Source of the DNA: a virus | Lineage: Duplodnaviria; Heunggongvirae; Uroviricota; Caudoviricetes | Virus record (IMG/VR): IMGVR_UViG_3300042860_001920 | Strand: one strand, 5' to 3' | DNA length: 64,000 bases | Shown: positions 1 through 64,000 of the stretch, piece by piece | Layout: each line of letters starts with the position of its first letter | How positions within the stretch are numbered: the first letter of the stretch is position 1 | The notes under the pieces: generated by a model | Database searches by the model: none | Told to the model about the DNA's origin: nothing | Seen by the model: only the letters and a program-made list of their open reading frames with translations | Position numbers and translations under genes: made by a program

Positions 1-52
1 AGTCCTATTAAATTGGTGCAAAATTATATAAATATTTAAAAGGGATATATTT

Positions 53-592
53 ATGGAACAAGATTATAAAGGCACCGAAAGACGTAAAAATAATGGAGAA
101 CATATCTGTGTAAAGGAAGAAGCTATCGATAGCATTTATGATGATATGAATAATGTAAAAAGTGACATTAATACCATTAAAAATGATAAAATCCATACAA
201 ACGAACTTTTGTCAGGTATTACTAAACAATTATCCAGTATCGATAAGCGATTATTTATTGATAATGGTACGTTAAGTATACAAACTCAATTACGTGATGG
301 TGGTGCGAGAATGGCACAGATTGAAATAAATCTTAGAGCTATGGACGCACAAGTGACATTAAACAACAAGACTATGGCAGATAAAATAGATGATGTTAAA
401 AAAGAACCAAAAAAATATGCTGTATATACCGTAGGATTAATTTCATTGTTAGGTGGATTATGTGGATTGATTATTTGGATTAATGCTCATAGTTTTACAC
501 CCACACCACAATATATTTATCAACCAGTTCCTATTGGTATGCATCAATCCCCACAATCACAAATACCTGCATTAACTAAAACTGAAAAATAA
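53..592 (+). CDS. Hypothetical coiled-coil protein with C-terminal transmembrane anchor
   Basis: 179-aa ORF; hydrophobic segment LISLLGGLCGLIIWI near the C-terminus; first gene of a plus-strand island. Confidence 0.5.
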   Translation: MEQDYKGTERRKNNGEHICVKEEAIDSIYDDMNNVKSDINTIKNDKIHTNELLSGITKQLSSIDKRLFIDNGTLSIQTQLRDGGARMAQIEINLRAMDAQVTLNNKTMADKIDDVKKEPKKYAVYTVGLISLLGGLCGLIIWINAHSFTPTPQYIYQPVPIGMHQSPQSQIPALTKTEK

Positions 593-640
593 CTTGACAT
601 TTCGAATGAATTTGATAAATCATTATAAAGGAAGAAAACT

Positions 641-1207
641 ATGAAAAATGTATTAGTAAGTTTAATGTTGGGTTTAGGTATGATTTATATGTCTGGTTGT
701 GCAGTTCTTATGCCAATTTCGTCATATAATGCCAGTAGAGTGAAAGATAACGCAATTCAAGAACAGATTATCGCAAGAAATAATCCAGACCAAATAAGAG
801 CATTGAATGCTGGTGTGTCACCTAGAAGTGTAGTTAGAATTATTCCTACACAAGACTTAAAGGGTGCTTTTGTTGCTGTAGATTTATTAAATCCCGATAC
901 TTGGAGTGGATTCAGAACATTTAAAGAAGCACCTGTTTCATCTACTTTTGCCTTTTTAGGTGATGCAGGTTTATGGACAACAATTGTATACGGAGCCGTA
1001 AAAGTATTCGATAGCAGTAATAGTAAAGAAGAAACTAATGTTACAGTTAATAATGGTGATGGGACTACTGCTGTAAATGTTAATTCAGATGGAAATAATA
1101 CAACAGTTAATGCAGGTGGTAGTGGTGGTGGAACAACTGTGTTAAATGTAAATTCGGATAATAACAATACTGATGTAGATAATCCCCCTCCACCTGCAAC
1201 ACCTTAA
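641..1207 (+). CDS. Putative lipoprotein with Asn/Thr/Gly-rich repetitive C-terminus
   Basis: Signal peptide plus lipobox-like MSGC at the N-terminus; RBS aaggaag upstream; repeats VNNGDGTT / NSDGNNTT. Confidence 0.55.
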   Translation: MKNVLVSLMLGLGMIYMSGCAVLMPISSYNASRVKDNAIQEQIIARNNPDQIRALNAGVSPRSVVRIIPTQDLKGAFVAVDLLNPDTWSGFRTFKEAPVSSTFAFLGDAGLWTTIVYGAVKVFDSSNSKEETNVTVNNGDGTTAVNVNSDGNNTTVNAGGSGGGTTVLNVNSDNNNTDVDNPPPPATP

Positions 1208-1218
1208 AGGAAATAAAT

Positions 1219-2007
1219 ATGAAATATGCACTTTTGACAGCTTCAAATTATGTAAATACAGCAAATCAACTAGCAGGATGTATTACAGATGTAACACTTA
1301 TGCGTGAACGTCTAGAAAAAATCGGTGTCGAAATTTTTACCGATCTTAGAGATAGTGATTTAACAACTGGAAATTGGAAAGACGCTTTACGTGGTATTGC
1401 GAAAAAAGCCAAAAGTGGTGATGTGATTTTCAGTATGTATTCAGGACACGGTACAACTATGCGTTCTAGTGATAAAATGGGATATGATGAATGTTATTGT
1501 CCTGACGATTTTGATGGTAGTGATGCACACGTAATTAGAGATGATTATATGGCAGCAATAATGAACGAACTAGAAGATGGTGTAAAATGGATACAGTGGA
1601 GTGATTGTTGTCATGCTGGTGGTTCTTTACGTGATTTATGGTATGCAGGTGAACGTCCTCGTTATATCGTAAATACTGAACTGAAAGAAACTAAATTATT
1701 TGGATTTAACACTAATCCGGTAGTTAATCCATTAGTAGTATCTGGTGATAGCTATAAAGGTATTCTATTGGCAGCGTGTCGAAGTAATCAGACAAGTGCT
1801 GATGCTTTTATCGATGGTCAACATTGTGGTGCATTTAGTCATTATTTTATGAAAGCTATGGATGAACGTCCTATGGGAACTTATGAAGATTTAATGCTTC
1901 GTACCACAGAATTGTTAGGTTTAGGTGGATACGATCAGAAACCTGAACTTGATTGTAAAACTGGTGATGAACACGGTAAATTTAAAGACGATATCTTAAC
2001 GGCTTAA
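1219..2007 (+). CDS. Caspase-like (peptidase C14, metacaspase-type) protein
   Basis: N-terminal KYALLTASNY; catalytic His in YSGHGT and catalytic Cys in DCCHAGG, the hallmark C14 dyad. Confidence 0.7.
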   Translation: MKYALLTASNYVNTANQLAGCITDVTLMRERLEKIGVEIFTDLRDSDLTTGNWKDALRGIAKKAKSGDVIFSMYSGHGTTMRSSDKMGYDECYCPDDFDGSDAHVIRDDYMAAIMNELEDGVKWIQWSDCCHAGGSLRDLWYAGERPRYIVNTELKETKLFGFNTNPVVNPLVVSGDSYKGILLAACRSNQTSADAFIDGQHCGAFSHYFMKAMDERPMGTYEDLMLRTTELLGLGGYDQKPELDCKTGDEHGKFKDDILTA

Positions 2008-2031
2008 TAAATTTACTAAAGCTGGTGTACA

Positions 2032-2910
2032 ATGGATATTAACAATAAACAAACACAATTTAGACAAAAAACTTATCATCAAGAATTAATTATAAATGGG
2101 TTTAGTGATAATATTGGTAAATTGACGCTTAATGGTTCCACGGTTACAACATGGCCTACTAGTGCAACAAGTTTTACAAAATGGGGTAATATCGTTGGTG
2201 GTAATATTGACTATCAATTAGATTTGAAAGATAAGTTGGATGGTAAAACTAATTTAACGGATTTTAATATACTTACATCCAATGTTAGTACGTTATCCTC
2301 TAATGTTATTACTTTATCCACAGAAGTTAATACAATGTCGGGTAATATTATAACGTTATCTGGTGCCAATTATGTACCTGCTGGTGCTATAATGCCGTTT
2401 GCAATGGCTACAGCACCCGTAGGCTGGATATCTTGTGATGGTAGCTCTCTGAGTAGGACTACTTATAACACACTCTTTTTAGCCATAGGAACAACTTGGG
2501 GTAATGTTGATATAAACACATTCAATGTTCCAAATCTTAATGGTAAAACATTAGTGCAATATGACGCATCCCAAACTGAGTTTAATGCCATTGCTAAAAC
2601 AGGTGGTGAAAATACACATACATTAGGTGTAACAGAAATACCATCACATAATCATGGTGGTGCCGCAAGTGGTTCTTTTAGTGGAACGACTGATAGTGGT
2701 GGTGCAGGTGGTGATAACGTTTCTTCTAATACTAAAAGAGGAACTTCGGCTGGTAGTTCTTTTAATTCAAGTGAAATTGCAACTACTGGTGATTCCCACA
2801 CCCATTCCTATAGTGGCTCTGTTTCAGTAGGAATTGCATCCCAAGGTGGAAGTGTGGCACATAACAACCTACAACCTTATGCTGTTATCAAATATTGCAT
2901 AAAAACTTAA
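2032..2910 (+). CDS. Phage tail collar domain fibre-like protein
   Basis: Tail-collar motif GAIMPFAMATAPVGWISCDGSSLSRTTYNTLFLAIGTTWG; Gly/Ser-rich C-terminus. Confidence 0.7.
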   Translation: MDINNKQTQFRQKTYHQELIINGFSDNIGKLTLNGSTVTTWPTSATSFTKWGNIVGGNIDYQLDLKDKLDGKTNLTDFNILTSNVSTLSSNVITLSTEVNTMSGNIITLSGANYVPAGAIMPFAMATAPVGWISCDGSSLSRTTYNTLFLAIGTTWGNVDINTFNVPNLNGKTLVQYDASQTEFNAIAKTGGENTHTLGVTEIPSHNHGGAASGSFSGTTDSGGAGGDNVSSNTKRGTSAGSSFNSSEIATTGDSHTHSYSGSVSVGIASQGGSVAHNNLQPYAVIKYCIKT

Positions 2911-2947
2911 TTGTTGACAAATCATACTTTTATGCTAACATATTAGT

Positions 2948-3436
2948 ATGAATAAAGAACAATTAAAATTTGATAAACACGAGGATATGGAAAAATATCT
3001 ATATGATAAATATCCAATTATATTTCAAGACAGAAGTAAGGATATGAGTGAGAGTTGTATGTTTTGGGGCATTAATTGTGGCGTAGGTTGGTTTGACCTC
3101 TTAAACAAGCTTTGTGAAGAGGTTCAAGTTATTGCAGATACCACTGGTATTCAACTAGTTGCAGATCAAGTTAAAGAAAAGTTTGCAACACTCCGTTTCT
3201 ACTGGCACACTAAACAATTAGACGATGTGGGTATTACTTACAACGAAGAAACTGGTAAAATTTGGTATAATATTATTGAAGATATTGTAAGCAGAGCCGA
3301 GGAACGAAGTGCATGTACTTGTGAAGATTGTGGAGAATATGGTAAAATTTGTGGAAGTGGTTGGCTTAAAACCCTTTGCAAGACTTGTGCAGATAAAGAC
3401 CCACGTTATAAATATATGGAAGATGAAGGAATTTAA
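2948..3436 (+). CDS. Hypothetical Cys-rich protein
   Basis: 162-aa ORF containing CTCEDCGEYGKICGSGW...CKTC. Confidence 0.5.
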   Translation: MNKEQLKFDKHEDMEKYLYDKYPIIFQDRSKDMSESCMFWGINCGVGWFDLLNKLCEEVQVIADTTGIQLVADQVKEKFATLRFYWHTKQLDDVGITYNEETGKIWYNIIEDIVSRAEERSACTCEDCGEYGKICGSGWLKTLCKTCADKDPRYKYMEDEGI

Positions 3437-3849
3437 TGAATACGGAAATTTTTAAAACATGTGAAGTTTGTGGTGAAAATATTTTCATCTATAAAGGTAT
3501 CGCACATGATGTAGTAGGGCGAGATGATATTAAAGTATGGCATTATGATTGCCGTGTAAATAATACTAAGCATCCTGATGATCTTGCTGTACGTGTATTT
3601 AATTGTACTGGCCCATTAGGTGGTCGTTTCGTAATCTCCTATATGACAGAAAAGGCAGTTGAAAATATTGATTTAATTTTCCCTAACAGTTATATGGTCG
3701 AAGTTACATCAAGTATTATTCGTACCCCTATACTCAAATTGGAGAAAACTGAATATATTAAGAAATTAGTAGAAGACGTAGCAACTGGTTTAACCCTTGA
3801 TGATATCGTGACACCTGTTGCAAAGAAAATGAAAATGGACTACACATGA
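3436..3849 (+). CDS. Hypothetical protein
   Basis: 137-aa ORF; ATGA overlap with the upstream gene. Confidence 0.5.
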   Translation: MNTEIFKTCEVCGENIFIYKGIAHDVVGRDDIKVWHYDCRVNNTKHPDDLAVRVFNCTGPLGGRFVISYMTEKAVENIDLIFPNSYMVEVTSSIIRTPILKLEKTEYIKKLVEDVATGLTLDDIVTPVAKKMKMDYT

Positions 3850-4367
3850 AAGAAAAATGGGAAAAATTAGTTGATTTTTATTACGTTATATACCACAAGA
3901 TATATAATTTACCCTATGCATTAAAAATGCGTTTCATACGTAAACACCACATCATCAAAACATCTTTGAATCCTTGGTGTGGTCATGATACCGATGATAT
4001 TCTTTTGTACGGTATGATGGATTGTTTCAAAAAATTCTACGATGAAGAAGTCGTTGATGGGGTTGTTAATTATAATGTTGATGATGAACATAAAGTTATT
4101 AGACAATCTATGGAAGAAATTTACCTATGGTGGAAAGATTATCCAAACCGTTTAAAACAAATTGAGGACGCTTTAGATAATTGGTTTGAATTGGAAAGAG
4201 CAACAGGTGGATTCGCACTCGATAAACGTAAAACAGTTCAAATGAAGCGCACTAAAGAGTGTCAAGAAGCATGGGAGCGTTTACCATTACTTGAAGAGTT
4301 ATTGTATATTGAAACACAGGCAGTATTAACAAAATTAGTGAAAATAAGAGGATCATTATGGACATGA
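3846..4367 (+). CDS. Hypothetical protein
   Basis: 173-aa ORF, translationally coupled. Confidence 0.5.
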   Translation: MKEKWEKLVDFYYVIYHKIYNLPYALKMRFIRKHHIIKTSLNPWCGHDTDDILLYGMMDCFKKFYDEEVVDGVVNYNVDDEHKVIRQSMEEIYLWWKDYPNRLKQIEDALDNWFELERATGGFALDKRKTVQMKRTKECQEAWERLPLLEELLYIETQAVLTKLVKIRGSLWT

Positions 4368-4699
4368 ATAAAATACCTAAAGACTTAGACACCGCATTAA
4401 TAATTCTTGAGAGTCTTTTACATAAAGATGATTTGAAACGAATTAAAGAACAAATTGATCAATCAGGCTATCATCAAAATTTAGGTAGAAGTATTCGTAA
4501 TAATTGGAATCTATGGTCTGTCTCAATTTTATCTACATGGTTCAAAGGGGTTGGTATAAACCATCCAGATGATATGAGTGCAATAATCTTAGATTCCTTA
4601 CACCGTAAGCTTAATAATAAACCAATTGAATTGATGGAACAAATTAAGGTTTGTCAAGAATATTGGGGTAATACCAAGATTAAATACAGCCATGAATAA
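4358..4699 (+). CDS. Hypothetical protein
   Basis: 113-aa ORF, last gene of the plus-strand island. Confidence 0.5.
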   Translation: MDMNKIPKDLDTALIILESLLHKDDLKRIKEQIDQSGYHQNLGRSIRNNWNLWSVSILSTWFKGVGINHPDDMSAIILDSLHRKLNNKPIELMEQIKVCQEYWGNTKIKYSHE

Positions 4700-4703
4700 T
4701 GGT

Positions 4704-6179
4704 TTAAAGATTAAGACTTTTCCCTAATTCTTTAATGTATTCTGTAACCTCTTCTGGTTGTACATTAAAGTCCTTTGAAATAATCCACTCACGTACAGCA
4801 TTTTTAATGACTCCAATATCCGTTCCTTTAATCTTAGGAAGGATATTCATAATCATTCGACCATCTACGTAACCAGACATACGCTTTTCAAAAGCTTGTT
4901 TCTCACCAAACTTACTGGCAATGTCTTCAACTTTATTCATCTTGTCAGCATAGGCATTTGCATCAAATCTATCACCTCTAGCCGCATCATCAGCGTAAGT
5001 TGTATCTTTAAGTGTTTCCCAATGAGGACTTTGACGAATATCCAAAATTCGTGACTTCTTCATGTCAGTCATGTGATGTGCTAACATGTGATTCTCAATG
5101 GCAAATAAAATAGCGTCACGTTGATCGTTAGTAAACTTTAAACGCTTTACAACCTTATCAAAGACTTCACTACCAACCTTATCGTGTCCATGATATTTGA
5201 CGTTATGCGTATCAATATCAAAGCTTTGAGAAGCAGGTTTACCAATATCATGAAATAAGATAGCCATGTTTGTAATTGGATTCTTACTAGGGCTTTTTCT
5301 GATAGCTTGAATAGTATGTGCAAATACTCCACCTTCGGGGTGACTTTCAGGTGTATGCTCGTACTTGTCCATAATATCAATTTCAGGTAAAATTAATGCT
5401 AAAAGTCCAACGTCTTTTAAATGTTCAATATAATTAGCCAAAGCTGTACCAGAAGAGGCAGATTTGAACAATTCATCACGAATACGTTCAGGGGAAACCT
5501 TCTTAATAAGGTCTTTTAAATCAATAATAGCCTGTCTAGTCTCAGGATCGAGTTTAAAGCCATATCTAGCCATAAAACGCCCAACCCTCATCATGCGTAG
5601 GGCATCCTCAATAAATCGATCCTTGGGGCTACCAACAGCCTTTATGATGCCATTCTTGATGTCTTCAAGTCCACCCTGATAATCCACGATTTCACCAGAA
5701 GTAGTCAAACCTAACGAATTAATCGTAATATCTCTACGTTCACTGTCAGCTTCAAAGGATTTAGTTAAATTTACTCCAGAAGGATGTCTAGAATCAGTCG
5801 TTCCAGTGTAAACATCCTCTCTGTAATGAGCTACTTCAAAGATTTGACCCTTGTATTGGACAGCTACGATACCAAAATCCTTAGATTTGCCAATATCAGC
5901 ACTATGAAAGTGTGTGGCAATCTTCTCAATATCAACATTTGTAGCAATATCGATATCTTTAGGGGCTTTTTTGAGAATTAAATCACGAACTGAACCACCT
6001 ACGACCAAAGCTTCTGCATTAGGTTCAAGGGCTTCAATTTCTTTGCATAATTCCATAGCAGTAGCTAAATCCGGATTAGTGTGAAGGATTCCTTCAAAAT
6101 TATCCAATTTCTGGCGAATTTCTGCTTCTGTCAAAGAGTTGTAAAGTTTGTTAAAAGTGTTCATATCAATATTTAGCAA
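4704..6179 (-). CDS. cca: CCA-adding tRNA nucleotidyltransferase with C-terminal HD phosphohydrolase domain
   Basis: Class II nucleotidyltransferase head GGSVRDLILKKAPKDIDIAT; HD motif LFHDIGK; 491 aa. The start may be TTG at 6179 or ATG at 6164. Confidence 0.85.
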   Translation of the reverse strand: MLNIDMNTFNKLYNSLTEAEIRQKLDNFEGILHTNPDLATAMELCKEIEALEPNAEALVVGGSVRDLILKKAPKDIDIATNVDIEKIATHFHSADIGKSKDFGIVAVQYKGQIFEVAHYREDVYTGTTDSRHPSGVNLTKSFEADSERRDITINSLGLTTSGEIVDYQGGLEDIKNGIIKAVGSPKDRFIEDALRMMRVGRFMARYGFKLDPETRQAIIDLKDLIKKVSPERIRDELFKSASSGTALANYIEHLKDVGLLALILPEIDIMDKYEHTPESHPEGGVFAHTIQAIRKSPSKNPITNMAILFHDIGKPASQSFDIDTHNVKYHGHDKVGSEVFDKVVKRLKFTNDQRDAILFAIENHMLAHHMTDMKKSRILDIRQSPHWETLKDTTYADDAARGDRFDANAYADKMNKVEDIASKFGEKQAFEKRMSGYVDGRMIMNILPKIKGTDIGVIKNAVREWIISKDFNVQPEEVTEYIKELGKSLNL

Positions 6180-6310
6180 TAATAGTGGATTTTGTTATAC
6201 AAGTCAATAAATAGTTATAGCAGTAATCAAAGAAGGCTGGAATCTTCTTTGAAACAAGTGGAGTGAATACTCGCTGTCCTGCTACCAAAGTATTTATAAG
6301 GAGTGCTATT

Positions 6311-6895
6311 ATGTCAAATAAAACGTATTATCAAGAAAATAAAGAAGAAATTTTAAGAAAAAGTAAAATATATAGAGAACAAAATAAAGAAGCTATAAGT
6401 CTTAGAAATAAATTAAAATATTTAAAAAACAAAGATAAAATTATAGAAAAAGTTAAAGGTTATTATCAAAATAATAGAGATAAAGTTTTAGCTTATCATA
6501 AAACATACGATAAAGAGAATCGTAAAAAGATTACTGAATATCAAACCAAATATACGAGAGATAGAAGACAAACCGATATTGATTATAAATTAAGAAGCAT
6601 TTTGAGTTGTAGGATACGTGATGCTTTAAATGGTAAAAATAAATCTAAAGCAACTAAAGAATTAATCGGATGTGATATTCCTACATTAATGATGCATTTA
6701 GAAAAACAATTTAGAGATGATATGACTTGGGACAATCATGGTAAATTTGGTTGGCATATTGATCATATTTTACCATGTGCTTCATTCGATTTAACTGATC
6801 CTGAACAGCAAAAGAAATGCTTCCATTATACTAATTTACAACCACTATGGGCAGAAGAAAATTTATCTAAAAGTGATACTATTTTAATAAGCTAA
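6311..6895 (+). CDS. HNH homing endonuclease
   Basis: GWHIDHILPCASF...NLQPLWAEENLSKSD matches the HNH motif; AAGGAG RBS before ATG 6311; lone plus-strand gene among minus-strand genes. Confidence 0.75.
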   Translation: MSNKTYYQENKEEILRKSKIYREQNKEAISLRNKLKYLKNKDKIIEKVKGYYQNNRDKVLAYHKTYDKENRKKITEYQTKYTRDRRQTDIDYKLRSILSCRIRDALNGKNKSKATKELIGCDIPTLMMHLEKQFRDDMTWDNHGKFGWHIDHILPCASFDLTDPEQQKKCFHYTNLQPLWAEENLSKSDTILIS

Positions 6896-7175
6896 TTTTA
6901 TCCACCATATAATAAGGAGTACGTATTTTATGATTTAAAATACTTTTTGTGTAGTAAAATTCTATTTTAATTTTACCTAGTTTCCATAATCTCTTTAATC
7001 TTCGTTGGATAGTTCTTTCAGATACTTTTACCATATCAGCATATTCTATAGCAGTATGATAACCCCTTGGTATTATAGTATTATTTATAGGTGTGACATC
7101 AAAGAAGGTATCAATCTCTATTGATTTTAACCTAACCTTCTTTGATGGAGAATTTATATATTCTGATCGGTTCAT
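6879..7175 (-). CDS. Small HTH DNA-binding protein
   Basis: Helix-turn-helix-like VSERTIQRRLKRL. Confidence 0.45.
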   Translation of the reverse strand: MNRSEYINSPSKKVRLKSIEIDTFFDVTPINNTIIPRGYHTAIEYADMVKVSERTIQRRLKRLWKLGKIKIEFYYTKSILNHKIRTPYYMVDKISLLK

Positions 7176-7996
7176 TAATTGAACAAAGTTGCCTTTGCCT
7201 TTTGTGTAGTTAAATTAAGAAAGTGTTTACGCATAATCACAGTTTTATTAGCCAAAATATCGAAAGAAACGAAACCGATAGTTGGTATACCACTACACAT
7301 TTTTGAACCAAACTTTGATCCGAATCCTTGAAGGGCGGGAGTTGTAATTGCTGTCATATCACCATCATCTAAAAGATTGAAGTAATGTATATGGGATCGA
7401 ATTAAATAACTTACAGGCTTAGGAATCAATTCTTTTTCTTGCCACAACTTTGCCCAAATCATTTCTTTAGCAATAGGAGCTTGTCTACTTTGAGGTACAC
7501 TACTACTACCCACATTATGTTTAATATCAAAAATTACTCCATTAATATCTAACCATGCGTGATTTTCAAACTTACCATTAATTTGTTGTGCTAAAATTTC
7601 TTCAAAATCTTCCACATTACCAGTATGATAGGGGGTTCCCGCTACAATTATATTTGTGTTTGCATTAGCCCTTTTAATTGCACTTTTCGCAATTTGAACT
7701 TGCATATTTCTATCAGTAGTTATTAATTCAGTTCCACCAGAACGCCATCCATCACCATCGATTGCATCACCATTAGAAACAAGAATATCAATTTTCTTAT
7801 CTCTTTGTAAATTTGTTATTTCTGTTGCATAAAAATCCCAAATTGCTTTTTGGATATTATTAAGTTTATTACGTTTACCTACATCATCTGATACAATTTT
7901 ACCTTGATAATCTGGATGTGTTAGACCCACTGCGTGACCGCAATGCATGTCACTAACAACCACTAATCGATAATCCTTACGTTTTAGTATATTCAT
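7175..7996 (-). CDS. Calcineurin-like metallophosphoesterase
   Basis: LVVVSDMHCGH and GDAIDGDGW phosphoesterase motifs. Confidence 0.65.
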   Translation of the reverse strand: MNILKRKDYRLVVVSDMHCGHAVGLTHPDYQGKIVSDDVGKRNKLNNIQKAIWDFYATEITNLQRDKKIDILVSNGDAIDGDGWRSGGTELITTDRNMQVQIAKSAIKRANANTNIIVAGTPYHTGNVEDFEEILAQQINGKFENHAWLDINGVIFDIKHNVGSSSVPQSRQAPIAKEMIWAKLWQEKELIPKPVSYLIRSHIHYFNLLDDGDMTAITTPALQGFGSKFGSKMCSGIPTIGFVSFDILANKTVIMRKHFLNLTTQKAKATLFN

Positions 7997-8010
7997 ATGT
8001 TTTCTTTCTT

Positions 8011-8322
8011 CTAACTATTTAAACAATCACACTCATTTACACCACATTCTTTACAACTATCCCATAATAAACTTAATGGCATTGCTTTACTAAGAGTATC
8101 ATGATCCCCGTAGAAATCAAGTAATCTTTTGTATTCTTCATCTGTGCAACCCGGTGTTCCCATTTTTTCAAGATATTTACAAGTTGGGATTAACACATCA
8201 CACAATACCGTATAGTCATAGTACGGGCAGTTTTTTGTGTAGATTTTACTTTCCTTCATATCTACACGACTTATTGTATAGCAGTAATCACCTTTAGGTA
8301 TGACTGATTTATCTTTATGCAT
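8011..8322 (-). CDS. Hypothetical Cys-rich protein
   Basis: 103-aa ORF with multiple Cys pairs. Confidence 0.5.
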   Translation of the reverse strand: MHKDKSVIPKGDYCYTISRVDMKESKIYTKNCPYYDYTVLCDVLIPTCKYLEKMGTPGCTDEEYKRLLDFYGDHDTLSKAMPLSLLWDSCKECGVNECDCLNS

Positions 8323-8323
8323 C

Positions 8324-8461
8324 TCTATCGTCTTTCCAATTTTTACGACCCTTTTTCATATCGGCTTCACGCATACGGTCTTTGGCAGATTTGATCTTCT
8401 TTGTTGGTTTAGGCATATCCTTACGGATTTGTCTGAATAATTCTGTGAATTTTGTTGTCAT
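8324..8461 (-). CDS. Small basic protein (45 aa)
   Basis: ORF MTTKFTELFRQIRKDMPKPTKKIK... absent from the track; its stop overlaps the next ATG (ATGCATAA). Confidence 0.3.
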
Positions 8462-8470
8462 GTTGTACCT

Positions 8471-8719
8471 CTATACAATATTTATCTTAAAGAAGATTGT
8501 ATGAGCGTCATTATCTTTATCAGTAATTTGAACGATACAGAATTCAGTACCTTCCATATCTTTACGCATTTGTTTAGAATGGATACTCCAAGCTCCATTT
8601 TTATCACCAAAAAGACCGTCTAAAATCTTTGCAATATCTTCATCGATATAGGCTAACATACCACCCTTTTTATTGAGTACGAAAGCTGTTTTTCCATCTA
8701 TTCCTCTATGTATAATCAT
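8471..8719 (-). CDS. Hypothetical protein
   Basis: 82-aa ORF. Confidence 0.45.
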   Translation of the reverse strand: MIIHRGIDGKTAFVLNKKGGMLAYIDEDIAKILDGLFGDKNGAWSIHSKQMRKDMEGTEFCIVQITDKDNDAHTIFFKINIV

Positions 8720-9093
8720 TATTTCTCTCCTTCGAAAATGTTTCCAACTACAGTTAGATTACCTGCGGTTTCAAATACAGGCGAATTTAATGCACCTTCA
8801 TTATCCATAATCATCCAACAACCAGTAGCAAATATTACTTCACCTGTTTTACCGTTACAAATTCTACCTGATATATGCTCTACAAGATCACCTTCATAGA
8901 TATCTACACCATTTTTATCAACACTTCCAGTATATTGTTGAACATGTAATGTATCCAAATCTTCAATACGAGTTTGGTTTAATAAATCAAACATTACTGT
9001 CTCGCCAATGATATGAAAGCCAGTGGCTAAGAATTCATTCTTCTTTGTTGACCACGCTCTAAATTTTAATTCTCTGTATTTAAATTGATTCAT
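8719..9093 (-). CDS. YopX-like phage protein
   Basis: LKFRAWSTKKNEF ... IYEGDLV pattern typical of the YopX family. Confidence 0.5.
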   Translation of the reverse strand: MNQFKYRELKFRAWSTKKNEFLATGFHIIGETVMFDLLNQTRIEDLDTLHVQQYTGSVDKNGVDIYEGDLVEHISGRICNGKTGEVIFATGCWMIMDNEGALNSPVFETAGNLTVVGNIFEGEK

Positions 9094-9094
9094 A

Positions 9095-9691
9095 TTAGAC
9101 CATTTCTTTATAAAATAATGTACAAACCCATTTCAAGGTTCTCAACACTCTGCCACCGTCACCTGCCACACCTGCACCCATTGCTTTTATTTCATCTGAA
9201 TTTCTATTTAGAAACGCAGTAATTTCTTCATCTGTGAATTTTCTATCTGTAATATAAGGAGCAAAGTGTTTAATAGCATTAAATAGGATATCTGGTGTAA
9301 TATTCCATACACATAAATTAAGTCTTATTTTTTCACCGTCTTTATTATTTATAAAAGCTTCAATAAGTTGATCTTTAATCTTACATGTACCATCTTCGGT
9401 TAAAAGCTTCTCATACCAAGGAAGTTTCATATATTTCGCATGTTCGGCATATCGCTTTTTATCAGCTTCCATACGCTTCTTTTTATGAATCAACCATGAT
9501 TCGGCTGTAGGAAAATCTTCATAGATAACATATTTATGCTTCTGTTTCTCTTCTTCGGTTACAGTTTCAGCATATTCCTGATAATGTATCCAAGCATCAT
9601 AAGATTCTTGGACTACAAACAAAGGCGTGTTATGGATATCAAAAATCTCCATGTAAACGATGTCAAAATCTTCTAACGATATCTTATTCAT
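9095..9691 (-). CDS. Hypothetical protein
   Basis: 198-aa ORF. Confidence 0.5.
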   Translation of the reverse strand: MNKISLEDFDIVYMEIFDIHNTPLFVVQESYDAWIHYQEYAETVTEEEKQKHKYVIYEDFPTAESWLIHKKKRMEADKKRYAEHAKYMKLPWYEKLLTEDGTCKIKDQLIEAFINNKDGEKIRLNLCVWNITPDILFNAIKHFAPYITDRKFTDEEITAFLNRNSDEIKAMGAGVAGDGGRVLRTLKWVCTLFYKEMV

Positions 9692-9807
9692 AATTTCTCC
9701 ATTATTATTGTATATTCAAGTATTTTAAGAATCTCTTCTTTTGTTTCGTTCCCAGATATTGATATATTTATCCCTAACTTCTTTCATCGACATTTCACTT
9801 AATGGTT

Positions 9808-10299
9808 TCATATTTTTAACTCCCAAGGAAAATTTATCCACGTACCCTTCTTAACAGTCCTACAAAAGAAATCAGGCGTACCATCAGCCTCTTGTTTATG
9901 ATATAACGTTGCGGTAGCAATATTATTCTTAACACCATTTTCTTTCAACACTTTAATAATCTCTGTGATCGTCCTACCTGTATCGTAAATATCATCCACA
10001 ATCAATATTTTAGCATTCTTGTCAATATCACGCTTTATCGATTTAGGTATAAACACCTTAACAGAATCGTGCTTTTTGTCAACACCTAAATAGCCTTTTG
10101 TTTGAATTATGTAGAATAAAGCATCTGGATAATATTGTCCGAGCAAACCAGCAGGAATTAAACCACCTTTAGCAACAGGCATAATAACCTGTGGGGTGTA
10201 TTCCGCTTTCTTCAACATTTCTACCATCTCTAAAATGGTGGTATGAATGTGTTTGTAGGTGAGATGTTTAATAGTACTCATAAAATTTGTAAAGTACAT
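9808..10299 (-). CDS. Type I phosphoribosyltransferase
   Basis: PRPP-binding motif ILIVDDIYDTGRTI. Confidence 0.75.
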   Translation of the reverse strand: MYFTNFMSTIKHLTYKHIHTTILEMVEMLKKAEYTPQVIMPVAKGGLIPAGLLGQYYPDALFYIIQTKGYLGVDKKHDSVKVFIPKSIKRDIDKNAKILIVDDIYDTGRTITEIIKVLKENGVKNNIATATLYHKQEADGTPDFFCRTVKKGTWINFPWELKI

Positions 10300-10763
10300 T
10301 CTACAGTTTCTTGTAGGGTTTTACAAGGATTTCTTTGTGTATATAACTGATAAATTGTATCAAGATACTTCGTGTGAATAGCACCATCCGGTCTTCCGTA
10401 TATTACACTATTATTTTTAATATTCATACCAAATTCGACATTAGTTGTCAATCCGGGTAAAGTTTCCATATTTCTAGGAATCCAAAACATAATAACATTA
10501 CAATAATCTAAGCCATTAAGTTCCCAAGTAATTTGATCGTCATAATTAAATTTAACAGCCCAATCTGCACGTTCTGGTACATACACTATACCATCGAATC
10601 CAAAAGATTCTAGTATTTCTAAAGCTTCTGGTCGCCATCCTTTTACGTCATTACTTCGTGGAGTTGGCCCTGCTAGGAAAATAGCCTTCATATAGGGGTC
10701 AATTTTACCACGACCTTGTGCAGGTTTATTATCTGGTGTAAATATTTTCATTATAAATCCCAA
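10278..10763 (-). CDS. Nucleoside 2-deoxyribosyltransferase-like protein (paralogue A)
   Basis: IFLAGPTPR ... IMFWIPR ... GLTTNVEFG ... YGRPD; paralogous to 26577-27065. Confidence 0.45.
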   Translation of the reverse strand: MGFIMKIFTPDNKPAQGRGKIDPYMKAIFLAGPTPRSNDVKGWRPEALEILESFGFDGIVYVPERADWAVKFNYDDQITWELNGLDYCNVIMFWIPRNMETLPGLTTNVEFGMNIKNNSVIYGRPDGAIHTKYLDTIYQLYTQRNPCKTLQETVECTLQIL

Positions 10764-11188
10764 GAATTAGGTGTTCGTTGATTAGATTCGTGTATTACCT
10801 TTGGAACATCTTTCTTTTTCTTCGATTTTTTAAGATGATCTGGTATAATAGTAGTAATGACACCTTCTTTAATAGGTTCGGTTAAAACTTCAAGAGGGTA
10901 GGGATCACTTGCAGAAGGTGTAGACTTTTCTTTATCTTCGTGTAAAAGTTGCAATTCTCGTTTATAATCAATTCCTATGCCAAAATTTTCCATTAATAGT
11001 GCTTCGCTAAATTTATTAGTGATTAAAACGGTCTGATAGTACGTAGGTGGAAATCCTTGATATATTTCTGCTACCATACCCCCTAATAAAGTTACTTCTT
11101 TGCCAATTTCCTGAATAGCTTGATTTACAAGCCTTTGTACCTCATCTACGGATAATCCTGCTAAAATTTTGTATTCTGGTGTGTTCAT
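10751..11188 (-). CDS. Hypothetical protein
   Basis: 145-aa ORF. Confidence 0.45.
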   Translation of the reverse strand: MNTPEYKILAGLSVDEVQRLVNQAIQEIGKEVTLLGGMVAEIYQGFPPTYYQTVLITNKFSEALLMENFGIGIDYKRELQLLHEDKEKSTPSASDPYPLEVLTEPIKEGVITTIIPDHLKKSKKKKDVPKVIHESNQRTPNSWDL

Positions 11189-11266
11189 ATGTAATAATTT
11201 ACCATATTTTCATAAAATTGCAATCAAATTCGATAAATACTTATAAGAAAACAGGAGAATAATTTT

Positions 11267-12058
11267 ATGGCAATACAAATAACAACAATGGAAGTGATTT
11301 CTGGACAATCTTTAAACTATGGTGCTAGTGGGACATATGAAGGATTAGTACGATTCGGTTTAACAGACAGTCTTAGCGTATCATCAGTAACGGCAGTACG
11401 AATAGACGAAATGACTATGGGGAATGCAGTGTCCTCTAGCCCAACAGCTTATACATTTACTATATCTGGTGCAGCATTGCCACGCACACTAGTTGTAGAT
11501 GGTTCTACAACGGAGTATATTGGTTATACAGTAACAGTTAATAATGACTATTTACATGCAAATACAGATAATCTTATATTATCTTCTTATATGACAGCTT
11601 ATGCAGAAATAAGTGCTGGAACTACCCAAGGTGCAGAAACTTCATCTTATAGAGGTAATTTTATGACATCTAATCCGGGTGTTCTTGTTGTTTTAGGTGA
11701 TTCAGCAGCCCCCGATCCTGTTACAGGATTAACCGCTACAGCAGGTGATAAACAAGTGGCTTTAACTTGGACAAATCCCGCCGCTGATTGGGTTACAGTA
11801 ACAGTTGAACAAAGCATTGTGGCTCCTGTGACAGCCGTTGGTATGGGTACAGCCGTTTATACAGCAACTTCACTTTCTATGAGTGCAGTTGATCTTACAG
11901 TTGCGGCTTATTCTGATGAAACTTATTACTATGGTGTATATGCTACCGATGATGTTGGTAAGACTTCTTTGGTTGTTGAAGCTAGTGCTCAACCTACGTG
12001 GGGTATTTGGACATCCCAACTTGAACATGGACGTTTATACATTCAAGGCGAATTCTAA
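11267..12058 (+). CDS. FN3/Ig-like domain protein (possible Hoc-like decoration or adhesin)
   Basis: FN3-like PDPVTGLTATAGDKQVALTWTNP; Ser/Thr-rich; AGGAG RBS; higher GC than surroundings. Confidence 0.5.
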   Translation: MAIQITTMEVISGQSLNYGASGTYEGLVRFGLTDSLSVSSVTAVRIDEMTMGNAVSSSPTAYTFTISGAALPRTLVVDGSTTEYIGYTVTVNNDYLHANTDNLILSSYMTAYAEISAGTTQGAETSSYRGNFMTSNPGVLVVLGDSAAPDPVTGLTATAGDKQVALTWTNPAADWVTVTVEQSIVAPVTAVGMGTAVYTATSLSMSAVDLTVAAYSDETYYYGVYATDDVGKTSLVVEASAQPTWGIWTSQLEHGRLYIQGEF

Positions 12059-12075
12059 GAAACCTTGATAGATAT

Positions 12076-12107
12076 TAGAAAAGAGTCAGGATTAACGTTC
12101 TGACTCT
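12076..12107. terminator. Bidirectional rho-independent terminator hairpin
   Basis: aagagtcag-gattaacgtt-ctgactctt followed by a T-run, with an A/T run on the other side. Confidence 0.6.
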
Positions 12108-12262
12108 TTTTCTTTCTTTGTTAAGAACGATTTATTGGATGATAATACAGGTAGAATTTTAGCTTTTCATTGGGGTAATTTACAACCTCTATTTATAGAC
12201 GAAAATTTATTAAAGGGTGATTCGATACCCCAAAACACCAACTTTAAATACTAAATACTTTT

Positions 12263-12694
12263 ATGCGTATATTAAATCCATATACAAAATTAGAATTGAT
12301 CCAGGAAATGCCTTGGATTGCAGATACAACTTGTCCACATTGTGGCATAACCTTTGATGCTGATGCACGAGTAGAAACTTGGCCTTATAATACACCTGAT
12401 CTTAAAAAAATCATCAGAATGTATATGAAAACCTTTCTCTATGGCTTAGACTGTCCCGAATGTACCAAACCAATGATTCATGACGCTAAGAAGCATAAAA
12501 GCTATAAGTACGACCCATTAACTTTGAAGAAAATCCCACCAGTTGTACAAAAATTCTTAAAGGACACTAAACCACATTTATCCAGTACTGTCAAGGATCA
12601 ATACGATAAAAATTTTAACATGAAAGAAATTTATAACTTGAAGGAGAAAATGACCTTCAAAGAATTCTGTAAAGTATACGATAGTTTGCATTAA
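12263..12694 (+). CDS. Hypothetical protein
   Basis: 143-aa ORF with CPHCG...CPEC. Confidence 0.45.
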   Translation: MRILNPYTKLELIQEMPWIADTTCPHCGITFDADARVETWPYNTPDLKKIIRMYMKTFLYGLDCPECTKPMIHDAKKHKSYKYDPLTLKKIPPVVQKFLKDTKPHLSSTVKDQYDKNFNMKEIYNLKEKMTFKEFCKVYDSLH

Positions 12695-12712
12695 CCCTTA
12701 TAAAGGGCTATT

Positions 12713-13039
12713 ATGAAAGCTAAGTCACGAGAGGATAAAGAGAAACAGGCTAAGACCCTCATTAAGGCTATCACAATGGCTTTAAAACAACCAAAAGATG
12801 ATATGCCTGACTTCGTATTCAAGAAGCATTTAAAAGGCATTACAGGCTTTTATGACGAGGAAACGATCACACTAGCAGCATTCTATGATGTAATCCCTAC
12901 ACTCTTACACGAGATGGTGCATTATTTACATAAGGATTGGACTGAAACTAAGGTAATTAAGTCAGAAAAGGTTATTAAGCATTACATTACTATGGAAGAA
13001 GTTATAACTATTTTGAAACTTTTTGTGAAGCAGTTATAA
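12713..13039 (+). CDS. Hypothetical protein
   Basis: 108-aa ORF. Confidence 0.45.
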   Translation: MKAKSREDKEKQAKTLIKAITMALKQPKDDMPDFVFKKHLKGITGFYDEETITLAAFYDVIPTLLHEMVHYLHKDWTETKVIKSEKVIKHYITMEEVITILKLFVKQL

Positions 13040-13059
13040 ATAATTGAAAGGTACGGATC

Positions 13060-13500
13060 ATGAATTTGCCATCACCAGAGATTTATTTTATTAGTGAAAA
13101 AGAAGCTTATCTTTTAACTGATTACACTATTGATACAATTATAGGTAAAATTACTATAAAGCGTGGTTTTATTTTTGATGGGGCATCTATCCCTTGGTTT
13201 GCTTGGTCTATTATAGGCGAAACACCTTTTAATGGTAAGATATTACCTGCCGCAATTGTACATGACATCCTTTATCGCACCCATTATGTAGGTGTAATGA
13301 AGGCTAATGATGTTTGGTACGATCTTTGTAAGCGTAATGATATTGCTTGGGGTAAGCGTCAAGTTATGACACAAGTACTCAATGCCTTTGGGTGGGTTGC
13401 TTATAACCGTGTTACACCAAAAGACATTGAGTATTACAAACAATTTTTAGTTGTTAATTATTATCTTAATCTTAGGATGGAAACATCAATTCTACTCTAG
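13060..13500 (+). CDS. DUF1353-like protein
   Basis: FDGASIPWFAW ... AAIVHDILY. Confidence 0.45.
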   Translation: MNLPSPEIYFISEKEAYLLTDYTIDTIIGKITIKRGFIFDGASIPWFAWSIIGETPFNGKILPAAIVHDILYRTHYVGVMKANDVWYDLCKRNDIAWGKRQVMTQVLNAFGWVAYNRVTPKDIEYYKQFLVVNYYLNLRMETSILL

Positions 13501-13990
13501 CCTGTACAATAGCTTCACCTAATAGGTTTCTACCCCATTTCGTATCATTCAAAATATCTGGATTATCTTCACCCATACCAATACCCCAAATTCTATCTGT
13601 AGGAGAAGCTTCGACCAAATGGTAAGGATCAGTCAAGAATAACAATTCTTTCCATCCCTTATTTTGACCAAATTTATCAACATTGATATCTTTGACATAA
13701 TTAAATGCAACCGTTTCCCATGCCATAGGATCAAAATTCTTAACCATACGACCTAAAGCCTTTTGATCTCTAGGATGATCTGTTGCAAGAATGGCATCAT
13801 AGATTTCCTGATCTTTAAAGAATTTTGCCTTATGAAGCATCATCGCTTGTTCAGCACAATTCACTTCAAGGTTTAATGCTGTACAATGGAACTTACATTC
13901 TGCCCATTGTGAGAAGATTCCCCCGTAGAAGAATATTACATCTAATTCAGGATAAACTGTTGCACCTAATAATTCACTTTTGTATTTCAT
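13472..13990 (-). CDS. NADAR/YbiA-like (DUF1768) protein
   Basis: FFYGGIFSQW ... EQAMMLHKAKFF ... LGRMVKNF ... LVEASPTDRIWGIG matches NADAR-domain conservation. Confidence 0.7.
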   Translation of the reverse strand: MKYKSELLGATVYPELDVIFFYGGIFSQWAECKFHCTALNLEVNCAEQAMMLHKAKFFKDQEIYDAILATDHPRDQKALGRMVKNFDPMAWETVAFNYVKDINVDKFGQNKGWKELLFLTDPYHLVEASPTDRIWGIGMGEDNPDILNDTKWGRNLLGEAIVQARVELMFPS

Positions 13991-13992
13991 AA

Positions 13993-14604
13993 TTATATCA
14001 TCCTTGTATCTACACCAATTGATTTATAAATCGGATTCACTTCTTCACTTTTAAAACAACTTTTACCCACGTTTGTAGCACCTGCCACGATATGGAATTC
14101 ACCTGTACTACTACCAAATCCACCTGTACCACGACTCGTATCGCTTAATTCATCGACAACCATTATAGGCATATGGATAGTCTTTCTCAAGACAATTTGA
14201 CCAATCCTATCACCCTTTTTGTAAACAGAATTTGTACCATTTACCATTGGAAACTGGTGAAACCTGAATATCAATTCACCACGATATTCATTATCAATTA
14301 ATCCAATGGAATTTTTCAACATTAAATCCATTTTAGTAATAGATGAACGTGGAAATAATTCACAATGATAACCAATAGGTAATTCTATAGCCAATCCAGT
14401 ACGATACTCTCTGTATATGAAAATTTCTCTTACGTTGGCGACTGGATTATCAGCTATATATTCCCTTCTAATCTCTATTTTTTCTACACCATCATCGATA
14501 GCAAACACATCATAACCTGCGTCTGAATTTGGATGCGCCTGTACTGGACATTTTGCGTCAGGGTGTAAAAGCTTGATTTTCATAACATTTATATCATTAT
14601 CCAT
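13993..14604 (-). CDS. dUTPase/dCTP-deaminase family protein
   Basis: AGYDVFA and GLIDNEYRGEL dUTPase-fold motifs. Confidence 0.65.
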   Translation of the reverse strand: MDNDINVMKIKLLHPDAKCPVQAHPNSDAGYDVFAIDDGVEKIEIRREYIADNPVANVREIFIYREYRTGLAIELPIGYHCELFPRSSITKMDLMLKNSIGLIDNEYRGELIFRFHQFPMVNGTNSVYKKGDRIGQIVLRKTIHMPIMVVDELSDTSRGTGGFGSSTGEFHIVAGATNVGKSCFKSEEVNPIYKSIGVDTRMI

Positions 14605-15133
14605 GTCGAACCTTCATCATTTCTTCTACATCGTTAGCAATCACACTAAAAGAATCTTTACAACTTGGAATCTTAAAGAATGGTACATCATTTGCCATTA
14701 AAAGATCATATACAGTACGATCAATACCCTTCGCTTGTTCCTCTGTCTGTAATCGCCCAGAAGGATTGTAAGCCTTTTTACGTTCCAAGAAATAGTTGAC
14801 ATTATTCTGTCTATGAAACACCTCTAATACAAACTTCTTAAAAGTTTCAGTTTCATGTTTACCATAAACCAATGATAATAGCAAGGGTGAATCTGTAATA
14901 ATCACATCAACCTTTCCCAATAGTCGATGAATAGCGTGTAACTGCTTACCAAAGATATAAATCTGGTTCTCAAGGATGCCTAATGAGCCTTCCCAAACCT
15001 TTTCCTTGGCAAATTCAGGAGCCATTTCACAGTTAATGCCACGCAATTTCAACTCACTGAACACACCTGCCATAGTGGTTGATTTACCAGTTCCCGGACC
15101 TGCAAATAAATTTACTACAATTGTTTTACTCAT
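14597..15133 (-). CDS. P-loop NTPase / small kinase
   Basis: Walker A LFAGPGTGKSTT; 178 aa. Confidence 0.5.
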   Translation of the reverse strand: MSKTIVVNLFAGPGTGKSTTMAGVFSELKLRGINCEMAPEFAKEKVWEGSLGILENQIYIFGKQLHAIHRLLGKVDVIITDSPLLLSLVYGKHETETFKKFVLEVFHRQNNVNYFLERKKAYNPSGRLQTEEQAKGIDRTVYDLLMANDVPFFKIPSCKDSFSVIANDVEEMMKVRHG

Positions 15134-15678
15134 TCATAATCCTTTTCTTGTTCTTTTAATCTAATTAACGCTTCTTCAAATCTTTTTAATGCGTCTTGTG
15201 TGTGCAACAATTCACGTTGTTTGTACTCTATATCAGAAGATATTATGTTGATCGAATTTTTATTATAATTAATTAAGTCTATGGTTTCTTTAACATTCAA
15301 TTTATACGCTTCTGCATCAGTATGTAGTCGTTTAGTACAATCTCCCCTATAATTCATCACTGCCCATCGGACTTTATAGGTGAATCCACATTCTTTATAA
15401 TTAGCTTTATATACCAACTCCAAAAATTCTAGATTTTTTGAAACTTCTAATCTATCTTTTAAATCTACAGATGGTAATTTATATTTGTTACCATAATATT
15501 TGGTTTCATCTCTATGTGATGTAATATCTTGTTCAGTAAAATGAAAGTTTCTCCACGAATCAGAACTATAATTCATCATAGGCAACCATTTATCAACCAA
15601 CTCTTGAGATGCTTCCACTACAATATCAGAAACATCCCAAGATGGATCGATATAATTTTTTACATCAACTTTATTCAT
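15130..15678 (-). CDS. Hypothetical protein
   Basis: 182-aa ORF, translationally coupled to flanking genes. Confidence 0.45.
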   Translation of the reverse strand: MNKVDVKNYIDPSWDVSDIVVEASQELVDKWLPMMNYSSDSWRNFHFTEQDITSHRDETKYYGNKYKLPSVDLKDRLEVSKNLEFLELVYKANYKECGFTYKVRWAVMNYRGDCTKRLHTDAEAYKLNVKETIDLINYNKNSINIISSDIEYKQRELLHTQDALKRFEEALIRLKEQEKDYE

Positions 15679-16019
15679 ATGACTTTACTCAAGAACCAGA
15701 AGATTGTCACATAATGCAACCACTGGTCAAATCCAATCGTTACAAAGAACCAATGACGCTGTTCTTTCACCCACAAGTATGAAGTTATACGTGAGGTGAT
15801 ACCATCAATGATACTATGAGTAACAAAGAGGTATAAGTAGAATCCTATAGCTAATGGAAAAGGTAATCCCACGAGAAAAGCCATAAGACTGTATACACTG
15901 GTATGTGTAAAAAGCCATTTAAACGACTTACTCTTATTAATTGCCATCTTGTCGGTTTGACACATAAAGTCAAATACAAAATGTAGAAATAATACCCAAC
16001 TGATTAGTACAAAACTCAT
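15675..16019 (-). CDS. Polytopic membrane protein (3-4 TM)
   Basis: Hydrophobic segments throughout; lies directly downstream of the five-paralogue array. Confidence 0.5.
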   Translation of the reverse strand: MSFVLISWVLFLHFVFDFMCQTDKMAINKSKSFKWLFTHTSVYSLMAFLVGLPFPLAIGFYLYLFVTHSIIDGITSRITSYLWVKEQRHWFFVTIGFDQWLHYVTIFWFLSKVI

Positions 16020-16020
16020 A

Positions 16021-16353
16021 TTAACCTTTCGTTTTACGTAACTCTGTTAGAATCTCATCTTTAGACATCTTATACTTTTCACGTAAGAATGTCAACTCGT
16101 CACTGTCTGGAAGAACCGAAAGATTACAAATAGGACAACTAGCTCTTGTCACACATTTACCATAATTACGGTCTTCCGTAAATTCAAGATCAAATTTCTT
16201 GACACAATCCTCGTGGAAAATATGCCATTGACCTTCACACTGTATTGCACCCGCTTCTTCAAGCCCATCATAATATGTTTCAGATTCACCACAGACTGAA
16301 CAAATAAATGAAGAACTGCTACTATTACTTACAAAACCGTTTCTAATTTTCAT
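16021..16353 (-). CDS. Tag-family protein 5: MKIRNGFVSNSSSSSF N-terminus, Cys/His-rich zinc-ribbon-like body
   Basis: Shares the invariant 16-aa N-terminus; body contains CSVCGE...CEGQWH...CPIC. Confidence 0.6.
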   Translation of the reverse strand: MKIRNGFVSNSSSSSFICSVCGESETYYDGLEEAGAIQCEGQWHIFHEDCVKKFDLEFTEDRNYGKCVTRASCPICNLSVLPDSDELTFLREKYKMSKDEILTELRKTKG

Positions 16354-16362
16354 ATTTATTCC

Positions 16363-16740
16363 TTAATTATAAGTCTCACCCGAAAAGATTTCTACCTCAT
16401 GGGAATAATCACGATTTAAAATATTATGAATTCTGGTAAGTTCAATAATAAGTTTTTCACCTTTTAATGAAGAATCTGATAAATCTAATCCAATACAAAG
16501 ACTGACACCATCCAAGGACGTTGATACTATATCTAACTTATTCTTTTTAATATAGGCGCATTCTGAAAGCATATCTTGGATATCGCAACTTTCTTCATCA
16601 AAATCTTCACCCTCTTCTTCTTTCATTGCAGCAATTTCTTTTGCTATAAGTGCTTTGTATTCCTTTTCGGTCAACTCGACACCAAAGATACAAAAACTAC
16701 TTGAACTACTATTACTCACAAATCCGTTTCTAATTTTCAT
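16363..16740 (-). CDS. Tag-family protein 4: MKIRNGFVSNSSSSSF N-terminus, acidic body
   Basis: Identical N-terminal 16 aa; divergent 109-aa body. Confidence 0.6.
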   Translation of the reverse strand: MKIRNGFVSNSSSSSFCIFGVELTEKEYKALIAKEIAAMKEEEGEDFDEESCDIQDMLSECAYIKKNKLDIVSTSLDGVSLCIGLDLSDSSLKGEKLIIELTRIHNILNRDYSHEVEIFSGETYN

Positions 16741-16749
16741 AATTTCTCC

Positions 16750-17049
16750 TTAACCGTTATACCAAGACTCTTCGATTGTAGTGGTCTTTTTGGCATCAAG
16801 ACCAAGTTTCGTTACAGCTTCATCAATACCATCCTTGAATGCTTTACCAGTTTCATCATTTCCGATAGAACACCATGAGCGTCCAACACATCGAGTATAC
16901 TCCCCATAATGAACCTCTAATTTTAATCCAAGTTCACCAATCTTCGCTTCAATAGCTTCTGCTTCATCACGATCTTCACCAAGGTACGCACCATAGATGC
17001 AGAACGAACTGCTAGAACTGTTACTTACAAATCCTTGTCTAATTTTCAT
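16750..17049 (-). CDS. Tag-family protein 3: MKIRQGFVSNSSSSSF N-terminus
   Basis: N-terminal motif with one substitution (N to Q); divergent body. Confidence 0.6.
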   Translation of the reverse strand: MKIRQGFVSNSSSSSFCIYGAYLGEDRDEAEAIEAKIGELGLKLEVHYGEYTRCVGRSWCSIGNDETGKAFKDGIDEAVTKLGLDAKKTTTIEESWYNG

Positions 17050-17060
17050 AATTTCCTTTC

Positions 17061-17870
17061 TTAATGCATACTAATACGCTCATGCTCGACATTTCTAAAA
17101 ATATTTCCATGCTCCATCAAGGCTCCAATTGAACCATCATTATCTGAATAAGATGTAGTGAATACAAACTTACCCTTGTACGCCTTCAAAAATGCTTTGG
17201 CATCTACTTTAGCTAACGCATGGCGATATTTATGCTCCAAGTCCCAATCAGACCTATGAATCTTATCTCTCCATTTGATAAAATCTTTGTAAACTTTATC
17301 ATTTTTCTGATAAAAGTCAAGTTCTTTTTCGTATTTCTTATAGGCTTTAATTTGGGTATCAGTATAAGGTACGTCCTTATAATTCTTTCCGTCTTTATAA
17401 GCATATTCAACACGATTCGGTGCATTCTTTTCAACTTCGTTAGCACGTTTCTGAATCATTTTGGAGTTTTTGTCACATTTGATAACGGATTGTTTGTATA
17501 ATTCTAATAACTTCTTATCAGTACCCCAAAAATTATTGGATGCACAGTAAAAGGTTCCACCGTCTTTATCAACGACCTTATTATCCATCATGAGACTATT
17601 AGCGTTGATCCAATAATGATAACGTGCAGAAAATAAGTCAGCAACCTCTTGAACCGTAGCTCTCTTGAATTTAGTATTGACTAAATCCCTATATACGAGT
17701 TCTGAAATTTGATGAGTATCCAATTCACCTAAATACTCTTCTTTGATTATCTCTTTCTTACTATTGAATAACATTTCATAAACTTGTTGACAGTATTCAG
17801 GCTTTTTAGGTAATACTACCACAAAGCTACTAGAACTACTGTTACTCACAAATCCGTTTCTAATTTTCAT
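17061..17870 (-). CDS. Tag-family protein 2: MKIRNGFVSNSSSSSF N-terminus, 269 aa
   Basis: Identical N-terminal 16 aa; Lys/Tyr-rich body. Confidence 0.6.
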   Translation of the reverse strand: MKIRNGFVSNSSSSSFVVVLPKKPEYCQQVYEMLFNSKKEIIKEEYLGELDTHQISELVYRDLVNTKFKRATVQEVADLFSARYHYWINANSLMMDNKVVDKDGGTFYCASNNFWGTDKKLLELYKQSVIKCDKNSKMIQKRANEVEKNAPNRVEYAYKDGKNYKDVPYTDTQIKAYKKYEKELDFYQKNDKVYKDFIKWRDKIHRSDWDLEHKYRHALAKVDAKAFLKAYKGKFVFTTSYSDNDGSIGALMEHGNIFRNVEHERISMH

Positions 17871-17878
17871 AAATCTCC

Positions 17879-18223
17879 TTACAAGTCACTCAAAAATGTG
17901 CTAAAATAATCATCCATACCACTTCTATACGCCTCATCACGGTCATACGGCTCCGAAATGAAATCTGCATCATCCAAATTATCAATACCTAAGATATCAA
18001 TTTGTGATCCATAATAATTATATCCACCACCAAGAAAACTAGGCACATCCTTCATAATCTCAGCTTTAGAGTTTTCAAGTTCTGTAAGCTTTTTATTATA
18101 CTCTTTAAGAGTTTTAACTGAAATGAGTGTTAAACCCATACTTTTAGCACGTTCTACATCACATGCCTGTACGATGAATGAACTACTTGAACTATTACTT
18201 ACAAATCCACTTCGAATTTTCAT
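17879..18223 (-). CDS. Tag-family protein 1: MKIRSGFVSNSSSSSF N-terminus
   Basis: N-terminal motif; AAGGAG RBS; starts 8 nt after the radical SAM stop. Confidence 0.6.
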   Translation of the reverse strand: MKIRSGFVSNSSSSSFIVQACDVERAKSMGLTLISVKTLKEYNKKLTELENSKAEIMKDVPSFLGGGYNYYGSQIDILGIDNLDDADFISEPYDRDEAYRSGMDDYFSTFLSDL

Positions 18224-18231
18224 ACTACTCC

Positions 18232-19329
18232 TTACACATTATACATAGGGCAATTACGACCATTTTTCAAAAGTACGTCCCTAAAAATTTTTGTCTTCTC
18301 ATTATGCCAGATATCCTTGAGGAAATCATCAGCCTTCAACACGCTTAAACCAGTTTCCCAAGACAAGCAACCTTTGCAATGTCCCTCACAGAAGCTACAA
18401 GGATAGAAATCTCCGTTAGCATCAATGTACGAACTGAATAAACTTGACTCACAAGGTTCCGACACCATTTCCATTTCTTTAAAATTAGGATAATCCTTGA
18501 TTACACGTAGAAACTTGTTGCAACCACATGAATCAAACCCAATAGTAATCTTATTATCAAACGCAAAGTCTACAAGCACCTTGAATTTATCATCAGTAAG
18601 GGTGTTATACGCCTCACCACGACCTTTTTGTTTCAAGTTCAAGAGTACGATGGCATTAAGCTTTTCAAGTCGCTTGTCGGTCAATCGGTCTTTAAGAGTT
18701 TCCATAACCATATCATAGGTGTTATCAGACACCAAAATGTGAATATTAATCTGTTCCATACCACGATCCGTTAATTTCTTGACAGAATCATAGCAGAGGT
18801 TTTTATTATCATAACGAGAGACAGCAACAGCCCCACAATATTTCTTCAAATTGTCAGCAGTTTCGTCAGTAATATTAGCTACAGTGATATTAGGCACGAC
18901 ACCCTTCTCACGGCAGTAACCCATCATTTTCCAGATATCAGGATTTGAAGAACACTCTGAATCAGCACCAAAGGCTACTTGAAGCAACCAAGGCATCTTA
19001 TCAAGGATGATCTTGAAATTGGAGAAAGGCATATTGACACCATTCGATGTATTTGACTTGTAACAGAATTTACAAGGGATACGGGGAGTAGGTTTACCCT
19101 CTTTATCAATATGTGGCACACCATAACAAATGGTAGTCACTTCGATATCAAGGATTTCAGGCATCGGTGCGAACTGAGGATCGTCTTCTTTCGTTTTACC
19201 CCAACGAGCGAAGAATCCGTTTGTCTTGTCAAAAACGTAGTTATAATCTTCGCTTTTGCAAATTCGTAGTTTGTCTGTGTTGTATACTTTCATGTGTAAT
19301 AGATTACCCTTTTCGTTATTAAATGTCAA
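18232..19329 (-). CDS. Radical SAM enzyme with C-terminal SPASM/twitch-like Cys cluster
   Basis: N-terminal Cys triad ICYGVPHIDKEGKPTPRIPCKFCYKS (Cx17CxxC); C-terminal GFDSCGCNKF ... EPCESS ... GDFYPCSFCEGHCKGC. Confidence 0.7.
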   Translation of the reverse strand: MTFNNEKGNLLHMKVYNTDKLRICKSEDYNYVFDKTNGFFARWGKTKEDDPQFAPMPEILDIEVTTICYGVPHIDKEGKPTPRIPCKFCYKSNTSNGVNMPFSNFKIILDKMPWLLQVAFGADSECSSNPDIWKMMGYCREKGVVPNITVANITDETADNLKKYCGAVAVSRYDNKNLCYDSVKKLTDRGMEQINIHILVSDNTYDMVMETLKDRLTDKRLEKLNAIVLLNLKQKGRGEAYNTLTDDKFKVLVDFAFDNKITIGFDSCGCNKFLRVIKDYPNFKEMEMVSEPCESSLFSSYIDANGDFYPCSFCEGHCKGCLSWETGLSVLKADDFLKDIWHNEKTKIFRDVLLKNGRNCPMYNV

Positions 19330-19607
19330 ACTGTTTTGTAAAGTTTTTCAACTCTTTTATGAATTCCCTTGTAACAAGCCTCTGCTAACGCTACATCATT
19401 CTCTTCGACACCTTTGGTAAAGAAGATTCCATCTAAGATTAGGTAGATATCTTTCGGGCCAAATTTAATGTCATTGTTTTTAAGTTCTATCTTATCTTTA
19501 ATTTCGGAGATAGGATCAGTAGTCCACAATTGCGCTTCTTTGACATCTTCTTTGGTAAAGCGTTTATTTTGAACCGCTTCTTTCAAACGTGTTTCCCAAG
19601 TTTTCAT
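19326..19607 (-). CDS. Hypothetical protein
   Basis: 93-aa ORF overlapping the radical SAM start by 4 nt. Confidence 0.45.
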   Translation of the reverse strand: MKTWETRLKEAVQNKRFTKEDVKEAQLWTTDPISEIKDKIELKNNDIKFGPKDIYLILDGIFFTKGVEENDVALAEACYKGIHKRVEKLYKTV

Positions 19608-20035
19608 TCATAATCTTTCTTATTTTTAAGAAATTGATAGATGAGTTCCCAATCTTCATTAGGTTCGAATCCTGCTTTATCGTCTAAAATAATATCCATG
19701 TAAAACTTCTTTGAAAAATCACAAAGTTCTGTAGAAGGACATTCTGGATTTTCGTTCACATAATCAACTCGTACATTACGAAAACTTAATTGTTTAACTA
19801 TGGCTTTAAAAGGTTCATCATATGAAGAACTCCATAGAATAATTTTATTGGTAGGGTCAGAAGAAATCATCTGTAAACCCTCAACACCTACTTCGTAAAA
19901 AAATGCACCATCATTATTAAGCTTGTATGTAGGGGTAACGATAACACCATGAACATCTACACACCAGTAAATAAATTGATGTCCACGTTCTCTTTTTTTC
20001 TGCCAAGCAGTAGAAATTGCCTTAGTTATGCTCAT
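19604..20035 (-). CDS. Hypothetical protein
   Basis: 143-aa ORF; first gene of the coupled run. Confidence 0.45.
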   Translation of the reverse strand: MSITKAISTAWQKKRERGHQFIYWCVDVHGVIVTPTYKLNNDGAFFYEVGVEGLQMISSDPTNKIILWSSSYDEPFKAIVKQLSFRNVRVDYVNENPECPSTELCDFSKKFYMDIILDDKAGFEPNEDWELIYQFLKNKKDYE

Positions 20036-20208
20036 AAACGTGTTATCCTTGAAACCTGCACCTCTTGAATATCATAGCCACTTTGAATCATAGCCAAGAT
20101 ATCAATAGCAATCTGTTCTGCTTTATAGATTGTTATCATTTGTGGACTATACATCCAAATTAGATTATTAATCGCCTTCTTTAACTCGGTTGTATCTTCA
20201 TTCATAAA

Positions 20209-20628
20209 TTAATCTTTCTTAATACAAATGATGTTTTGAATAAACATAGGTCTACCGCCCATATATAAGAAACGTCCAAAAATAAGCATAAGATTCCAAA
20301 GTTCAGTCTTAAATAAACGTGTAGTGGGATTGTATCCAGTTGGTATTGTTTGATATGTAGAAATTGGTGCGTGTACTATATTATAATTCATCAATTCTTC
20401 TGCACCCTCAGATGTTAAATAAACCATAACCATATCATTAATATTATAACGTGTAAACGGAGGTTCTGGTGCTACAACCTGTTCTGTGACATATTTTCTA
20501 TATCTAAAATTGCAGAGAGGATTGGCTTTGCAAAATTGTCTTGCTTCCTTTCTAGTAAAGAATACACCGTCAGTAACATTCCATTTATTCTTAAAATATT
20601 GTTCTGTAACCCATATGTAATTTTTCAT
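20209..20628 (-). CDS. Hypothetical protein
   Basis: Start moved to internal ATG 20628 (MKNYIWV), giving an ATGA overlap with the upstream gene. Confidence 0.4.
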   Translation of the reverse strand: MKNYIWVTEQYFKNKWNVTDGVFFTRKEARQFCKANPLCNFRYRKYVTEQVVAPEPPFTRYNINDMVMVYLTSEGAEELMNYNIVHAPISTYQTIPTGYNPTTRLFKTELWNLMLIFGRFLYMGGRPMFIQNIICIKKD

Positions 20629-20978
20629 AAAATAAATCCTAACTGTTCTGAAATTGATAGAAAACTGAAATCTTTCAAATCCTTGCTCCAACAAAAATCA
20701 TACTTACATCCAAAACTTTCAATATCTTTAATACGATCCAATATATTACATTCCTCACTTATGGTATGTGTCTTATATATTGCACCTTTCCCATCTACCT
20801 TACTAAAGAACTGTGTTAGCGTCAAGTCATTTGTATCGACCACTAACAAAGTATATCCAACAGTCTTTGCAAAAAGATTATTTGAACCGTTGTAAGGTCT
20901 GTATCCCATTTGTGCTAAAGGCTTTTCAATTAGCTTACCAAATGGGCTAGATGTCGGTGATGGCATACGTAAATCCAT
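20625..20978 (-). CDS. Hypothetical protein
   Basis: 117-aa ORF. Confidence 0.45.
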   Translation of the reverse strand: MDLRMPSPTSSPFGKLIEKPLAQMGYRPYNGSNNLFAKTVGYTLLVVDTNDLTLTQFFSKVDGKGAIYKTHTISEECNILDRIKDIESFGCKYDFCWSKDLKDFSFLSISEQLGFIL

Positions 20979-20979
20979 G

Positions 20980-21234
20980 TTATTTCACAGTTTTCCAGAT
21001 AGAAAGGTTTAAATCAACTTCGGTTTGATGTTTACGACAAACCATACACGTTCTTTCATTTGTAATATCGTCTAAATTAAATTCATCATTAAATGTACCC
21101 CAATATCCCCAATCATGTTTACCAAAGATACATTTAATTCTATCAAAAAATGATATCTTATACGGCTCACGTTTACAAAATTGCATATCTTCGGTTATAT
21201 TCATAATATTACCCCAATAACGGCAAGTCACCAA
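20980..21234 (-). CDS. Hypothetical Cys-containing protein
   Basis: 84-aa ORF. Confidence 0.4.
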   Translation of the reverse strand: MVTCRYWGNIMNITEDMQFCKREPYKISFFDRIKCIFGKHDWGYWGTFNDEFNLDDITNERTCMVCRKHQTEVDLNLSIWKTVK

Positions 21235-21631
21235 TTATAGCACGAATCTTGTCACTATCACCCAAAAAGGCCACACCTACTAAGCAATCTTCAACCACAA
21301 TCTTTTGTGTTTCAGATACTTTTACATAGATAGTATCTCGCCATTCAGTATAAGGAACTTTAAGTGTATTAGCTTGTGTAATAAAATGACGCAAGACTTC
21401 CATATTTGGTACACCGTGTACAAAAATATACGGACTATCTAACCATTCTAAAATTGACTTATCTATCGTAACTTTAACACTAAAATCATTATCTAACTGT
21501 GATTTAGTAATATCATTTAATAACAATTTTCTAAACATCTCAAAATGAATGTGTGCCACTTGTGCTTCTGATAATCCTTTAGGAAGGTTTAAATCTGTTC
21601 TAACTAAAATACTTTGTCGAATATTTGCCAT
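21209..21631 (-). CDS. Hypothetical protein
   Basis: 140-aa ORF. Confidence 0.45.
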   Translation of the reverse strand: MANIRQSILVRTDLNLPKGLSEAQVAHIHFEMFRKLLLNDITKSQLDNDFSVKVTIDKSILEWLDSPYIFVHGVPNMEVLRHFITQANTLKVPYTEWRDTIYVKVSETQKIVVEDCLVGVAFLGDSDKIRAIIGDLPLLG

Positions 21632-21743
21632 AATTAACCCTTCTTATTCGGTTTATATTCGGTATAGAAGTCAACAGTTTTCTTGTTGACTCCCTTAACC
21701 TTTTTATGCTTTCTGATGTAGTTAAGAATATTGTCCTTTTTCA

Positions 21744-23123
21744 TCACCAAGTTCCAACATTCTTACGAACTTCGTCAAAGGTATATTCTTTAAGGATTTC
21801 ACCATCACGAAACACTTCAACTAATTCGTCAGGACGAGGATCACTTAATCCAACAGTATGAAAATCACCCTTTTCATCTTTAATGAGTTTCAACTTACCT
21901 TTCTTGGAAACCTTACTAACTTCCAAAGGATTTTTAAAGATATCGTACCATACACCCTCACGGCATTGTGCAGAAGATTTAAATGCAAAACGCTGAAAAT
22001 CCCTGTCGATCTTTTGTAGTAAGCCTCCACCTTGACCAAAAACTTGACTATCAGTAGAGTACATATTATTACTCAAACTGAATAAGATGCTACGGATACC
22101 CGCATAATCAATACCGTCACCCCATAGAACACCAAGTTTTGGGTGTAATTCCTTATAACCTTTGTCATTTTTAGTTGTTCCAAAGATATCCGCAACCATA
22201 TTAAACACATCAATTGTTACAGATGTGGGATCGCCCGAATCTGGGCGTAAAACAAGCTTACCATTACGAGCAAGAATCACATCCTTATACTTACGAACAA
22301 TTACATTTACAAAGTTCTTATAGTCGTAAGAATCGATAACCACACTCAAGATACCTTCTGGATATGTACCAAGTAATTCAGCAAAAACTTGTTCTTCGCC
22401 TTCTTTACCCCTAGCTGTCATGACCGAATGTTCAGTAGCCGGGACTGAATATGCCAATCCGTCTAGTGGTGCATTGTAGTATTCCATTGCCACTTCCATA
22501 GCCTTTACGGTATCAGTACCAAGAAAATTTAGCAAATGTCCTGCACCAAGCACACCAGCAGATTCTACAGAGCTAACACCCCTGAATCCAAAATCATGTA
22601 AACCAAACTTAATTCCATTACGTGTTCCTGTGCGATCACGATAAAATTCAATCAATTTATATGTCTCATAGGAAAGACTTGCGACAGTCGAAGCTCCCCA
22701 AATCTGAGACAATAATGTTTCCAAATGATTCGTCAAAGGCGCACACTTAGGATCAGTATTAACAACCGTCATAAGAACGTTTGAAACTGATACAGGAGTA
22801 CCTTCTGGTACTGCCTTGATGCTGATAGGTAGCTTCCCATCATACTTCTCAAGTATGTATTCCCACATCTCACGATTAAAATTCTTTTCAGTACCAAAGT
22901 GAGCCTTACAAAGTTTTGCGGCACTTTCGATACCCTTACGAGTAACTACCGTACCCTGCAAGTATGCTTTAAGGTAATATTGCAAACCGAAAAACACAGT
23001 CTTGTTGTACTTGGCTCCATTACGAGACTCAAAGTATGAGTAAATGTATTCCGTACCTTTGGGATACTGTTGAAAATGCGTAAATTTATAACTATCAGTC
23101 AATGTAATAATGTTGTTTTCCAT
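21744..23123 (-). CDS. nadV: Nicotinamide phosphoribosyltransferase (Nampt/NadV)
   Basis: 459 aa with GLHDFGFRGVSSVESAGVLGAGHLLNFLGTDTV and other Nampt-like blocks. Confidence 0.85.
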   Translation of the reverse strand: MENNIITLTDSYKFTHFQQYPKGTEYIYSYFESRNGAKYNKTVFFGLQYYLKAYLQGTVVTRKGIESAAKLCKAHFGTEKNFNREMWEYILEKYDGKLPISIKAVPEGTPVSVSNVLMTVVNTDPKCAPLTNHLETLLSQIWGASTVASLSYETYKLIEFYRDRTGTRNGIKFGLHDFGFRGVSSVESAGVLGAGHLLNFLGTDTVKAMEVAMEYYNAPLDGLAYSVPATEHSVMTARGKEGEEQVFAELLGTYPEGILSVVIDSYDYKNFVNVIVRKYKDVILARNGKLVLRPDSGDPTSVTIDVFNMVADIFGTTKNDKGYKELHPKLGVLWGDGIDYAGIRSILFSLSNNMYSTDSQVFGQGGGLLQKIDRDFQRFAFKSSAQCREGVWYDIFKNPLEVSKVSKKGKLKLIKDEKGDFHTVGLSDPRPDELVEVFRDGEILKEYTFDEVRKNVGTW

Positions 23124-23176
23124 AATTTTATCCTTTCAATGCTTTTTTCAATTCTTCTCTTCGTTTCAAATATAAC

Positions 23177-23368
23177 TTACAACCCTCTAAAAAATCCAAC
23201 GCTACAGCCACTAGAAACCGAAACGCAAAGAACTGTCCTATCTTCAAAAGAGTTATAACGGTATAATACTGCTTCCGCTATAGCCACTTTAAAGTGGAAA
23301 ATATATTTCCATACATTCTTTTCAGGACTTTCAAAGCATATTGGCTCTTTTTCAAATAAGTCGTTCAT
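23177..23368 (-). CDS. Small hypothetical protein
   Basis: 63-aa ORF whose ATG lies 2 nt after the natV stop. Confidence 0.35.
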   Translation of the reverse strand: MNDLFEKEPICFESPEKNVWKYIFHFKVAIAEAVLYRYNSFEDRTVLCVSVSSGCSVGFFRGL

Positions 23369-23369
23369 T

Positions 23370-24278
23370 TTAAGATTTCTTCAAATATTTTTGTAACATA
23401 TCAAATAATGGCTTATGTTCAGGAATCATATCAGTAGCCGTTAGCTTGTCAATATCAAAGAATTTGACTTCACAGATATCATCATTCGCTTCTGGACGAC
23501 CAAATAAGATTTTTCCAACAAAAAATAGTGTTTTGACTTTATCTATTTCTCGTCTGTAACGAAAATCGTTGATAATAGTACTACCAAGATATTTCAAATC
23601 CCCAATTTCGAGTCCAGTTTCCTCTTGAACCTCTCTACGGGCATCAGTCTCGTAACAGTCTGATTTAGGGTCTGCGAAGCCTCCTACAAAGCGGTAGAGT
23701 GTTTCTTTAGCCTTCCTAGCTAATAGAATCTTACTATAATCTTCATTGAAGATAGCGATATCAACACAAGGAAAACAGGTAGGAAAACGATTTCCAGAAG
23801 CCCAAATCACCCCTGCTCGGAAATCCGCAGAAGATTTAACCTTCTTTGAAATATTCTTACGAATTTCAGAACCAGAAATATAAGTTTCCTGCATCAATTC
23901 TTGTGTACGATACTTACCAGAATAATGTGTAATGAAAGAATCTCTACTTCCGTATAGGACAACGGATTGCGTAGGACTTGCTAAATCTCGGATTTTTTCA
24001 TCTAAATCTTTAGACCAAACTTCATCAGATGGATTATCTTTAATATACATTACAATAACTTTTGGAAAACTCTCTAAAATCATTTGTTTACGGGATTCAA
24101 AGTCTAAAGGGTTATTTGATGTAACCATTAAAGGACTTAATCCAAGAAAGATAATAACTTTCTCATGTTCATTGCAAACACTTTGAATTAAATCTAAATG
24201 TGCAGAATGGAGTTCATGCACCTGAAAACGCCCTATCACAATTCCGATATCCTCGGTAGGTTTCTCTACTTTCTTCAT
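23370..24278 (-). CDS. natV: Bifunctional NMN adenylyltransferase / Nudix hydrolase (NadM-Nudix, NatV)
   Basis: Nucleotidyltransferase motif GRFQVHELHSAHL; Nudix box REVQEETGLE in the C-terminal half. Confidence 0.8.
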   Translation of the reverse strand: MKKVEKPTEDIGIVIGRFQVHELHSAHLDLIQSVCNEHEKVIIFLGLSPLMVTSNNPLDFESRKQMILESFPKVIVMYIKDNPSDEVWSKDLDEKIRDLASPTQSVVLYGSRDSFITHYSGKYRTQELMQETYISGSEIRKNISKKVKSSADFRAGVIWASGNRFPTCFPCVDIAIFNEDYSKILLARKAKETLYRFVGGFADPKSDCYETDARREVQEETGLEIGDLKYLGSTIINDFRYRREIDKVKTLFFVGKILFGRPEANDDICEVKFFDIDKLTATDMIPEHKPLFDMLQKYLKKS

Positions 24279-24346
24279 AATATTTTCCTTTCGATCTTAT
24301 TATTTCAGTTAAACATTGCTTATAACTATTATCTATCGCAATGTTT

Positions 24347-24379
24347 CAATTATTTACTATTTTCGTTACAAAGTCAACA
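24347..24379 (-). promoter_or_regulatory. Sigma70-like promoter repeat (class B, copy 1) upstream of natV
   Basis: Minus strand reads GTTGACT-17nt-AATAAT; 33-bp near-identical repeat of 24606-24638. Confidence 0.5.
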
Positions 24380-24380
24380 A

Positions 24381-24602
24381 CTATTTATACCAATATATTC
24401 TTGTTCCAGACGATTGTTTACATTGTTTACATATGCCCAATTTTGCGGGTGGTTGTGAACCTTCTGTGGTATAACTATCCAAAATACTATCTTTTAAGAT
24501 ATAACCATCAGCACTTTTCTTACACCTTATGCAAAATTGTGGGTCTGGAAGGGTGTCTGCCCATTTTTTCTTATTAGTACAGGATTTTTTACCACGTTTC
24601 AT
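24381..24602 (-). CDS. Small Lys/Cys-rich protein
   Basis: 73-aa ORF with CIRCKK...CKQCK. Confidence 0.45.
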   Translation of the reverse strand: MKRGKKSCTNKKKWADTLPDPQFCIRCKKSADGYILKDSILDSYTTEGSQPPAKLGICKQCKQSSGTRIYWYK

Positions 24603-24605
24603 AAA

Positions 24606-24638
24606 TCAATTGTTTACTATTTTCGTTACAAAGTCAAC
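24606..24638 (-). promoter_or_regulatory. Sigma70-like promoter repeat (class B, copy 2)
   Basis: GTTGACTTTGTAACGAAAATAGTAAACAATTGA on the minus strand. Confidence 0.5.
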
Positions 24639-24645
24639 TAATATT

Positions 24646-24888
24646 TTAATTTTCTTTTTTAACAGGATATACCGTTAATGCGTTGTATCTAAGAAGTTTA
24701 CCTGCGTCAACAATATTCTTGTGAAATATATTAGCATCATCTTCTTTGGTAAAAAACTCTTTACAGTTTCTCCTGTATGCATAATAATCGCCAGTATGTG
24801 ATATCCATTCCACCGACCAACATTCATAAGTGTCAACCTCTTTTTGAATTTCATCTACCGTAATTAACTTTTTATTAAATTTAAACAT
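24646..24888 (-). CDS. Hypothetical protein
   Basis: 80-aa ORF preceded by RBS AAAGGAAAT. Confidence 0.5.
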   Translation of the reverse strand: MFKFNKKLITVDEIQKEVDTYECWSVEWISHTGDYYAYRRNCKEFFTKEDDANIFHKNIVDAGKLLRYNALTVYPVKKEN

Positions 24889-25164
24889 ATTTCCTTTCTA
24901 TTTTATCAATGAATTTCAGAATTGTGTTATTACACCAAAGAGTCTAAAGCTTGGCCTACCGTTACTTTCGTTGTGCTGTAGATTTAATCCAACCTTCTCA
25001 TACACCGTCAACCAAGACTTCTTCATATATCTAATAGTCTATTTATGTTGGACATATTAACGCTTTTGGAACGTGTTAAACGGGATCACCCATTTATGAA
25101 TATGTAACTATTCCTTTTATTCGACTCACTCTTTAAAGGATGGACACTTCTAATCCTACCTCGT

Positions 25165-25206
25165 TCTGAAAGTAATACTCTATGCTATTCTAATTTCAAA
25201 GTCAAC
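25165..25206 (-). promoter_or_regulatory. Sigma70-like promoter (class B variant)
   Basis: Minus strand TTGACT-17nt-TAGAGT; starts a ~300-nt ORF-free leader. Confidence 0.4.
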
Positions 25207-25503
25207 TTATTTCGTATAATCCGCAGGATATTTTTCAGTAGCCTTACCTAATAGATACGCTCTATAGGCCAAAAGTTCTGGAAATGTTCTTGCAGTTGGG
25301 CATTGTTCCAACGTGCATTCAAACATATAATTAAACCATTTAGGTATACGGGTAAGATTTGCATTAGGAAATACCTTCTTCTTTTTGGCAACTTTTGTAA
25401 TAGGTTTCTCTACTAACAAATATCTGCAACTATAACCACAAGTACCCTTATTCAAACGACATTTTGCGTAAGTTTGTATACATTTCATAATTTCACCAAT
25501 CAA
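25207..25503 (-). CDS. Hypothetical Cys-containing protein
   Basis: 98-aa ORF. Confidence 0.45.
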   Translation of the reverse strand: MIGEIMKCIQTYAKCRLNKGTCGYSCRYLLVEKPITKVAKKKKVFPNANLTRIPKWFNYMFECTLEQCPTARTFPELLAYRAYLLGKATEKYPADYTK

Positions 25504-25888
25504 TATTTATCACATAATCACCAGCATCTAATAGACCACGTTCCTGTAAATCGTTTGCAATCATTTGAATATTAGGATAGAAGTTGCGATCCCACCACAT
25601 ATCAATCTCCCATTGTTCTGTGTCACTACCCTCTTCTTCGTCTTTCAATGGTGATTTGGGGTCACGATTAAGCCATGCCTTAAAACTTACACCCATTTCT
25701 TCGTGATTGACCTCTTCTGGAACAGTATCATTTTCATAATCATCTGCAAACTCTGGTACAGTTATAGGAAAAGTTCCTCGATCTTTACACCCATCTTGTT
25801 GTTGGAAGCAATATGGTCGCTTATAAGTATCCTTTACGAGCTTATCCCATTCACTTACATTAATCATATTTACTTTGTTAATTTTCAT
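25493..25888 (-). CDS. Hypothetical acidic protein
   Basis: 131-aa ORF. Confidence 0.45.
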   Translation of the reverse strand: MKINKVNMINVSEWDKLVKDTYKRPYCFQQQDGCKDRGTFPITVPEFADDYENDTVPEEVNHEEMGVSFKAWLNRDPKSPLKDEEEGSDTEQWEIDMWWDRNFYPNIQMIANDLQERGLLDAGDYVINIDW

Positions 25889-25919
25889 AGCGTAACCATA
25901 TACCCCTTCTTATTGAATG

Positions 25920-26345
25920 TCAATTACCAATAGGCCAAATATACGGTAAATTATTGGGAACCTTCCAATTGAATTGTTTATAGTATTCCGGTGCTTTACG
26001 CATTAAATTTGATTTATGTGTGTTATGAAAAGCTTCGTCACCTAACCAAGAAGGATATGTAGTATTTTTGAAATAATTTTTAAATTCTGAAATTTTAGGT
26101 ATTAATGTATCCTTCATACCACGTTTGATACATTCGTTGGCAATAATTAATGAATATTCGATTAATGTTTCCTCATGTGTTCTCCACGCTTTAACAATAG
26201 GATGATTACGCCAACCTTTAGCATTATCACCTAGATGCAATGTTTTTAATATTTGATAACATTCAACCTTCTGTTTATTGAGTCTCCGTTTATCGAGTAT
26301 TTTAGCACATTCGATAAAATCATTAGATGGTAAAAATGTTTGCAT
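25920..26345 (-). CDS. denV: Pyrimidine dimer DNA glycosylase (endonuclease V, DenV-like)
   Basis: LIIANECIKRGMKDT matches T4 DenV IAECLKRGFNIKDT; 141 aa versus 138 aa in T4. Confidence 0.7.
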   Translation of the reverse strand: MQTFLPSNDFIECAKILDKRRLNKQKVECYQILKTLHLGDNAKGWRNHPIVKAWRTHEETLIEYSLIIANECIKRGMKDTLIPKISEFKNYFKNTTYPSWLGDEAFHNTHKSNLMRKAPEYYKQFNWKVPNNLPYIWPIGN

Positions 26346-26346
26346 A

Positions 26347-26580
26347 TTAATCCTTTACAAAGCCACCAAAATTAGCTTCATACATTTCAAACTTATCACC
26401 ATCATGTTCAACAATCCAACTATGTATGGGGATTCTTGATTCGATAGCAGTTACTATATAAGATGGAGTGTTACCATAACCTTTCCAAATAACTACATCA
26501 CCGACTTCAATATCTTCCCAATCTTTAGTCACAACGCCATCACCTTGACAATATGGACAAGTTTTAATATGGTTATTCAT
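26347..26580 (-). CDS. Hypothetical protein
   Basis: 77-aa ORF with CPYCQ. Confidence 0.45.
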   Translation of the reverse strand: MNNHIKTCPYCQGDGVVTKDWEDIEVGDVVIWKGYGNTPSYIVTAIESRIPIHSWIVEHDGDKFEMYEANFGGFVKD

Positions 26581-27065
26581 AAATGTTTTAAAGAGGCATC
26601 AACCGTCTTCTCCAAAGTGTTATAAATTGGACATGACGCACCAACTCGTTGAGCATCTTCCACCCACATGATATCATTATAATTATGTCGAAATGAATCA
26701 TCAGGTCTACCGTAGACAAGTTTTCTACGATGTCGAGCCATCCAATAACCCATTTCAAAATTAGTCGTAAGTCCAATTAATTCTCTTGTTCGTGGTATCC
26801 AAAACATTATCACATGTGAATTCGAAAGTCCACAATTTTCCCACACTGGTAAATCATAGCGATACTTATCAGATTCAGTCTTATCAATAAATTCAGGAAT
26901 GATTAAATTGCCATCAAATCCTTTAGACTTGAATAATTCAATAGCTTCAAAACGCCATGAAGTCAAGTGGGTTTGATTTCCTCTAACAGTCACACCCGCT
27001 AGAAAAATACTAGGTACATCAAATTTTAATGTATGTATATTAGTTTCGTATCTAATTTCTTTCAT
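26577..27065 (-). CDS. Nucleoside 2-deoxyribosyltransferase-like protein (paralogue B)
   Basis: IFLAGVTVRG ... IMFWIPR ... GLTTNFEMG ... YGRPD; paralogue of 10278-10763. Confidence 0.45.
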   Translation of the reverse strand: MKEIRYETNIHTLKFDVPSIFLAGVTVRGNQTHLTSWRFEAIELFKSKGFDGNLIIPEFIDKTESDKYRYDLPVWENCGLSNSHVIMFWIPRTRELIGLTTNFEMGYWMARHRRKLVYGRPDDSFRHNYNDIMWVEDAQRVGASCPIYNTLEKTVDASLKHL

Positions 27066-27117
27066 TTTTATACACTTTCTCCTGTAATTTTTTCATCGTA
27101 TAATGATATGTACAAAC

Positions 27118-27858
27118 CTATTTTACAAGATTAAATTGATATGTTGGATATTCAATCTCATAATCATCATTAAGCAAAGAAACACAATTACTAGTAGTTT
27201 CTGATACCCGTTCAATATTTTCGTTAATATGTGGAATAATTAACGGAGTATGTGAACACTCATGTATGTGACCATAACAAAAATGTTTAGGTTTAGCTCT
27301 AAGTATGTGTTTTCTCAAAGATTTTGAACCGATATGTTCATCTTCTCTGGAATAACTTTTATACGGGCCTTTTAAGATTACATCATTCCAACCATAAGCA
27401 GGGCCATGAGATAAAAGTATATCCAAACCTTCTGGAATCTTAGAATAAATATTATCCAAAGCTTCCTCACAAGTCATAAACGCCCAATTACCAAAGGTCG
27501 GTGTCCACGGTGTACCATAGATTTTAACACCTTCAAGTTCAACGCCAGAATCGTTTAGAAAATGTACATTATCAGGTAACGACATATAGAAATCACCTGT
27601 AGTATTAGTAGTAACCTTTTTAAAGACGAAATCATGGTTCCCCGCAATAAAGACAACATGCTTAACCACTTTATTCTTAATTAACTGGTCAGTCCAAGGT
27701 AGGAAATGGTTTTTAAGCCAATACATCTGATTAGTCGGATTATGTGAGCCATTAACAGGACAGATATCACCACTAATAGTCAAAATATCACCAGAAGGAA
27801 TCTTGAATTCAAGTTCCCCATGTATATCGCTAGTTGCTACTATTTTTACTTCTTTCAT
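27118..27858 (-). CDS. Calcineurin-like metallophosphoesterase
   Basis: IVATSDIHGE and FIAGNHDF motifs. Confidence 0.65.
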   Translation of the reverse strand: MKEVKIVATSDIHGELEFKIPSGDILTISGDICPVNGSHNPTNQMYWLKNHFLPWTDQLIKNKVVKHVVFIAGNHDFVFKKVTTNTTGDFYMSLPDNVHFLNDSGVELEGVKIYGTPWTPTFGNWAFMTCEEALDNIYSKIPEGLDILLSHGPAYGWNDVILKGPYKSYSREDEHIGSKSLRKHILRAKPKHFCYGHIHECSHTPLIIPHINENIERVSETTSNCVSLLNDDYEIEYPTYQFNLVK

Positions 27859-27877
27859 ATTAACTTTCTAATGGAGT

Positions 27878-28912
27878 TTACCCCATATATTCATGTGAAA
27901 AACAAACACGTACTGAATCTCTTAAAAGTGATTCCTTTGTAGTGCCAAATCCTTTATGTGTTCTTGCTTGACCATCCTTTTTAATATAAGACGGTCTAGC
28001 TTTACCATTAGTACTAGTGCCTCTCCACAATTTAGAAGCATTTCGATAATTGCCTAGTACAGGATGCGCTGTTTTAGAGAAATATCTTAACCCTCGATCT
28101 TTATATTCCTGTGCAATAGCATCACTAAGCGTCTTACCAATACCTAAACCTTGAAACTCAGGTAACACGACAATTCGGCTTTCTCTCCAATAGCTTTTAA
28201 TATCTCTACCAGTACCGTGTATCACCCCAACAAAACCAACAGGCTTTTCTCCGATGTAAGCAGTATAACAATGACAGGATGAAGCTAAGTCACCACTTAG
28301 ATAATGATGCTTTTTGAATAAAATCCAATCTTTGACTGTGGATGGATAAATGTCAAGTTTGATTTTTGGTCGCCAAAGATACCTTCTTTCTCTGAACTCT
28401 TGCCTATCAGCGTCATATATAACGTCAGGACATAGCCATTCCTCAACGTCATGGTGGCAAGTTGCTAAAACTAATAACCCATCTTTATACCAATTTTTAA
28501 TAGAAGCTGATAAGGATTTCGCAGTATCACGATCTACAACAGATGTAAATTCATCAATAAAATTTATTCCAGAGTCAATACACTTTGCACAGTAGGCTCG
28601 ATGTGCCTCACCATTTGAAAGAGTGCTAAAAGGGCGAAACCACGTTGGAATGGAACGTAACCCAAACGACTTCAATAGTTTTTCACCATTTTCAAGTGTT
28701 TTGAAATTCTCAATAACGCTAACTTTATTATCGAAGGCGATAGGTTCGACATCAGGAAACCACTTCTTAATGATAGTAGACTTACCACTACCACTATTAC
28801 CCACAATTAAAACTAAACCTTTGGTAGGCTTTTCTGGAATCGGTATTACATATTCTTTAAATTCTGTAACATCATAATTGGCTTTTAATGTTTCTATGCT
28901 TGTTAAGTTCAT
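27878..28912 (-). CDS. P-loop NTPase fused to a GNAT acetyltransferase-like domain
   Basis: Walker A LIVGNSGSGKST at the N-terminus; GNAT-like VLPEFQGLGIGKTLSDA at the C-terminus. Confidence 0.5.
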   Translation of the reverse strand: MNLTSIETLKANYDVTEFKEYVIPIPEKPTKGLVLIVGNSGSGKSTIIKKWFPDVEPIAFDNKVSVIENFKTLENGEKLLKSFGLRSIPTWFRPFSTLSNGEAHRAYCAKCIDSGINFIDEFTSVVDRDTAKSLSASIKNWYKDGLLVLATCHHDVEEWLCPDVIYDADRQEFRERRYLWRPKIKLDIYPSTVKDWILFKKHHYLSGDLASSCHCYTAYIGEKPVGFVGVIHGTGRDIKSYWRESRIVVLPEFQGLGIGKTLSDAIAQEYKDRGLRYFSKTAHPVLGNYRNASKLWRGTSTNGKARPSYIKKDGQARTHKGFGTTKESLLRDSVRVCFSHEYMG

Positions 28913-28941
28913 CTGAATCTCCTTTATTTCGTATAATCATA

Positions 28942-29202
28942 TCATACTTTTACAGGATGTACAGTAATAAATTTGTGAACGAGAAACTTACCAGAAATTT
29001 CCCCCTTCTTAGTAAATTCTTTGTCACCCATTCCTGTCATGTATAAGTGTCGGTGCAATAAACATCGATTTGTCAATAAATTTAAAAGGTTGAATCCTTT
29101 ACGTGTAACCTTAATCATTCTGGTTTTAATAATCTTACCATTATAATAAGATACATCGTAGAACTCACCTAATTTCAAATCAACTGACTGTAGGTTTCTC
29201 AT
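28942..29202 (-). CDS. Hypothetical protein
   Basis: 86-aa ORF. Confidence 0.45.
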   Translation of the reverse strand: MRNLQSVDLKLGEFYDVSYYNGKIIKTRMIKVTRKGFNLLNLLTNRCLLHRHLYMTGMGDKEFTKKGEISGKFLVHKFITVHPVKV

Positions 29203-30362
29203 ATATCAAATCGATCAATATTAACCGCTACACCAAAATGTAACTTACCATACTTGGTGAAATTCTGATAACGAACTGTTGCCTTTTTGCCAATGTAATG
29301 CTTACGATCCTTCAACAACTGAGTGACGTATGCAGTATCACCACGGATACCCGCTTCTGACGTTGAACCATCTTTCAAACGGACTACGATCTTACTAGCC
29401 AACCCTGCATCAGAACCAGTACCTTCAAGAAAATCAACAATCACAAACTCTTCATCAATGAAATGCTTATACTTCAAAAGATACTTACTACGCTTATTGT
29501 AATACGGAGCATTGGCATAACGAAGAATTGCACCTTCAAATCCTTCACCCGCATACTTATCATGTTCAGCTTCAAACGCTTCATGACTGTTGATTACTAC
29601 ATTCTCTACAAACACAAAATACTTTTCAAGTGTTTTAGAATCAATAGTAGCCTTCAATTCTCGTTTAAGGTCTGAAAAACGCTTTGCAAAACCTTCCTTT
29701 GAATCGTCTACAATACCATCGAAAATCCACAATTTACAAAGCTTCTCACTTTCATCAATTTCAGCTTGTGTTGGTTTCTTCTTACGCACAAGACTCATGA
29801 TCTTCTCAAAGAATTGACCGTGTGAATAAATTTCACCATCAACCACACCTTTAGGATGCTTGGCAAAGAAGGGTTTAAGTGCCTTCTGAATATGTGGACA
29901 GCTTAGATAATCTTCACCCTTACGAGTGGTAATAGCTGTAGCTGTATTCACCATTCTTGCACCATCGATCTTACGACTTGCCAAGATGGGGAATACAACA
30001 CTATCCTTAAATTCAATATACTTTTCAGCAAGTTGTGGCTCAAAATACTTTAGACAGGTATCGATATTTGCAATATCTTCACTATAGCCTGTTTTAAGCT
30101 TCTTTTCAATTTTAGCTTCTGCCTCTGCAATAGCCTGTTGTTCATCGGAAGTCTCATTAGCCTTGCCAATGTTCTTACCCTTACACACAGTAGGCGCAGA
30201 TTTGCTCTTAACACCGTCTATTTGACCATCTACGGTATAATAAGTGTTACCCTCGACTATGATCTGCCATGTCTGAATTGCTGACGTTTTAGTTCTTTTG
30301 TAAATAATTGGATATGTTTTATTCATGTTTAATAGACTACATTGTTTAATTGTATTAGTCAA
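29199..30362 (-). CDS. ATP-dependent polynucleotide ligase (DNA-ligase-like, KxDGxR family)
   Basis: Motif I RKIDGARMV; motif III DGEIYSHG; motif IV EGFEGAILRY; motif V LLKYK. Confidence 0.7.
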   Translation of the reverse strand: MTNTIKQCSLLNMNKTYPIIYKRTKTSAIQTWQIIVEGNTYYTVDGQIDGVKSKSAPTVCKGKNIGKANETSDEQQAIAEAEAKIEKKLKTGYSEDIANIDTCLKYFEPQLAEKYIEFKDSVVFPILASRKIDGARMVNTATAITTRKGEDYLSCPHIQKALKPFFAKHPKGVVDGEIYSHGQFFEKIMSLVRKKKPTQAEIDESEKLCKLWIFDGIVDDSKEGFAKRFSDLKRELKATIDSKTLEKYFVFVENVVINSHEAFEAEHDKYAGEGFEGAILRYANAPYYNKRSKYLLKYKHFIDEEFVIVDFLEGTGSDAGLASKIVVRLKDGSTSEAGIRGDTAYVTQLLKDRKHYIGKKATVRYQNFTKYGKLHFGVAVNIDRFDI

Positions 30363-30365
30363 TAA

Positions 30366-30593
30366 TTATTTTCCATCATCAGTATAACGATTTTTGGCAT
30401 CCACCAACTCTTGAATCTTCTCGACAATATGCTCATTACCCTTTGGGAATTTTGATGAAGGAAGACCAACGATCTTACCAATTCTTTCAACTAACCTATA
30501 CCATTCAACAAAATCTGATATCTCTGCATCAAGTTCTGCCATAATTCTATTATTCATTTCATCAATATCATTTCGTAGTGTGTCAAAATCCAT
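30366..30593 (-). CDS. Hypothetical protein
   Basis: 75-aa ORF. Confidence 0.4.
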   Translation of the reverse strand: MDFDTLRNDIDEMNNRIMAELDAEISDFVEWYRLVERIGKIVGLPSSKFPKGNEHIVEKIQELVDAKNRYTDDGK

Positions 30594-30594
30594 A

Positions 30595-30933
30595 TTAATC
30601 CTTTAATTTGAGATAGATTAAACTAGGTTTACGAGACTGTTTCAATTGTTTGCCTAAAGCATATCCCGCAACTCTAGCACTCGCTTGTTCTACAAAATTC
30701 TTAGCTACAATGTAATTTAAGTCACCTTTGATAAGCTTTAGAACCTTTGGTTTCCAACTCTTCCTAACACCAAGTGTATGTGAAGCATAATTTTTACGAT
30801 ACATAGCAATAGTGTTGTAAGGTCGATTGATTACCTGTTCAATTTCTTGATTAGTCAAATGCCAAGGGACACTCGACCAAAATTTAACTGCATCTTCATG
30901 TGATTTCTTAGCTAGTTTTTCAAAGTTATTCAT
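30595..30933 (-). CDS. Hypothetical protein
   Basis: 112-aa ORF. Confidence 0.45.
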   Translation of the reverse strand: MNNFEKLAKKSHEDAVKFWSSVPWHLTNQEIEQVINRPYNTIAMYRKNYASHTLGVRKSWKPKVLKLIKGDLNYIVAKNFVEQASARVAGYALGKQLKQSRKPSLIYLKLKD

Positions 30934-30941
30934 ATTAAGCC

Positions 30942-31175
30942 TTACCCGATACGTAATCTAACTGGTTTCTCAAAATATTCAATTTCATCATCTTTAAGGA
31001 TAATGCCAATTCTGCATATACCTGTTTGACACGCAAACGTACCATCTTCATTTTTAGTCAAAATATCATCATCAAATAACAACCAAGTGTCGTTTTTATC
31101 TCTAGGACATGGTGCAGGATAGCGACCTTCCTTTTTAACTTTGTAATACTTCTCTATTGTAAAATCATATCCCAT
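30942..31175 (-). CDS. Hypothetical Cys-containing protein
   Basis: 77-aa ORF. Confidence 0.4.
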   Translation of the reverse strand: MGYDFTIEKYYKVKKEGRYPAPCPRDKNDTWLLFDDDILTKNEDGTFACQTGICRIGIILKDDEIEYFEKPVRLRIG

Positions 31176-31185
31176 AATTTATCCT

Positions 31186-31764
31186 TTATTTACCGTAGCC
31201 AGTAGTATACGCAATTATTGGTGCAAAGTCAAGATATTGTTTCGGAACATTATCAGTCAACCATACCCCATTCTCGGATTTGTAAAACTTAAACCCATTC
31301 TTATGCATTACACCCGCATGTACCATAAGAATAATAGGTTCTCCATGTCGTGAACCTACTGAATAAGCTGTTTTAAGATTGTCAGATAAATGAACGTGTT
31401 GACGCTCCATTTTCTTCAAACCTTCTTTCATGATACCATTAAGAAAACGTTTAGCTGTTCCATGATATAAAATATCTTCTGGAACACTCTCAGGAAGATT
31501 CAAATTAATATTAATCGAATGTCCCTGAGAGGCACGAATCTTTGTACCATCATCACTATAGGCGAAACGCTTCTTATTGTTCTCTTCAACCACCTTATCA
31601 AGAAAATTCCTATTAAGGTAAGTGTCAGGCTTATAGTAATTATTGTATCTGCGGATTAATTCATTGACATCAACCCAACCTTCGGAATCCATATTCAATT
31701 TCAAAAGTTCTGGTTTATGTCGTAAACTTAAACACAATATTTTACTAACTTTGCGAATGTCCAT
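31186..31764 (-). CDS. kptA: RNA 2'-phosphotransferase (Tpt1/KptA)
   Basis: LRHKPE, EGW, KKRFAYSDDGTKIRASQGHS, LYHGTAKRFL, RQHVHLS, ENGVWLT all align with KptA/Tpt1. Confidence 0.9.
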   Translation of the reverse strand: MDIRKVSKILCLSLRHKPELLKLNMDSEGWVDVNELIRRYNNYYKPDTYLNRNFLDKVVEENNKKRFAYSDDGTKIRASQGHSININLNLPESVPEDILYHGTAKRFLNGIMKEGLKKMERQHVHLSDNLKTAYSVGSRHGEPIILMVHAGVMHKNGFKFYKSENGVWLTDNVPKQYLDFAPIIAYTTGYGK

Positions 31765-31765
31765 A

Positions 31766-31993
31766 TTAATCCTTTATTCGATCATTCCATTGTTTAATAG
31801 CTTTTGGATCACCATCTAAGGTAAAATGTGACAACACACAACGCTTTGCTTCATTATAGTTTGTCTTATATGTAAAGACAGTATAAGGATTGCGATCACT
31901 ATGTTCGTACCACACCCCACCCATTTCATCAATTTGAAATGTAAGAATCTCGCCACAAAAGGGACATGGTAATGGTTTAATATCTTCGTTCAT
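31766..31993 (-). CDS. Hypothetical protein
   Basis: 75-aa ORF with CPFCGE. Confidence 0.4.
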   Translation of the reverse strand: MNEDIKPLPCPFCGEILTFQIDEMGGVWYEHSDRNPYTVFTYKTNYNEAKRCVLSHFTLDGDPKAIKQWNDRIKD

Positions 31994-32120
31994 TTTAATT
32001 TATCCTATGGGTTGGAAATAATTCGGTACTACCCGCTTCTGGTATGTATTTTCTATTATTGTATGTCGAACATCCAGTAATAAATGTAATACAAACTAGA
32101 CATAGTAGTACCTTCATTAT

Positions 32121-33311
32121 TTATTCCTCTTCCGCTTTCACATTGTAAATAGGCTTGATCTGCTTCAACACCGTAACCGTATCCTGAATGTTCTCCAAGA
32201 TTTCAGCAATAGGCTTGTAAGCATCAGGTGCTTCGTCCAACGTAGACGCACCCACCGTAGATGAATAAATATCCTTCATCGTATCCTTGAACCCTTCCAA
32301 AGACAATTCACGCTTCGCCTGTTTACGAGACATTAAACGACCTGCACCATGAGGCGCAGAATAGTTATAATCTTCGTTACCCTTACCAACACAGATTAAC
32401 GAACCATCACGCATATTGATAGGAATTAAGCACACTTCACCCGCTTTCGCAGAGATAGCACCTTTACGCAAAATCATAGCATGAACATCAATGTAGTTAT
32501 GAATCGTTTCAAATTGTTCAGTAGGCTTAATATGCATTGTACGGCACAAGATATCTGCAATAGCCTTACGGTTCTCACTTGCCATCTTCTGAGCAATATG
32601 CATATCGTTTAAGTAACAATCAAACAAGTCACCTTCCAAATAGGTCAAAGCTTCGTTAGCCACGGCATTACGTTTCTTCAATTCAGCAGGAATCATGTGT
32701 TGTAACCCCTTGGCTTTCAACTCGTTAATGATTTCTTGAGTAGACTTCAAACCCTTCTTGGAATGATAATCAACAGCCTTGTTCTGGTAATGTTCAGCAA
32801 CACGCTTACCAAAGTTACGAGAACCCGTATGTACGACTAAATAAAAATTACCCTCATCGTCCTTATCAATTTCGATAAAGTGGTTTCCACCACCCAACGA
32901 ACCAATGGACTTACAAACCTGACGAGGATCAAAAGCTTCCTTACAGATAGCCTTATCCAATTCAGGAGTAAAGTCAACCACCATAGACTGACGAGAATTC
33001 ATACCCATAGGGATGTTACGCTTAACAATTGAGTCAACCTGTTCCAAGGTTAAAGAAAGCGTATCAAATTTAGTCACAAGAACCCCACATCCGATATCAA
33101 CCCCGGTTAAATTAGGAACAATTTTATCAATAATTGTCATAGTAGTACCAATAACACATCCCTTACCAGAATGACAGTCTGCCATAATGCGTATTTTAGA
33201 GTTATATACCCATTCTTCATTACATAACTCTAAAATTTGTGCTTCACAAGAAGGTTCGACTGTTGATGCAAACACCTTCGCAGTATTAAATTGTCCTTTA
33301 ATCTCTTTCAT
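32121..33311 (-). CDS. rtcB: RNA-splicing ligase RtcB
   Basis: 396 aa with CHSGKGCVIGTTM, HTGSRNFG and PHGAGR RtcB-like blocks. Confidence 0.85.
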   Translation of the reverse strand: MKEIKGQFNTAKVFASTVEPSCEAQILELCNEEWVYNSKIRIMADCHSGKGCVIGTTMTIIDKIVPNLTGVDIGCGVLVTKFDTLSLTLEQVDSIVKRNIPMGMNSRQSMVVDFTPELDKAICKEAFDPRQVCKSIGSLGGGNHFIEIDKDDEGNFYLVVHTGSRNFGKRVAEHYQNKAVDYHSKKGLKSTQEIINELKAKGLQHMIPAELKKRNAVANEALTYLEGDLFDCYLNDMHIAQKMASENRKAIADILCRTMHIKPTEQFETIHNYIDVHAMILRKGAISAKAGEVCLIPINMRDGSLICVGKGNEDYNYSAPHGAGRLMSRKQAKRELSLEGFKDTMKDIYSSTVGASTLDEAPDAYKPIAEILENIQDTVTVLKQIKPIYNVKAEEE

Positions 33312-33350
33312 GTGTAATAATCTACATTATTTCGTAGCTATTGTCAACAA

Positions 33351-34046
33351 TTATATTGGTTTTTCTAATTTATATAGTGTCCAACCTTTAAGATTTCTTC
33401 GTCCACCGTCAGGTAATATTAAAGCGTGTTTAAATTGTTGATAGTCTGAACCACATTCTTTAATTTTCTTTTTGATTCCACCTTCTATTATAAAAATTTC
33501 ACCTATGGGCGATACTAATTTCCATAAATTTGAGTGTGGATTATTTAAACCTAATTTCGTATCTGATAATTTTTTTCTAGTTTCAGGATTCTTTGTATAG
33601 TGTTCACCAGTTTTAGGATCAATTCCTATAGGATTTAATTTTACTCTTTCTGATGCTTTTCTTTTCTGTTCATCAGTCCATCGATTACCATAATTACCAT
33701 TCTTCTTGCCACGATTAGATTCACTAAGTTTTTTGCGCCATTCTTCTTTATTAGGATGATTAGTCCAATTGTCACCCCATGTTCCACCCTCACAAATATT
33801 ATAACCCACATTGCGGTCATTAGCTTTTAATGTGGCTATCCAGTATCTTTCTCGTTCTAATAGCTGTTCCTGTGTAGAACATTCTTCTAAAATAACTTTT
33901 ACAAAATTCTCTGCACCATAACATTCAATAGCTTTCTTTAAGATATAACCAGAACCTAAATACTCTGGATTTTCTTGTGGCGCAAACTTTGAAAGTCCGA
34001 TATAAATTTTACCATTTAATTTGTTAGTTGTCTTGTAAATGTACAT
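33351..34046 (-). CDS. GIY-YIG homing endonuclease (Seg/I-TevI-like with NUMOD repeats)
   Basis: IYKTTNKLNGKIYIGLS ... RERYW ... NVGYN; C-terminal NUMOD-like KKLSESNRGKKNGNYGNRWT. Confidence 0.8.
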   Translation of the reverse strand: MYIYKTTNKLNGKIYIGLSKFAPQENPEYLGSGYILKKAIECYGAENFVKVILEECSTQEQLLERERYWIATLKANDRNVGYNICEGGTWGDNWTNHPNKEEWRKKLSESNRGKKNGNYGNRWTDEQKRKASERVKLNPIGIDPKTGEHYTKNPETRKKLSDTKLGLNNPHSNLWKLVSPIGEIFIIEGGIKKKIKECGSDYQQFKHALILPDGGRRNLKGWTLYKLEKPI

Positions 34047-34112
34047 AATTGTATTACTCCTACAATTATTTAGTCTACAAGCTGATAAAACAATACCACA
34101 ACCTAAACAAAT

Positions 34113-34499
34113 TTATTTCAAACATTTAATTGAATCTGCGCCATATGTTCCACTTGGAGCCATCCAACTAAAGCAACCAACACCTTTTTTGGATTTTTTA
34201 AGCTTCCAAAAATCATCAATTTGCATTAAATTAGAAACTATTTTAATTTTTGAAGCCCCTTGTGCAATACAAGGAACAATAAAAAGTTCGTTATAATCTT
34301 TACTATTTATATCTCGAAAGATTTCGGCGTGTACTAATTTTTTGAAAAATAATATCTTAGTACCCGCTACTTTAGGTTTAACTGTAACACCTACAGGGTA
34401 ATGTAAAATATACTTTCCTTGCTCTGTGCAACCCATTGTCGTAACTGCCGACCTTCTATCTTTTACTCTAATTACTTTCCAACCCTTTATAGTTTTCAT
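34113..34499 (-). CDS. Hypothetical protein
   Basis: 128-aa ORF. Confidence 0.45.
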   Translation of the reverse strand: MKTIKGWKVIRVKDRRSAVTTMGCTEQGKYILHYPVGVTVKPKVAGTKILFFKKLVHAEIFRDINSKDYNELFIVPCIAQGASKIKIVSNLMQIDDFWKLKKSKKGVGCFSWMAPSGTYGADSIKCLK

Positions 34500-34999
34500 A
34501 TTACCTTTCCTTCTTTATATCCAATTTCATTTTCAACCCATGCTCTGGTAACAGGCGCAATAATCATTTTCAACCTATTTTTAGTATACCACGCTAGAAC
34601 CTCATCCTTACTATTGATAGCCATCCCTGCACCTCTCCAATCTGCTACCATCTCCTGACGGTATACCAATGGCATTTCTAAGGGGCGTAGCTTACCATCA
34701 TCATTCTTCAATAGCCAATATTGGGGATGATGTTTATTACATTTCTGGTGAGACTTCCAAGCATAATCAAAGTTTGTTGCACATTCATCAGTATTGCTTA
34801 AATCTCCATAAAAGTATTCACGATAAGGTATAAACTCTGATGGACGCAATTTTGATAAATCGTGTACAAGCCCTCGCCAAACCAATCCATATTTTAGACA
34901 GGCTTTAAAAACGTAGTACTTATGTATTAAAATGTATCTTAGATATTTTAGATTAATATTCATTTTTCTTTCCTGCCTGTCTTGCTGACTTCTTATCAA
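34496..34999 (-). CDS. Hypothetical protein
   Basis: 167-aa ORF. Confidence 0.45.
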   Translation of the reverse strand: MIRSQQDRQERKMNINLKYLRYILIHKYYVFKACLKYGLVWRGLVHDLSKLRPSEFIPYREYFYGDLSNTDECATNFDYAWKSHQKCNKHHPQYWLLKNDDGKLRPLEMPLVYRQEMVADWRGAGMAINSKDEVLAWYTKNRLKMIIAPVTRAWVENEIGYKEGKVI

Positions 35000-35086
35000 C
35001 TCTTAATGATCGTCTACGATGTGCAGTATTCTTTGACTTCCTACGACCTGACATACCTTTAGGATTAATTTTATCACTATATGGTT

Positions 35087-35422
35087 TCATTTAGCCTCAA
35101 AATCCTTACATTCGTTAAACCATAACATCATGTTGGTGGTTTTTAAACATTGTCCTCTTGAAGGATAGTCTGGATATAGATTGCAATATTCTTGAAAATG
35201 TTTACACGTTCTACAACATTTTACTATAGTATAAGCCTCTACAGAATATTCACCACTTGATGGCATAGGTACTAATCGAGCATTGGGATTACTTTTCTTC
35301 CATGCCAATATAGCCTTACTCTTACTAGTGTGGTGAACTATCACCTGTTTAATTGCATCTGAACCCTGTTCAGTATATTTAATCAATACTTCTTTACAAG
35401 ATTTCTTATACTGCTTCTTCAT
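35087..35422 (-). CDS. Hypothetical Cys-rich protein
   Basis: 111-aa ORF with CCRTCKHF...C. Confidence 0.45.
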   Translation of the reverse strand: MKKQYKKSCKEVLIKYTEQGSDAIKQVIVHHTSKSKAILAWKKSNPNARLVPMPSSGEYSVEAYTIVKCCRTCKHFQEYCNLYPDYPSRGQCLKTTNMMLWFNECKDFEAK

Positions 35423-35508
35423 GTTTATAGTCTCTCATAAAAACGTGATACTGTCAACAAAAAATCCACCACCCTTTCGGGCAGGGGACTTCTAACTTCT
35501 GGTTAAAG

Positions 35509-36804
35509 TTATTTCTTAGGCATTACAGGTGCTACTTCATCCTTTTGGGACAATCCTACCCATGTCTGCGCCCCTGCTCCTGCAACGGTGCTAGGATACG
35601 TGCCATTCCACTTGTCGATACGTGCCTTCTCAACCTCAATTTGACGCAACTCAATCAACTGAGGGTTGTTATTAGCCTTGGCAAGTGCGACATTGATAAA
35701 CTCAATACCATCAGCTTCACCCTTGGCTTTTGAACGTGACGCTTCTGCAAGTGCCGTAGCCTCGCTATTAATACGAGCATTCTTATCCTTCTGTGCATCC
35801 AAGAAAGCTGACGCATTAACCTTTTCCTGCTGACTTACAAAGGTCTGATCGATAGCATCCTGAATCTTAGGATTTTCATAGGTCATACCACCGAACATAC
35901 CAACCATTGTAATAGTGATACCACGAGTCTTGAAGAACTCAATAACATCTTCCTGAACCTTCTTTGCCATTTCATTCTTCTTATTACGCAAATCGTCAAG
36001 CTTATACTGAGCAGAGAAGTTAGCAGAAGTCATTTGAACCCTTCCACGAATTTCACTATTCATAACAGCTTTCAAACCAGAACTAGGGTAGAAGTACAAG
36101 AAATTAGAAGCATCCTCTTCCTTGATATAAGCGGTACAAGTCCAACCCATGCTGAATCCAACTGAATCCATACTTTCAGTCCAGATAGCATTATCTTTAC
36201 CCTTTACCTGACCTTCTTTTGCAACCCATTCCTCTGTAACAGGTTGACGATCAACGATAATCAATACAGAAGTCGGAATATACTTACCATCAGCGATCAA
36301 GCGACCTTCCTGTACCCAACGATGCATAACCTGAATACGCTTAGATGCAACCTTTTTCGTTTCCAAGAATGATGCAGAGTTGAACTTCACTTGACCGTTT
36401 CCGTCAATATCCAAAGGAATGACGAAAGCTGTCTCATTAGGCTTAACATCCCTGTATTCAGGAATATCGTAAGGTCGCATACAACCAGTAGTATTCAAAC
36501 CAATGATAAGCATACCAATAACAATACTCACGTTCTTACCAGTATTCTTAGGAAGGAACATAAACATTGCCACGATGCCAAGCAAAGCCACTAATACAGT
36601 CTTAATCAAGAACTTATTAGCTGTAAACACGTTCAAGGTCTGCCAATCGCCATCAGTTCCATTCACATTGGCAAGAGCCAACTTCGTAGAAATGACAGGT
36701 TCAACAGCCTGACCCCACAACGCACAAATACACACTACCACCAACGTCAACAATCCCAACACAATCAACTTTGTTTTCATTTTTATTCTTTCTTTTACTA
36801 ACAT
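35509..36804 (-). CDS. SPFH (band 7 / prohibitin-like) membrane protein
   Basis: Two N-terminal TM segments; central SPFH-like region; Ala/Lys-rich coiled coil. Confidence 0.55.
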   Translation of the reverse strand: MLVKERIKMKTKLIVLGLLTLVVVCICALWGQAVEPVISTKLALANVNGTDGDWQTLNVFTANKFLIKTVLVALLGIVAMFMFLPKNTGKNVSIVIGMLIIGLNTTGCMRPYDIPEYRDVKPNETAFVIPLDIDGNGQVKFNSASFLETKKVASKRIQVMHRWVQEGRLIADGKYIPTSVLIIVDRQPVTEEWVAKEGQVKGKDNAIWTESMDSVGFSMGWTCTAYIKEEDASNFLYFYPSSGLKAVMNSEIRGRVQMTSANFSAQYKLDDLRNKKNEMAKKVQEDVIEFFKTRGITITMVGMFGGMTYENPKIQDAIDQTFVSQQEKVNASAFLDAQKDKNARINSEATALAEASRSKAKGEADGIEFINVALAKANNNPQLIELRQIEVEKARIDKWNGTYPSTVAGAGAQTWVGLSQKDEVAPVMPKK

Positions 36805-36877
36805 TTATTTAATACATTTACTATCAACACTTTATCCAACATATTCACACACTTTATCTTTATTATCTAGCGCATGT

Positions 36878-37687
36878 TTATCCTTTCGTTTTAATATAAA
36901 CAATCCAACCAATCACTCCAAATACTGCCAACACGATCAATACTAGCATACCCACGTTGAAAAGCATAACACTATTTTTACTTTGTTCAACTTTTCTTGC
37001 TGTCTCATCAGACACGGTATAAGTTCCATTGACTCTTTCATCGGCTTCAACTGTTCCAAGATACTGTGTATTACATAGATATGCAGGAACGGTCGTTACC
37101 ACATTTGAACGAGTTGTTACAAGTGTAGGTGCAACTGGATATGCGTTATTTACATAACTTTTTGTAGAGTTGTTATTATGATTGCCAAAAATCATATACA
37201 ACATCAAATAATCAGTCATTCCAAACCCTGATGAATGATGTGTGGTATAGGAAGGACGGTCATAGGAATATGATCGATGATAATTAGGAACCATTCGACT
37301 TGTTGAGTGACTTGGAGTAGACTTATTAAACCAACTACGGGAAGAGGTTTTAATAGGTGCAGGAGTATATTTAGGAGTAATTTTACTTGAAGATGAGTTA
37401 TATTTTGGCATCGTCAATGGTGCGGGTGTAGACCTTGGAGTAATGCTAGGGGTTCTGACAGACTTACTAGGTGTTGCAGACCTACTAGAAGAGTTATATG
37501 ATTTACTAGAGGTAGAACTCTTACTACTATAAGAGCGTGATCCAGATGAACGTGAACTAGAACTTGAACCTCTAGCATCAGCATACGAGACACACATCAA
37601 CACTGCCAACACCATTACAATAATTTTCTTCATTCTTTTATCCCTTTTGTTTGTTATTATTTCCACCACTGCTAAATACGATACCAA
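36878..37687 (-). CDS. Ser/Arg/Pro-rich membrane-anchored protein
   Basis: Signal peptide; SSSSSRSSGSRSYSSKSS low-complexity region; C-terminal TM. Confidence 0.5.
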   Translation of the reverse strand: MVSYLAVVEIITNKRDKRMKKIIVMVLAVLMCVSYADARGSSSSSRSSGSRSYSSKSSTSSKSYNSSSRSATPSKSVRTPSITPRSTPAPLTMPKYNSSSSKITPKYTPAPIKTSSRSWFNKSTPSHSTSRMVPNYHRSYSYDRPSYTTHHSSGFGMTDYLMLYMIFGNHNNNSTKSYVNNAYPVAPTLVTTRSNVVTTVPAYLCNTQYLGTVEADERVNGTYTVSDETARKVEQSKNSVMLFNVGMLVLIVLAVFGVIGWIVYIKTKG

Positions 37688-37708
37688 ACAAAGATAGCAT
37701 AGTCAACA

Positions 37709-38827
37709 TTAAAGTGTGTAATAAATCAACTTTTTGTAAATCTCGCTAATTGCGTAATTATCAACAGCATATCGAAGCTTAGTAGTATCCTTTAATACTT
37801 CCAATTCCTTCATCTTTTCTTCAACAGCGTTCATAATAAAATTATATTCAAACTTACCTGCACGAATGTCACGTAGATACTGCAACTGTTCACCATCAAA
37901 TCGAACAAGTGGCACACCATTTGTCAAGATGTTCTTTCCACTTAACATTAGTCTCATGCAATGCATCATATTCTTTTGATCGTAGTCAAGCAATCCCTTT
38001 TCCTGATCCACCCAACGTGCATCATTACGATTATTCTTCCACTCCCAATAAGACTTCCATTCAGCTACATCACGCTTATAGGCATCTTCATTCCAAATGA
38101 GTAAGCCATAAAACTTAGTAACTTCGTCTTCCAATGGGATAGACTCTGGCACAAGATTTTCATCACCACGAAACACACCTTTAGCTTCATCACCGTAGTA
38201 ATAAAGTCTATAGATATGTGCAGTTTGTTCAAGTCTAGCACAATTAAATTTACTCAAATCAAAAGGAACTACTTCGGTACTGCCACCATAAGTACTAGTA
38301 ATTTCAGTAAGTTTAATAGGTCTAGCAGGTGGAAGATTGTATATCCTTCCCTCTGGAATTACAAAGCAGTAATCTTCCTTGACAGGACGCTCTACAGGCT
38401 TCGGATTATTCACCTTCTTATTCTTACCCTTTGCCTTTTGAATCTGTGCATAAGCGTATCCATTAAAACTATGGTAAGACTTCTGACTTACAAACAATTC
38501 ATTATTGGTAAGTAATACATCCATTCGGGCATCCTTATAAATGATGCACTCAGCGGGAGTAAACAATAGCTCTAACACATTGGGATTATTTTCAGCGCAA
38601 AGTTGCATGAACTTCTGTAGTTCAAAAAACTTGATATCCTGTTTATCATCAGCGACTTCCAATTGGTGATCGTCAAATAAAGTCTTTTCACTTTCAGGAA
38701 AAATATAGATACCCCTGATATCGGTATCAGAGGTTTCAATATTGGTTCCATAAGCATGTGAACCACTGATACATTCAAAGATGATGTATCCTGTCTTTCG
38801 CAAATCTTCAACAGTCATTTTCTTCAT
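37709..38827 (-). CDS. Pol-beta-superfamily nucleotidyltransferase
   Basis: N-terminal ISGSHAYGTNIETSDTDIRG (GS ... DxD). Confidence 0.55.
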   Translation of the reverse strand: MKKMTVEDLRKTGYIIFECISGSHAYGTNIETSDTDIRGIYIFPESEKTLFDDHQLEVADDKQDIKFFELQKFMQLCAENNPNVLELLFTPAECIIYKDARMDVLLTNNELFVSQKSYHSFNGYAYAQIQKAKGKNKKVNNPKPVERPVKEDYCFVIPEGRIYNLPPARPIKLTEITSTYGGSTEVVPFDLSKFNCARLEQTAHIYRLYYYGDEAKGVFRGDENLVPESIPLEDEVTKFYGLLIWNEDAYKRDVAEWKSYWEWKNNRNDARWVDQEKGLLDYDQKNMMHCMRLMLSGKNILTNGVPLVRFDGEQLQYLRDIRAGKFEYNFIMNAVEEKMKELEVLKDTTKLRYAVDNYAISEIYKKLIYYTL

Positions 38828-38829
38828 AA

Positions 38830-39291
38830 TTAATCTTCCGCAATCAAAATTTTATCGGCTTTATCGATACAAGAGATATTAGGTCGTTGTAAGATGTTAC
38901 CCATTCGTTCAATCACTTCTTCTGGAACCTTATCTTCTACTCGCTTACTATTACGAGAATAGCACTTCATAATGGGTATGTCAATAAAAACAATTTTGGT
39001 AGTATATTCGTATTCATCAGCCATATTCACCCACTCATTACGAATTTGTGCCACCAAACCAGTTGAATTTATAATCACATCTTTGCCTTGTGATAAAAGC
39101 ATTCTGGTAATACTTTTCGCCATACCGATGATAAATGGTTCAGCTTCTTTATGATACTGATGTCCAAAGATATGTCTACGAATCCAATCAAGTTCAACTA
39201 CAACGTGAGACTTCTTGTTATTTTTAATCCAAGTGTTCTTACCACAAGCGGGTAAGCCCATCATTATAATCATTTCAGGCTTCTTTTTCAT
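38830..39291 (-). CDS. Polynucleotide 5'-kinase (Pnk kinase-domain-like, no phosphatase domain)
   Basis: Walker A GLPACGKNTW; SRNSKRVEDKVPEEVIERM matches T4 Pnk KRNSKRGTKAVPIDVLRSM. Confidence 0.65.
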   Translation of the reverse strand: MKKKPEMIIMMGLPACGKNTWIKNNKKSHVVVELDWIRRHIFGHQYHKEAEPFIIGMAKSITRMLLSQGKDVIINSTGLVAQIRNEWVNMADEYEYTTKIVFIDIPIMKCYSRNSKRVEDKVPEEVIERMGNILQRPNISCIDKADKILIAED

Positions 39292-39800
39292 TTTGGTATC
39301 TTTTTAGTTATAGCGGGACATTCACCGCAATGACATTTATAATATCCGTGACTAACATTCTTAGTTAGATATCCACACTTTTTACAACTTCTCTCAAATT
39401 TTTCTTTACTAATTGAAGGTTTATAATGAGTTTTTTCTTCAGGTGGTGCAATTGATTTCTTATCAACTGTCCACACTGAAATTAAGCGAGGAACCTTATA
39501 AATCCTACGATCTTTTTTCATCGCTTCAAATGTTATAGATTCTTCACTAATAGTTTCTACTATTTGATTCAAAACGTCTTCCTCAGTATTACCATTAGCC
39601 ACAACACCACTCAATATAGAAGGACGAATAATTTCACAGAGTGTACTAATATTATTCTGTAATCCACCATAATAGCGAGTCAAGTTGCCGTTTCCTGTCG
39701 CTCTACCATTAGGACGTTCATGGATGATAATTTCAATATCATTTTCATCACAGAACTCTTCAAGCGAAACCTCTCTTAGAAAGTCACGTACAATTTTCAT
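39288..39800 (-). CDS. Hypothetical protein with C-terminal zinc ribbon
   Basis: CKKCGYL...CHCGEC. Confidence 0.45.
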   Translation of the reverse strand: MKIVRDFLREVSLEEFCDENDIEIIIHERPNGRATGNGNLTRYYGGLQNNISTLCEIIRPSILSGVVANGNTEEDVLNQIVETISEESITFEAMKKDRRIYKVPRLISVWTVDKKSIAPPEEKTHYKPSISKEKFERSCKKCGYLTKNVSHGYYKCHCGECPAITKKIPK

Positions 39801-40096
39801 ACTTCCTCAACTCTATAGATAGAATTATCTGTAAATACAAACAACTTACCATAATTTTTACCAGTTTTTTTAACCGTTGAAGAAACAAACATTCCATCAA
39901 CTTTAACACCATTTCGACAATCACGCTCCAATAGGATAGATTCGCCTACGACAATTGGTTTAACCAATTTCCCTGTAACCCAATACCCATCAAACGGTGA
40001 CAAGTCATTAAGATGTCCACACTCATACTGTTCAACACTTGCAGTAGGTACAAGCGGATTATCAACAGCACTAATTTTAGTTATTTTAGTTTTCAT
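39797..40096 (-). CDS. Hypothetical protein
   Basis: 99-aa ORF. Confidence 0.45.
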   Translation of the reverse strand: MKTKITKISAVDNPLVPTASVEQYECGHLNDLSPFDGYWVTGKLVKPIVVGESILLERDCRNGVKVDGMFVSSTVKKTGKNYGKLFVFTDNSIYRVEEV

Positions 40097-40256
40097 ATTT
40101 ACCTCAAGTAATTACTATGTGAAAATGATGCCATAACCAGATGATAATGTCAACACATTTCCATATACCTAATGGGACAAATATTACACACGCTATCATC
40201 ATCGTTGCAATAACTTCACCCATACCGCTGAATGCTGAACCGTCCATATATATACC

Positions 40257-40742
40257 TCACTTCAAAGCATTGGCAATCAACGCTTTAGCCTTAGTGTTGA
40301 TAGCATCTTTACACAATTCGTTCATACGAAGCGTCATAATACGGTCTGCATACGCACCAATATCAATACTAGCAATAGACTCTTTCACCTTATCATCAAT
40401 AATAGTGTAAACCATAGTATCAACATGTGAACGAATAAGACTTTTAAGATGCTTCTCAAACTCCGTATTCAATTTGATTGCATAGCCATAACCAGTACTA
40501 GACATGTTACCAAATTCCTTGGCAACGATCTTATCAGCCTCACCATTAATCTTCTTGGTGATTTCCTCAATCTTAGCCTTGATAAGTTCATCCTTCAAAA
40601 GAACTCTAAGATGTTTGTCAACGAAATTCGCAATGACTCCATCCTTCAACTTCAATTCGAATTCTTTATCATCGCCAATCAATCGTTCCAATGCAGGTAT
40701 ATCTAATTGTAAATTAATCATATTATTTCCTTTTCTGTCCAA
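40257..40742 (-). CDS. Hypothetical protein
   Basis: 161-aa ORF. Confidence 0.45.
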   Translation of the reverse strand: MDRKGNNMINLQLDIPALERLIGDDKEFELKLKDGVIANFVDKHLRVLLKDELIKAKIEEITKKINGEADKIVAKEFGNMSSTGYGYAIKLNTEFEKHLKSLIRSHVDTMVYTIIDDKVKESIASIDIGAYADRIMTLRMNELCKDAINTKAKALIANALK

Positions 40743-40995
40743 CCCATTTAAATTCCACTCGTCCTGAATAGTCTACCACATCCCAATAAGCAAAGCCACC
40801 TTTAATTGCTTGAATTTGAAAGTTTTTTACCGCTTCACTAATCTCTGCCTGATGTCTCACTTGTTCTTCAATGGCATGTTGCCTACTATACATTAAAATC
40901 AATGCTTCATGGTCAGCGTTATCAAATGGATATCCCGCACACCCACCAGAATAAAGTAACACAATCGATAGTAGGACACTTTGTAATAGTTTCAT
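40723..40995 (-). CDS. Putative lipoprotein
   Basis: Signal peptide with lipobox LYSGGC. Confidence 0.45.
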   Translation of the reverse strand: MKLLQSVLLSIVLLYSGGCAGYPFDNADHEALILMYSRQHAIEEQVRHQAEISEAVKNFQIQAIKGGFAYWDVVDYSGRVEFKWVGQKRK

Positions 40996-41059
40996 ATAAC
41001 ACGCACATTAGCAACATTTTACACCAAATAGTAAAAGGATTACAATGATAATAATAGCT

Positions 41060-41245
41060 TTATCCGAATTTTTCATTTTCAAGTCTTTCTGACAACTCGG
41101 TTAATTTCTTACTTAACACTACCATACGGGCATCCATTTCGACAAGTGTTAATTTCTTGTCGTTATAATCATCCAACACTTCATTGCATAACGTTCTAAT
41201 GTTAGCAGTTTGTAATAATAGTTCGGTTCTTACTTTATTTTCCAC
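41060..41245 (-). CDS. Hypothetical protein
   Basis: 61-aa ORF. Confidence 0.35.
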   Translation of the reverse strand: MENKVRTELLLQTANIRTLCNEVLDDYNDKKLTLVEMDARMVVLSKKLTELSERLENEKFG

Positions 41246-41636
41246 GATAACCTATAATCTTAAATTGTTCCTGATAATATTCAGGAGGCTGTTGTGCAAT
41301 TTTATTCCACAAATCTTTGATAATGACTTTACGTTTTTCTAACGTATCTTCATCGTATACTCGTTCCTCTACTTCAATAGCCTTACCAAGGTCTGGATTG
41401 ATCGGGGGAAGTACTTGTGTAGTATCTGAGGCATCTTCCTCAATGTGTTTACCCTCTCGGCTCACATAATTTGACAAATACTCTTCAATAGTTTTACCGT
41501 TCTTTTGGAGTTGTCTACGCAAAAGTGTTACATTAATTTTACTTTGTTTCCCTGTCACACGACATGTAACAAATGTAGGAAATGTATTATCTTTTGGGCG
41601 ACCTTGCTTACGTTTTTCTGCATTTTCAATATTCAT
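41235..41636 (-). CDS. Hypothetical protein
   Basis: 133-aa ORF. Confidence 0.45.
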   Translation of the reverse strand: MNIENAEKRKQGRPKDNTFPTFVTCRVTGKQSKINVTLLRRQLQKNGKTIEEYLSNYVSREGKHIEEDASDTTQVLPPINPDLGKAIEVEERVYDEDTLEKRKVIIKDLWNKIAQQPPEYYQEQFKIIGYRGK

Positions 41637-41801
41637 ACTTCAAATACCCTTCCTTGCTTAACGACTAATTGTTTAGCACTAAATCCATTCCAGTATCTAT
41701 AATCCTTAATAGTATCTCTGGCTTGTTGTCTTGTGAACGTATACCATCTATGTTCACCAGATTCCTTCTCTTTGATAATCCATAACGTTTTTATTTTCAT
41801 A

Positions 41802-42332
41802 TTAACCTTTCAACTTATAGACTACCACAGCGATATCATTTTTGCAAAGGATATCTTCAACCATCTGTACAATTTTGTTCCAATCACCTCTGGCACGATC
41901 TGCACCCATTTTATAAGGCATATGTACAGAAAATTCAAATCTTTCTGCATAATTCTTAACATGCGTTAAACAACTATCCAAGGCATCATAGCGGATAGGT
42001 GGATTACCATGTTCATCAGCACCAACCATGTGTTGACCTACCATATTAGCTACCACGATATCATATAGTGATGGTGGGGATACAGTCACAAATTGTGTCT
42101 TACCTAGTCGGAAAGCTGTATCAACATCAAAAGTATTCGGTTCATTAAACCATCGAATGTATTCACTACGAACTTTAGGCCATTTTTCATACAAAGCTCT
42201 AGCAACGCCAGAACCCATCATACCTTGATCGTTCACTATATGCATAATAAGCGTACTAACTAATATTCCATTATCACTAACAAGTGAAATAGGATCAGTA
42301 AGATCACCCTCAACATATTTTATTTTAACCAT
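41802..42332 (-). CDS. Macro domain protein (ADP-ribose binding/processing)
   Basis: KYVEGDLTDP ... HIVNDQGMMGSGVARAL resembles the macro-domain GDIT ... VNAAN ... GGGV core. Confidence 0.6.
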   Translation of the reverse strand: MVKIKYVEGDLTDPISLVSDNGILVSTLIMHIVNDQGMMGSGVARALYEKWPKVRSEYIRWFNEPNTFDVDTAFRLGKTQFVTVSPPSLYDIVVANMVGQHMVGADEHGNPPIRYDALDSCLTHVKNYAERFEFSVHMPYKMGADRARGDWNKIVQMVEDILCKNDIAVVVYKLKG

Positions 42333-42609
42333 AATATTCCTGCCATTCTTTACCTATAATACGTTCTCTTCGACGTTCCAAAGATGCTTTAGCTTCTTCA
42401 CTATCACATGGTTGGAATGGTGACAAGTTTAATATACCGTTTTGTCTACGTTCAATCTCACGCAATAAACATAGATTACCATATTCCATAGCATCATTAC
42501 CTTTATACATATGACAGAAGGCATCCCTTGCCACTTTCGGCACAGGACACCCACCGCACATAGCAAAGGCGATATCTTCACCGTATGCAGTTATCATATT
42601 AAATACCAA
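42325..42609 (-). CDS. Hypothetical Cys-rich protein
   Basis: 94-aa ORF. Confidence 0.4.
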   Translation of the reverse strand: MVFNMITAYGEDIAFAMCGGCPVPKVARDAFCHMYKGNDAMEYGNLCLLREIERRQNGILNLSPFQPCDSEEAKASLERRRERIIGKEWQEYYG

Positions 42610-42848
42610 ATAGAACTATGAATCCACAACCAGAAGTGAACAACATTACAAAGATAATTAATAGTATTAAGATTATTGCTGTATGTTTCATATTATTCCC
42701 CTTGTCTGATAAAGATAGCCCATCCCATTAAAAAGATTGCGATATCTCGGAATTTTGATCCATCATCTCCACTAGTTCCGAATCCTATTAAACCGAATGC
42801 TAGGTAAAAAATCACATAAGATGCTATTGTCATTGATTTGTTCATAAT

Positions 42849-43982
42849 TTATTCCTCATGTTTAATTAAGTAATCAGGACTACGTGCCTTGACTGATACG
42901 CTAGGATTCTCATTTAATCGTAAAACAACACCCTCACGCATAGTCTTGTATAACACAGATGTCCCATTACTGTATCCAAGTAAGTAATGTACAATAACAT
43001 CCTTGGTATTGCAAACTATTTCTTTAGAAGGAACGAAGTTTGCATCAAGTACAGGCACAGTCGTTAAACCATGCTTATCACAAAATGCCTTCAATTCATC
43101 TACACCTAAACGTTTACCATCCATATACACGTTGAATACAAATAGATCAACACCAGTAAGTTTATAGATATTACCCTGAATACCCTCACCTACTTGCTCA
43201 CCCTGAATAGCAACACGGCACTTGTAAGACTTTAAAACCTTCTCAAGATCATATCGCTTTGCGGTCTGCCAGTACTTAGAGTTGTCAGGTTTCTCAAGTT
43301 TGATATTACGAGAGCATACACCAAACACCTTACGATTGAAACCCCAATGTTTCTCAAACGTGGTATAGAATGTCGCACTCTGTCCCTCTAACTTCTCAGT
43401 CACATAAAAACTCTTCTCAAAGTTCTCAGAAATGACATTGTACATATTCTGGATATTCTCTTCATCAGTCTTAGAGACAACACCGACAGGCCAACCGTTC
43501 TCCTTTTGATTTAATTTTAAGTAAACCGTTCTAAAGGCTTTGAAGTTCATAAGGTATCTAAGCACCTTGTTCTGGTGTTTAGGGACGCTAAGAGCTTTCT
43601 CTTCCTGTGCCTGTGGATCATACTTAGTGATACCCATAAGTGCTGTAACATCATCACCCTCTTCAATAGTCTTTAATGAAATTAGAGCATGACGTAAATT
43701 AGAAATAGTATCAATAGGAACGATAAGACCTTGTGAAAGCTGTTTACGAAGCTTGATAGTTCTTACACGGAACTTACGCTCACGAAGGAATTCAAATTCA
43801 GGACGATCAGGTACTAGTGAATCAATTTCGATATAGACGACTAAATCACCAATCTTGAATCCATCCTTCTTAGCCACAACAACTTGCCAACCCTTGACAA
43901 AGGCTAGTTCGATTTTATCAGCACCGTCAATGGCTTTAACATCAATAATTTTCTGAATACTTGCTAATTTTCTCTCACTCAT
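42849..43982 (-). CDS. RNA ligase (Rnl2/Rnl5-like; N-terminal OB-like module plus nucleotidyltransferase)
   Basis: Candidate motif I TEKLEGQSATFY, compare T4 Rnl2 EKIHGTNFS. Confidence 0.5.
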   Translation of the reverse strand: MSERKLASIQKIIDVKAIDGADKIELAFVKGWQVVVAKKDGFKIGDLVVYIEIDSLVPDRPEFEFLRERKFRVRTIKLRKQLSQGLIVPIDTISNLRHALISLKTIEEGDDVTALMGITKYDPQAQEEKALSVPKHQNKVLRYLMNFKAFRTVYLKLNQKENGWPVGVVSKTDEENIQNMYNVISENFEKSFYVTEKLEGQSATFYTTFEKHWGFNRKVFGVCSRNIKLEKPDNSKYWQTAKRYDLEKVLKSYKCRVAIQGEQVGEGIQGNIYKLTGVDLFVFNVYMDGKRLGVDELKAFCDKHGLTTVPVLDANFVPSKEIVCNTKDVIVHYLLGYSNGTSVLYKTMREGVVLRLNENPSVSVKARSPDYLIKHEE

Positions 43983-43993
43983 TTTAATTCTCC

Positions 43994-44158
43994 TTATTTA
44001 CAAAAATGATATATCAATCCACCGACGATTACAAGCAAAATAATAATACCAAATATAGGCATCATATCTTCAATCTCATCATCAGTAGCGTACATCTTAA
44101 ATACGATTAGATTCCAAAATCGTTGTGAATCTTTATCATCCCCACCTAGACCGAGCAT
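43994..44158 (-). CDS. Small membrane protein
   Basis: C-terminal TM IFGIIILLVIVGGLIY; start trimmed to the internal ATG to remove the overlap. Confidence 0.35.
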   Translation of the reverse strand: MLGLGGDDKDSQRFWNLIVFKMYATDDEIEDMMPIFGIIILLVIVGGLIYHFCK

Positions 44159-44159
44159 A

Positions 44160-44486
44160 TTAGATATCCTCTCCTGCCATTTCATTGTAAGCACTATCCA
44201 AATCTTTTTCCAATTCTGCCACACGCTTACGTAACTCTTTATTCTCTTCCTCAATCTTACGCATAGGATGCTTTTCACATACCTTGATGTGCTCTGTCAA
44301 GACTTCTGAACCGTGTGTAGGTGTGTTAGGTGGATACATTTGCCCACAATACACACAAGTCAACGTCTGTGTAGTACGTTGAAGCTTTTGAACCCATTCC
44401 CTAGCTTCATTACGCTCTTTGGTAAGAGTTTCAATTTGAGTATTCAACCCATTAAAAGCACCTTCAACCATTTCAACTATCTTCAC
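44160..44486 (-). CDS. Coiled-coil protein with CxxC/HxxxC pair
   Basis: 108-aa ORF. Confidence 0.45.
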   Translation of the reverse strand: MKIVEMVEGAFNGLNTQIETLTKERNEAREWVQKLQRTTQTLTCVYCGQMYPPNTPTHGSEVLTEHIKVCEKHPMRKIEEENKELRKRVAELEKDLDSAYNEMAGEDI

Positions 44487-44808
44487 AATTCTCTCCTTTA
44501 ATCGTTGTTACTTTAATATTATTCTCTTCTAAAAGTTTCGCACATACTGGACAACATTCAATTGGTCTAAGTATGCCACTCTTCCCTGTTCTTAGCAAGA
44601 CAATACTGAATAATCTTTGTCCATACTTACGTAAGGCTTGAATTTCGGCATGAAAACCTCCACCCTTACGATTAAACCGTTGGCTATTAACCACCACACC
44701 AAGCAATTTACCACGCTTATCAAAGCATATCACAGCTACCTTAGTGTGACAATGACTTTTTAAAGCTTTACGTATTCCTTGTTGCACCAATTCGGGTGAA
44801 GCTGTCAT
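44473..44808 (-). CDS. CDA-fold zinc deaminase (TadA/dCMP-deaminase-like)
   Basis: GFHAEIQAL and PIECCPVCAKLL match the HAE ... PCxxC deaminase signature. Confidence 0.6.
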   Translation of the reverse strand: MTASPELVQQGIRKALKSHCHTKVAVICFDKRGKLLGVVVNSQRFNRKGGGFHAEIQALRKYGQRLFSIVLLRTGKSGILRPIECCPVCAKLLEENNIKVTTIKGENCEDS

Positions 44809-45002
44809 TACTTAATCTCTTCTGTGTCAACTAGTCCAATACCAGTATCTTCACCAGACTCTTCAATACGTTTAATACGATCTTTCAAAGCTTTAAGTAA
44901 AACTTCTCGTGGAATGGACTCATAACCAATATTAGTATCCACGGTAAAACAAAAATCTAACACATGTTTATATTGTTTCATAAGTCCTTTCAAATGGTAC
45001 AC
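44808..45002 (-). CDS. Hypothetical protein
   Basis: 64-aa ORF; start may be shorter to avoid the tRNA. Confidence 0.35.
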   Translation of the reverse strand: MYHLKGLMKQYKHVLDFCFTVDTNIGYESIPREVLLKALKDRIKRIEESGEDTGIGLVDTEEIK

Positions 45003-45078
45003 CCGACAGGATTCGAACCTGTAGTTGCAGTTCCAATTACGGTTACATAGGGTAGAAACCTAGTCCGACTACGGGTGC
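44995..45078 (-). tRNA. tRNA-like gene (84 nt, long variable region, encoded CCA); anticodon not resolved
   Basis: T-arm ACAGG-TTCGAAT-CCTGT; 7-bp acceptor GCACCCG/CGGGTGT; discriminator A then CCA; no canonical anticodon stem found by hand. Confidence 0.55.
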
Positions 45079-45091
45079 AATATTAAAATCC

Positions 45092-45131
45092 CTTCCCCTG
45101 TCTGATGATATTGTAAACCACCAGACAGGGG
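45092..45131 (-). terminator. Stem-loop terminator
   Basis: 9-bp stem ccctgtctg / cagacaggg directly after the stop of 45143-45373. Confidence 0.45.
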
Positions 45132-45142
45132 TTGGATACTAC

Positions 45143-45373
45143 TTACGCACCGATGCCGACAGACTCGGCAACAGGCGCAGTAGGGGCTTCAACAGGTGTG
45201 GAAACCTGTGCGACAACTTTCTTAGCCTTACGAAGTTCCTTGGCAAAGAGCTTACCTTCGGGAGTAACCTTAATCCACTCCTTCAACATAATCTCGCTAC
45301 CATCAGTAAACTTCACCAACTTAGCAGGACGACCCTTCTTACCACTCTTCACATCAACAATACTATAGTTCAT
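45143..45373 (-). CDS. Small basic DNA-binding-like protein
   Basis: 76-aa Lys-rich ORF. Confidence 0.45.
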   Translation of the reverse strand: MNYSIVDVKSGKKGRPAKLVKFTDGSEIMLKEWIKVTPEGKLFAKELRKAKKVVAQVSTPVEAPTAPVAESVGIGA

Positions 45374-45447
45374 TTCTTTCTCCTTCTCTCACATTTAAAC
45401 ACACGTTTACCAACACATCTCTCACTTACAGATAATAGGTTACACTA

Positions 45448-45708
45448 TTAATCCGCTTCTGTCAATAATTTCTTCAAAGATTTTTTACCACTCATAAAAT
45501 ATTTCCAATGTGCAACCATATCACATACACGAACTATAGCCCACATAAGCATAGCAACAGCAAAAGCAACTATACTGAAAATTCTAAAGGGTGGTGCATA
45601 GATCATTAAACCAATAATCACAAATATAAAAAAACTTCCCAATGTACCCGTAACCAATAATGCAACTAAATTCTTAAATAATATCTTTTTACTCATAAAT
45701 CCTTTCAA
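45448..45708 (-). CDS. Small membrane protein
   Basis: Two TM segments. Confidence 0.45.
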   Translation of the reverse strand: MKGFMSKKILFKNLVALLVTGTLGSFFIFVIIGLMIYAPPFRIFSIVAFAVAMLMWAIVRVCDMVAHWKYFMSGKKSLKKLLTEAD

Positions 45709-46595
45709 GCAAACATCTTAGAGAAATCCATCGCAATCTTCTCAGCCTTAACAACCGCATCCTTACGGACATCAGCACTAACTTTCAAAGTTTCCTTGTC
45801 CAAGTTGCCGAAACTCTCTTTCAAAGCGTCAAACATCTTTGAAACTTCTGGATCATTATTAATATTATACTGTGGCAAAACCTCAGTAATATGCTTGATC
45901 TTATCCACAAGTGTCTTCCAAACAACCTTGGAATCATCTTCACCACGGTTACAACGATCTTGGATATCCTTAATCAAAGCTTTGACAGGATTCAAGATAG
46001 TTTCCATGATAGCCTTTTGTTGATCACGTACACTAGCTTCCGCACTAGCCTTAACATCTTCCACAAGCTTATCCTTAATATCGTTACCTAACACTTTCAA
46101 AGCTGTCTGTGTACGCTCAGACTCAAAATTCACATTAACATTGATATCAACTCCGTAGCCTGTACGAATCTCTTCAACGCTAGGCAACTTGATATTTTCC
46201 TTGTCAGTAATTTTACTCAATTGTTTCTTAGCGACTTCATAAAGTTCACCCGTTTCAGCCACTTTAAGCAAAGCTTCGACTTTGATATAATGTTCTGAAA
46301 GTAACATATCCAAGTCATGTTTAAACTTAGGGTAAGTTGTGATAGGAACTGCATACATGTTACCAATTTGGATAGCATGTAGGTTAAAATGATTACGAAT
46401 CTTCCCTTCGATTGTACGGATAGGTTTAGCCCAAATCTTAGGGATAATGGATACCATAGCTGATACAGTTCCATTATCAGAAGTATTAAACTCTTCTGTC
46501 TCTTTGGAAATGGTTTTAGCTTTCTTTGCGCTAGAGCATGAATGAATACTAAAATCATACCATACTACAGGAATCTCATTTTTTGATACGTTCAT
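45705..46595 (-). CDS. Hypothetical protein
   Basis: 296-aa ORF. Confidence 0.5.
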   Translation of the reverse strand: MNVSKNEIPVVWYDFSIHSCSSAKKAKTISKETEEFNTSDNGTVSAMVSIIPKIWAKPIRTIEGKIRNHFNLHAIQIGNMYAVPITTYPKFKHDLDMLLSEHYIKVEALLKVAETGELYEVAKKQLSKITDKENIKLPSVEEIRTGYGVDINVNVNFESERTQTALKVLGNDIKDKLVEDVKASAEASVRDQQKAIMETILNPVKALIKDIQDRCNRGEDDSKVVWKTLVDKIKHITEVLPQYNINNDPEVSKMFDALKESFGNLDKETLKVSADVRKDAVVKAEKIAMDFSKMFA

Positions 46596-46596
46596 A

Positions 46597-46827
46597 TTAA
46601 TCCTCTACTGTCAATGTAAGTTTTTTAGGTGTCAAATCGAAAAACCCATGACCTAAATTTCTAGCACCTTCTCTGGTATGACACAAAACTAATCCGCGAT
46701 GTGTTATATCACCAACCTCAAAACTATCATCGACACAGTTAAGATACATTCTATTTTTAATATCGCTATATTCTGGTTTCTTAGTAGCTAAAACCCATTT
46801 TGTAACTTTTATCATATTATACCTCAA
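46597..46827 (-). CDS. Hypothetical protein
   Basis: 76-aa ORF. Confidence 0.4.
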   Translation of the reverse strand: MRYNMIKVTKWVLATKKPEYSDIKNRMYLNCVDDSFEVGDITHRGLVLCHTREGARNLGHGFFDLTPKKLTLTVED

Positions 46828-47206
46828 TCGAAATCTTTTTCTTAGCTTTCTTCACAACCTTGGGAACATCTGCAACCACAGGTTCCACAGTATCTTCAAC
46901 CTCTTCCACCTTCTGCTTCTTGACCTTTGCTCCCTTGGCCTTTTTAACACGCTTCACATCCTCTACAACGGCTTCATCCTGTGAAGTTGAGGGTTTACCT
47001 GCCTTGGCAACTTTCCACTCTTTCTTCGCCACATAAGCCCAACCCTGTTTAACAAGGTAGGTAGCTGAATCATTCTTCACACGCTTTACAACATTCTCTT
47101 TCTTAATACATTTCATAATTTTATTCCTTTCACTAACGTTTTCAACACTAAATTGCACCAAAGTCGTGTTCAGCAATACAGTAAGCGTTGTACACCTACT
47201 TACCAA
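46817..47206 (-). CDS. Lys/Ala-rich histone-H1-like protein
   Basis: C-terminal KKAKGAKVKKQKVEE...VVKKAKKK. Confidence 0.45.
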   Translation of the reverse strand: MVSRCTTLTVLLNTTLVQFSVENVSERNKIMKCIKKENVVKRVKNDSATYLVKQGWAYVAKKEWKVAKAGKPSTSQDEAVVEDVKRVKKAKGAKVKKQKVEEVEDTVEPVVADVPKVVKKAKKKISIEV

Positions 47207-47363
47207 TCCCCGTTCACTTTATGAGGTATTAGCGACCTCTTATTCGTTACTATGTTCGCCTCATAGGGAGACTTTGGAACTCCCCCTGTCGCATTAATCT
47301 GTGTGGATTTATTTACCGAATCTACTTCGTTGTATCCGAACCACACAAACCCATCTGCATTCT

Positions 47364-47564
47364 TTACATTACATCTTTAATATCTTTTATTCGAAACTCG
47401 TTATGACATCTTGCACAACTGATTTGATCGTTAGTCCAAACAACTTCCCAATTCTGTTTAACCTCATCCCAACTAAGATCAGCTTTGATATAAACATCAT
47501 ACCCACATTTAGGACAAACTTTCTGCTTAATCATCTTTATCTCCTGTGTTGTTACTTCTCGCAC
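47364..47564 (-). CDS. Zinc-ribbon protein
   Basis: CPKCGYD...CARCHNEF. Confidence 0.45.
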   Translation of the reverse strand: MREVTTQEIKMIKQKVCPKCGYDVYIKADLSWDEVKQNWEVVWTNDQISCARCHNEFRIKDIKDVM

Positions 47565-47607
47565 TCAATGTAAATACTCTAACACACCTTTATTAATCCG
47601 TCAACAA

Positions 47608-47826
47608 TTATTTTACCAAAGTCGATAAAAATAATTGAACAGAATACTGACCAATAATCAACAACGCTGACACAATGATAGCATCAACAAGAATACCCTT
47701 ATAAAAGTAAACTTTATTCAAAAATTCGTGCTTTGGTGTAAATTGATAATTCTTAAAAACACTTAAAATCCCTGCCAAAGGAATTACGATACCAATCAAA
47801 CATACCATTAATATTACAATTTTCAT
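47608..47826 (-). CDS. Small membrane protein
   Basis: 72 aa with 2 TM segments. Confidence 0.45.
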   Translation of the reverse strand: MKIVILMVCLIGIVIPLAGILSVFKNYQFTPKHEFLNKVYFYKGILVDAIIVSALLIIGQYSVQLFLSTLVK

Positions 47827-47827
47827 A

Positions 47828-48100
47828 TTATTCCTCTAATTTCAATTTAAGTTGTTCACCGACATATCCATTCAAATAATCATATACCATTTCATTGCTA
47901 CCGTCAATATCAGAAACAATCATTTTAGGATTATTCTTCTTACACCAGTTAATCACCTTATGTGGTGCAATAGATACATTCTGTGTTACCAATCGTTCAA
48001 TGGTATTATTAGTAGTAAATTCCTTCACAGGTGAAATAATACCAATATCAATACGCATTTTCACATTAGGGTAGTCAATTAAATATGCTATTAAAATCAT
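47828..48100 (-). CDS. Hypothetical protein
   Basis: Start moved to internal ATG 48100, giving an ATGA overlap with the upstream gene. Confidence 0.4.
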   Translation of the reverse strand: MILIAYLIDYPNVKMRIDIGIISPVKEFTTNNTIERLVTQNVSIAPHKVINWCKKNNPKMIVSDIDGSNEMVYDYLNGYVGEQLKLKLEE

Positions 48101-48402
48101 TTTTTCACCTTTACAAAAGCTCCTGCAATTAAGATCAAGATCATCAATACGCCTTCGATCACATGCCAACCCATCATATACTGAAAGAATATTGGATGTA
48201 CAGGAATTATCCAAGAACCCAACTGACTCAATATAATAACACGAGACACCCAACAAAGTAAAGCGCAAAAGTATTCATTCTTCAAATAACTTAATAGAAA
48301 CTTATAGGCTTCATTATTGACATTCCAACCCGCTATGAAGATAGCCACTGCAAATACTGTACTCCAAGTTATCATTTTTTCACCGTTAAATAATAGTGGC
48401 AA
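48097..48402 (-). CDS. Membrane protein
   Basis: 101 aa, hydrophobic. Confidence 0.45.
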   Translation of the reverse strand: MPLLFNGEKMITWSTVFAVAIFIAGWNVNNEAYKFLLSYLKNEYFCALLCWVSRVIILSQLGSWIIPVHPIFFQYMMGWHVIEGVLMILILIAGAFVKVKK

Positions 48403-48749
48403 CGCTTCGGATTAAGTACACCCATCATCTGCATAAATTCTTTCCAATGCTTCTTATGTCCAATTGATCGGTATATAGACCATTCATAAAGATGTGCGAC
48501 TTCGTGCGGTACAGTGTCACGTAGAAAATCATTAAGATTGTGTTCAATAAAATACATATTGAACTTTATCACATTATCTTCTACATAAGTCTTCCCTGCG
48601 GTTTTACCCTTTAAGTTAAATTTAATGTAAGGTAATGATGGTTGTAAGTACGAACCACCTAAGAATAGTTTATTCATAAGCACATAAAACATTTCATGTG
48701 TCTTATTAATCACACGCTCTTGAAGCTGTTCTGTAATTATATCATCCAT
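48372..48749 (-). CDS. SprT-like zinc metallopeptidase
   Basis: HExxH motif VPHEVAHLYEW. Confidence 0.55.
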   Translation of the reverse strand: MDDIITEQLQERVINKTHEMFYVLMNKLFLGGSYLQPSLPYIKFNLKGKTAGKTYVEDNVIKFNMYFIEHNLNDFLRDTVPHEVAHLYEWSIYRSIGHKKHWKEFMQMMGVLNPKRCHYYLTVKK

Positions 48750-48957
48750 GTATCACCCTTAAAAGCCTAGTTAAAATGTTCTTATCAGTACATAGATTAC
48801 CAACAATTCGTCTACTGTCAATCTCTTCTTTCACCATTTTAAGACGAGGGATTAAAGGGTTATCATTCATGACATCACCTTTATTTAAAATTTCATACAA
48901 ACGTGTTTGTTCGGTAAGTAATGTCGATACGTCCATATTGTCAATATCATCATTCAA
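48742..48957 (-). CDS. Hypothetical protein
   Basis: 71-aa ORF. Confidence 0.4.
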   Translation of the reverse strand: MNDDIDNMDVSTLLTEQTRLYEILNKGDVMNDNPLIPRLKMVKEEIDSRRIVGNLCTDKNILTRLLRVIHG

Positions 48958-49289
48958 AATTGTATTTCCCCTGACTTGGCTTTCATTTCATCTTTGACAA
49001 TATCCATTGTAAGTTTAAATATTGCCAAGACTTCATCGTTCTCATTATAAGCTGTAGCAAATGCCTTTGCGTACCCATCAGATACCCACCGCATACCAGT
49101 AGCTTCCCAACCTATATCTTTACCTATTTCGGAACTCCAAGTCCATTTAGCGATTTCAATACATTTTAATTGAACTACTACACGTTCACTAGGATGTTGC
49201 TTCATGAAGAACATCTTTAAGAAACAATACGGATGTGTACACTCTGATGTACAACTCTTCAACAATTTCTCGTATTGTAAATCGTTCAT
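48954..49289 (-). CDS. Hypothetical protein
   Basis: 111-aa ORF. Confidence 0.45.
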   Translation of the reverse strand: MNDLQYEKLLKSCTSECTHPYCFLKMFFMKQHPSERVVVQLKCIEIAKWTWSSEIGKDIGWEATGMRWVSDGYAKAFATAYNENDEVLAIFKLTMDIVKDEMKAKSGEIQF

Positions 49290-49291
49290 AA

Positions 49292-49486
49292 CTAAGCACT
49301 TCTGCCAGTATATTGAGCGTGTTTATCAAGGAATTCAATGCGTCCGTCTTTACGTGTAGCCATGATGAAATCCCCATTCACCTGTACACTGACATAACCA
49401 CTCCCAACTGATGCACGACCATTACCCTGACCACGCTCATTCAAAATTATCACACGACCATTCTCAAGCTTTGCAAATATACTCAT
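49292..49486 (-). CDS. Hypothetical protein
   Basis: 64-aa ORF. Confidence 0.4.
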   Translation of the reverse strand: MSIFAKLENGRVIILNERGQGNGRASVGSGYVSVQVNGDFIMATRKDGRIEFLDKHAQYTGRSA

Positions 49487-49488
49487 TA

Positions 49489-50004
49489 TTATTTTCCTTC
49501 CTTTAATTTATTTTTAGAACCTTTTGGACGACCTCTACGTTTAATTTCGCCTTGAATTTGTTGATTAATCTGTTCAACACTATCTGGTGTAATCTTCTCA
49601 TCAACCTTCAATGACATAATTTTCTTCTCACTTTCTTTCTCAATTGTACCAACACTGAAATTATCTTCTGGAGTAATTTTATTCTCAATCTTTGGAATGT
49701 TTGTATATTCTTTCTCAAACTGTTCCCAAGCACCGATTGATTTTAAAAAATTCTCTCCATCTTTGATATCACGCACATTAACTAATCTTGATACCAATTG
49801 GGTTTTATCTACGACTTCCCATGCATGTAAACCTCTGGTCAAAGCCTTTATGAATAAAAATTTATAATGACTTGATGTGACCTCAAACTCTTTATATCCT
49901 GAGTACATATATACCTCAAACGAAACGGCAGGGAGTGGGTGAGGGTAACACCACACTCCCCGCAGGGAACTATTAGCGACTAACGAAACGACCCTTACTA
50001 TCAC
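49489..50004 (-). CDS. Hypothetical protein with C-terminal AT-hook-like tail
   Basis: KRRGRPKGSKNK. Confidence 0.45.
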   Translation of the reverse strand: MIVRVVSLVANSSLRGVWCYPHPLPAVSFEVYMYSGYKEFEVTSSHYKFLFIKALTRGLHAWEVVDKTQLVSRLVNVRDIKDGENFLKSIGAWEQFEKEYTNIPKIENKITPEDNFSVGTIEKESEKKIMSLKVDEKITPDSVEQINQQIQGEIKRRGRPKGSKNKLKEGK

Positions 50005-51061
50005 GCACGTTGTGATAAGTAGTCACAACACTATCGGACTTGGAACGATCAAACTCAATCTCACCTTGTGTATCCTCGCCACCATCATCTTCTTCATCTT
50101 CTTCCTCGTCATAAGCAGAACAATCGTTTTCTGCGTCTTGATAACCTTCAAACCACGTATCATAATCATCCGTACCAAATTCGTAAGGATTCATATCATC
50201 ATCCACACCACGATCAAAGGCATCACTACCAAGTTCATACGGATCAGCACCTTCCACAGGACTATTAACTTTCGTTACAGCTTGAGCGACTTCACCCTTT
50301 GCAGTGTACAAGGGAGCAGTGAAGTATTCCTTGCTATTAGGTTCCTCAATAGTCTTAGGAATTTCTGCCACAACCGTATACTCACAGCAACGCATCTTGG
50401 TGTTCTTATAATCCACAGGAACAGCAACCACATCCTTCGGATTAATTTTAACAATAATCATTCGACCCTGACCACCCTGATAGTAGGGAAGATAATCTTT
50501 TGAACACACATGCAAACCCGTAGAACACGTAACGTGCATATCATCGTTACACTGGTTACGAGGCATCTTGACAACTGCACCAACGCTGTTATCAAATTTA
50601 CCACTAAAAAAGTCTTTGAACTCTTCCGTCACACGCTTGTAAGCGAAGAAACAACCATCTTCACAGATAGGGAGTGCATTAAACTCCAAGAACGTGTAAA
50701 TTTGATCGCAAGTATTCTTGCTCGGATTAAGCATAAGATTCTCAAAGAACTTAACCATAGGTGCAAAAGGCATCTTCTGGTTCATCAAAGAGATGATACG
50801 ATTAGTCAAAGCCGAATGTACGGGCATAGAATCATAATAAATGATCCCATCGATAACCTGCACTTTACCTTCACCAAACTTATTAATCTGCTTACCCACT
50901 TCCAAAAGGTTTTCCAATTCAGAATAATCTTTAGTACGAAGCGCACCAAGGATGTCCTGATATGATACATGATCGGTTTCAACGGTATAAACCTTTGAAC
51001 CAATGATGATCGTAATCTTACCACTGCCACTAATCATAGAACCAACTGTTTGCATTTTCAT
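49973..51061 (-). CDS. Hypothetical protein with highly acidic C-terminus
   Basis: 362 aa ending DEEEDEEDDGGEDTQGE. Confidence 0.5.
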   Translation of the reverse strand: MKMQTVGSMISGSGKITIIIGSKVYTVETDHVSYQDILGALRTKDYSELENLLEVGKQINKFGEGKVQVIDGIIYYDSMPVHSALTNRIISLMNQKMPFAPMVKFFENLMLNPSKNTCDQIYTFLEFNALPICEDGCFFAYKRVTEEFKDFFSGKFDNSVGAVVKMPRNQCNDDMHVTCSTGLHVCSKDYLPYYQGGQGRMIIVKINPKDVVAVPVDYKNTKMRCCEYTVVAEIPKTIEEPNSKEYFTAPLYTAKGEVAQAVTKVNSPVEGADPYELGSDAFDRGVDDDMNPYEFGTDDYDTWFEGYQDAENDCSAYDEEEDEEDDGGEDTQGEIEFDRSKSDSVVTTYHNVRDSKGRFVSR

Positions 51062-51102
51062 TCTCCTTTGTTATTATTGTCTCACTCGTTACTAATACTT
51101 TA

Positions 51103-53286
51103 TCACGCTACCGCAGGATTGTCAATAAGCATTCCTGAATTTTTAATCATTATTTCAATATAGTCTTTCACAATCTGTAAACCATTGGCATTGAAGTTAT
51201 CCGCAAAACGAATCATTGGGAAATCCATCTCGATACTTTCAAACATACTTTTGAACGTTTCACGATACTTACCAATCTTATCAATGTCAAGCGTTACATA
51301 CGGTGTCAAGAAAGGAATAATTTCTTTATTCGTAAAAAGTTCAAGAATCGTTTCGATATTATCTTTATACTTTACAAGATTTTTAAGTGAATCAATGTAA
51401 GTTTCGAAGTATGTTCGGTTTTGAGCAGTTTGATTGTGATAACCATTCAAATCAGTCGTACACTTCACGGAATCACTATTATACGCCTTACTGATATTCA
51501 CAATCTCTTCAAGTTCATTGTCTTTGATATAATCCTTAACCAAAGTTTCCGTATAGGTCTTCAACGGAACCCAATTGGTCAAAGGTGCAAAAGTAGCTGA
51601 ATACTCATTCGACTTGATACCATAGATCGTGACAGGTTCATCACTAATCTTTTCGAATAAATTTACATATTCGTCAAGGTAGCTTTGTGCCTTCTCACCG
51701 TCAATGCGATATCGGTTAATGATAACATAGACACCACCATCATCTAACTCTGGTTCAGCCACTTCCCAATTGTCACCATCGCTATAACCACCACCAACAT
51801 ACTTGAAAATCTTCTTGGTATTCTTATAGTTATACACACCACCACCGCTAGACTGACTAGAGCAACGCACAACCTTATCAAAAGGTAACTCACTGACAGG
51901 CGTAATCACAACATCATCTGCCATACCAATTTTAACTTTGAACGCTTTAACAGCTTCGTTAAGTAAATCAGGGTGAGCAGAGTGAATAAGATTTACGATA
52001 ACCTTTTCCACACCCAAAGCTTTCTGTTCCTGTATGTACTTGGTAATACGTGCTTTAACATTCTTTGTGGTATCACCTGCAAAGAATTTCTGTGACTTTG
52101 TAGCAACAAGATAATGAAGCGTATTGAAGCCATAACGATCACGATTAGAACGTCTAGTTTTCGTGAAAAGATGTGAAGTAACATTGAATGAATGATAATC
52201 TGTCTCACCGAAACAAATTTCCTCTTTACCGACAGGTTCACCATTGAATGTGACGGAAATATTTTCCACAATATTACGGAAAACTTTCATGGAACCACTG
52301 GTCAATTCATGCAACAAAATCTTAGCATCCCAAAGACTTTTGCAGTTGGCAATCTCATTATTAAGTTCTTCTGCCAACTCTTTAACAATAAGAGTTAGTT
52401 TATCCTTAATGTTTTTCTTGGTTTGTGTGTTGTATGAAAGTTTTTCACGACTAGCGGCAACATCCAATTCACCGATATTGAAAAAGATATCGATATTCAA
52501 CTTCAAGATAGCCTTTTCTTCTGTCGTAAGCGTATCAAAGTCGGCTCCACCCATGCTATAAGCAACATTACCCATAACTGCATTGGCATTACCCCAACTA
52601 TCAGCATCACGCAAACCCCACTTACCATCACGTTTCTGAATGTAGGTCACTTCGGGAATGTCGCAGGTACGTCCAATGAAATTGGGTTTCGTCTTGAAGT
52701 AGGTATAGGTACTTCGTGCTTTGGAATAAAATGTATAGATATCCTGCTGTTTCACAGAGAAACTTATTTCAAGTCCATTGTGTTCAGTGGTTTCCTCAGT
52801 CAACAAAGTTGCGTAAGCAGGGATATCATTCTCATTCAAGAACATGTTATACACCGTCTTGACACCATTGAAATACGAGATAACAGTGAAGTTATCAGTG
52901 TACGAGAAAGGAGACTTAGAACCCAATCCAAGGCATCCAACTTGGTCATTGGAATTAGTCTTGGTGGATTTGAACAAGATCGTGTAGATAGTCACAATGT
53001 CTTCATGTGCCAACCCGATACCATAGTCACGGAGCATGAAAAATGGTTCAAGTGTACTAGGAAGATGTACATCAAACTTAAAGTCTGCCTTACCTGCCGT
53101 GACATGTGCATCATAGGCATTACAACCCAATTCACGCATGATTGCAGTGGGCTTGTCAGAGTACAAACCATCAAACAGAATACGAAAAGCTTTTGCTGAT
53201 GCCTCAATTTGGAAAGTCTTTTCTGGAAAACTATCTGAACGCTCGATCACATTTCTAATCTCATTTTGAATCATAACTAATCTCAC
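51103..53286 (-). CDS. GHKL (HATPase_c, Hsp90/MORC-like) ATPase, 727 aa
   Basis: N box ELGCNAYDA; G1 box DYGIGL; G2 box GCLGLGSKS. Confidence 0.6.
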   Translation of the reverse strand: MRLVMIQNEIRNVIERSDSFPEKTFQIEASAKAFRILFDGLYSDKPTAIMRELGCNAYDAHVTAGKADFKFDVHLPSTLEPFFMLRDYGIGLAHEDIVTIYTILFKSTKTNSNDQVGCLGLGSKSPFSYTDNFTVISYFNGVKTVYNMFLNENDIPAYATLLTEETTEHNGLEISFSVKQQDIYTFYSKARSTYTYFKTKPNFIGRTCDIPEVTYIQKRDGKWGLRDADSWGNANAVMGNVAYSMGGADFDTLTTEEKAILKLNIDIFFNIGELDVAASREKLSYNTQTKKNIKDKLTLIVKELAEELNNEIANCKSLWDAKILLHELTSGSMKVFRNIVENISVTFNGEPVGKEEICFGETDYHSFNVTSHLFTKTRRSNRDRYGFNTLHYLVATKSQKFFAGDTTKNVKARITKYIQEQKALGVEKVIVNLIHSAHPDLLNEAVKAFKVKIGMADDVVITPVSELPFDKVVRCSSQSSGGGVYNYKNTKKIFKYVGGGYSDGDNWEVAEPELDDGGVYVIINRYRIDGEKAQSYLDEYVNLFEKISDEPVTIYGIKSNEYSATFAPLTNWVPLKTYTETLVKDYIKDNELEEIVNISKAYNSDSVKCTTDLNGYHNQTAQNRTYFETYIDSLKNLVKYKDNIETILELFTNKEIIPFLTPYVTLDIDKIGKYRETFKSMFESIEMDFPMIRFADNFNANGLQIVKDYIEIMIKNSGMLIDNPAVA

Positions 53287-53313
53287 CTTGTTTTACGTTT
53301 GATGCCTTATGCA

Positions 53314-53388
53314 CTCAACTTCAATAAGTATGAACTATCCCCTGTGACTTGTCAACTACTGCGTGAAATTTTAATGTTTTCTTATCGC
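53314..53388 (-). promoter_or_regulatory. Early-promoter repeat family, copy 1
   Basis: Minus strand GTAGTTGACAAG-17nt-CATACTTATTGAAGTTGAG; conserved ~75-bp element. Confidence 0.55.
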
Positions 53389-53645
53389 CCTACGAAAGGA
53401 AGCAATGTTTCAGCGGGTGGATTACCTTCTGCCATGTGGTTTTCAATGATATCAGGACTCCACTTTGTACGCTCAATCTGGTCAGCACGTTTATACAATT
53501 CACTATCTTGATTGTAATAACGCTTGATAAACTTTAAGGTAACTTCCTTCATGATACGCATTTCGCCTTCATAACGAAGAATCTTACCCCACATGTAATA
53601 CTGTGATACAGTTAGTACACCTATAACTAGAATTAATAGGAACAT
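53382..53645 (-). CDS. Hypothetical protein
   Basis: 87-aa ORF with N-terminal TM. Confidence 0.4.
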   Translation of the reverse strand: MFLLILVIGVLTVSQYYMWGKILRYEGEMRIMKEVTLKFIKRYYNQDSELYKRADQIERTKWSPDIIENHMAEGNPPAETLLPFVGR

Positions 53646-53654
53646 ATTGTACTC

Positions 53655-53849
53655 TTAAACTTTCTCATATGAAAGAGATACGATATCTTTACCAAGTTTC
53701 TCATTATCATCACCACAATCCATGTCCTTGATTACCAACGAGATACATTTATCTTTCCTTACAATATTAGGAACTCCACCACGAACTTCAATCACAACAG
53801 TAGGAATACGGAAAGAAGGGTCATTCTTAGTTTTAAACGTTTTGCTCAT
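53655..53849 (-). CDS. Hypothetical protein
   Basis: 64-aa ORF. Confidence 0.4.
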   Translation of the reverse strand: MSKTFKTKNDPSFRIPTVVIEVRGGVPNIVRKDKCISLVIKDMDCGDDNEKLGKDIVSLSYEKV

Positions 53850-54096
53850 CTTTTTCTCCTTTATTTACTATTTCTTTTACTTCTTCAACCATCGGTACAA
53901 CACTAACAGAAGGCACTTCACTTGTCAAGACCTCAATTGTACCAGTTACAGGGTTCACATTAAATTTAATCTGATCGTCAAGGGGCTGTGATGCACCAAT
54001 GATAAGGTCTGCATCACCTGTGATGTTCTTCGCCTTGCTGAAACGAATCTGCTGACGAAAGACTTCAATTGGCATACCGTTAATGTGCATACTCAT
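53833..54096 (-). CDS. Hypothetical protein
   Basis: 87-aa ORF. Confidence 0.4.
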   Translation of the reverse strand: MSMHINGMPIEVFRQQIRFSKAKNITGDADLIIGASQPLDDQIKFNVNPVTGTIEVLTSEVPSVSVVPMVEEVKEIVNKGEKDEQNV

Positions 54097-54326
54097 TTGC
54101 TTACAACTCCTGTCAAAGTTACTGGCACAACTCGATACCCATCTTCATACAAATCATTCCAACAAATATAATCAAGATATGGATCATCTTCATTAAGTTT
54201 AGTGAAGATATTAAACTTATACATAAATCTGCCGATACATTCAGTAGGATCATTATCAAACGTTGAATCGAGTGTATCACCGTCTGGTGTCTCAATCACA
54301 TAACCAGTTACTTTAATTTTTTTCAT
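54093..54326 (-). CDS. Hypothetical protein
   Basis: 77-aa ORF. Confidence 0.4.
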   Translation of the reverse strand: MKKIKVTGYVIETPDGDTLDSTFDNDPTECIGRFMYKFNIFTKLNEDDPYLDYICWNDLYEDGYRVVPVTLTGVVSK

Positions 54327-54508
54327 AATTCACTCTTCAAGTTCTTATTAAATTTATTCCAATATCCTCTAGCCCTCACCTTATTCTTATATAAAGGTGT
54401 GCATAAGAAGCACTTAGGACATTCATACCTGAACTGGTTAGACGCTCGTTTCAATTCAGGCACTACTTCACAAAACTTACAAACTTTTGGTATTGGTTTG
54501 GCTTTCAT
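54323..54508 (-). CDS. Zinc-ribbon protein
   Basis: CKFCE...CPKCFLC. Confidence 0.4.
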   Translation of the reverse strand: MKAKPIPKVCKFCEVVPELKRASNQFRYECPKCFLCTPLYKNKVRARGYWNKFNKNLKSEL

Positions 54509-54778
54509 TTACTTGTTACATCACAATTTATCCTTAAAACAATTCAATCTCTTGATGGGTTACATCGATAACACCATCATATTTATTACATACTTCAAAT
54601 AACACCTTATCTGCCGACAATGGCATAGTGTTTAGCACAGTTGACAAACAACCATTCACCAACACCGATTCACCGATACGCACCTCTTTAGCATCTTGTA
54701 TAGTCATAATTAATACTTTACACCTTTCTGATTAAATTGTCAATATTGTTTTAAAATGCTCAAGTTTTCTTTTCAAGT

Positions 54779-54898
54779 TGGCAGGAACGGGAAGAGTCGA
54801 ACTTCCACATATTGGGTATATCTACCCCTTTTCACCTATCTACCATTATAGAATTAATATGTCCAGTACTAAACATATCTATCATATAGGTCGTTCCC
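54779..54898 (-). tRNA. tRNA-like gene with canonical T-arm and encoded CCA; 5' boundary uncertain
   Basis: GGAAG-TTCGACT-CTTCC then CGTTCCT-G-CCA; the only 7-nt acceptor partner (GGGAACG) lies 120 nt upstream. Confidence 0.35.
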
Positions 54899-54904
54899 AT
54901 AAAT

Positions 54905-54987
54905 TGGTGGCTACGAAGGGAGTCGAACCCTTATGCCGAAGCGAGGGATTTTAAGTCCCTTGTGTATGCCAATTCCACCACGTAGCC
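54905..54987 (-). tRNA. tRNA-Leu(UAA), type II, CCA encoded
   Basis: Acceptor GGCTACG/CGTAGCC; D GTG-GAATTGGCATA-CAC; anticodon arm AGGGA-CTTAAAA-TCCCT; 11-nt variable arm; T-arm AAGGG-TTCGACT-CCCTT; A+CCA. Confidence 0.8.
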
Positions 54988-54990
54988 AAA

Positions 54991-55314
54991 TTAAAATCCT
55001 TTAAAACTGAGTGTTTGCTTTATAATTTCTGCATCATCAGGAAGTGAATCGAGTCCTAGACTGACCGATTTTCCCCAAACCTTCACAATAACATCATCTT
55101 CAAAACACCTATCTTCTCCGCTATGGTCTATGCTACAGAACCCTGCACTCGTGATACGCATACCACAACGAACCTTGTCATGTGAAATAGCTTCATTAAA
55201 AATTACTGCAAAAAGATCATCACCGATAACATATTTCATATTAAATTTAATCCTTATGTAGTTCATCCCATACTCGATATGCGAGAGATTTAGCGAGAAA
55301 TGTAGCATTCTCAA
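54991..55314 (-). CDS. Hypothetical protein
   Basis: 107-aa ORF. Confidence 0.4.
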   Translation of the reverse strand: MRMLHFSLNLSHIEYGMNYIRIKFNMKYVIGDDLFAVIFNEAISHDKVRCGMRITSAGFCSIDHSGEDRCFEDDVIVKVWGKSVSLGLDSLPDDAEIIKQTLSFKGF

Positions 55315-55535
55315 TTGCTCGTTTAGTATCTACATAACTTTGAGTCCCAATATTGGTGTTAGCGAACTTAATAGCGGTATAGTTTAGCACAAACTGTTTA
55401 ATAAATTCTTCTCGATTCATAACATTCCTTAAAGTGTGAGTAACCCTGTCTCATTCACAACAACACTAATGAGCCTATGAATGTGTTGCTTCGTTTATCC
55501 CTACCACGTTACTCTTGGGGATTCTTGGATTGTTT

Positions 55536-55610
55536 TGGTACTCCTATTCAGACTTGAACTGAATTAACCAGATTAAAAGTCTGGTACTTCACCATAAAAG
55601 TTTTAGGAGC
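55536..55610 (-). tRNA. tRNA-Lys(UUU), CCA encoded
   Basis: Acceptor GCTCCTA/TAGGAGT (G1-U72 wobble); anticodon arm CCAGA-CTTTTAA-TCTGG; T-arm TTCAG-TTCAAGT-CTGAA; A+CCA; 75 nt. Confidence 0.75.
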
Positions 55611-55627
55611 ATTACATTAAATTTTAT

Positions 55628-55891
55628 TTATTCTCCACAAAGGGTACAACCCTCACAAGGATTAACATCATTAGGATCATCTTCACATCCCGTATAATCA
55701 GGTTCAATAACATCCTCTGGAATACTGGCATTGAGTGCCTGAATCTCTTCCATCGTGAGAGTACCATCATCATCAGGATACATGTCAATGAAATCCGCAC
55801 AAATAACCATTTCACGCTTCTCAGCCTTCTTGTGACAGGGGATGAGTTTCTTGCATTCCAAACATGTTTTAACTTCGCACATAATCTTCAC
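55628..55891 (-). CDS. Cys-rich protein
   Basis: 87 aa with 8 Cys. Confidence 0.45.
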   Translation of the reverse strand: MKIMCEVKTCLECKKLIPCHKKAEKREMVICADFIDMYPDDDGTLTMEEIQALNASIPEDVIEPDYTGCEDDPNDVNPCEGCTLCGE

Positions 55892-55917
55892 ACTTTCGTT
55901 TTGATTTGTTACTAATG

Positions 55918-55995
55918 ACGTTCAACTGTTAATAAGTATGCACTACAGCCGTTCCATTGTCAACTACTCTATGAAATACTCAAGTTTTTTATAAG
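55918..55995 (-). promoter_or_regulatory. Early-promoter repeat family, copy 2
   Basis: Minus strand TTGACA-17nt-CATACTTATTAACAGTTGAA. Confidence 0.55.
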
Positions 55996-56101
55996 GAGGT
56001 TGCGAGGCTTAATACCCGCTTTCCAGTTTCAGGGGAGATTTACTGGCGATTGATTTGTTAATTTGTCAATCCATTCGTCTAGCTGTTACTAATATTTATT
56101 C

Positions 56102-56428
56102 TCAATCTTTGTAATGCAATACCGTATATCGAATTGAATCCCAATTGAATCCAACATTTGCATCATGATCGCCCAACATTAGATCAAGTATCTCATTGGC
56201 TTCATCATCGGTCATTACGATGCCTTCACCTTTTGCCACGGACTGAACATCTTCCACCGTCCAGATCACTGCAATCTGATTCTTGAAGAATAATTCAATA
56301 CCATCTTTGACCAAGGTTTGCATCAATTCATCTTGATCTTTTGAAGATGTGTGAGTGATTTGTGATTCGTGTTCACGCAACACACCCATAATCGTATTCG
56401 TCAAATTAACAATTTCATGGTCTAACAT
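56102..56428 (-). CDS. Hypothetical acidic protein
   Basis: 108-aa ORF. Confidence 0.45.
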   Translation of the reverse strand: MLDHEIVNLTNTIMGVLREHESQITHTSSKDQDELMQTLVKDGIELFFKNQIAVIWTVEDVQSVAKGEGIVMTDDEANEILDLMLGDHDANVGFNWDSIRYTVLHYKD

Positions 56429-56437
56429 AATATTCTC

Positions 56438-56752
56438 CTATTTACATTTACAAGCATATTTCTTTTCAGTTGATTCTCCACCCAAAGCCCAAATCCAACT
56501 AATCACACACAAAATCGGATTAGTGTGAAAGTACATGAATGTAGCAATAACGGCTACAGTCAATCGAGGTGCTAACACCCACCCAAACCAATATAACAAT
56601 CCTGCATACGGCATGAATGCAATACCCGTAACTAACATTGTCAATCGTGGAAAGAGTGCCATGAAGAATACGAACCAAAATCCATGCAAATTCCAAAAGT
56701 TTATCCTAATTTTATTTAACTTCCTCAACGCTCCAATCGTCTGAACCCTCAC
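56438..56752 (-). CDS. Membrane protein
   Basis: 104 aa with 3 TM. Confidence 0.45.
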   Translation of the reverse strand: MRVQTIGALRKLNKIRINFWNLHGFWFVFFMALFPRLTMLVTGIAFMPYAGLLYWFGWVLAPRLTVAVIATFMYFHTNPILCVISWIWALGGESTEKKYACKCK

Positions 56753-56879
56753 CCAACTCTGTGTTAAGCTTGGTCATGACTTCCTTCTCCGTCATACCCC
56801 AAATCTTGTAGGTATCAATGATATCCTCTGGATTCTTGTCACCATCAATGTTATAAATATACACCCGAAAACTCTTCAT
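56712..56879 (-). CDS. Small hypothetical protein
   Basis: Start trimmed to ATG 56879 (RBS AGGA) so it does not run into the promoter repeat. Confidence 0.4.
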   Translation of the reverse strand: MKSFRVYIYNIDGDKNPEDIIDTYKIWGMTEKEVMTKLNTELGEGSDDWSVEEVK

Positions 56880-56914
56880 CTTTATTACTATCCTGTTAAT
56901 GTGTTGCTGTTTAC

Positions 56915-56990
56915 TTCCAACTATTAATAAGTATCTCACAGAGTAATCGATTTGTCAACTACTCTGTGAAATACTCAGGTTTTCTTATCC
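56915..56990 (-). promoter_or_regulatory. Early-promoter repeat family, copy 3
   Basis: Minus strand TTGACA-17nt-GATACTTATTAATAGTTGGAA; -35 hexamer bracketed by inverted repeat CACAGAGTA / TACTCTGTG. Confidence 0.55.
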
Positions 56991-57168
56991 ACGATTCACA
57001 ATCAACCACGCAACTGACACAAGGAACCAATAGAGTACAAAGTTATACGGTACATCCTTTGACCTAATGAAACGCAAGATAATCCAAAATCCATGAATCA
57101 CTGCGATCATCCACGCCATAATCAACGACCAATTGTAAAAAATCTCAAGCATCTTAATATCCTTCTTC

Positions 57169-57882
57169 TTACTTCAAAAGCTGTTCACACTTGAAGTAAC
57201 GCTGACAACGACCTTGGAAGTACTGGTAGTAATCCAAAAGTGAATCAGGAACTTCGGCAATCTTCTGTTCATAAGGCTTAGACTCTTGCGCTCGATTAAG
57301 AGCGATATTAAATCCTTCATACTTATCGAACACATCACCTGCGTTCACATTAACTTTACTCCAACCGATATCGAACCCTGAATCACAGACACCAATACCA
57401 ACGAACACACCAACACGGTTATCATCAACATCCTTGATATACTCGTGGATACTGCAAACCATAGGCTTTGCCACAGGCTGTTCAACAGGCTTCACAAGAC
57501 CTTGGTAATCCGCTTCGGTACAATCCTTCCAATCACCACTCTCAGGAAGATAAGGAATATCCTTGATGATAAGACCGTTGACCACTTCACCAAGATTCAC
57601 ACCATCTTCCTTAATCTCTGCAAACTTACCATCAACAATCTTGGCAAAACGCTTCGCATCATACTTAGATTGTAGATAACGCACATTGGATGCATTAGCA
57701 CCTTTGTACATTGACTTAATGAGACTAACGTTATACTCAAACTTGGCAAGATAAATCGTGCTAAGTTTTCCGTAACGATCGTTAGCTTCCTTGATACCCT
57801 GCTCATCAGGCGTATAGCCATAGAGTGCCACAACGCTATTATCCTTTGTAACTACCACACTAATCGTACTCGACTCTTTCAT
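57169..57882 (-). CDS. Hypothetical protein
   Basis: 237-aa ORF. Confidence 0.5.
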   Translation of the reverse strand: MKESSTISVVVTKDNSVVALYGYTPDEQGIKEANDRYGKLSTIYLAKFEYNVSLIKSMYKGANASNVRYLQSKYDAKRFAKIVDGKFAEIKEDGVNLGEVVNGLIIKDIPYLPESGDWKDCTEADYQGLVKPVEQPVAKPMVCSIHEYIKDVDDNRVGVFVGIGVCDSGFDIGWSKVNVNAGDVFDKYEGFNIALNRAQESKPYEQKIAEVPDSLLDYYQYFQGRCQRYFKCEQLLK

Positions 57883-57901
57883 AATTTTATTCCTTTCTTA
57901 A

Positions 57902-58090
57902 TTAACCTTTAACATTAAACTTCTTGAAAACAACTTTCTTTGCCTGTTCATCAGCTTCGTAACCACTATCAAACAACTCCGACTTCAAACGCATATAGGT
58001 CATTAATTGTCTATGTCCATAACAATCACCAATGATAAGATTATAATACATCTTTGCCAACTGAATCTTTTCTTGTGTCTTAGTTTTCAT
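57902..58090 (-). CDS. Hypothetical protein
   Basis: 62-aa ORF. Confidence 0.35.
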   Translation of the reverse strand: MKTKTQEKIQLAKMYYNLIIGDCYGHRQLMTYMRLKSELFDSGYEADEQAKKVVFKKFNVKG

Positions 58091-58091
58091 G

Positions 58092-58355
58092 TTAATTTTC
58101 CATCACCAATTTACCTTCAAAACGTTCAAATACCCCTTCAATCCAATCAGTACGCCATTCACCCAATTTCTTACTTCTACTATAAGTCTTATTATGATCT
58201 TCACCCACATACATAACTACCCCGCATTTCGGCGCAACAAACAACACTACTACCATTGTCGATGGTAAAAAATCTGGACGCATCATATGTTTTCCCAAAT
58301 AAGGGTAAACAGTTTTTAGACTCTCTGACATTGCTACTTCTAGTTCCGATTTCAT
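58092..58355 (-). CDS. Hypothetical protein
   Basis: 87-aa ORF. Confidence 0.4.
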   Translation of the reverse strand: MKSELEVAMSESLKTVYPYLGKHMMRPDFLPSTMVVVLFVAPKCGVVMYVGEDHNKTYSRSKKLGEWRTDWIEGVFERFEGKLVMEN

Positions 58356-58385
58356 AAACTCCTTTGTTACTTACTTGTTAATACT

Positions 58386-58634
58386 CTACACGATTAAGTG
58401 AACTGTGTCAAATGGTTTCTCAATCTTTTTACGAAAAAATGGCATGTTATAATCTGAATGAAATTTTGTACCAACGTGCCAACGATCCGCATCATGCAAA
58501 CGATGGTCAGTATTGGCGATATAAACATCATTGTATTCTATAATCATACCTTCTTTCAAGACTTCAAGATCATCAGGAATATCAATCGTTACGTGTTCAA
58601 GATACTTCTTCTCATAGCTGAATGTAAATTTCAT
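58386..58634 (-). CDS. Hypothetical protein
   Basis: 82-aa ORF. Confidence 0.4.
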   Translation of the reverse strand: MKFTFSYEKKYLEHVTIDIPDDLEVLKEGMIIEYNDVYIANTDHRLHDADRWHVGTKFHSDYNMPFFRKKIEKPFDTVHLIV

Positions 58635-58712
58635 TTATTTGTATTGCTGTTCTCTGTACCATTCCAAATCGTACTCACAACACTCTTCCACATAATAATA
58701 AATGCTAACATA

Positions 58713-59441
58713 TTAACCTTTCTGAATCAAAGCTTTCTTAACACTTAATTTAATGCCAAACGTCTTAGCCTTCTTAGATACCATACGTGCCTCTTTACGT
58801 GTGTAGTATATAACGGGAATAGCTTTACCATCCTTAACAACTACCCAAAGATTAATCGGTTTGATACGTTTAACCTGTACAGGTTCCTGTACATCAACTT
58901 CTGGTGCTTCATAATCAGTACCATCATATCCACCAGAGTAATCAAAATCTTTGACACCTTCATCATGACCCCAAACATCAAAACTTAGACTATATTTATC
59001 AGCAAATTTCTGGAAAATCACTTCTTGCGGTGGACACCAAGCTGAATTAAAATACATGCATCCATTTCTAAAAGATGCATCATAGGTTCCCCACTTCGTA
59101 CCCCAATTCTTATTAGCCCAATCATACCAGTTATCAACACCTTCTCGCACAAAGATAAAACGTTCTTCTGCTGTAAACTCACGCACACCAATTTTAATAC
59201 CACACTTAGGATATTGTGGATCATCTTCACAATACATTCCATTGGAAGGTGATTGAGTGTGATTAAAAATGTCAGGCATTGGCATCACATCACGACAGAT
59301 TTCATAATCCTTATTCTTGTACAAAGCTTTAACAATAGCCAATTGTGCAGGGTGTGTAAACTCTAACTTTGTTGCATAATGATTTGGCATAATTTTATTC
59401 CTTTCAATTTTCAATATAAATAGCTGACGCAAGACACGCAA
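58713..59441 (-). CDS. Hypothetical Trp/Cys-containing protein
   Basis: 242-aa ORF; true start may be ATG 59390 (MPNHYATK). Confidence 0.45.
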   Translation of the reverse strand: MRVLRQLFILKIERNKIMPNHYATKLEFTHPAQLAIVKALYKNKDYEICRDVMPMPDIFNHTQSPSNGMYCEDDPQYPKCGIKIGVREFTAEERFIFVREGVDNWYDWANKNWGTKWGTYDASFRNGCMYFNSAWCPPQEVIFQKFADKYSLSFDVWGHDEGVKDFDYSGGYDGTDYEAPEVDVQEPVQVKRIKPINLWVVVKDGKAIPVIYYTRKEARMVSKKAKTFGIKLSVKKALIQKG

Positions 59442-59607
59442 TTCCTAACCCAATAAAACTTCCTGCAATTACATGGTCAGTTAGATAACCTATTGAACCA
59501 CAGATAAAAACGAATCCTAATCCAACCAACACAATAACCTTAACCGCATTAAATTTTCCACCAAAATTCATAATTTCGTCTTCCATTTTATTCCTTCGTT
59601 TACACAA
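59404..59607 (-). CDS. Small membrane protein
   Basis: 67 aa with 2 TM. Confidence 0.4.
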   Translation of the reverse strand: MCKRRNKMEDEIMNFGGKFNAVKVIVLVGLGFVFICGSIGYLTDHVIAGSFIGLGIACLASAIYIEN

Positions 59608-59641
59608 CTCAAAATTAAAAAATAAGGGATTTCACAAATTG

Positions 59642-59725
59642 TTCCAAGGGCAGGAATCGAACCTGCTATTCACCTTGATAAAAGGTGCGTGTTTCCCATT
59701 ACACTACCAAACGTCTATCCTTAAT
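59642..59725 (-). tRNA. tRNA-like element (T-arm, anticodon-like and D-like hairpins); acceptor stem noncanonical, CCA not encoded
   Basis: GCAGG-TTCGATT-CCTGC; CACCT-TTTATCA-AGGTG; GTGT-AATGGGAA-ACAC; no clean 7-bp acceptor partner. Confidence 0.35.
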
Positions 59726-59896
59726 TCTGCGCTAGTTGTACAGAGATTTCACTATTGTTCCATCCGACAGGCCGACCAATTCCTGCTTTCGACTCCTGTA
59801 ATGGAGTTGCACATAGTCTAATCGTGCTACGAATGTCTTTCTGCATCCAACTTAAATCAGTGTCTCATAAATTCTTTAAAACGTCAACAACAATTT

Positions 59897-60103
59897 TCAG
59901 ATTTTCTTTTCACCAATCAACTTTTTAATATCCCACGGATGAATACCAACTTCATCATCGATATACACACTAAAACTCTTCTTTGTACCTAAATTCTTTA
60001 CAAAGATGCTTTTAGCAAACCTGCCAGTTACACAATACTCATAACTAGCTTTGTCAATGGTCAACGTTCTACGAATCTTCTTAGGTATCATATTAAGCTC
60101 CAA
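59897..60103 (-). CDS. Hypothetical protein
   Basis: 68-aa ORF. Confidence 0.4.
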   Translation of the reverse strand: MELNMIPKKIRRTLTIDKASYEYCVTGRFAKSIFVKNLGTKKSFSVYIDDEVGIHPWDIKKLIGEKKI

Positions 60104-60311
60104 TCAACGGAATGCGACCACAATTAATACAAATAGGTGTATAATTGTACTGTTCTTTACACACTGGACAAGCATCTTTAAGATCAATAAACACACCTTC
60201 ATTAAAACGGGTTTTAAGAGTCTTAATCAATGATTCTTGTGTCATGAACTGTGAAGACTTCTTATCAAACCATTCATCAACTACTTTATCAATTATTTCA
60301 TCAGTTGTCAT
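60093..60311 (-). CDS. Zinc-ribbon protein
   Basis: CPVCKE...CINCG. Confidence 0.4.
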   Translation of the reverse strand: MTTDEIIDKVVDEWFDKKSSQFMTQESLIKTLKTRFNEGVFIDLKDACPVCKEQYNYTPICINCGRIPLIGA

Positions 60312-60442
60312 AAATCCTTTTCAAAGCTTTATAAAGCTCTCTTAATCTTAATACTCTGCTTATCCTCTTTACTGTTCTTAATAGTCTTTAAAACTTCTTC
60401 ATAACGTCTTAAAAATTATTCACTTCGTTCAGAAGAAAATAA

Positions 60443-60643
60443 TTATAACAAGCTTCTTTCAGATGTCAAATCGTACTGTTTCTTTTTCACTCGTTCCAAC
60501 AATACTTTTGACTCTTCAAGATGTTGATTATAATCTATTTGCGACAAATACGGATTGTCTAAAGAAAATTTCAACAATCTTGCCAATTCAGTGATTATTT
60601 TATCATCTATGCAGTATTTCATATCCCTTCTCCACATCCACAA
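60443..60643 (-). CDS. Hypothetical protein
   Basis: 66-aa ORF. Confidence 0.35.
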   Translation of the reverse strand: MWMWRRDMKYCIDDKIITELARLLKFSLDNPYLSQIDYNQHLEESKVLLERVKKKQYDLTSERSLL

Positions 60644-60673
60644 CCTGAACTACCACAAGATATTGAAGAATAA

Positions 60674-60967
60674 TTAATTATAATCATTACTATATTGACG
60701 TTCCAGTTCAGGAACTTTTAATGCTTTTAGTTTTGATTCTCTTTGTTTATCAATACCACGCAACGTATTATTTTTATTCCATCTTAATATTTCTTTTACT
60801 CTTTCATCCCGAACCTGTGCGTATTCATACATTTGATCTTTTATTTCTTTATTTAATTCTACAATTTTAATATTATATTCCATTGTCATTCTAGTTCTAG
60901 TTTTAACCATAATGGGGTCGTTACTAGTCATTAATTCCTTTGCATTATTATAATATCCTTCCTTCAA
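60674..60967 (-). CDS. Hypothetical coiled-coil protein
   Basis: 97-aa ORF. Confidence 0.4.
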   Translation of the reverse strand: MKEGYYNNAKELMTSNDPIMVKTRTRMTMEYNIKIVELNKEIKDQMYEYAQVRDERVKEILRWNKNNTLRGIDKQRESKLKALKVPELERQYSNDYN

Positions 60968-61039
60968 GCCATGTCGTTCCTGTAAAAAGGAAATTCGTTT
61001 ATAGTATTTATTTTTAAGTTTAATTATTTCTTGATCATA

Positions 61040-61516
61040 TTAATTACTAACAGATAAGCATTGTAAAATTACATATGGAGGTGATTTATAATTCACATCA
61101 GCGTTAGATAATATTGAGTTATATTTGACATTAATGTTAATATATTCCGCATCATAGTCATTCTTTTTAGTTTGATATTCCGCTTGTTTTTGTAATTTTA
61201 TTCTTTCTTTTTCTTCCCGTTCTGCTTTCCATTTTCTATCATTTTTTAAAAATTCTTCATAATATTGACCAGATTTAGCATCTATTTGTCTCTGAATTTC
61301 AGCACTTCTTTTTTGATCAGCTTTGACATCAGAATCATAATAAACATTACCATTATCATCAATATGATGTATTTTATCCTGATGTACGGGAATTGAAATA
61401 AACCAGAACCCCTTCCCATATGAAATATTCGCCAAGATTATAATAGAAATTATTAAAATTAGTTTATTCATCTTTGATATCCTTTTTAATCTCTCTTTTA
61501 CTCGCAAGACGCTCAC
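61040..61516 (-). CDS. Secreted/periplasmic protein
   Basis: N-terminal signal peptide; Lys/Glu-rich. Confidence 0.45.
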   Translation of the reverse strand: MSVLRVKERLKRISKMNKLILIISIIILANISYGKGFWFISIPVHQDKIHHIDDNGNVYYDSDVKADQKRSAEIQRQIDAKSGQYYEEFLKNDRKWKAEREEKERIKLQKQAEYQTKKNDYDAEYININVKYNSILSNADVNYKSPPYVILQCLSVSN

Positions 61517-61616
61517 GCTTTGCTGTATTACGCTTACCGAATGGACGCAAATGTTTCCACCATTCTTTCGCCACTACCAATGTACCTTTACGTTTTGTTG
61601 CCATATTTAACCTTTG

Positions 61617-61685
61617 TGTTTCAACTGTTAAAAGTATGCCACAAGGTAGAATGGTTGTCTATAAATACTCAGGTTTTCTTTTGAA
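61617..61685 (-). promoter_or_regulatory. Early-promoter repeat family, copy 4 (variant -35 TAGACA)
   Basis: Minus strand TAGACA-17nt-CATACTTTTAACAGTTGAAAC. Confidence 0.45.
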
Positions 61686-61829
61686 TAAGCTTCTGATATC
61701 GCTTAACGATACTGGTATACTGCTTTTTAATAAGCTTATATTCAGCTTTGTAGGGGGATTTGTGAGCAAAAGTTAGTGCTTCCTCACTCAGATTTAACAT
61801 CTCACGAAATAGCTTATGTTCGATGGTGT

Positions 61830-62039
61830 TCATGACTTCTTCTCAAATTTCTTATAAACGAACCATACACCCTTTTCGGAATCCGTTGTGCATTCTATAG
61901 GCATCTTACCACATAAGGGTAATCCATCAGCTACGCACCCCGCACACACATCAACATCGTCACCCACTGGTTCAGTAATAGCTTCTGTGATGAAGGTTCC
62001 CTCACCCTCTACATTAAATTTCTGTCCAATCTTCATCAT
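61830..62039 (-). CDS. Hypothetical Cys-containing protein
   Basis: 69-aa ORF. Confidence 0.4.
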   Translation of the reverse strand: MMKIGQKFNVEGEGTFITEAITEPVGDDVDVCAGCVADGLPLCGKMPIECTTDSEKGVWFVYKKFEKKS

Positions 62040-62302
62040 GCTTCCTCATAAACTTTATGTTGAATATATTTATCAGAGTAATCGCCATAGTGTTTAGGAA
62101 TCTCTAGTACACGACTGTCAGGCATCTCTTCCATAAATTTATTACAATTTGGACAATAGTTACCAGAAGATTTCTTATGAATGTAATTGTTATCACAAGA
62201 GCAATCCCAATATTCACTATCCGTGAAGAATCCGTTAAGCGTTGTTCCATGAAGTTCGTACATAAATTTAACATCCACAAGGCGCATGAATACTTGCACC
62301 AA
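62036..62302 (-). CDS. Zinc-ribbon protein
   Basis: CSCDNNY...CPNC. Confidence 0.4.
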   Translation of the reverse strand: MVQVFMRLVDVKFMYELHGTTLNGFFTDSEYWDCSCDNNYIHKKSSGNYCPNCNKFMEEMPDSRVLEIPKHYGDYSDKYIQHKVYEEA

Positions 62303-62642
62303 AATTAATCAAAACCTTCTCACACGCTTTGACAGGTGAATCGAATCCCAAGGTTTCCCAATTATCAATGGCACAGGTCAAAGCTTCCAAAAGCCCTTTC
62401 GTATCAGGCTTGAAGAATGGTTCAAAGTAAGCCACAGCACTACTATAATCAATGTACATCTGACCTTGAGGATTACGCTTTGCACAATTCTGATCGATTG
62501 CATCCTTTGCTTCCTTCAACATCGCACCAGTGATAGAACGATACGTCTTGATAGCTTCGATGTAATTCCCTTGATTCAAAATGAACTTCACACGCTCAAA
62601 TGTCAATTCCGTTCCGTTATAAGCTTTGTAACTCTTTTGCAT
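62268..62642 (-). CDS. Hypothetical protein
   Basis: 124-aa ORF. Confidence 0.45.
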   Translation of the reverse strand: MQKSYKAYNGTELTFERVKFILNQGNYIEAIKTYRSITGAMLKEAKDAIDQNCAKRNPQGQMYIDYSSAVAYFEPFFKPDTKGLLEALTCAIDNWETLGFDSPVKACEKVLINFGASIHAPCGC

Positions 62643-62667
62643 TTTATTATCCTTTGTTAGTAGTTTT

Positions 62668-62740
62668 CGTTCAACTTCAATAAGTCTCTCATATCCCTAT
62701 CAACTTGTCAATAGGATTATGAAATTTTAATGTTTTCTTA
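62668..62740 (-). promoter_or_regulatory. Early-promoter repeat family, copy 5
   Basis: Minus strand TTGACA-17nt-GAGACTTATTGAAGTTGAACG; -35 bracketed by CCTAT / ATAGG. Confidence 0.5.
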
Positions 62741-62944
62741 AACGGCTGATTCAGAGTCCACAAAGTGAAAACATTCGCCATGTGAGTACATGATACGCCC
62801 ATCACCAGTAGGTTCCAAGTGAATCAATTCACCAGTAGTGATAGGTTGACCACAGATAGGACACGCAGGGTTACTCAATTGCTCAAATAATCGATGTGTG
62901 TGAAACAACAGAAAACATTGATTGCATACTTCTGACTTTTCCAT
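62738..62944 (-). CDS. Zinc-ribbon protein
   Basis: Trimmed to ATG 62944 (MEKSEVCNQC ... CPICG) to remove overlap with the upstream gene. Confidence 0.4.
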   Translation of the reverse strand: MEKSEVCNQCFLLFHTHRLFEQLSNPACPICGQPITTGELIHLEPTGDGRIMYSHGECFHFVDSESAV

Positions 62945-62948
62945 AATT

Positions 62949-63203
62949 TTATCCTTTAAGTTTGAAAATTTCGTAATCAGTAAACACAAAAGCTTTATAC
63001 AAAGGTCTATTATCAGATTCATCAAATCCATCACGTTCAACTTCTATCATCCTATTGCCTGAACTAACACAGGCAATTTCAAGCGTTGGATAAATTTGAA
63101 GTTCCTTAATAGAGCGTTCAATCCACTGCATAACATCCGTTTCGGATACCGCTACTGCTTTTGGTGCTTTCCAAAAATCATCACTTCTTTTCAAGATTTC
63201 CAT
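62949..63203 (-). CDS. Hypothetical protein
   Basis: 84-aa ORF. Confidence 0.4.
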   Translation of the reverse strand: MEILKRSDDFWKAPKAVAVSETDVMQWIERSIKELQIYPTLEIACVSSGNRMIEVERDGFDESDNRPLYKAFVFTDYEIFKLKG

Positions 63204-63229
63204 AATATTAATCCTTTATTTAACAAACC

Positions 63230-63484
63230 TTATGAACATTGACAAGTACCATAATCCTGACAACAATGTGATAAATAGGTTTGACAACACGAACACCAAG
63301 TTGCACGACCTCCGCACATATGACAAGTCTCGTGATCCGAACAGAAATAGCCATCATAATTCCAAGCTAATTCTTTTTGAGACATACAAGACCAACAAAG
63401 ACTTACTTCATCACCTTCACACTCAATTTTACCAGTATGTTCCGCTTCACGATCTTTACAACAACTACAGATTACTTTATCCAT
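63230..63484 (-). CDS. Cys-rich (18 Cys) small protein
   Basis: 84-aa ORF with CSCCKD...CWSC...CHMCGG...CSCCQ...CC. Confidence 0.45.
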   Translation of the reverse strand: MDKVICSCCKDREAEHTGKIECEGDEVSLCWSCMSQKELAWNYDGYFCSDHETCHMCGGRATWCSCCQTYLSHCCQDYGTCQCS

Positions 63485-63497
63485 GACACGCTCCTTT

Positions 63498-63578
63498 GTG
63501 TTTCAACTTCAATAAGTATGCACCATGTGTACTAAGATGTCAATAGGCTTGTGAAATACTTAACTTTTCTTATCAAGA
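63498..63578 (-). promoter_or_regulatory. Early-promoter repeat family, copy 6
   Basis: Minus strand TTGACA-17nt-CATACTTATTGAAGTTGAAAC. Confidence 0.55.
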
Positions 63579-63814
63579 CGTTCCCACACATCACGCAATC
63601 TGGAACGTTCTGACCATTCAATAGTTCTAATTAAATCTTGAACAGCCTCATCATAACTCTTAAACATATCATAAGAGTAATCGGCTGAACTACGTCCTGT
63701 TTTAGTGTTCTCCCACTTATATTCACCGATACCATTCTTCAAAATGACGTAACCCTTTGGAACGGTGAGAACTACTTCCACCTTCTTTTTCTTAAATATA
63801 TTAAATAAATTCAT
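63560..63814 (-). CDS. Hypothetical protein
   Basis: 84-aa ORF. Confidence 0.4.
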   Translation of the reverse strand: MNLFNIFKKKKVEVVLTVPKGYVILKNGIGEYKWENTKTGRSSADYSYDMFKSYDEAVQDLIRTIEWSERSRLRDVWERLDKKS

Positions 63815-64000
63815 TTTAATCCTCTCGCTAGAACCTCTGCTTCTGTAATCTTCTTAACATACCCACGATCAAAAGACCAGATATACCATTCGCCAGTATG
63901 CTTATGCTTCCAAGGATAAGGCGCACCTTTTACAAACTCCATTGAAAGACCTCGTGCCTCAATCTCCTTATAAATCTCATGCTGAATAGTTATCGGATAT

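What the first reader, a model, noticed from the sequence alone, without database searches (positions are those of the whole stretch)
29199..44808. Dense RNA-repair / tRNA-maintenance gene set
Within about 16 kb the phage encodes the following:
- RtcB (3'-P/5'-OH ligase).
- Tpt1/KptA (2'-phosphotransferase).
- An Rnl-type RNA ligase with an N-terminal OB-like module.
- A Pnk-like 5'-kinase domain that lacks the T4 phosphatase domain, next to a Pol-beta-type nucleotidyltransferase.
- A TadA-like CDA-fold deaminase.
- An ATP-dependent DNA-ligase-like enzyme.

Elsewhere in the window there is a CCA-adding enzyme with an HD domain, which could supply the cyclic phosphodiesterase or phosphatase step, together with tRNA genes that already encode CCA.

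This is a far more redundant RNA-healing and sealing kit than the T4 Pnk plus Rnl1 pair. It implies counter-defence against host anticodon nucleases or tRNA-targeting toxins, with both the 5'-P/3'-OH pathway and the RtcB-type 3'-P/5'-OH pathway present.
Basis: partly seen in the sequence, partly recalled or inferred. Interest (0 to 1): 0.75.

Follow-up and report, generated by a model that had tools for sequence, protein, structure and literature searches.

The report
Jumbo-phage RNA repair gene cluster
An uncultured giant phage carries, within about 13 kb, two different RNA-joining enzymes and the helper enzymes that prepare broken RNA ends, next to genes that rebuild the cofactor NAD+; this kind of kit has already been catalogued in giant phages, so this is a rich new example and not a new kind of system.

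Summary
Profile and structure-database searches confirm these minus-strand genes:
- RtcB (32121-33311)
- Tpt1/KptA (31186-31764)
- an Rnl5/DraRnl-type RNA ligase with an N-terminal OB module (42849-43982)
- a stand-alone Pnk-like kinase (38830-39291), abutting an RlaP Pol-beta nucleotidyltransferase (37709-38827)
- an ATP-dependent DNA ligase (29199-30362)
- a minimal CDA-fold deaminase (44473-44808)
- a CCA-adding/HD enzyme (4704-6179)
- tRNA genes with encoded CCA

Corrections:
- "TadA-like" is not supported for the deaminase.
- The DNA ligase is an ordinary phage DNA ligase and probably not part of RNA repair.
- The ligase belongs to a nick-sealing family, not the T4 Rnl1 anticodon-loop type.

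- a macrodomain protein (41802-42332)
- a probable HD-fold hydrolase, DUF5662 (34496-34999)
- an MPPED2-like metallophosphoesterase
- NADAR
- NAMPT plus NMNAT-Nudix NAD+ salvage

The most likely function is multi-route RNA end healing and sealing, coupled to NAD+ supply, as counter-defence against RNA-cleaving host systems. This is inferred from homology only. Iyer et al. (2021, 2022) already describe such kits in jumbo phages, so this is a new member of a known kind. No 2',3'-cyclic phosphodiesterase of the 2H type was found, so the step that would feed Tpt1 is unassigned.

The parts
42849..43982 (-). Rnl5 (DraRnl/NgrRnl-type) ATP-dependent RNA ligase: N-terminal OB module plus nucleotidyltransferase domain, motif I K197 (KLEG)
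   Evidence: PF21189 E=1.5e-30 and PF09414 E=7.3e-22. phrog_968 E=1.7e-73. PDB 5cot E=6.7e-39 over both domains. TIGR02306 153.4 bits against cutoff 151.15. Motifs.
41802..42332 (-). Macrodomain protein. It is a candidate ADP-ribose-1''-phosphate or ADP-ribosyl hydrolase that processes the Tpt1 by-product.
   Evidence: PDB 2afc/2fg1 (BT1257) E=2e-25 and 5e3b 'Macrodomain protein' E=2.4e-21. phrog_335 E=2.6e-28. Homologues occur in 572 phage records, some annotated as Appr-1''-p phosphatase-related or lying next to Sir2/ART genes.
39797..40096 (-). 99-aa ORF of unknown function. Its stop overlaps the start of the next ORF by 4 nt, making it the first gene of a tightly packed four-gene run.
   Evidence: Coordinates. 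No Pfam or PHROG hit.
39288..39800 (-). 170-aa ORFan with a C-terminal Cys-rich (zinc-ribbon-like) tail. It overlaps the kinase start by 4 nt.
   Evidence: sequence. No family hit. The only database match is the same protein.
38830..39291 (-). Stand-alone polynucleotide 5'-kinase module (Pnk-like) with no phosphatase domain. Walker A is GLPACGKN. D35, R38 and R117 match T4 Pnk D35, R38 and R126.
   Evidence: AAA_33 E=3.2e-21. phrog_505 E=1.4e-26. PDB 1ly1 E=4.6e-9 and Clostridium Pnkp kinase 4gp7 E=4.5e-7. The GKN variant is shared by the three nearest representatives.
37709..38827 (-). RlaP (RNA-ligase-associated Pol-beta nucleotidyltransferase), with G22SHAYG and D34xD36
   Evidence: PF10127 E=4.7e-23. 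phrog_388 E=7.5e-50. Motifs. Biochemistry of family members: they add 1-2 NMP to the RNA 3'-OH (PMC12776372).
34496..34999 (-). DUF5662 protein, a probable HD-fold metal-dependent phosphohydrolase and a candidate 3'-end healing enzyme. The likely start is the ATG at 34963.
33351..34046 (-). Free-standing GIY-YIG/NUMOD3 homing endonuclease inserted just upstream of RtcB. It is a mobile element, not a repair component.
   Evidence: PF01541 E=1.4e-7 and PF07460 E=3.7e-6.
32121..33311 (-). RtcB RNA ligase (3'-P or 2',3'>P plus 5'-OH). The active-site residues are conserved.
   Evidence: PF01139 E=7.3e-59. Alignment to P. horikoshii RtcB conserves D95/C98 (DIGCG at 72), N202/H203 (GNHF at 142), H234 (HTGSR at 161) and the nucleophile H404 (HGAGR at 321).
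31186..31764 (-). Tpt1/KptA NAD+-dependent RNA 2'-phosphotransferase, with catalytic tetrad R15, H16, R66, R121
   Evidence: PF01885 E=2.5e-48. NF002014 231.5 bits against cutoff 239. PDB 7kw8 E=5.8e-48, aligned with RslTpt1 R16, H17, R64 and R119 (residues from PMC6097658).
29199..30362 (-). ATP-dependent DNA ligase (KIDG motif I). The likely start is the ATG at 30326. It probably acts in DNA replication or repair, not RNA repair.
   Evidence: PF01068 E=7.9e-15. phrog_114 E=1.8e-66. PRK09125 E=2.2e-30. The gene is called as 375 aa in other assemblies.
44473..44808 (-). Minimal CDA-fold zinc deaminase (HAE, CxxC), substrate unknown
   Evidence: PF00383 25.9 bits against cutoff 25. Motifs. AF2 pLDDT 72 with an alpha-beta-beta-alpha-beta-alpha-beta core. 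Foldseek neighbours are blasticidin-S and cytidine deaminases, dCMP deaminase, and a tRNA deaminase at rank 12.
27118..27858 (-). MPPED2-like metallophosphoesterase, a second candidate for cyclic-phosphate or phosphate removal, or else a cyclic-nucleotide phosphodiesterase
   Evidence: PF00149 E=7.9e-8. PDB 3rl4 E=9.2e-19. phrog_1649.
4704..6179 (-). Class II CCA-adding-type nucleotidyltransferase with a C-terminal HD domain
   Evidence: PF01743, PF12627 and PF01966. CCA models score 198 bits against 154 for PcnB, all below the curated cutoffs. GGSVRD and DID motifs.
21744..24278 (-). NAD+ salvage pair: NAMPT (21744-23123) and NMNAT-Nudix (23370-24278). It can recycle the nicotinamide released by Tpt1.
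   Evidence: PF18127 and PF04095. PRK09198 539 bits against cutoff 405. NadM-type NMNAT/Nudix similarity to 2qjt and 2qjo.
13472..13990 (-). NADAR-domain protein (processes ADP-ribose derivatives)
   Evidence: PF08719 E=3.2e-42.
54905..55610 (-). tRNA-Leu(UAA) at 54905-54987 and tRNA-Lys(UUU) at 55536-55610, both with an encoded 3' CCA
   Evidence: ARAGORN, Rfam, sequences.

Best explanation
This is an accessory region of an uncultured jumbo phage. It encodes several complementary routes for repairing RNA, most plausibly tRNA, that has been cut by transesterifying host nucleases leaving 2',3'-cyclic-phosphate and 5'-OH ends.

Route 1. RtcB joins 2',3'>P or 3'-P ends directly to 5'-OH ends.

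Route 2, heal and seal:
- The stand-alone Pnk-like kinase phosphorylates the 5'-OH.
- A phosphoesterase removes the 3'-terminal phosphate. The candidates are the HD-like DUF5662 protein, the MPPED2-like metallophosphoesterase, and the HD domain of the CCA enzyme.
- RlaP restores one or two nucleotides that were trimmed from the 3' end.
- The Rnl5 ligase seals the 3'-OH/5'-P break where the ends are held in a duplex-like context.

Route 3. Any 2'-phosphate left at a junction is transferred by Tpt1 to NAD+.
- The ADP-ribose phosphate by-products are cleared by the macrodomain, NADAR and Nudix proteins.
- NAMPT plus NMNAT turn the released nicotinamide back into NAD+.

The CCA-adding enzyme and the phage tRNAs back up the tRNA pool.

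Shown here: family membership and intact catalytic motifs of each enzyme, their linkage, and recurrence of parts of the linkage in other phages.

Inferred: the substrates, the order of steps, which enzyme heals the 3' end, and the counter-defence purpose.
For: - Family assignments with conserved catalytic residues.
- Tight packing of the run 99-aa ORF, 170-aa ORF, kinase, RlaP, with 4-nt overlaps and a 2-nt gap.
- RlaP family members add 1-2 NMP to damaged RNA 3'-OH ends and restore aminoacylation of over-trimmed tRNA: PMC12776372.
- The cluster is conserved intact in many metagenomic assemblies of the same phage. The RtcB sequence is indexed in 43 blocks of the collection, on contigs up to 0.2-1 Mb.
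- In other viral contigs Tpt1 lies within 10 kb of RlaP (4 of 10 loci), of RtcB (1 of 10), or directly beside an AAA_28 kinase-like gene (1 of 10).
- DUF5662 lies next to an Rnl5 ligase in an unrelated 131-kb viral contig, and 2 kb from a TROVE/Ro60 gene in another.
- NAD+/ADP-ribose genes are in the same window.
- Published surveys describe the same combinations in jumbo phages and interpret them this way: PMC7824862 section 3.4.9; PMC9503650 section 3.7.3.
Against: - No experiment bears on this phage.
- No 2H or cRec cyclic phosphodiesterase was found in the window (Pfam scans). The enzyme that would create a 2'-phosphate substrate for Tpt1 is therefore missing or unrecognised.
- Rnl5 enzymes characterised so far seal nicks in duplexes, not anticodon loops (PMC1807946, PMC4408790), and their physiological role is unknown.
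- The metallophosphoesterase resembles a cyclic-nucleotide phosphodiesterase.
- The repair genes are interspersed with about 20 unknown ORFs, two membrane proteins and a homing endonuclease, so they are not one compact operon.
- The kinase has Asn where T4 Pnk has its essential Ser16.
Confidence: 0.65

Rival explanations
1. The genes form a loose collection of independent accessory genes in a hyperplastic genome region, not one pathway. In this reading Tpt1, the macrodomain, NADAR, Nudix and NAMPT/NMNAT mainly serve the NAD+/ADP-ribose conflict: they replenish NAD+ against NADase defences, destroy ADP-ribose-derived signals, or reverse ADP-ribosylation. Only RtcB, or only the kinase-RlaP-Rnl5 set, repairs RNA.
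For: - The genes are interspersed with many unrelated ORFs, a homing endonuclease and membrane proteins.
- A distant relative has only the backbone Rnl5 - DUF5662 - DNA ligase - NMNAT-Nudix - NAMPT, so the other genes were added piecemeal.
- Homologues of this macrodomain in other phages sit next to Sir2/ART genes.
- The macrodomain has a weak DarG-like hit.
Against: - Tpt1 recurs near RlaP and RtcB in other viral loci.
- Tpt1 orthologues are bona fide RNA 2'-phosphotransferases (PMC6097658).
- The macrodomain lies only about 500 nt downstream of the Rnl5 gene.
Confidence: 0.2
2. The kit serves the phage's own RNA metabolism and not counter-defence. It would mature or recycle phage tRNAs and tRNA-like RNAs, or rejoin RNAs cut by phage-encoded nucleases during host takeover.
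For: - The window carries tRNA genes, an odd tRNA-like element at 44998-45078 directly upstream of the cluster, and a CCA-adding enzyme.
- RtcB is a tRNA-splicing ligase in archaea and eukaryotes (established knowledge).
Against: - The phage tRNAs found have no introns and already encode CCA.
- No splicing endonuclease was detected.
- RlaP-type nucleotide restoration fits damage repair better than programmed processing.
Confidence: 0.1
3. Tpt1 and the macrodomain form a reversible cap system. Tpt1 would ADP-ribosylate 5'-phosphate ends of RNA or DNA, protecting or marking them, and the macrodomain would remove the mark.
For: TRPT1/Tpt1 enzymes can ADP-ribosylate 5'-phosphorylated nucleic-acid ends and macrodomain hydrolases reverse this. 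The title and abstract of PMC9458441 support the TRPT1 part. The rest is from my own knowledge of Shuman-lab and Ahel-lab work and was not read here.
Against: - The two genes are 10 kb apart.
- The 5'-capping activity is a side reaction in only some Tpt1 orthologues.
- Nothing in the sequence discriminates this activity.
Confidence: 0.05

Closest known systems
Jumbo-phage RNA repair and NAD+/ADP-ribose arsenals as catalogued by Iyer, Anantharaman, Krishnan, Burroughs & Aravind 2021 (PMC7824862) and Iyer et al. 2022 (PMC9503650)
   Same: It has the same component list: RtcB and ATP-dependent RNA ligase in one phage, polynucleotide kinase, calcineurin-like or HD-like phosphoesterases, KptA with Macro/NADAR/Nudix, RlaP, a CCA-adding enzyme, phage tRNAs and NAMPT plus NMNAT-Nudix salvage. 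The proposed logic is also the same.
   Different: - The ATP-dependent ligase here is Rnl5 (DraRnl type), whereas those surveys say most phage ligases are Rnl1 or Rnl2.
- No 2H or cRec cyclic phosphodiesterase and no HAD phosphatase was found in this window.
- DUF5662 is not mentioned in the sections of those papers I read.
Phage T4 Pnkp + Rnl1 tRNA repair (counter to PrrC)
   Same: It uses the same heal-and-seal logic: 5'-kinase, 3'-end healing, then an ATP-dependent ligase. T4 also has an RlaP homologue, NrdC.11.
   Different: - The kinase is stand-alone without the HAD phosphatase domain.
- The ligase is Rnl5, not Rnl1.
- RtcB, Tpt1 and the macrodomain are additional.
Runella slithyformis candidate RNA repair cluster (HD-Pnk, ATP-dependent ligase, Tpt1, MTase-HIT; PMC6097658)
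   Same: - Tpt1 is clustered with a polynucleotide kinase, an HD-type phosphoesterase candidate and ATP-dependent ligases.
- The phage Tpt1's closest solved relative is Runella Tpt1.
- The same open question applies: what makes the 2'-PO4 substrate?
   Different: - Here the kinase and the HD-like protein are separate genes 4 kb apart.
- The HD-like protein is DUF5662, and its relation to the Runella HD domain was not tested.
- There is no MTase-HIT gene.
- RtcB and RlaP are present.
Fungal/plant Trl1 + Tpt1 tRNA splicing pathway with Cpd1/Poa1 clean-up
   Same: These components are all present as separate proteins: kinase, ATP-dependent ligase, Tpt1, and a macrodomain of the kind that dephosphorylates ADP-ribose-1''-phosphate.
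   Different: - No 2H cyclic phosphodiesterase was found.
- The ligase is not Trl1-like, and its tolerance of a 2'-PO4 is unknown.
Bacterial RtcB-RlaP-RtcA operons of Pseudomonas (PMC12776372)
   Same: RtcB and RlaP occur in one repair locus.
   Different: - There is no RtcA and no RtcR.
- RlaP here abuts a kinase and is 4.4 kb from RtcB. This fits the 5'-P ligase route, which avoids the RlaP/RtcB end-incompatibility noted by those authors.

Membership tests
RtcB RNA ligase | Match to the RtcB profile above the curated threshold | tested here: met
   PF01139 scores 200.5 bits against a cutoff of 27. The NCBIfam equivalog models score below their cutoffs, so the protein is a divergent RtcB.
RtcB RNA ligase | Metal-binding residues and the His-GMP nucleophile (P. 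horikoshii D95, C98, N202, H203, H234, H329, H404) | tested here: met
   The alignment to 4dwr/1uc2 shows D72, C75, N143, H144, H161 and H321 conserved. The H329 equivalent (HNY at 271) is assigned by motif only.
RtcB RNA ligase | GTP- and Mn2+-dependent joining of 3'-P or 2',3'>P ends to 5'-OH ends | not testable with these tools
   This needs an enzyme assay.
Tpt1/KptA RNA 2'-phosphotransferase | Profile match over the full length | tested here: met
   PF01885 scores 164.9 bits against a cutoff of 26. PDB 7kw8 E=5.8e-48 over residues 4-178. NF002014 scores 231.5 bits, just below its equivalog cutoff of 239.
Tpt1/KptA RNA 2'-phosphotransferase | Catalytic Arg-His-Arg-Arg tetrad (RslTpt1 R16, H17, R64, R119) | tested here: met
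   R15, H16, R66 and R121 align with the tetrad (the residue list is from PMC6097658).
Rnl5 (DraRnl/NgrRnl) RNA ligase | N-terminal OB module fused to a C-terminal adenylyltransferase domain that ends shortly after motif V, with no C-terminal accessory domain | tested here: met
   PF21189 covers residues 6-90 and PF09414 covers 191-359 of 377 aa. Both domains align to NgrRnl 5cot.
Rnl5 (DraRnl/NgrRnl) RNA ligase | Family-specific equivalog model and the motif I lysine | tested here: met
   TIGR02306 scores 153.4 bits against a cutoff of 151.15. K197 in KLEG aligns with KLDG of NgrRnl.
Rnl5 (DraRnl/NgrRnl) RNA ligase | Sealing of 3'-OH(RNA)/5'-PO4 nicks in duplexes | not testable with these tools
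   This needs an enzyme assay.
T4-type bifunctional Pnkp | 5'-kinase P-loop domain with T4 residues K15, S16, D35, R38, R126 | tested here: inconclusive
   K18, D35, R38 and R117 are conserved, but S16 is replaced by N19. The GKN variant is kept in the three closest representatives, and GKD occurs in 16 of 150 relatives.
T4-type bifunctional Pnkp | C-terminal HAD (DxDxT) 3'-phosphatase domain | tested here: not met
   The protein is 153 aa and the kinase domain spans residues 6-136, so there is no room for a phosphatase domain. It is a kinase-only relative, not a Pnkp.
RlaP (PF10127) nucleotidyltransferase | Profile match plus the Pol-beta signature G[SG]...DxD | tested here: met
   PF10127 scores 82.6 bits against a cutoff of 23. 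phrog_388 E=7.5e-50 over residues 15-362. The G22S and D34xD36 motifs are present.
Macrodomain | Sequence homology to solved macrodomains | tested here: met
   2afc/2fg1 E=2e-25 and 5e3b E=2.4e-21 over the full length. There was no Pfam hit at E<0.01.
Macrodomain | Substrate class (Appr-1''-p, O-acetyl-ADPr, or protein- or nucleic-acid-linked ADPr) | not testable with these tools
   The substrate class cannot be read from the sequence. The annotations of homologues are mixed.
TadA tRNA adenosine deaminase | CDA-fold zinc site H(C)AE...PCxxC | tested here: met
   H53-A-E55 and C86-P-V-C89 are present. This feature is generic to the whole CDA superfamily.
TadA tRNA adenosine deaminase | TadA-specific profile match and the C-terminal beta5/helix elements (about 150-170 aa) | tested here: not met
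   - There is no NCBIfam hit.
- The protein is 111 aa and ends after beta4 in the model.
- The best PDB sequence hit to a tRNA deaminase is only E=0.023.
- The fold neighbours are led by blasticidin-S and cytidine deaminases.
ATP-dependent DNA ligase | Adenylation domain with KxDG, plus an OB domain | tested here: met
   PF01068 scores 55.5 bits against a cutoff of 26.2 and the KIDG motif is present. The OB_2 domain is weak at 18.9 bits against a cutoff of 28. phrog_114 E=1.8e-66 covers the full length.
CCA-adding enzyme (class II) with HD domain | PolyA_pol head, RNA-binding domain and HD domain | tested here: met
   PF01743, PF12627 and PF01966 are all above their cutoffs.
CCA-adding enzyme (class II) with HD domain | Discrimination from poly(A) polymerase | tested here: inconclusive
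   The CCA models score 198 and 192 bits against 154 for PcnB, but all are below the equivalog cutoffs.
HD-superfamily phosphohydrolase (for DUF5662) | Conserved H...HD...H...H...D metal-ligand pattern | tested here: met
   H14, H34, D35, H72, H79 and D108 are invariant in 35 homologues.
HD-superfamily phosphohydrolase (for DUF5662) | HD fold | tested here: inconclusive
- The top Foldseek hit is also an HD hydrolase, but at E=1.4.
- hhalign against the window's own CCA-HD domain found nothing.

The most novel reading that the evidence does not exclude
The phage encodes an unfused, NAD+-coupled 2'-phosphate RNA repair pathway equivalent to fungal/plant Trl1-Tpt1. In this reading:
- DUF5662 is a previously unrecognised HD-type enzyme that opens RNA 2',3'-cyclic phosphates.
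- The stand-alone kinase phosphorylates the 5' end.
- Rnl5 (or the DNA-ligase-like enzyme three genes from Tpt1) seals ends bearing a 2'-phosphate.
- Tpt1 removes the 2'-phosphate.
- The macrodomain and NADAR clear the ADP-ribose phosphate by-product.
- NAMPT and NMNAT regenerate NAD+.

This would give a physiological substrate to bacterial and phage Tpt1 and a function to both Rnl5 and DUF5662.
Probability: 0.12. Interest if true: 0.7.

Novelty: new member of a known kind. Interest (0 to 1): 0.35.

Why it matters
If the reading is right, this uncultured jumbo phage is a compact natural test bed for how RtcB-type and ATP-ligase-type repair divide labour. It could also address three open points:
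- what RNA 2'-phosphate substrate Tpt1 meets in bacteria or phage-infected cells (raised in PMC6097658);
- what Rnl5 ligases do in vivo (PMC5397189 calls their function uncharted);
- how RlaP products are fed to a ligase (PMC12776372 notes they are incompatible with RtcB but compatible with 5'-P ligases, which matches the kinase-RlaP adjacency here).

It also ties RNA repair to NAD+ salvage in one genome neighbourhood. The concept itself is already in the literature, so the value lies in a good specimen and a new candidate healing enzyme (DUF5662), not in a new principle.

Tried and rejected
- Megablast of the 15.6-kb region against 50,697 phage records gave no match, so no cultured close relative exists there.
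- An IMG/VR search with RlaP found one locus at 49% identity, but it shares no other gene with the window and gave no synteny information.
- The 170-aa ORF coupled to the kinase is an ORFan in the 5.8-billion-protein index.
- The deaminase has only four close relatives, so no functional transfer was possible.
- A motif scan for 2H phosphoesterases (two HxT/S motifs) over all window ORFs found only a chance hit in a phosphoribosyltransferase.
- No archease, RtcA, PrfH, TROVE or HAD phosphatase turned up among the roughly 70 ORFs scanned. Not every small ORF was scanned.
- Sigma-70 promoter and terminator scans were no better than shuffles. Only one plausible terminator appeared, after the SPFH gene at 35484-35469.
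- hhalign of DUF5662 against the window's CCA-HD domain found nothing.
- Foldseek of DUF5662 against the PDB found nothing significant.
- The afdb50 library was unavailable.
- I suspected stop-codon recoding in two Tpt1 loci where my ORF caller found nothing. The Tpt1 frames are intact there, so it was an artefact of my greedy ORF selection.
- Burroughs & Aravind 2016, the primary catalogue of RNA repair systems, is not held in the library. I relied on the two later papers from the same group.

Full report
**What is in the sequence**

The window has about 35% G+C. From 13.5 kb to its end nearly every long ORF is on the minus strand. I scanned the larger ORFs of the flagged region and its flanks against Pfam, PHROGs and NCBIfam, and searched many against PDB sequences. 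In transcription order (high to low coordinate) the informative genes are:

1. CDA-fold deaminase, 44473-44808. PF00383 scores 25.9 bits against a cutoff of 25.
2. RNA ligase with N-terminal OB module, 42849-43982. PF21189 plus PF09414.
3. Macrodomain protein, 41802-42332.
4. A tightly packed run of a 99-aa ORF, a 170-aa ORFan, a 153-aa Pnk-like kinase (38830-39291) and RlaP (37709-38827). The run has 4-nt overlaps and a 2-nt gap.
5. A Ser-rich membrane protein and an SPFH/Band-7 membrane protein.
6. DUF5662, 34496-34999.
7. A GIY-YIG/NUMOD3 homing endonuclease, 33351-34046.
8. RtcB, 32121-33311.
9. Tpt1/KptA, 31186-31764.
10. An ATP-dependent DNA ligase, 29199-30362.

Immediately downstream come:
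- an ABC-ATPase/GNAT fusion;
- an MPPED2-like metallophosphoesterase, 27118-27858;
- a denV-like glycosylase;
- NMNAT-Nudix and NAMPT.

Further on lie NADAR (13472-13990) and the CCA-adding/HD enzyme (4704-6179). tRNA-Leu and tRNA-Lys lie at 54.9-55.6 kb. Both encode their CCA ends.

**Checking each family**

- **RtcB.** It keeps the residues that bind metal and GMP in the Pyrococcus enzyme: D95/C98, N202/H203, H234 and the H404 nucleophile.
- **Tpt1.** Its closest solved relative is Runella slithyformis Tpt1 (E=5.8e-48). R15, H16, R66 and R121 align with the four residues shown to be essential in that enzyme (PMC6097658).
- **RNA ligase.** It matches Naegleria NgrRnl across both domains (E=6.7e-39). 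It passes the DRB0094 equivalog model (153.4 against 151.15 bits). Its motif I lysine is K197. It is therefore an Rnl5 enzyme. Phage members of this clade were noted when the clade was defined (PMC1807946).
- **Kinase.**
  - It is nearest to the kinase domain of T4 Pnk (E=4.6e-9) and of Clostridium Pnkp.
  - It keeps the Lys, Asp and two Arg residues that I recall as essential in T4 Pnk (my own knowledge of Wang & Shuman's mutational work, not read here).
  - It has Asn in place of Ser16.
  - The three nearest cluster representatives (56-58% identical) share GKN.
  - Of the 150 best relatives, 115 are stand-alone proteins under 200 aa.
  - It is therefore a real kinase-only family and not a truncated Pnkp.
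- **RlaP.** It has the G-S and DxD signature.
- **DNA ligase.** It matches phage ATP-dependent DNA ligases strongly (phrog_114 E=1.8e-66).

**What does not hold**

The deaminase has the generic HAE/CxxC zinc site, but nothing ties it to TadA:
- There is no NCBIfam hit.
- The best tRNA-deaminase hit in the PDB is E=0.023.
- Only four close homologues exist.
- A medium-confidence model (pLDDT 72) ends after the fourth strand.
- Its fold neighbours are led by blasticidin-S and small cytidine deaminases, with dCMP deaminases and one tRNA deaminase further down.

I treat it as a deaminase of unknown substrate.

The DNA ligase is best read as the phage's DNA ligase. In a distantly related 131-kb viral contig the homologous ligase sits in the same backbone order: Rnl5, DUF5662, DNA ligase, NMNAT-Nudix, NAMPT.

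- **Macrodomain.** The 176-aa protein at 41802-42332 is a macrodomain (2afc/2fg1 E=2e-25; 5e3b E=2.4e-21). Homologues are common in phages. They are sometimes annotated as ADP-ribose-1''-phosphate phosphatase-related, or sit next to Sir2/ART genes.
- **DUF5662.**
  - Its invariant residues are H14, H34-D35, K38, H72, H79 and D108.
  - A high-confidence model has pLDDT 96.
  - Foldseek gives nothing significant, although its top hit is also an HD hydrolase.
  - I call it a probable HD-fold phosphohydrolase.
  - Its neighbours elsewhere are an Rnl5 ligase (L010), a TROVE/Ro60 gene 2 kb away (L008), and queuosine-pathway genes (L012). The link to RNA repair is therefore suggestive, not consistent.
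- **NAD+ and ADP-ribose genes.** Together with NADAR, NMNAT-Nudix and NAMPT, the macrodomain gives Tpt1 a complete NAD+ supply and by-product disposal context.

**How it most likely works**

I propose three routes.

1. RtcB directly joins 2',3'>P or 3'-P ends to 5'-OH ends.
2. The kinase makes a 5'-phosphate. A phosphoesterase clears the 3' end; the candidates are DUF5662, the metallophosphoesterase and the CCA enzyme's HD domain. RlaP adds back one or two nucleotides. Family members do this and thereby rescue aminoacylation of over-trimmed tRNA (PMC12776372). Rnl5 then seals.
   - The kinase-RlaP adjacency fits the observation by those authors that RlaP products (3'-OH) suit 5'-P ligases but not RtcB.
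3. Tpt1 removes any junction 2'-phosphate using NAD+. The macrodomain, NADAR and Nudix proteins degrade the ADP-ribose phosphate products. NAMPT and NMNAT rebuild NAD+ from the released nicotinamide.

Family membership, intact motifs and linkage are shown here. Substrates, step order and purpose are inferred.

Two gaps weaken route 3. No 2H or cRec cyclic phosphodiesterase was found (and the Pfam scans). No ligase known to require or tolerate a 2'-phosphate is present.

Characterised Rnl5 enzymes seal nicks in duplexes (PMC4408790, PMC1807946), so a direct analogy to T4 Rnl1 acting on anticodon loops is not justified.

**Is the clustering meaningful?**

- The same cluster is found intact in many assemblies of this phage. 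The RtcB sequence is indexed in 43 blocks of the collection, with contigs reaching 0.2-1 Mb, so the phage is a jumbo phage.
- Only the Ser-rich membrane protein varies in length between strain variants.
- Among ten unrelated IMG/VR loci that encode a Tpt1 40-49% identical to this one, RlaP lies within 10 kb in four, RtcB in one, and an AAA_28 kinase-like gene is adjacent in one.
- The distant relative L010 shows that Rnl5 - DUF5662 - DNA ligase - NMNAT-Nudix - NAMPT is an older backbone. The macrodomain, kinase, RlaP, RtcB, Tpt1 and other genes have been added into it in this lineage.
- That pattern, together with the homing endonuclease beside RtcB, is what one expects of a hyperplastic accessory region. 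It leaves room for the rival view that the genes act independently.

**Comparison with what is known**

Iyer et al. 2021 describe jumbo phages that combine:
- RtcB with ATP-dependent RNA ligases;
- polynucleotide kinases;
- HAD, calcineurin-like or HD-like phosphatases;
- KptA with 2H and Macro domains;
- RlaP, "closely mirroring" the ligases;
- CCA-adding enzymes and tRNAs;
- NAMPT/NMNAT-Nudix salvage.

They interpret these as counter-measures to tRNA-cleaving host immunity. Iyer et al. 2022 repeat this for KptA and the NAD+/ADP-ribose network.

The present locus is a full example of that kind. Its particular features are:
- an Rnl5 ligase in place of Rnl1 or Rnl2;
- an unfused kinase with a GKN Walker motif;
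- DUF5662 as a new candidate healing enzyme;
- no recognisable 2H, cRec or HAD component in the 64 kb available.

**Verdict**

The locus is a new member of a known kind and of moderate interest. The most novel reading still open is a dispersed Trl1/Tpt1-like 2'-phosphate pathway with DUF5662 as the cyclic phosphodiesterase. I put it at about 12%.

Noticed in passing
window 44998-45078 (-): A tRNA-like element lies directly upstream of the cluster.
- It has a perfect acceptor stem and T arm (GGTTCGAATCC) and an encoded ACCA end.
- About 5 nt stand where the D arm should be, and there is an extra region of about 22 nt.
- The possible anticodon loop is UUUCUAC.
- Rfam tRNA scores 32.2 bits in a local scan, but the whole-window gathering scan does not report it and ARAGORN does not call it.
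- It is identical in two strain variants, so no covariation test was possible.
- The called 64-aa ORF 44808-45002 starts inside it.
   Followed up: partly
window 59648-59708 (-): A third tRNA match from Rfam scores 39.4 bits and covers model positions 6-65 only. ARAGORN does not call it. It may be a truncated or unusual tRNA.
   Followed up: no
window 21744-24278 (-), 13472-15133 (-): An NAD+ salvage and ADP-ribose processing set: NAMPT (539 bits against cutoff 405), NadM-like NMNAT-Nudix, NADAR, and an AAA_28 P-loop protein. A homologue of the AAA_28 protein sits directly beside Tpt1 in IMG/VR locus L019.
   Followed up: partly
window 33351-34046 (-): A free-standing GIY-YIG/NUMOD3 homing endonuclease gene is inserted between the DUF5662/128-aa pair and RtcB.
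   Followed up: no
window 36878-37687 (-): A Ser-rich protein with terminal hydrophobic segments has no family hit. Its length differs between otherwise near-identical strain variants (269, 251, 245 and 177 aa). It sits next to an SPFH/Band-7 membrane protein (35509-36804), which is followed by the only convincing terminator-like hairpin (35484-35469).
   Followed up: no
window 27878-28912 (-): A 344-aa fusion of an ABC-type ATPase domain and a GNAT acetyltransferase domain. It matches phrog_11143 (unknown function) at E=8.7e-82. Its role is unknown.
   Followed up: no
window 49973-53286 (-): A T4 rIIB-like protein (PF26926 in the precomputed annotation of identical contigs) lies next to a 727-aa protein with no Pfam hit, which may be the rIIA partner. 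A SprT-like protein is at 48372-48749.
   Followed up: no
window 9808-10763, 13993-14604, 25920-27065 (-): Nucleotide and DNA metabolism genes are scattered through the same block:
- a purine-type phosphoribosyltransferase;
- two nucleoside 2-deoxyribosyltransferase-like proteins;
- a dUTPase/dCTP-deaminase-like protein;
- a denV-like pyrimidine-dimer glycosylase.
A SPASM-domain protein is at 18232-19329.
   Followed up: no
window 38830-39291 (-): The kinase Walker A motif is GxxxxGKN, not GK[ST]. Among the 150 best representatives of the family, the residue after Lys is S in 95, T in 25, D in 16 and N in 5. The N cases include the three closest relatives.
   Followed up: yes
L012 6001-6504 (JGI 3300082323, 95-kb contig): In another phage the DUF5662 gene lies between QueD-like (PTPS) and QueE-like (radical SAM) genes, near GTP cyclohydrolase I. 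The family may therefore act on nucleotide substrates in some contexts and not on RNA ends.
   Followed up: no
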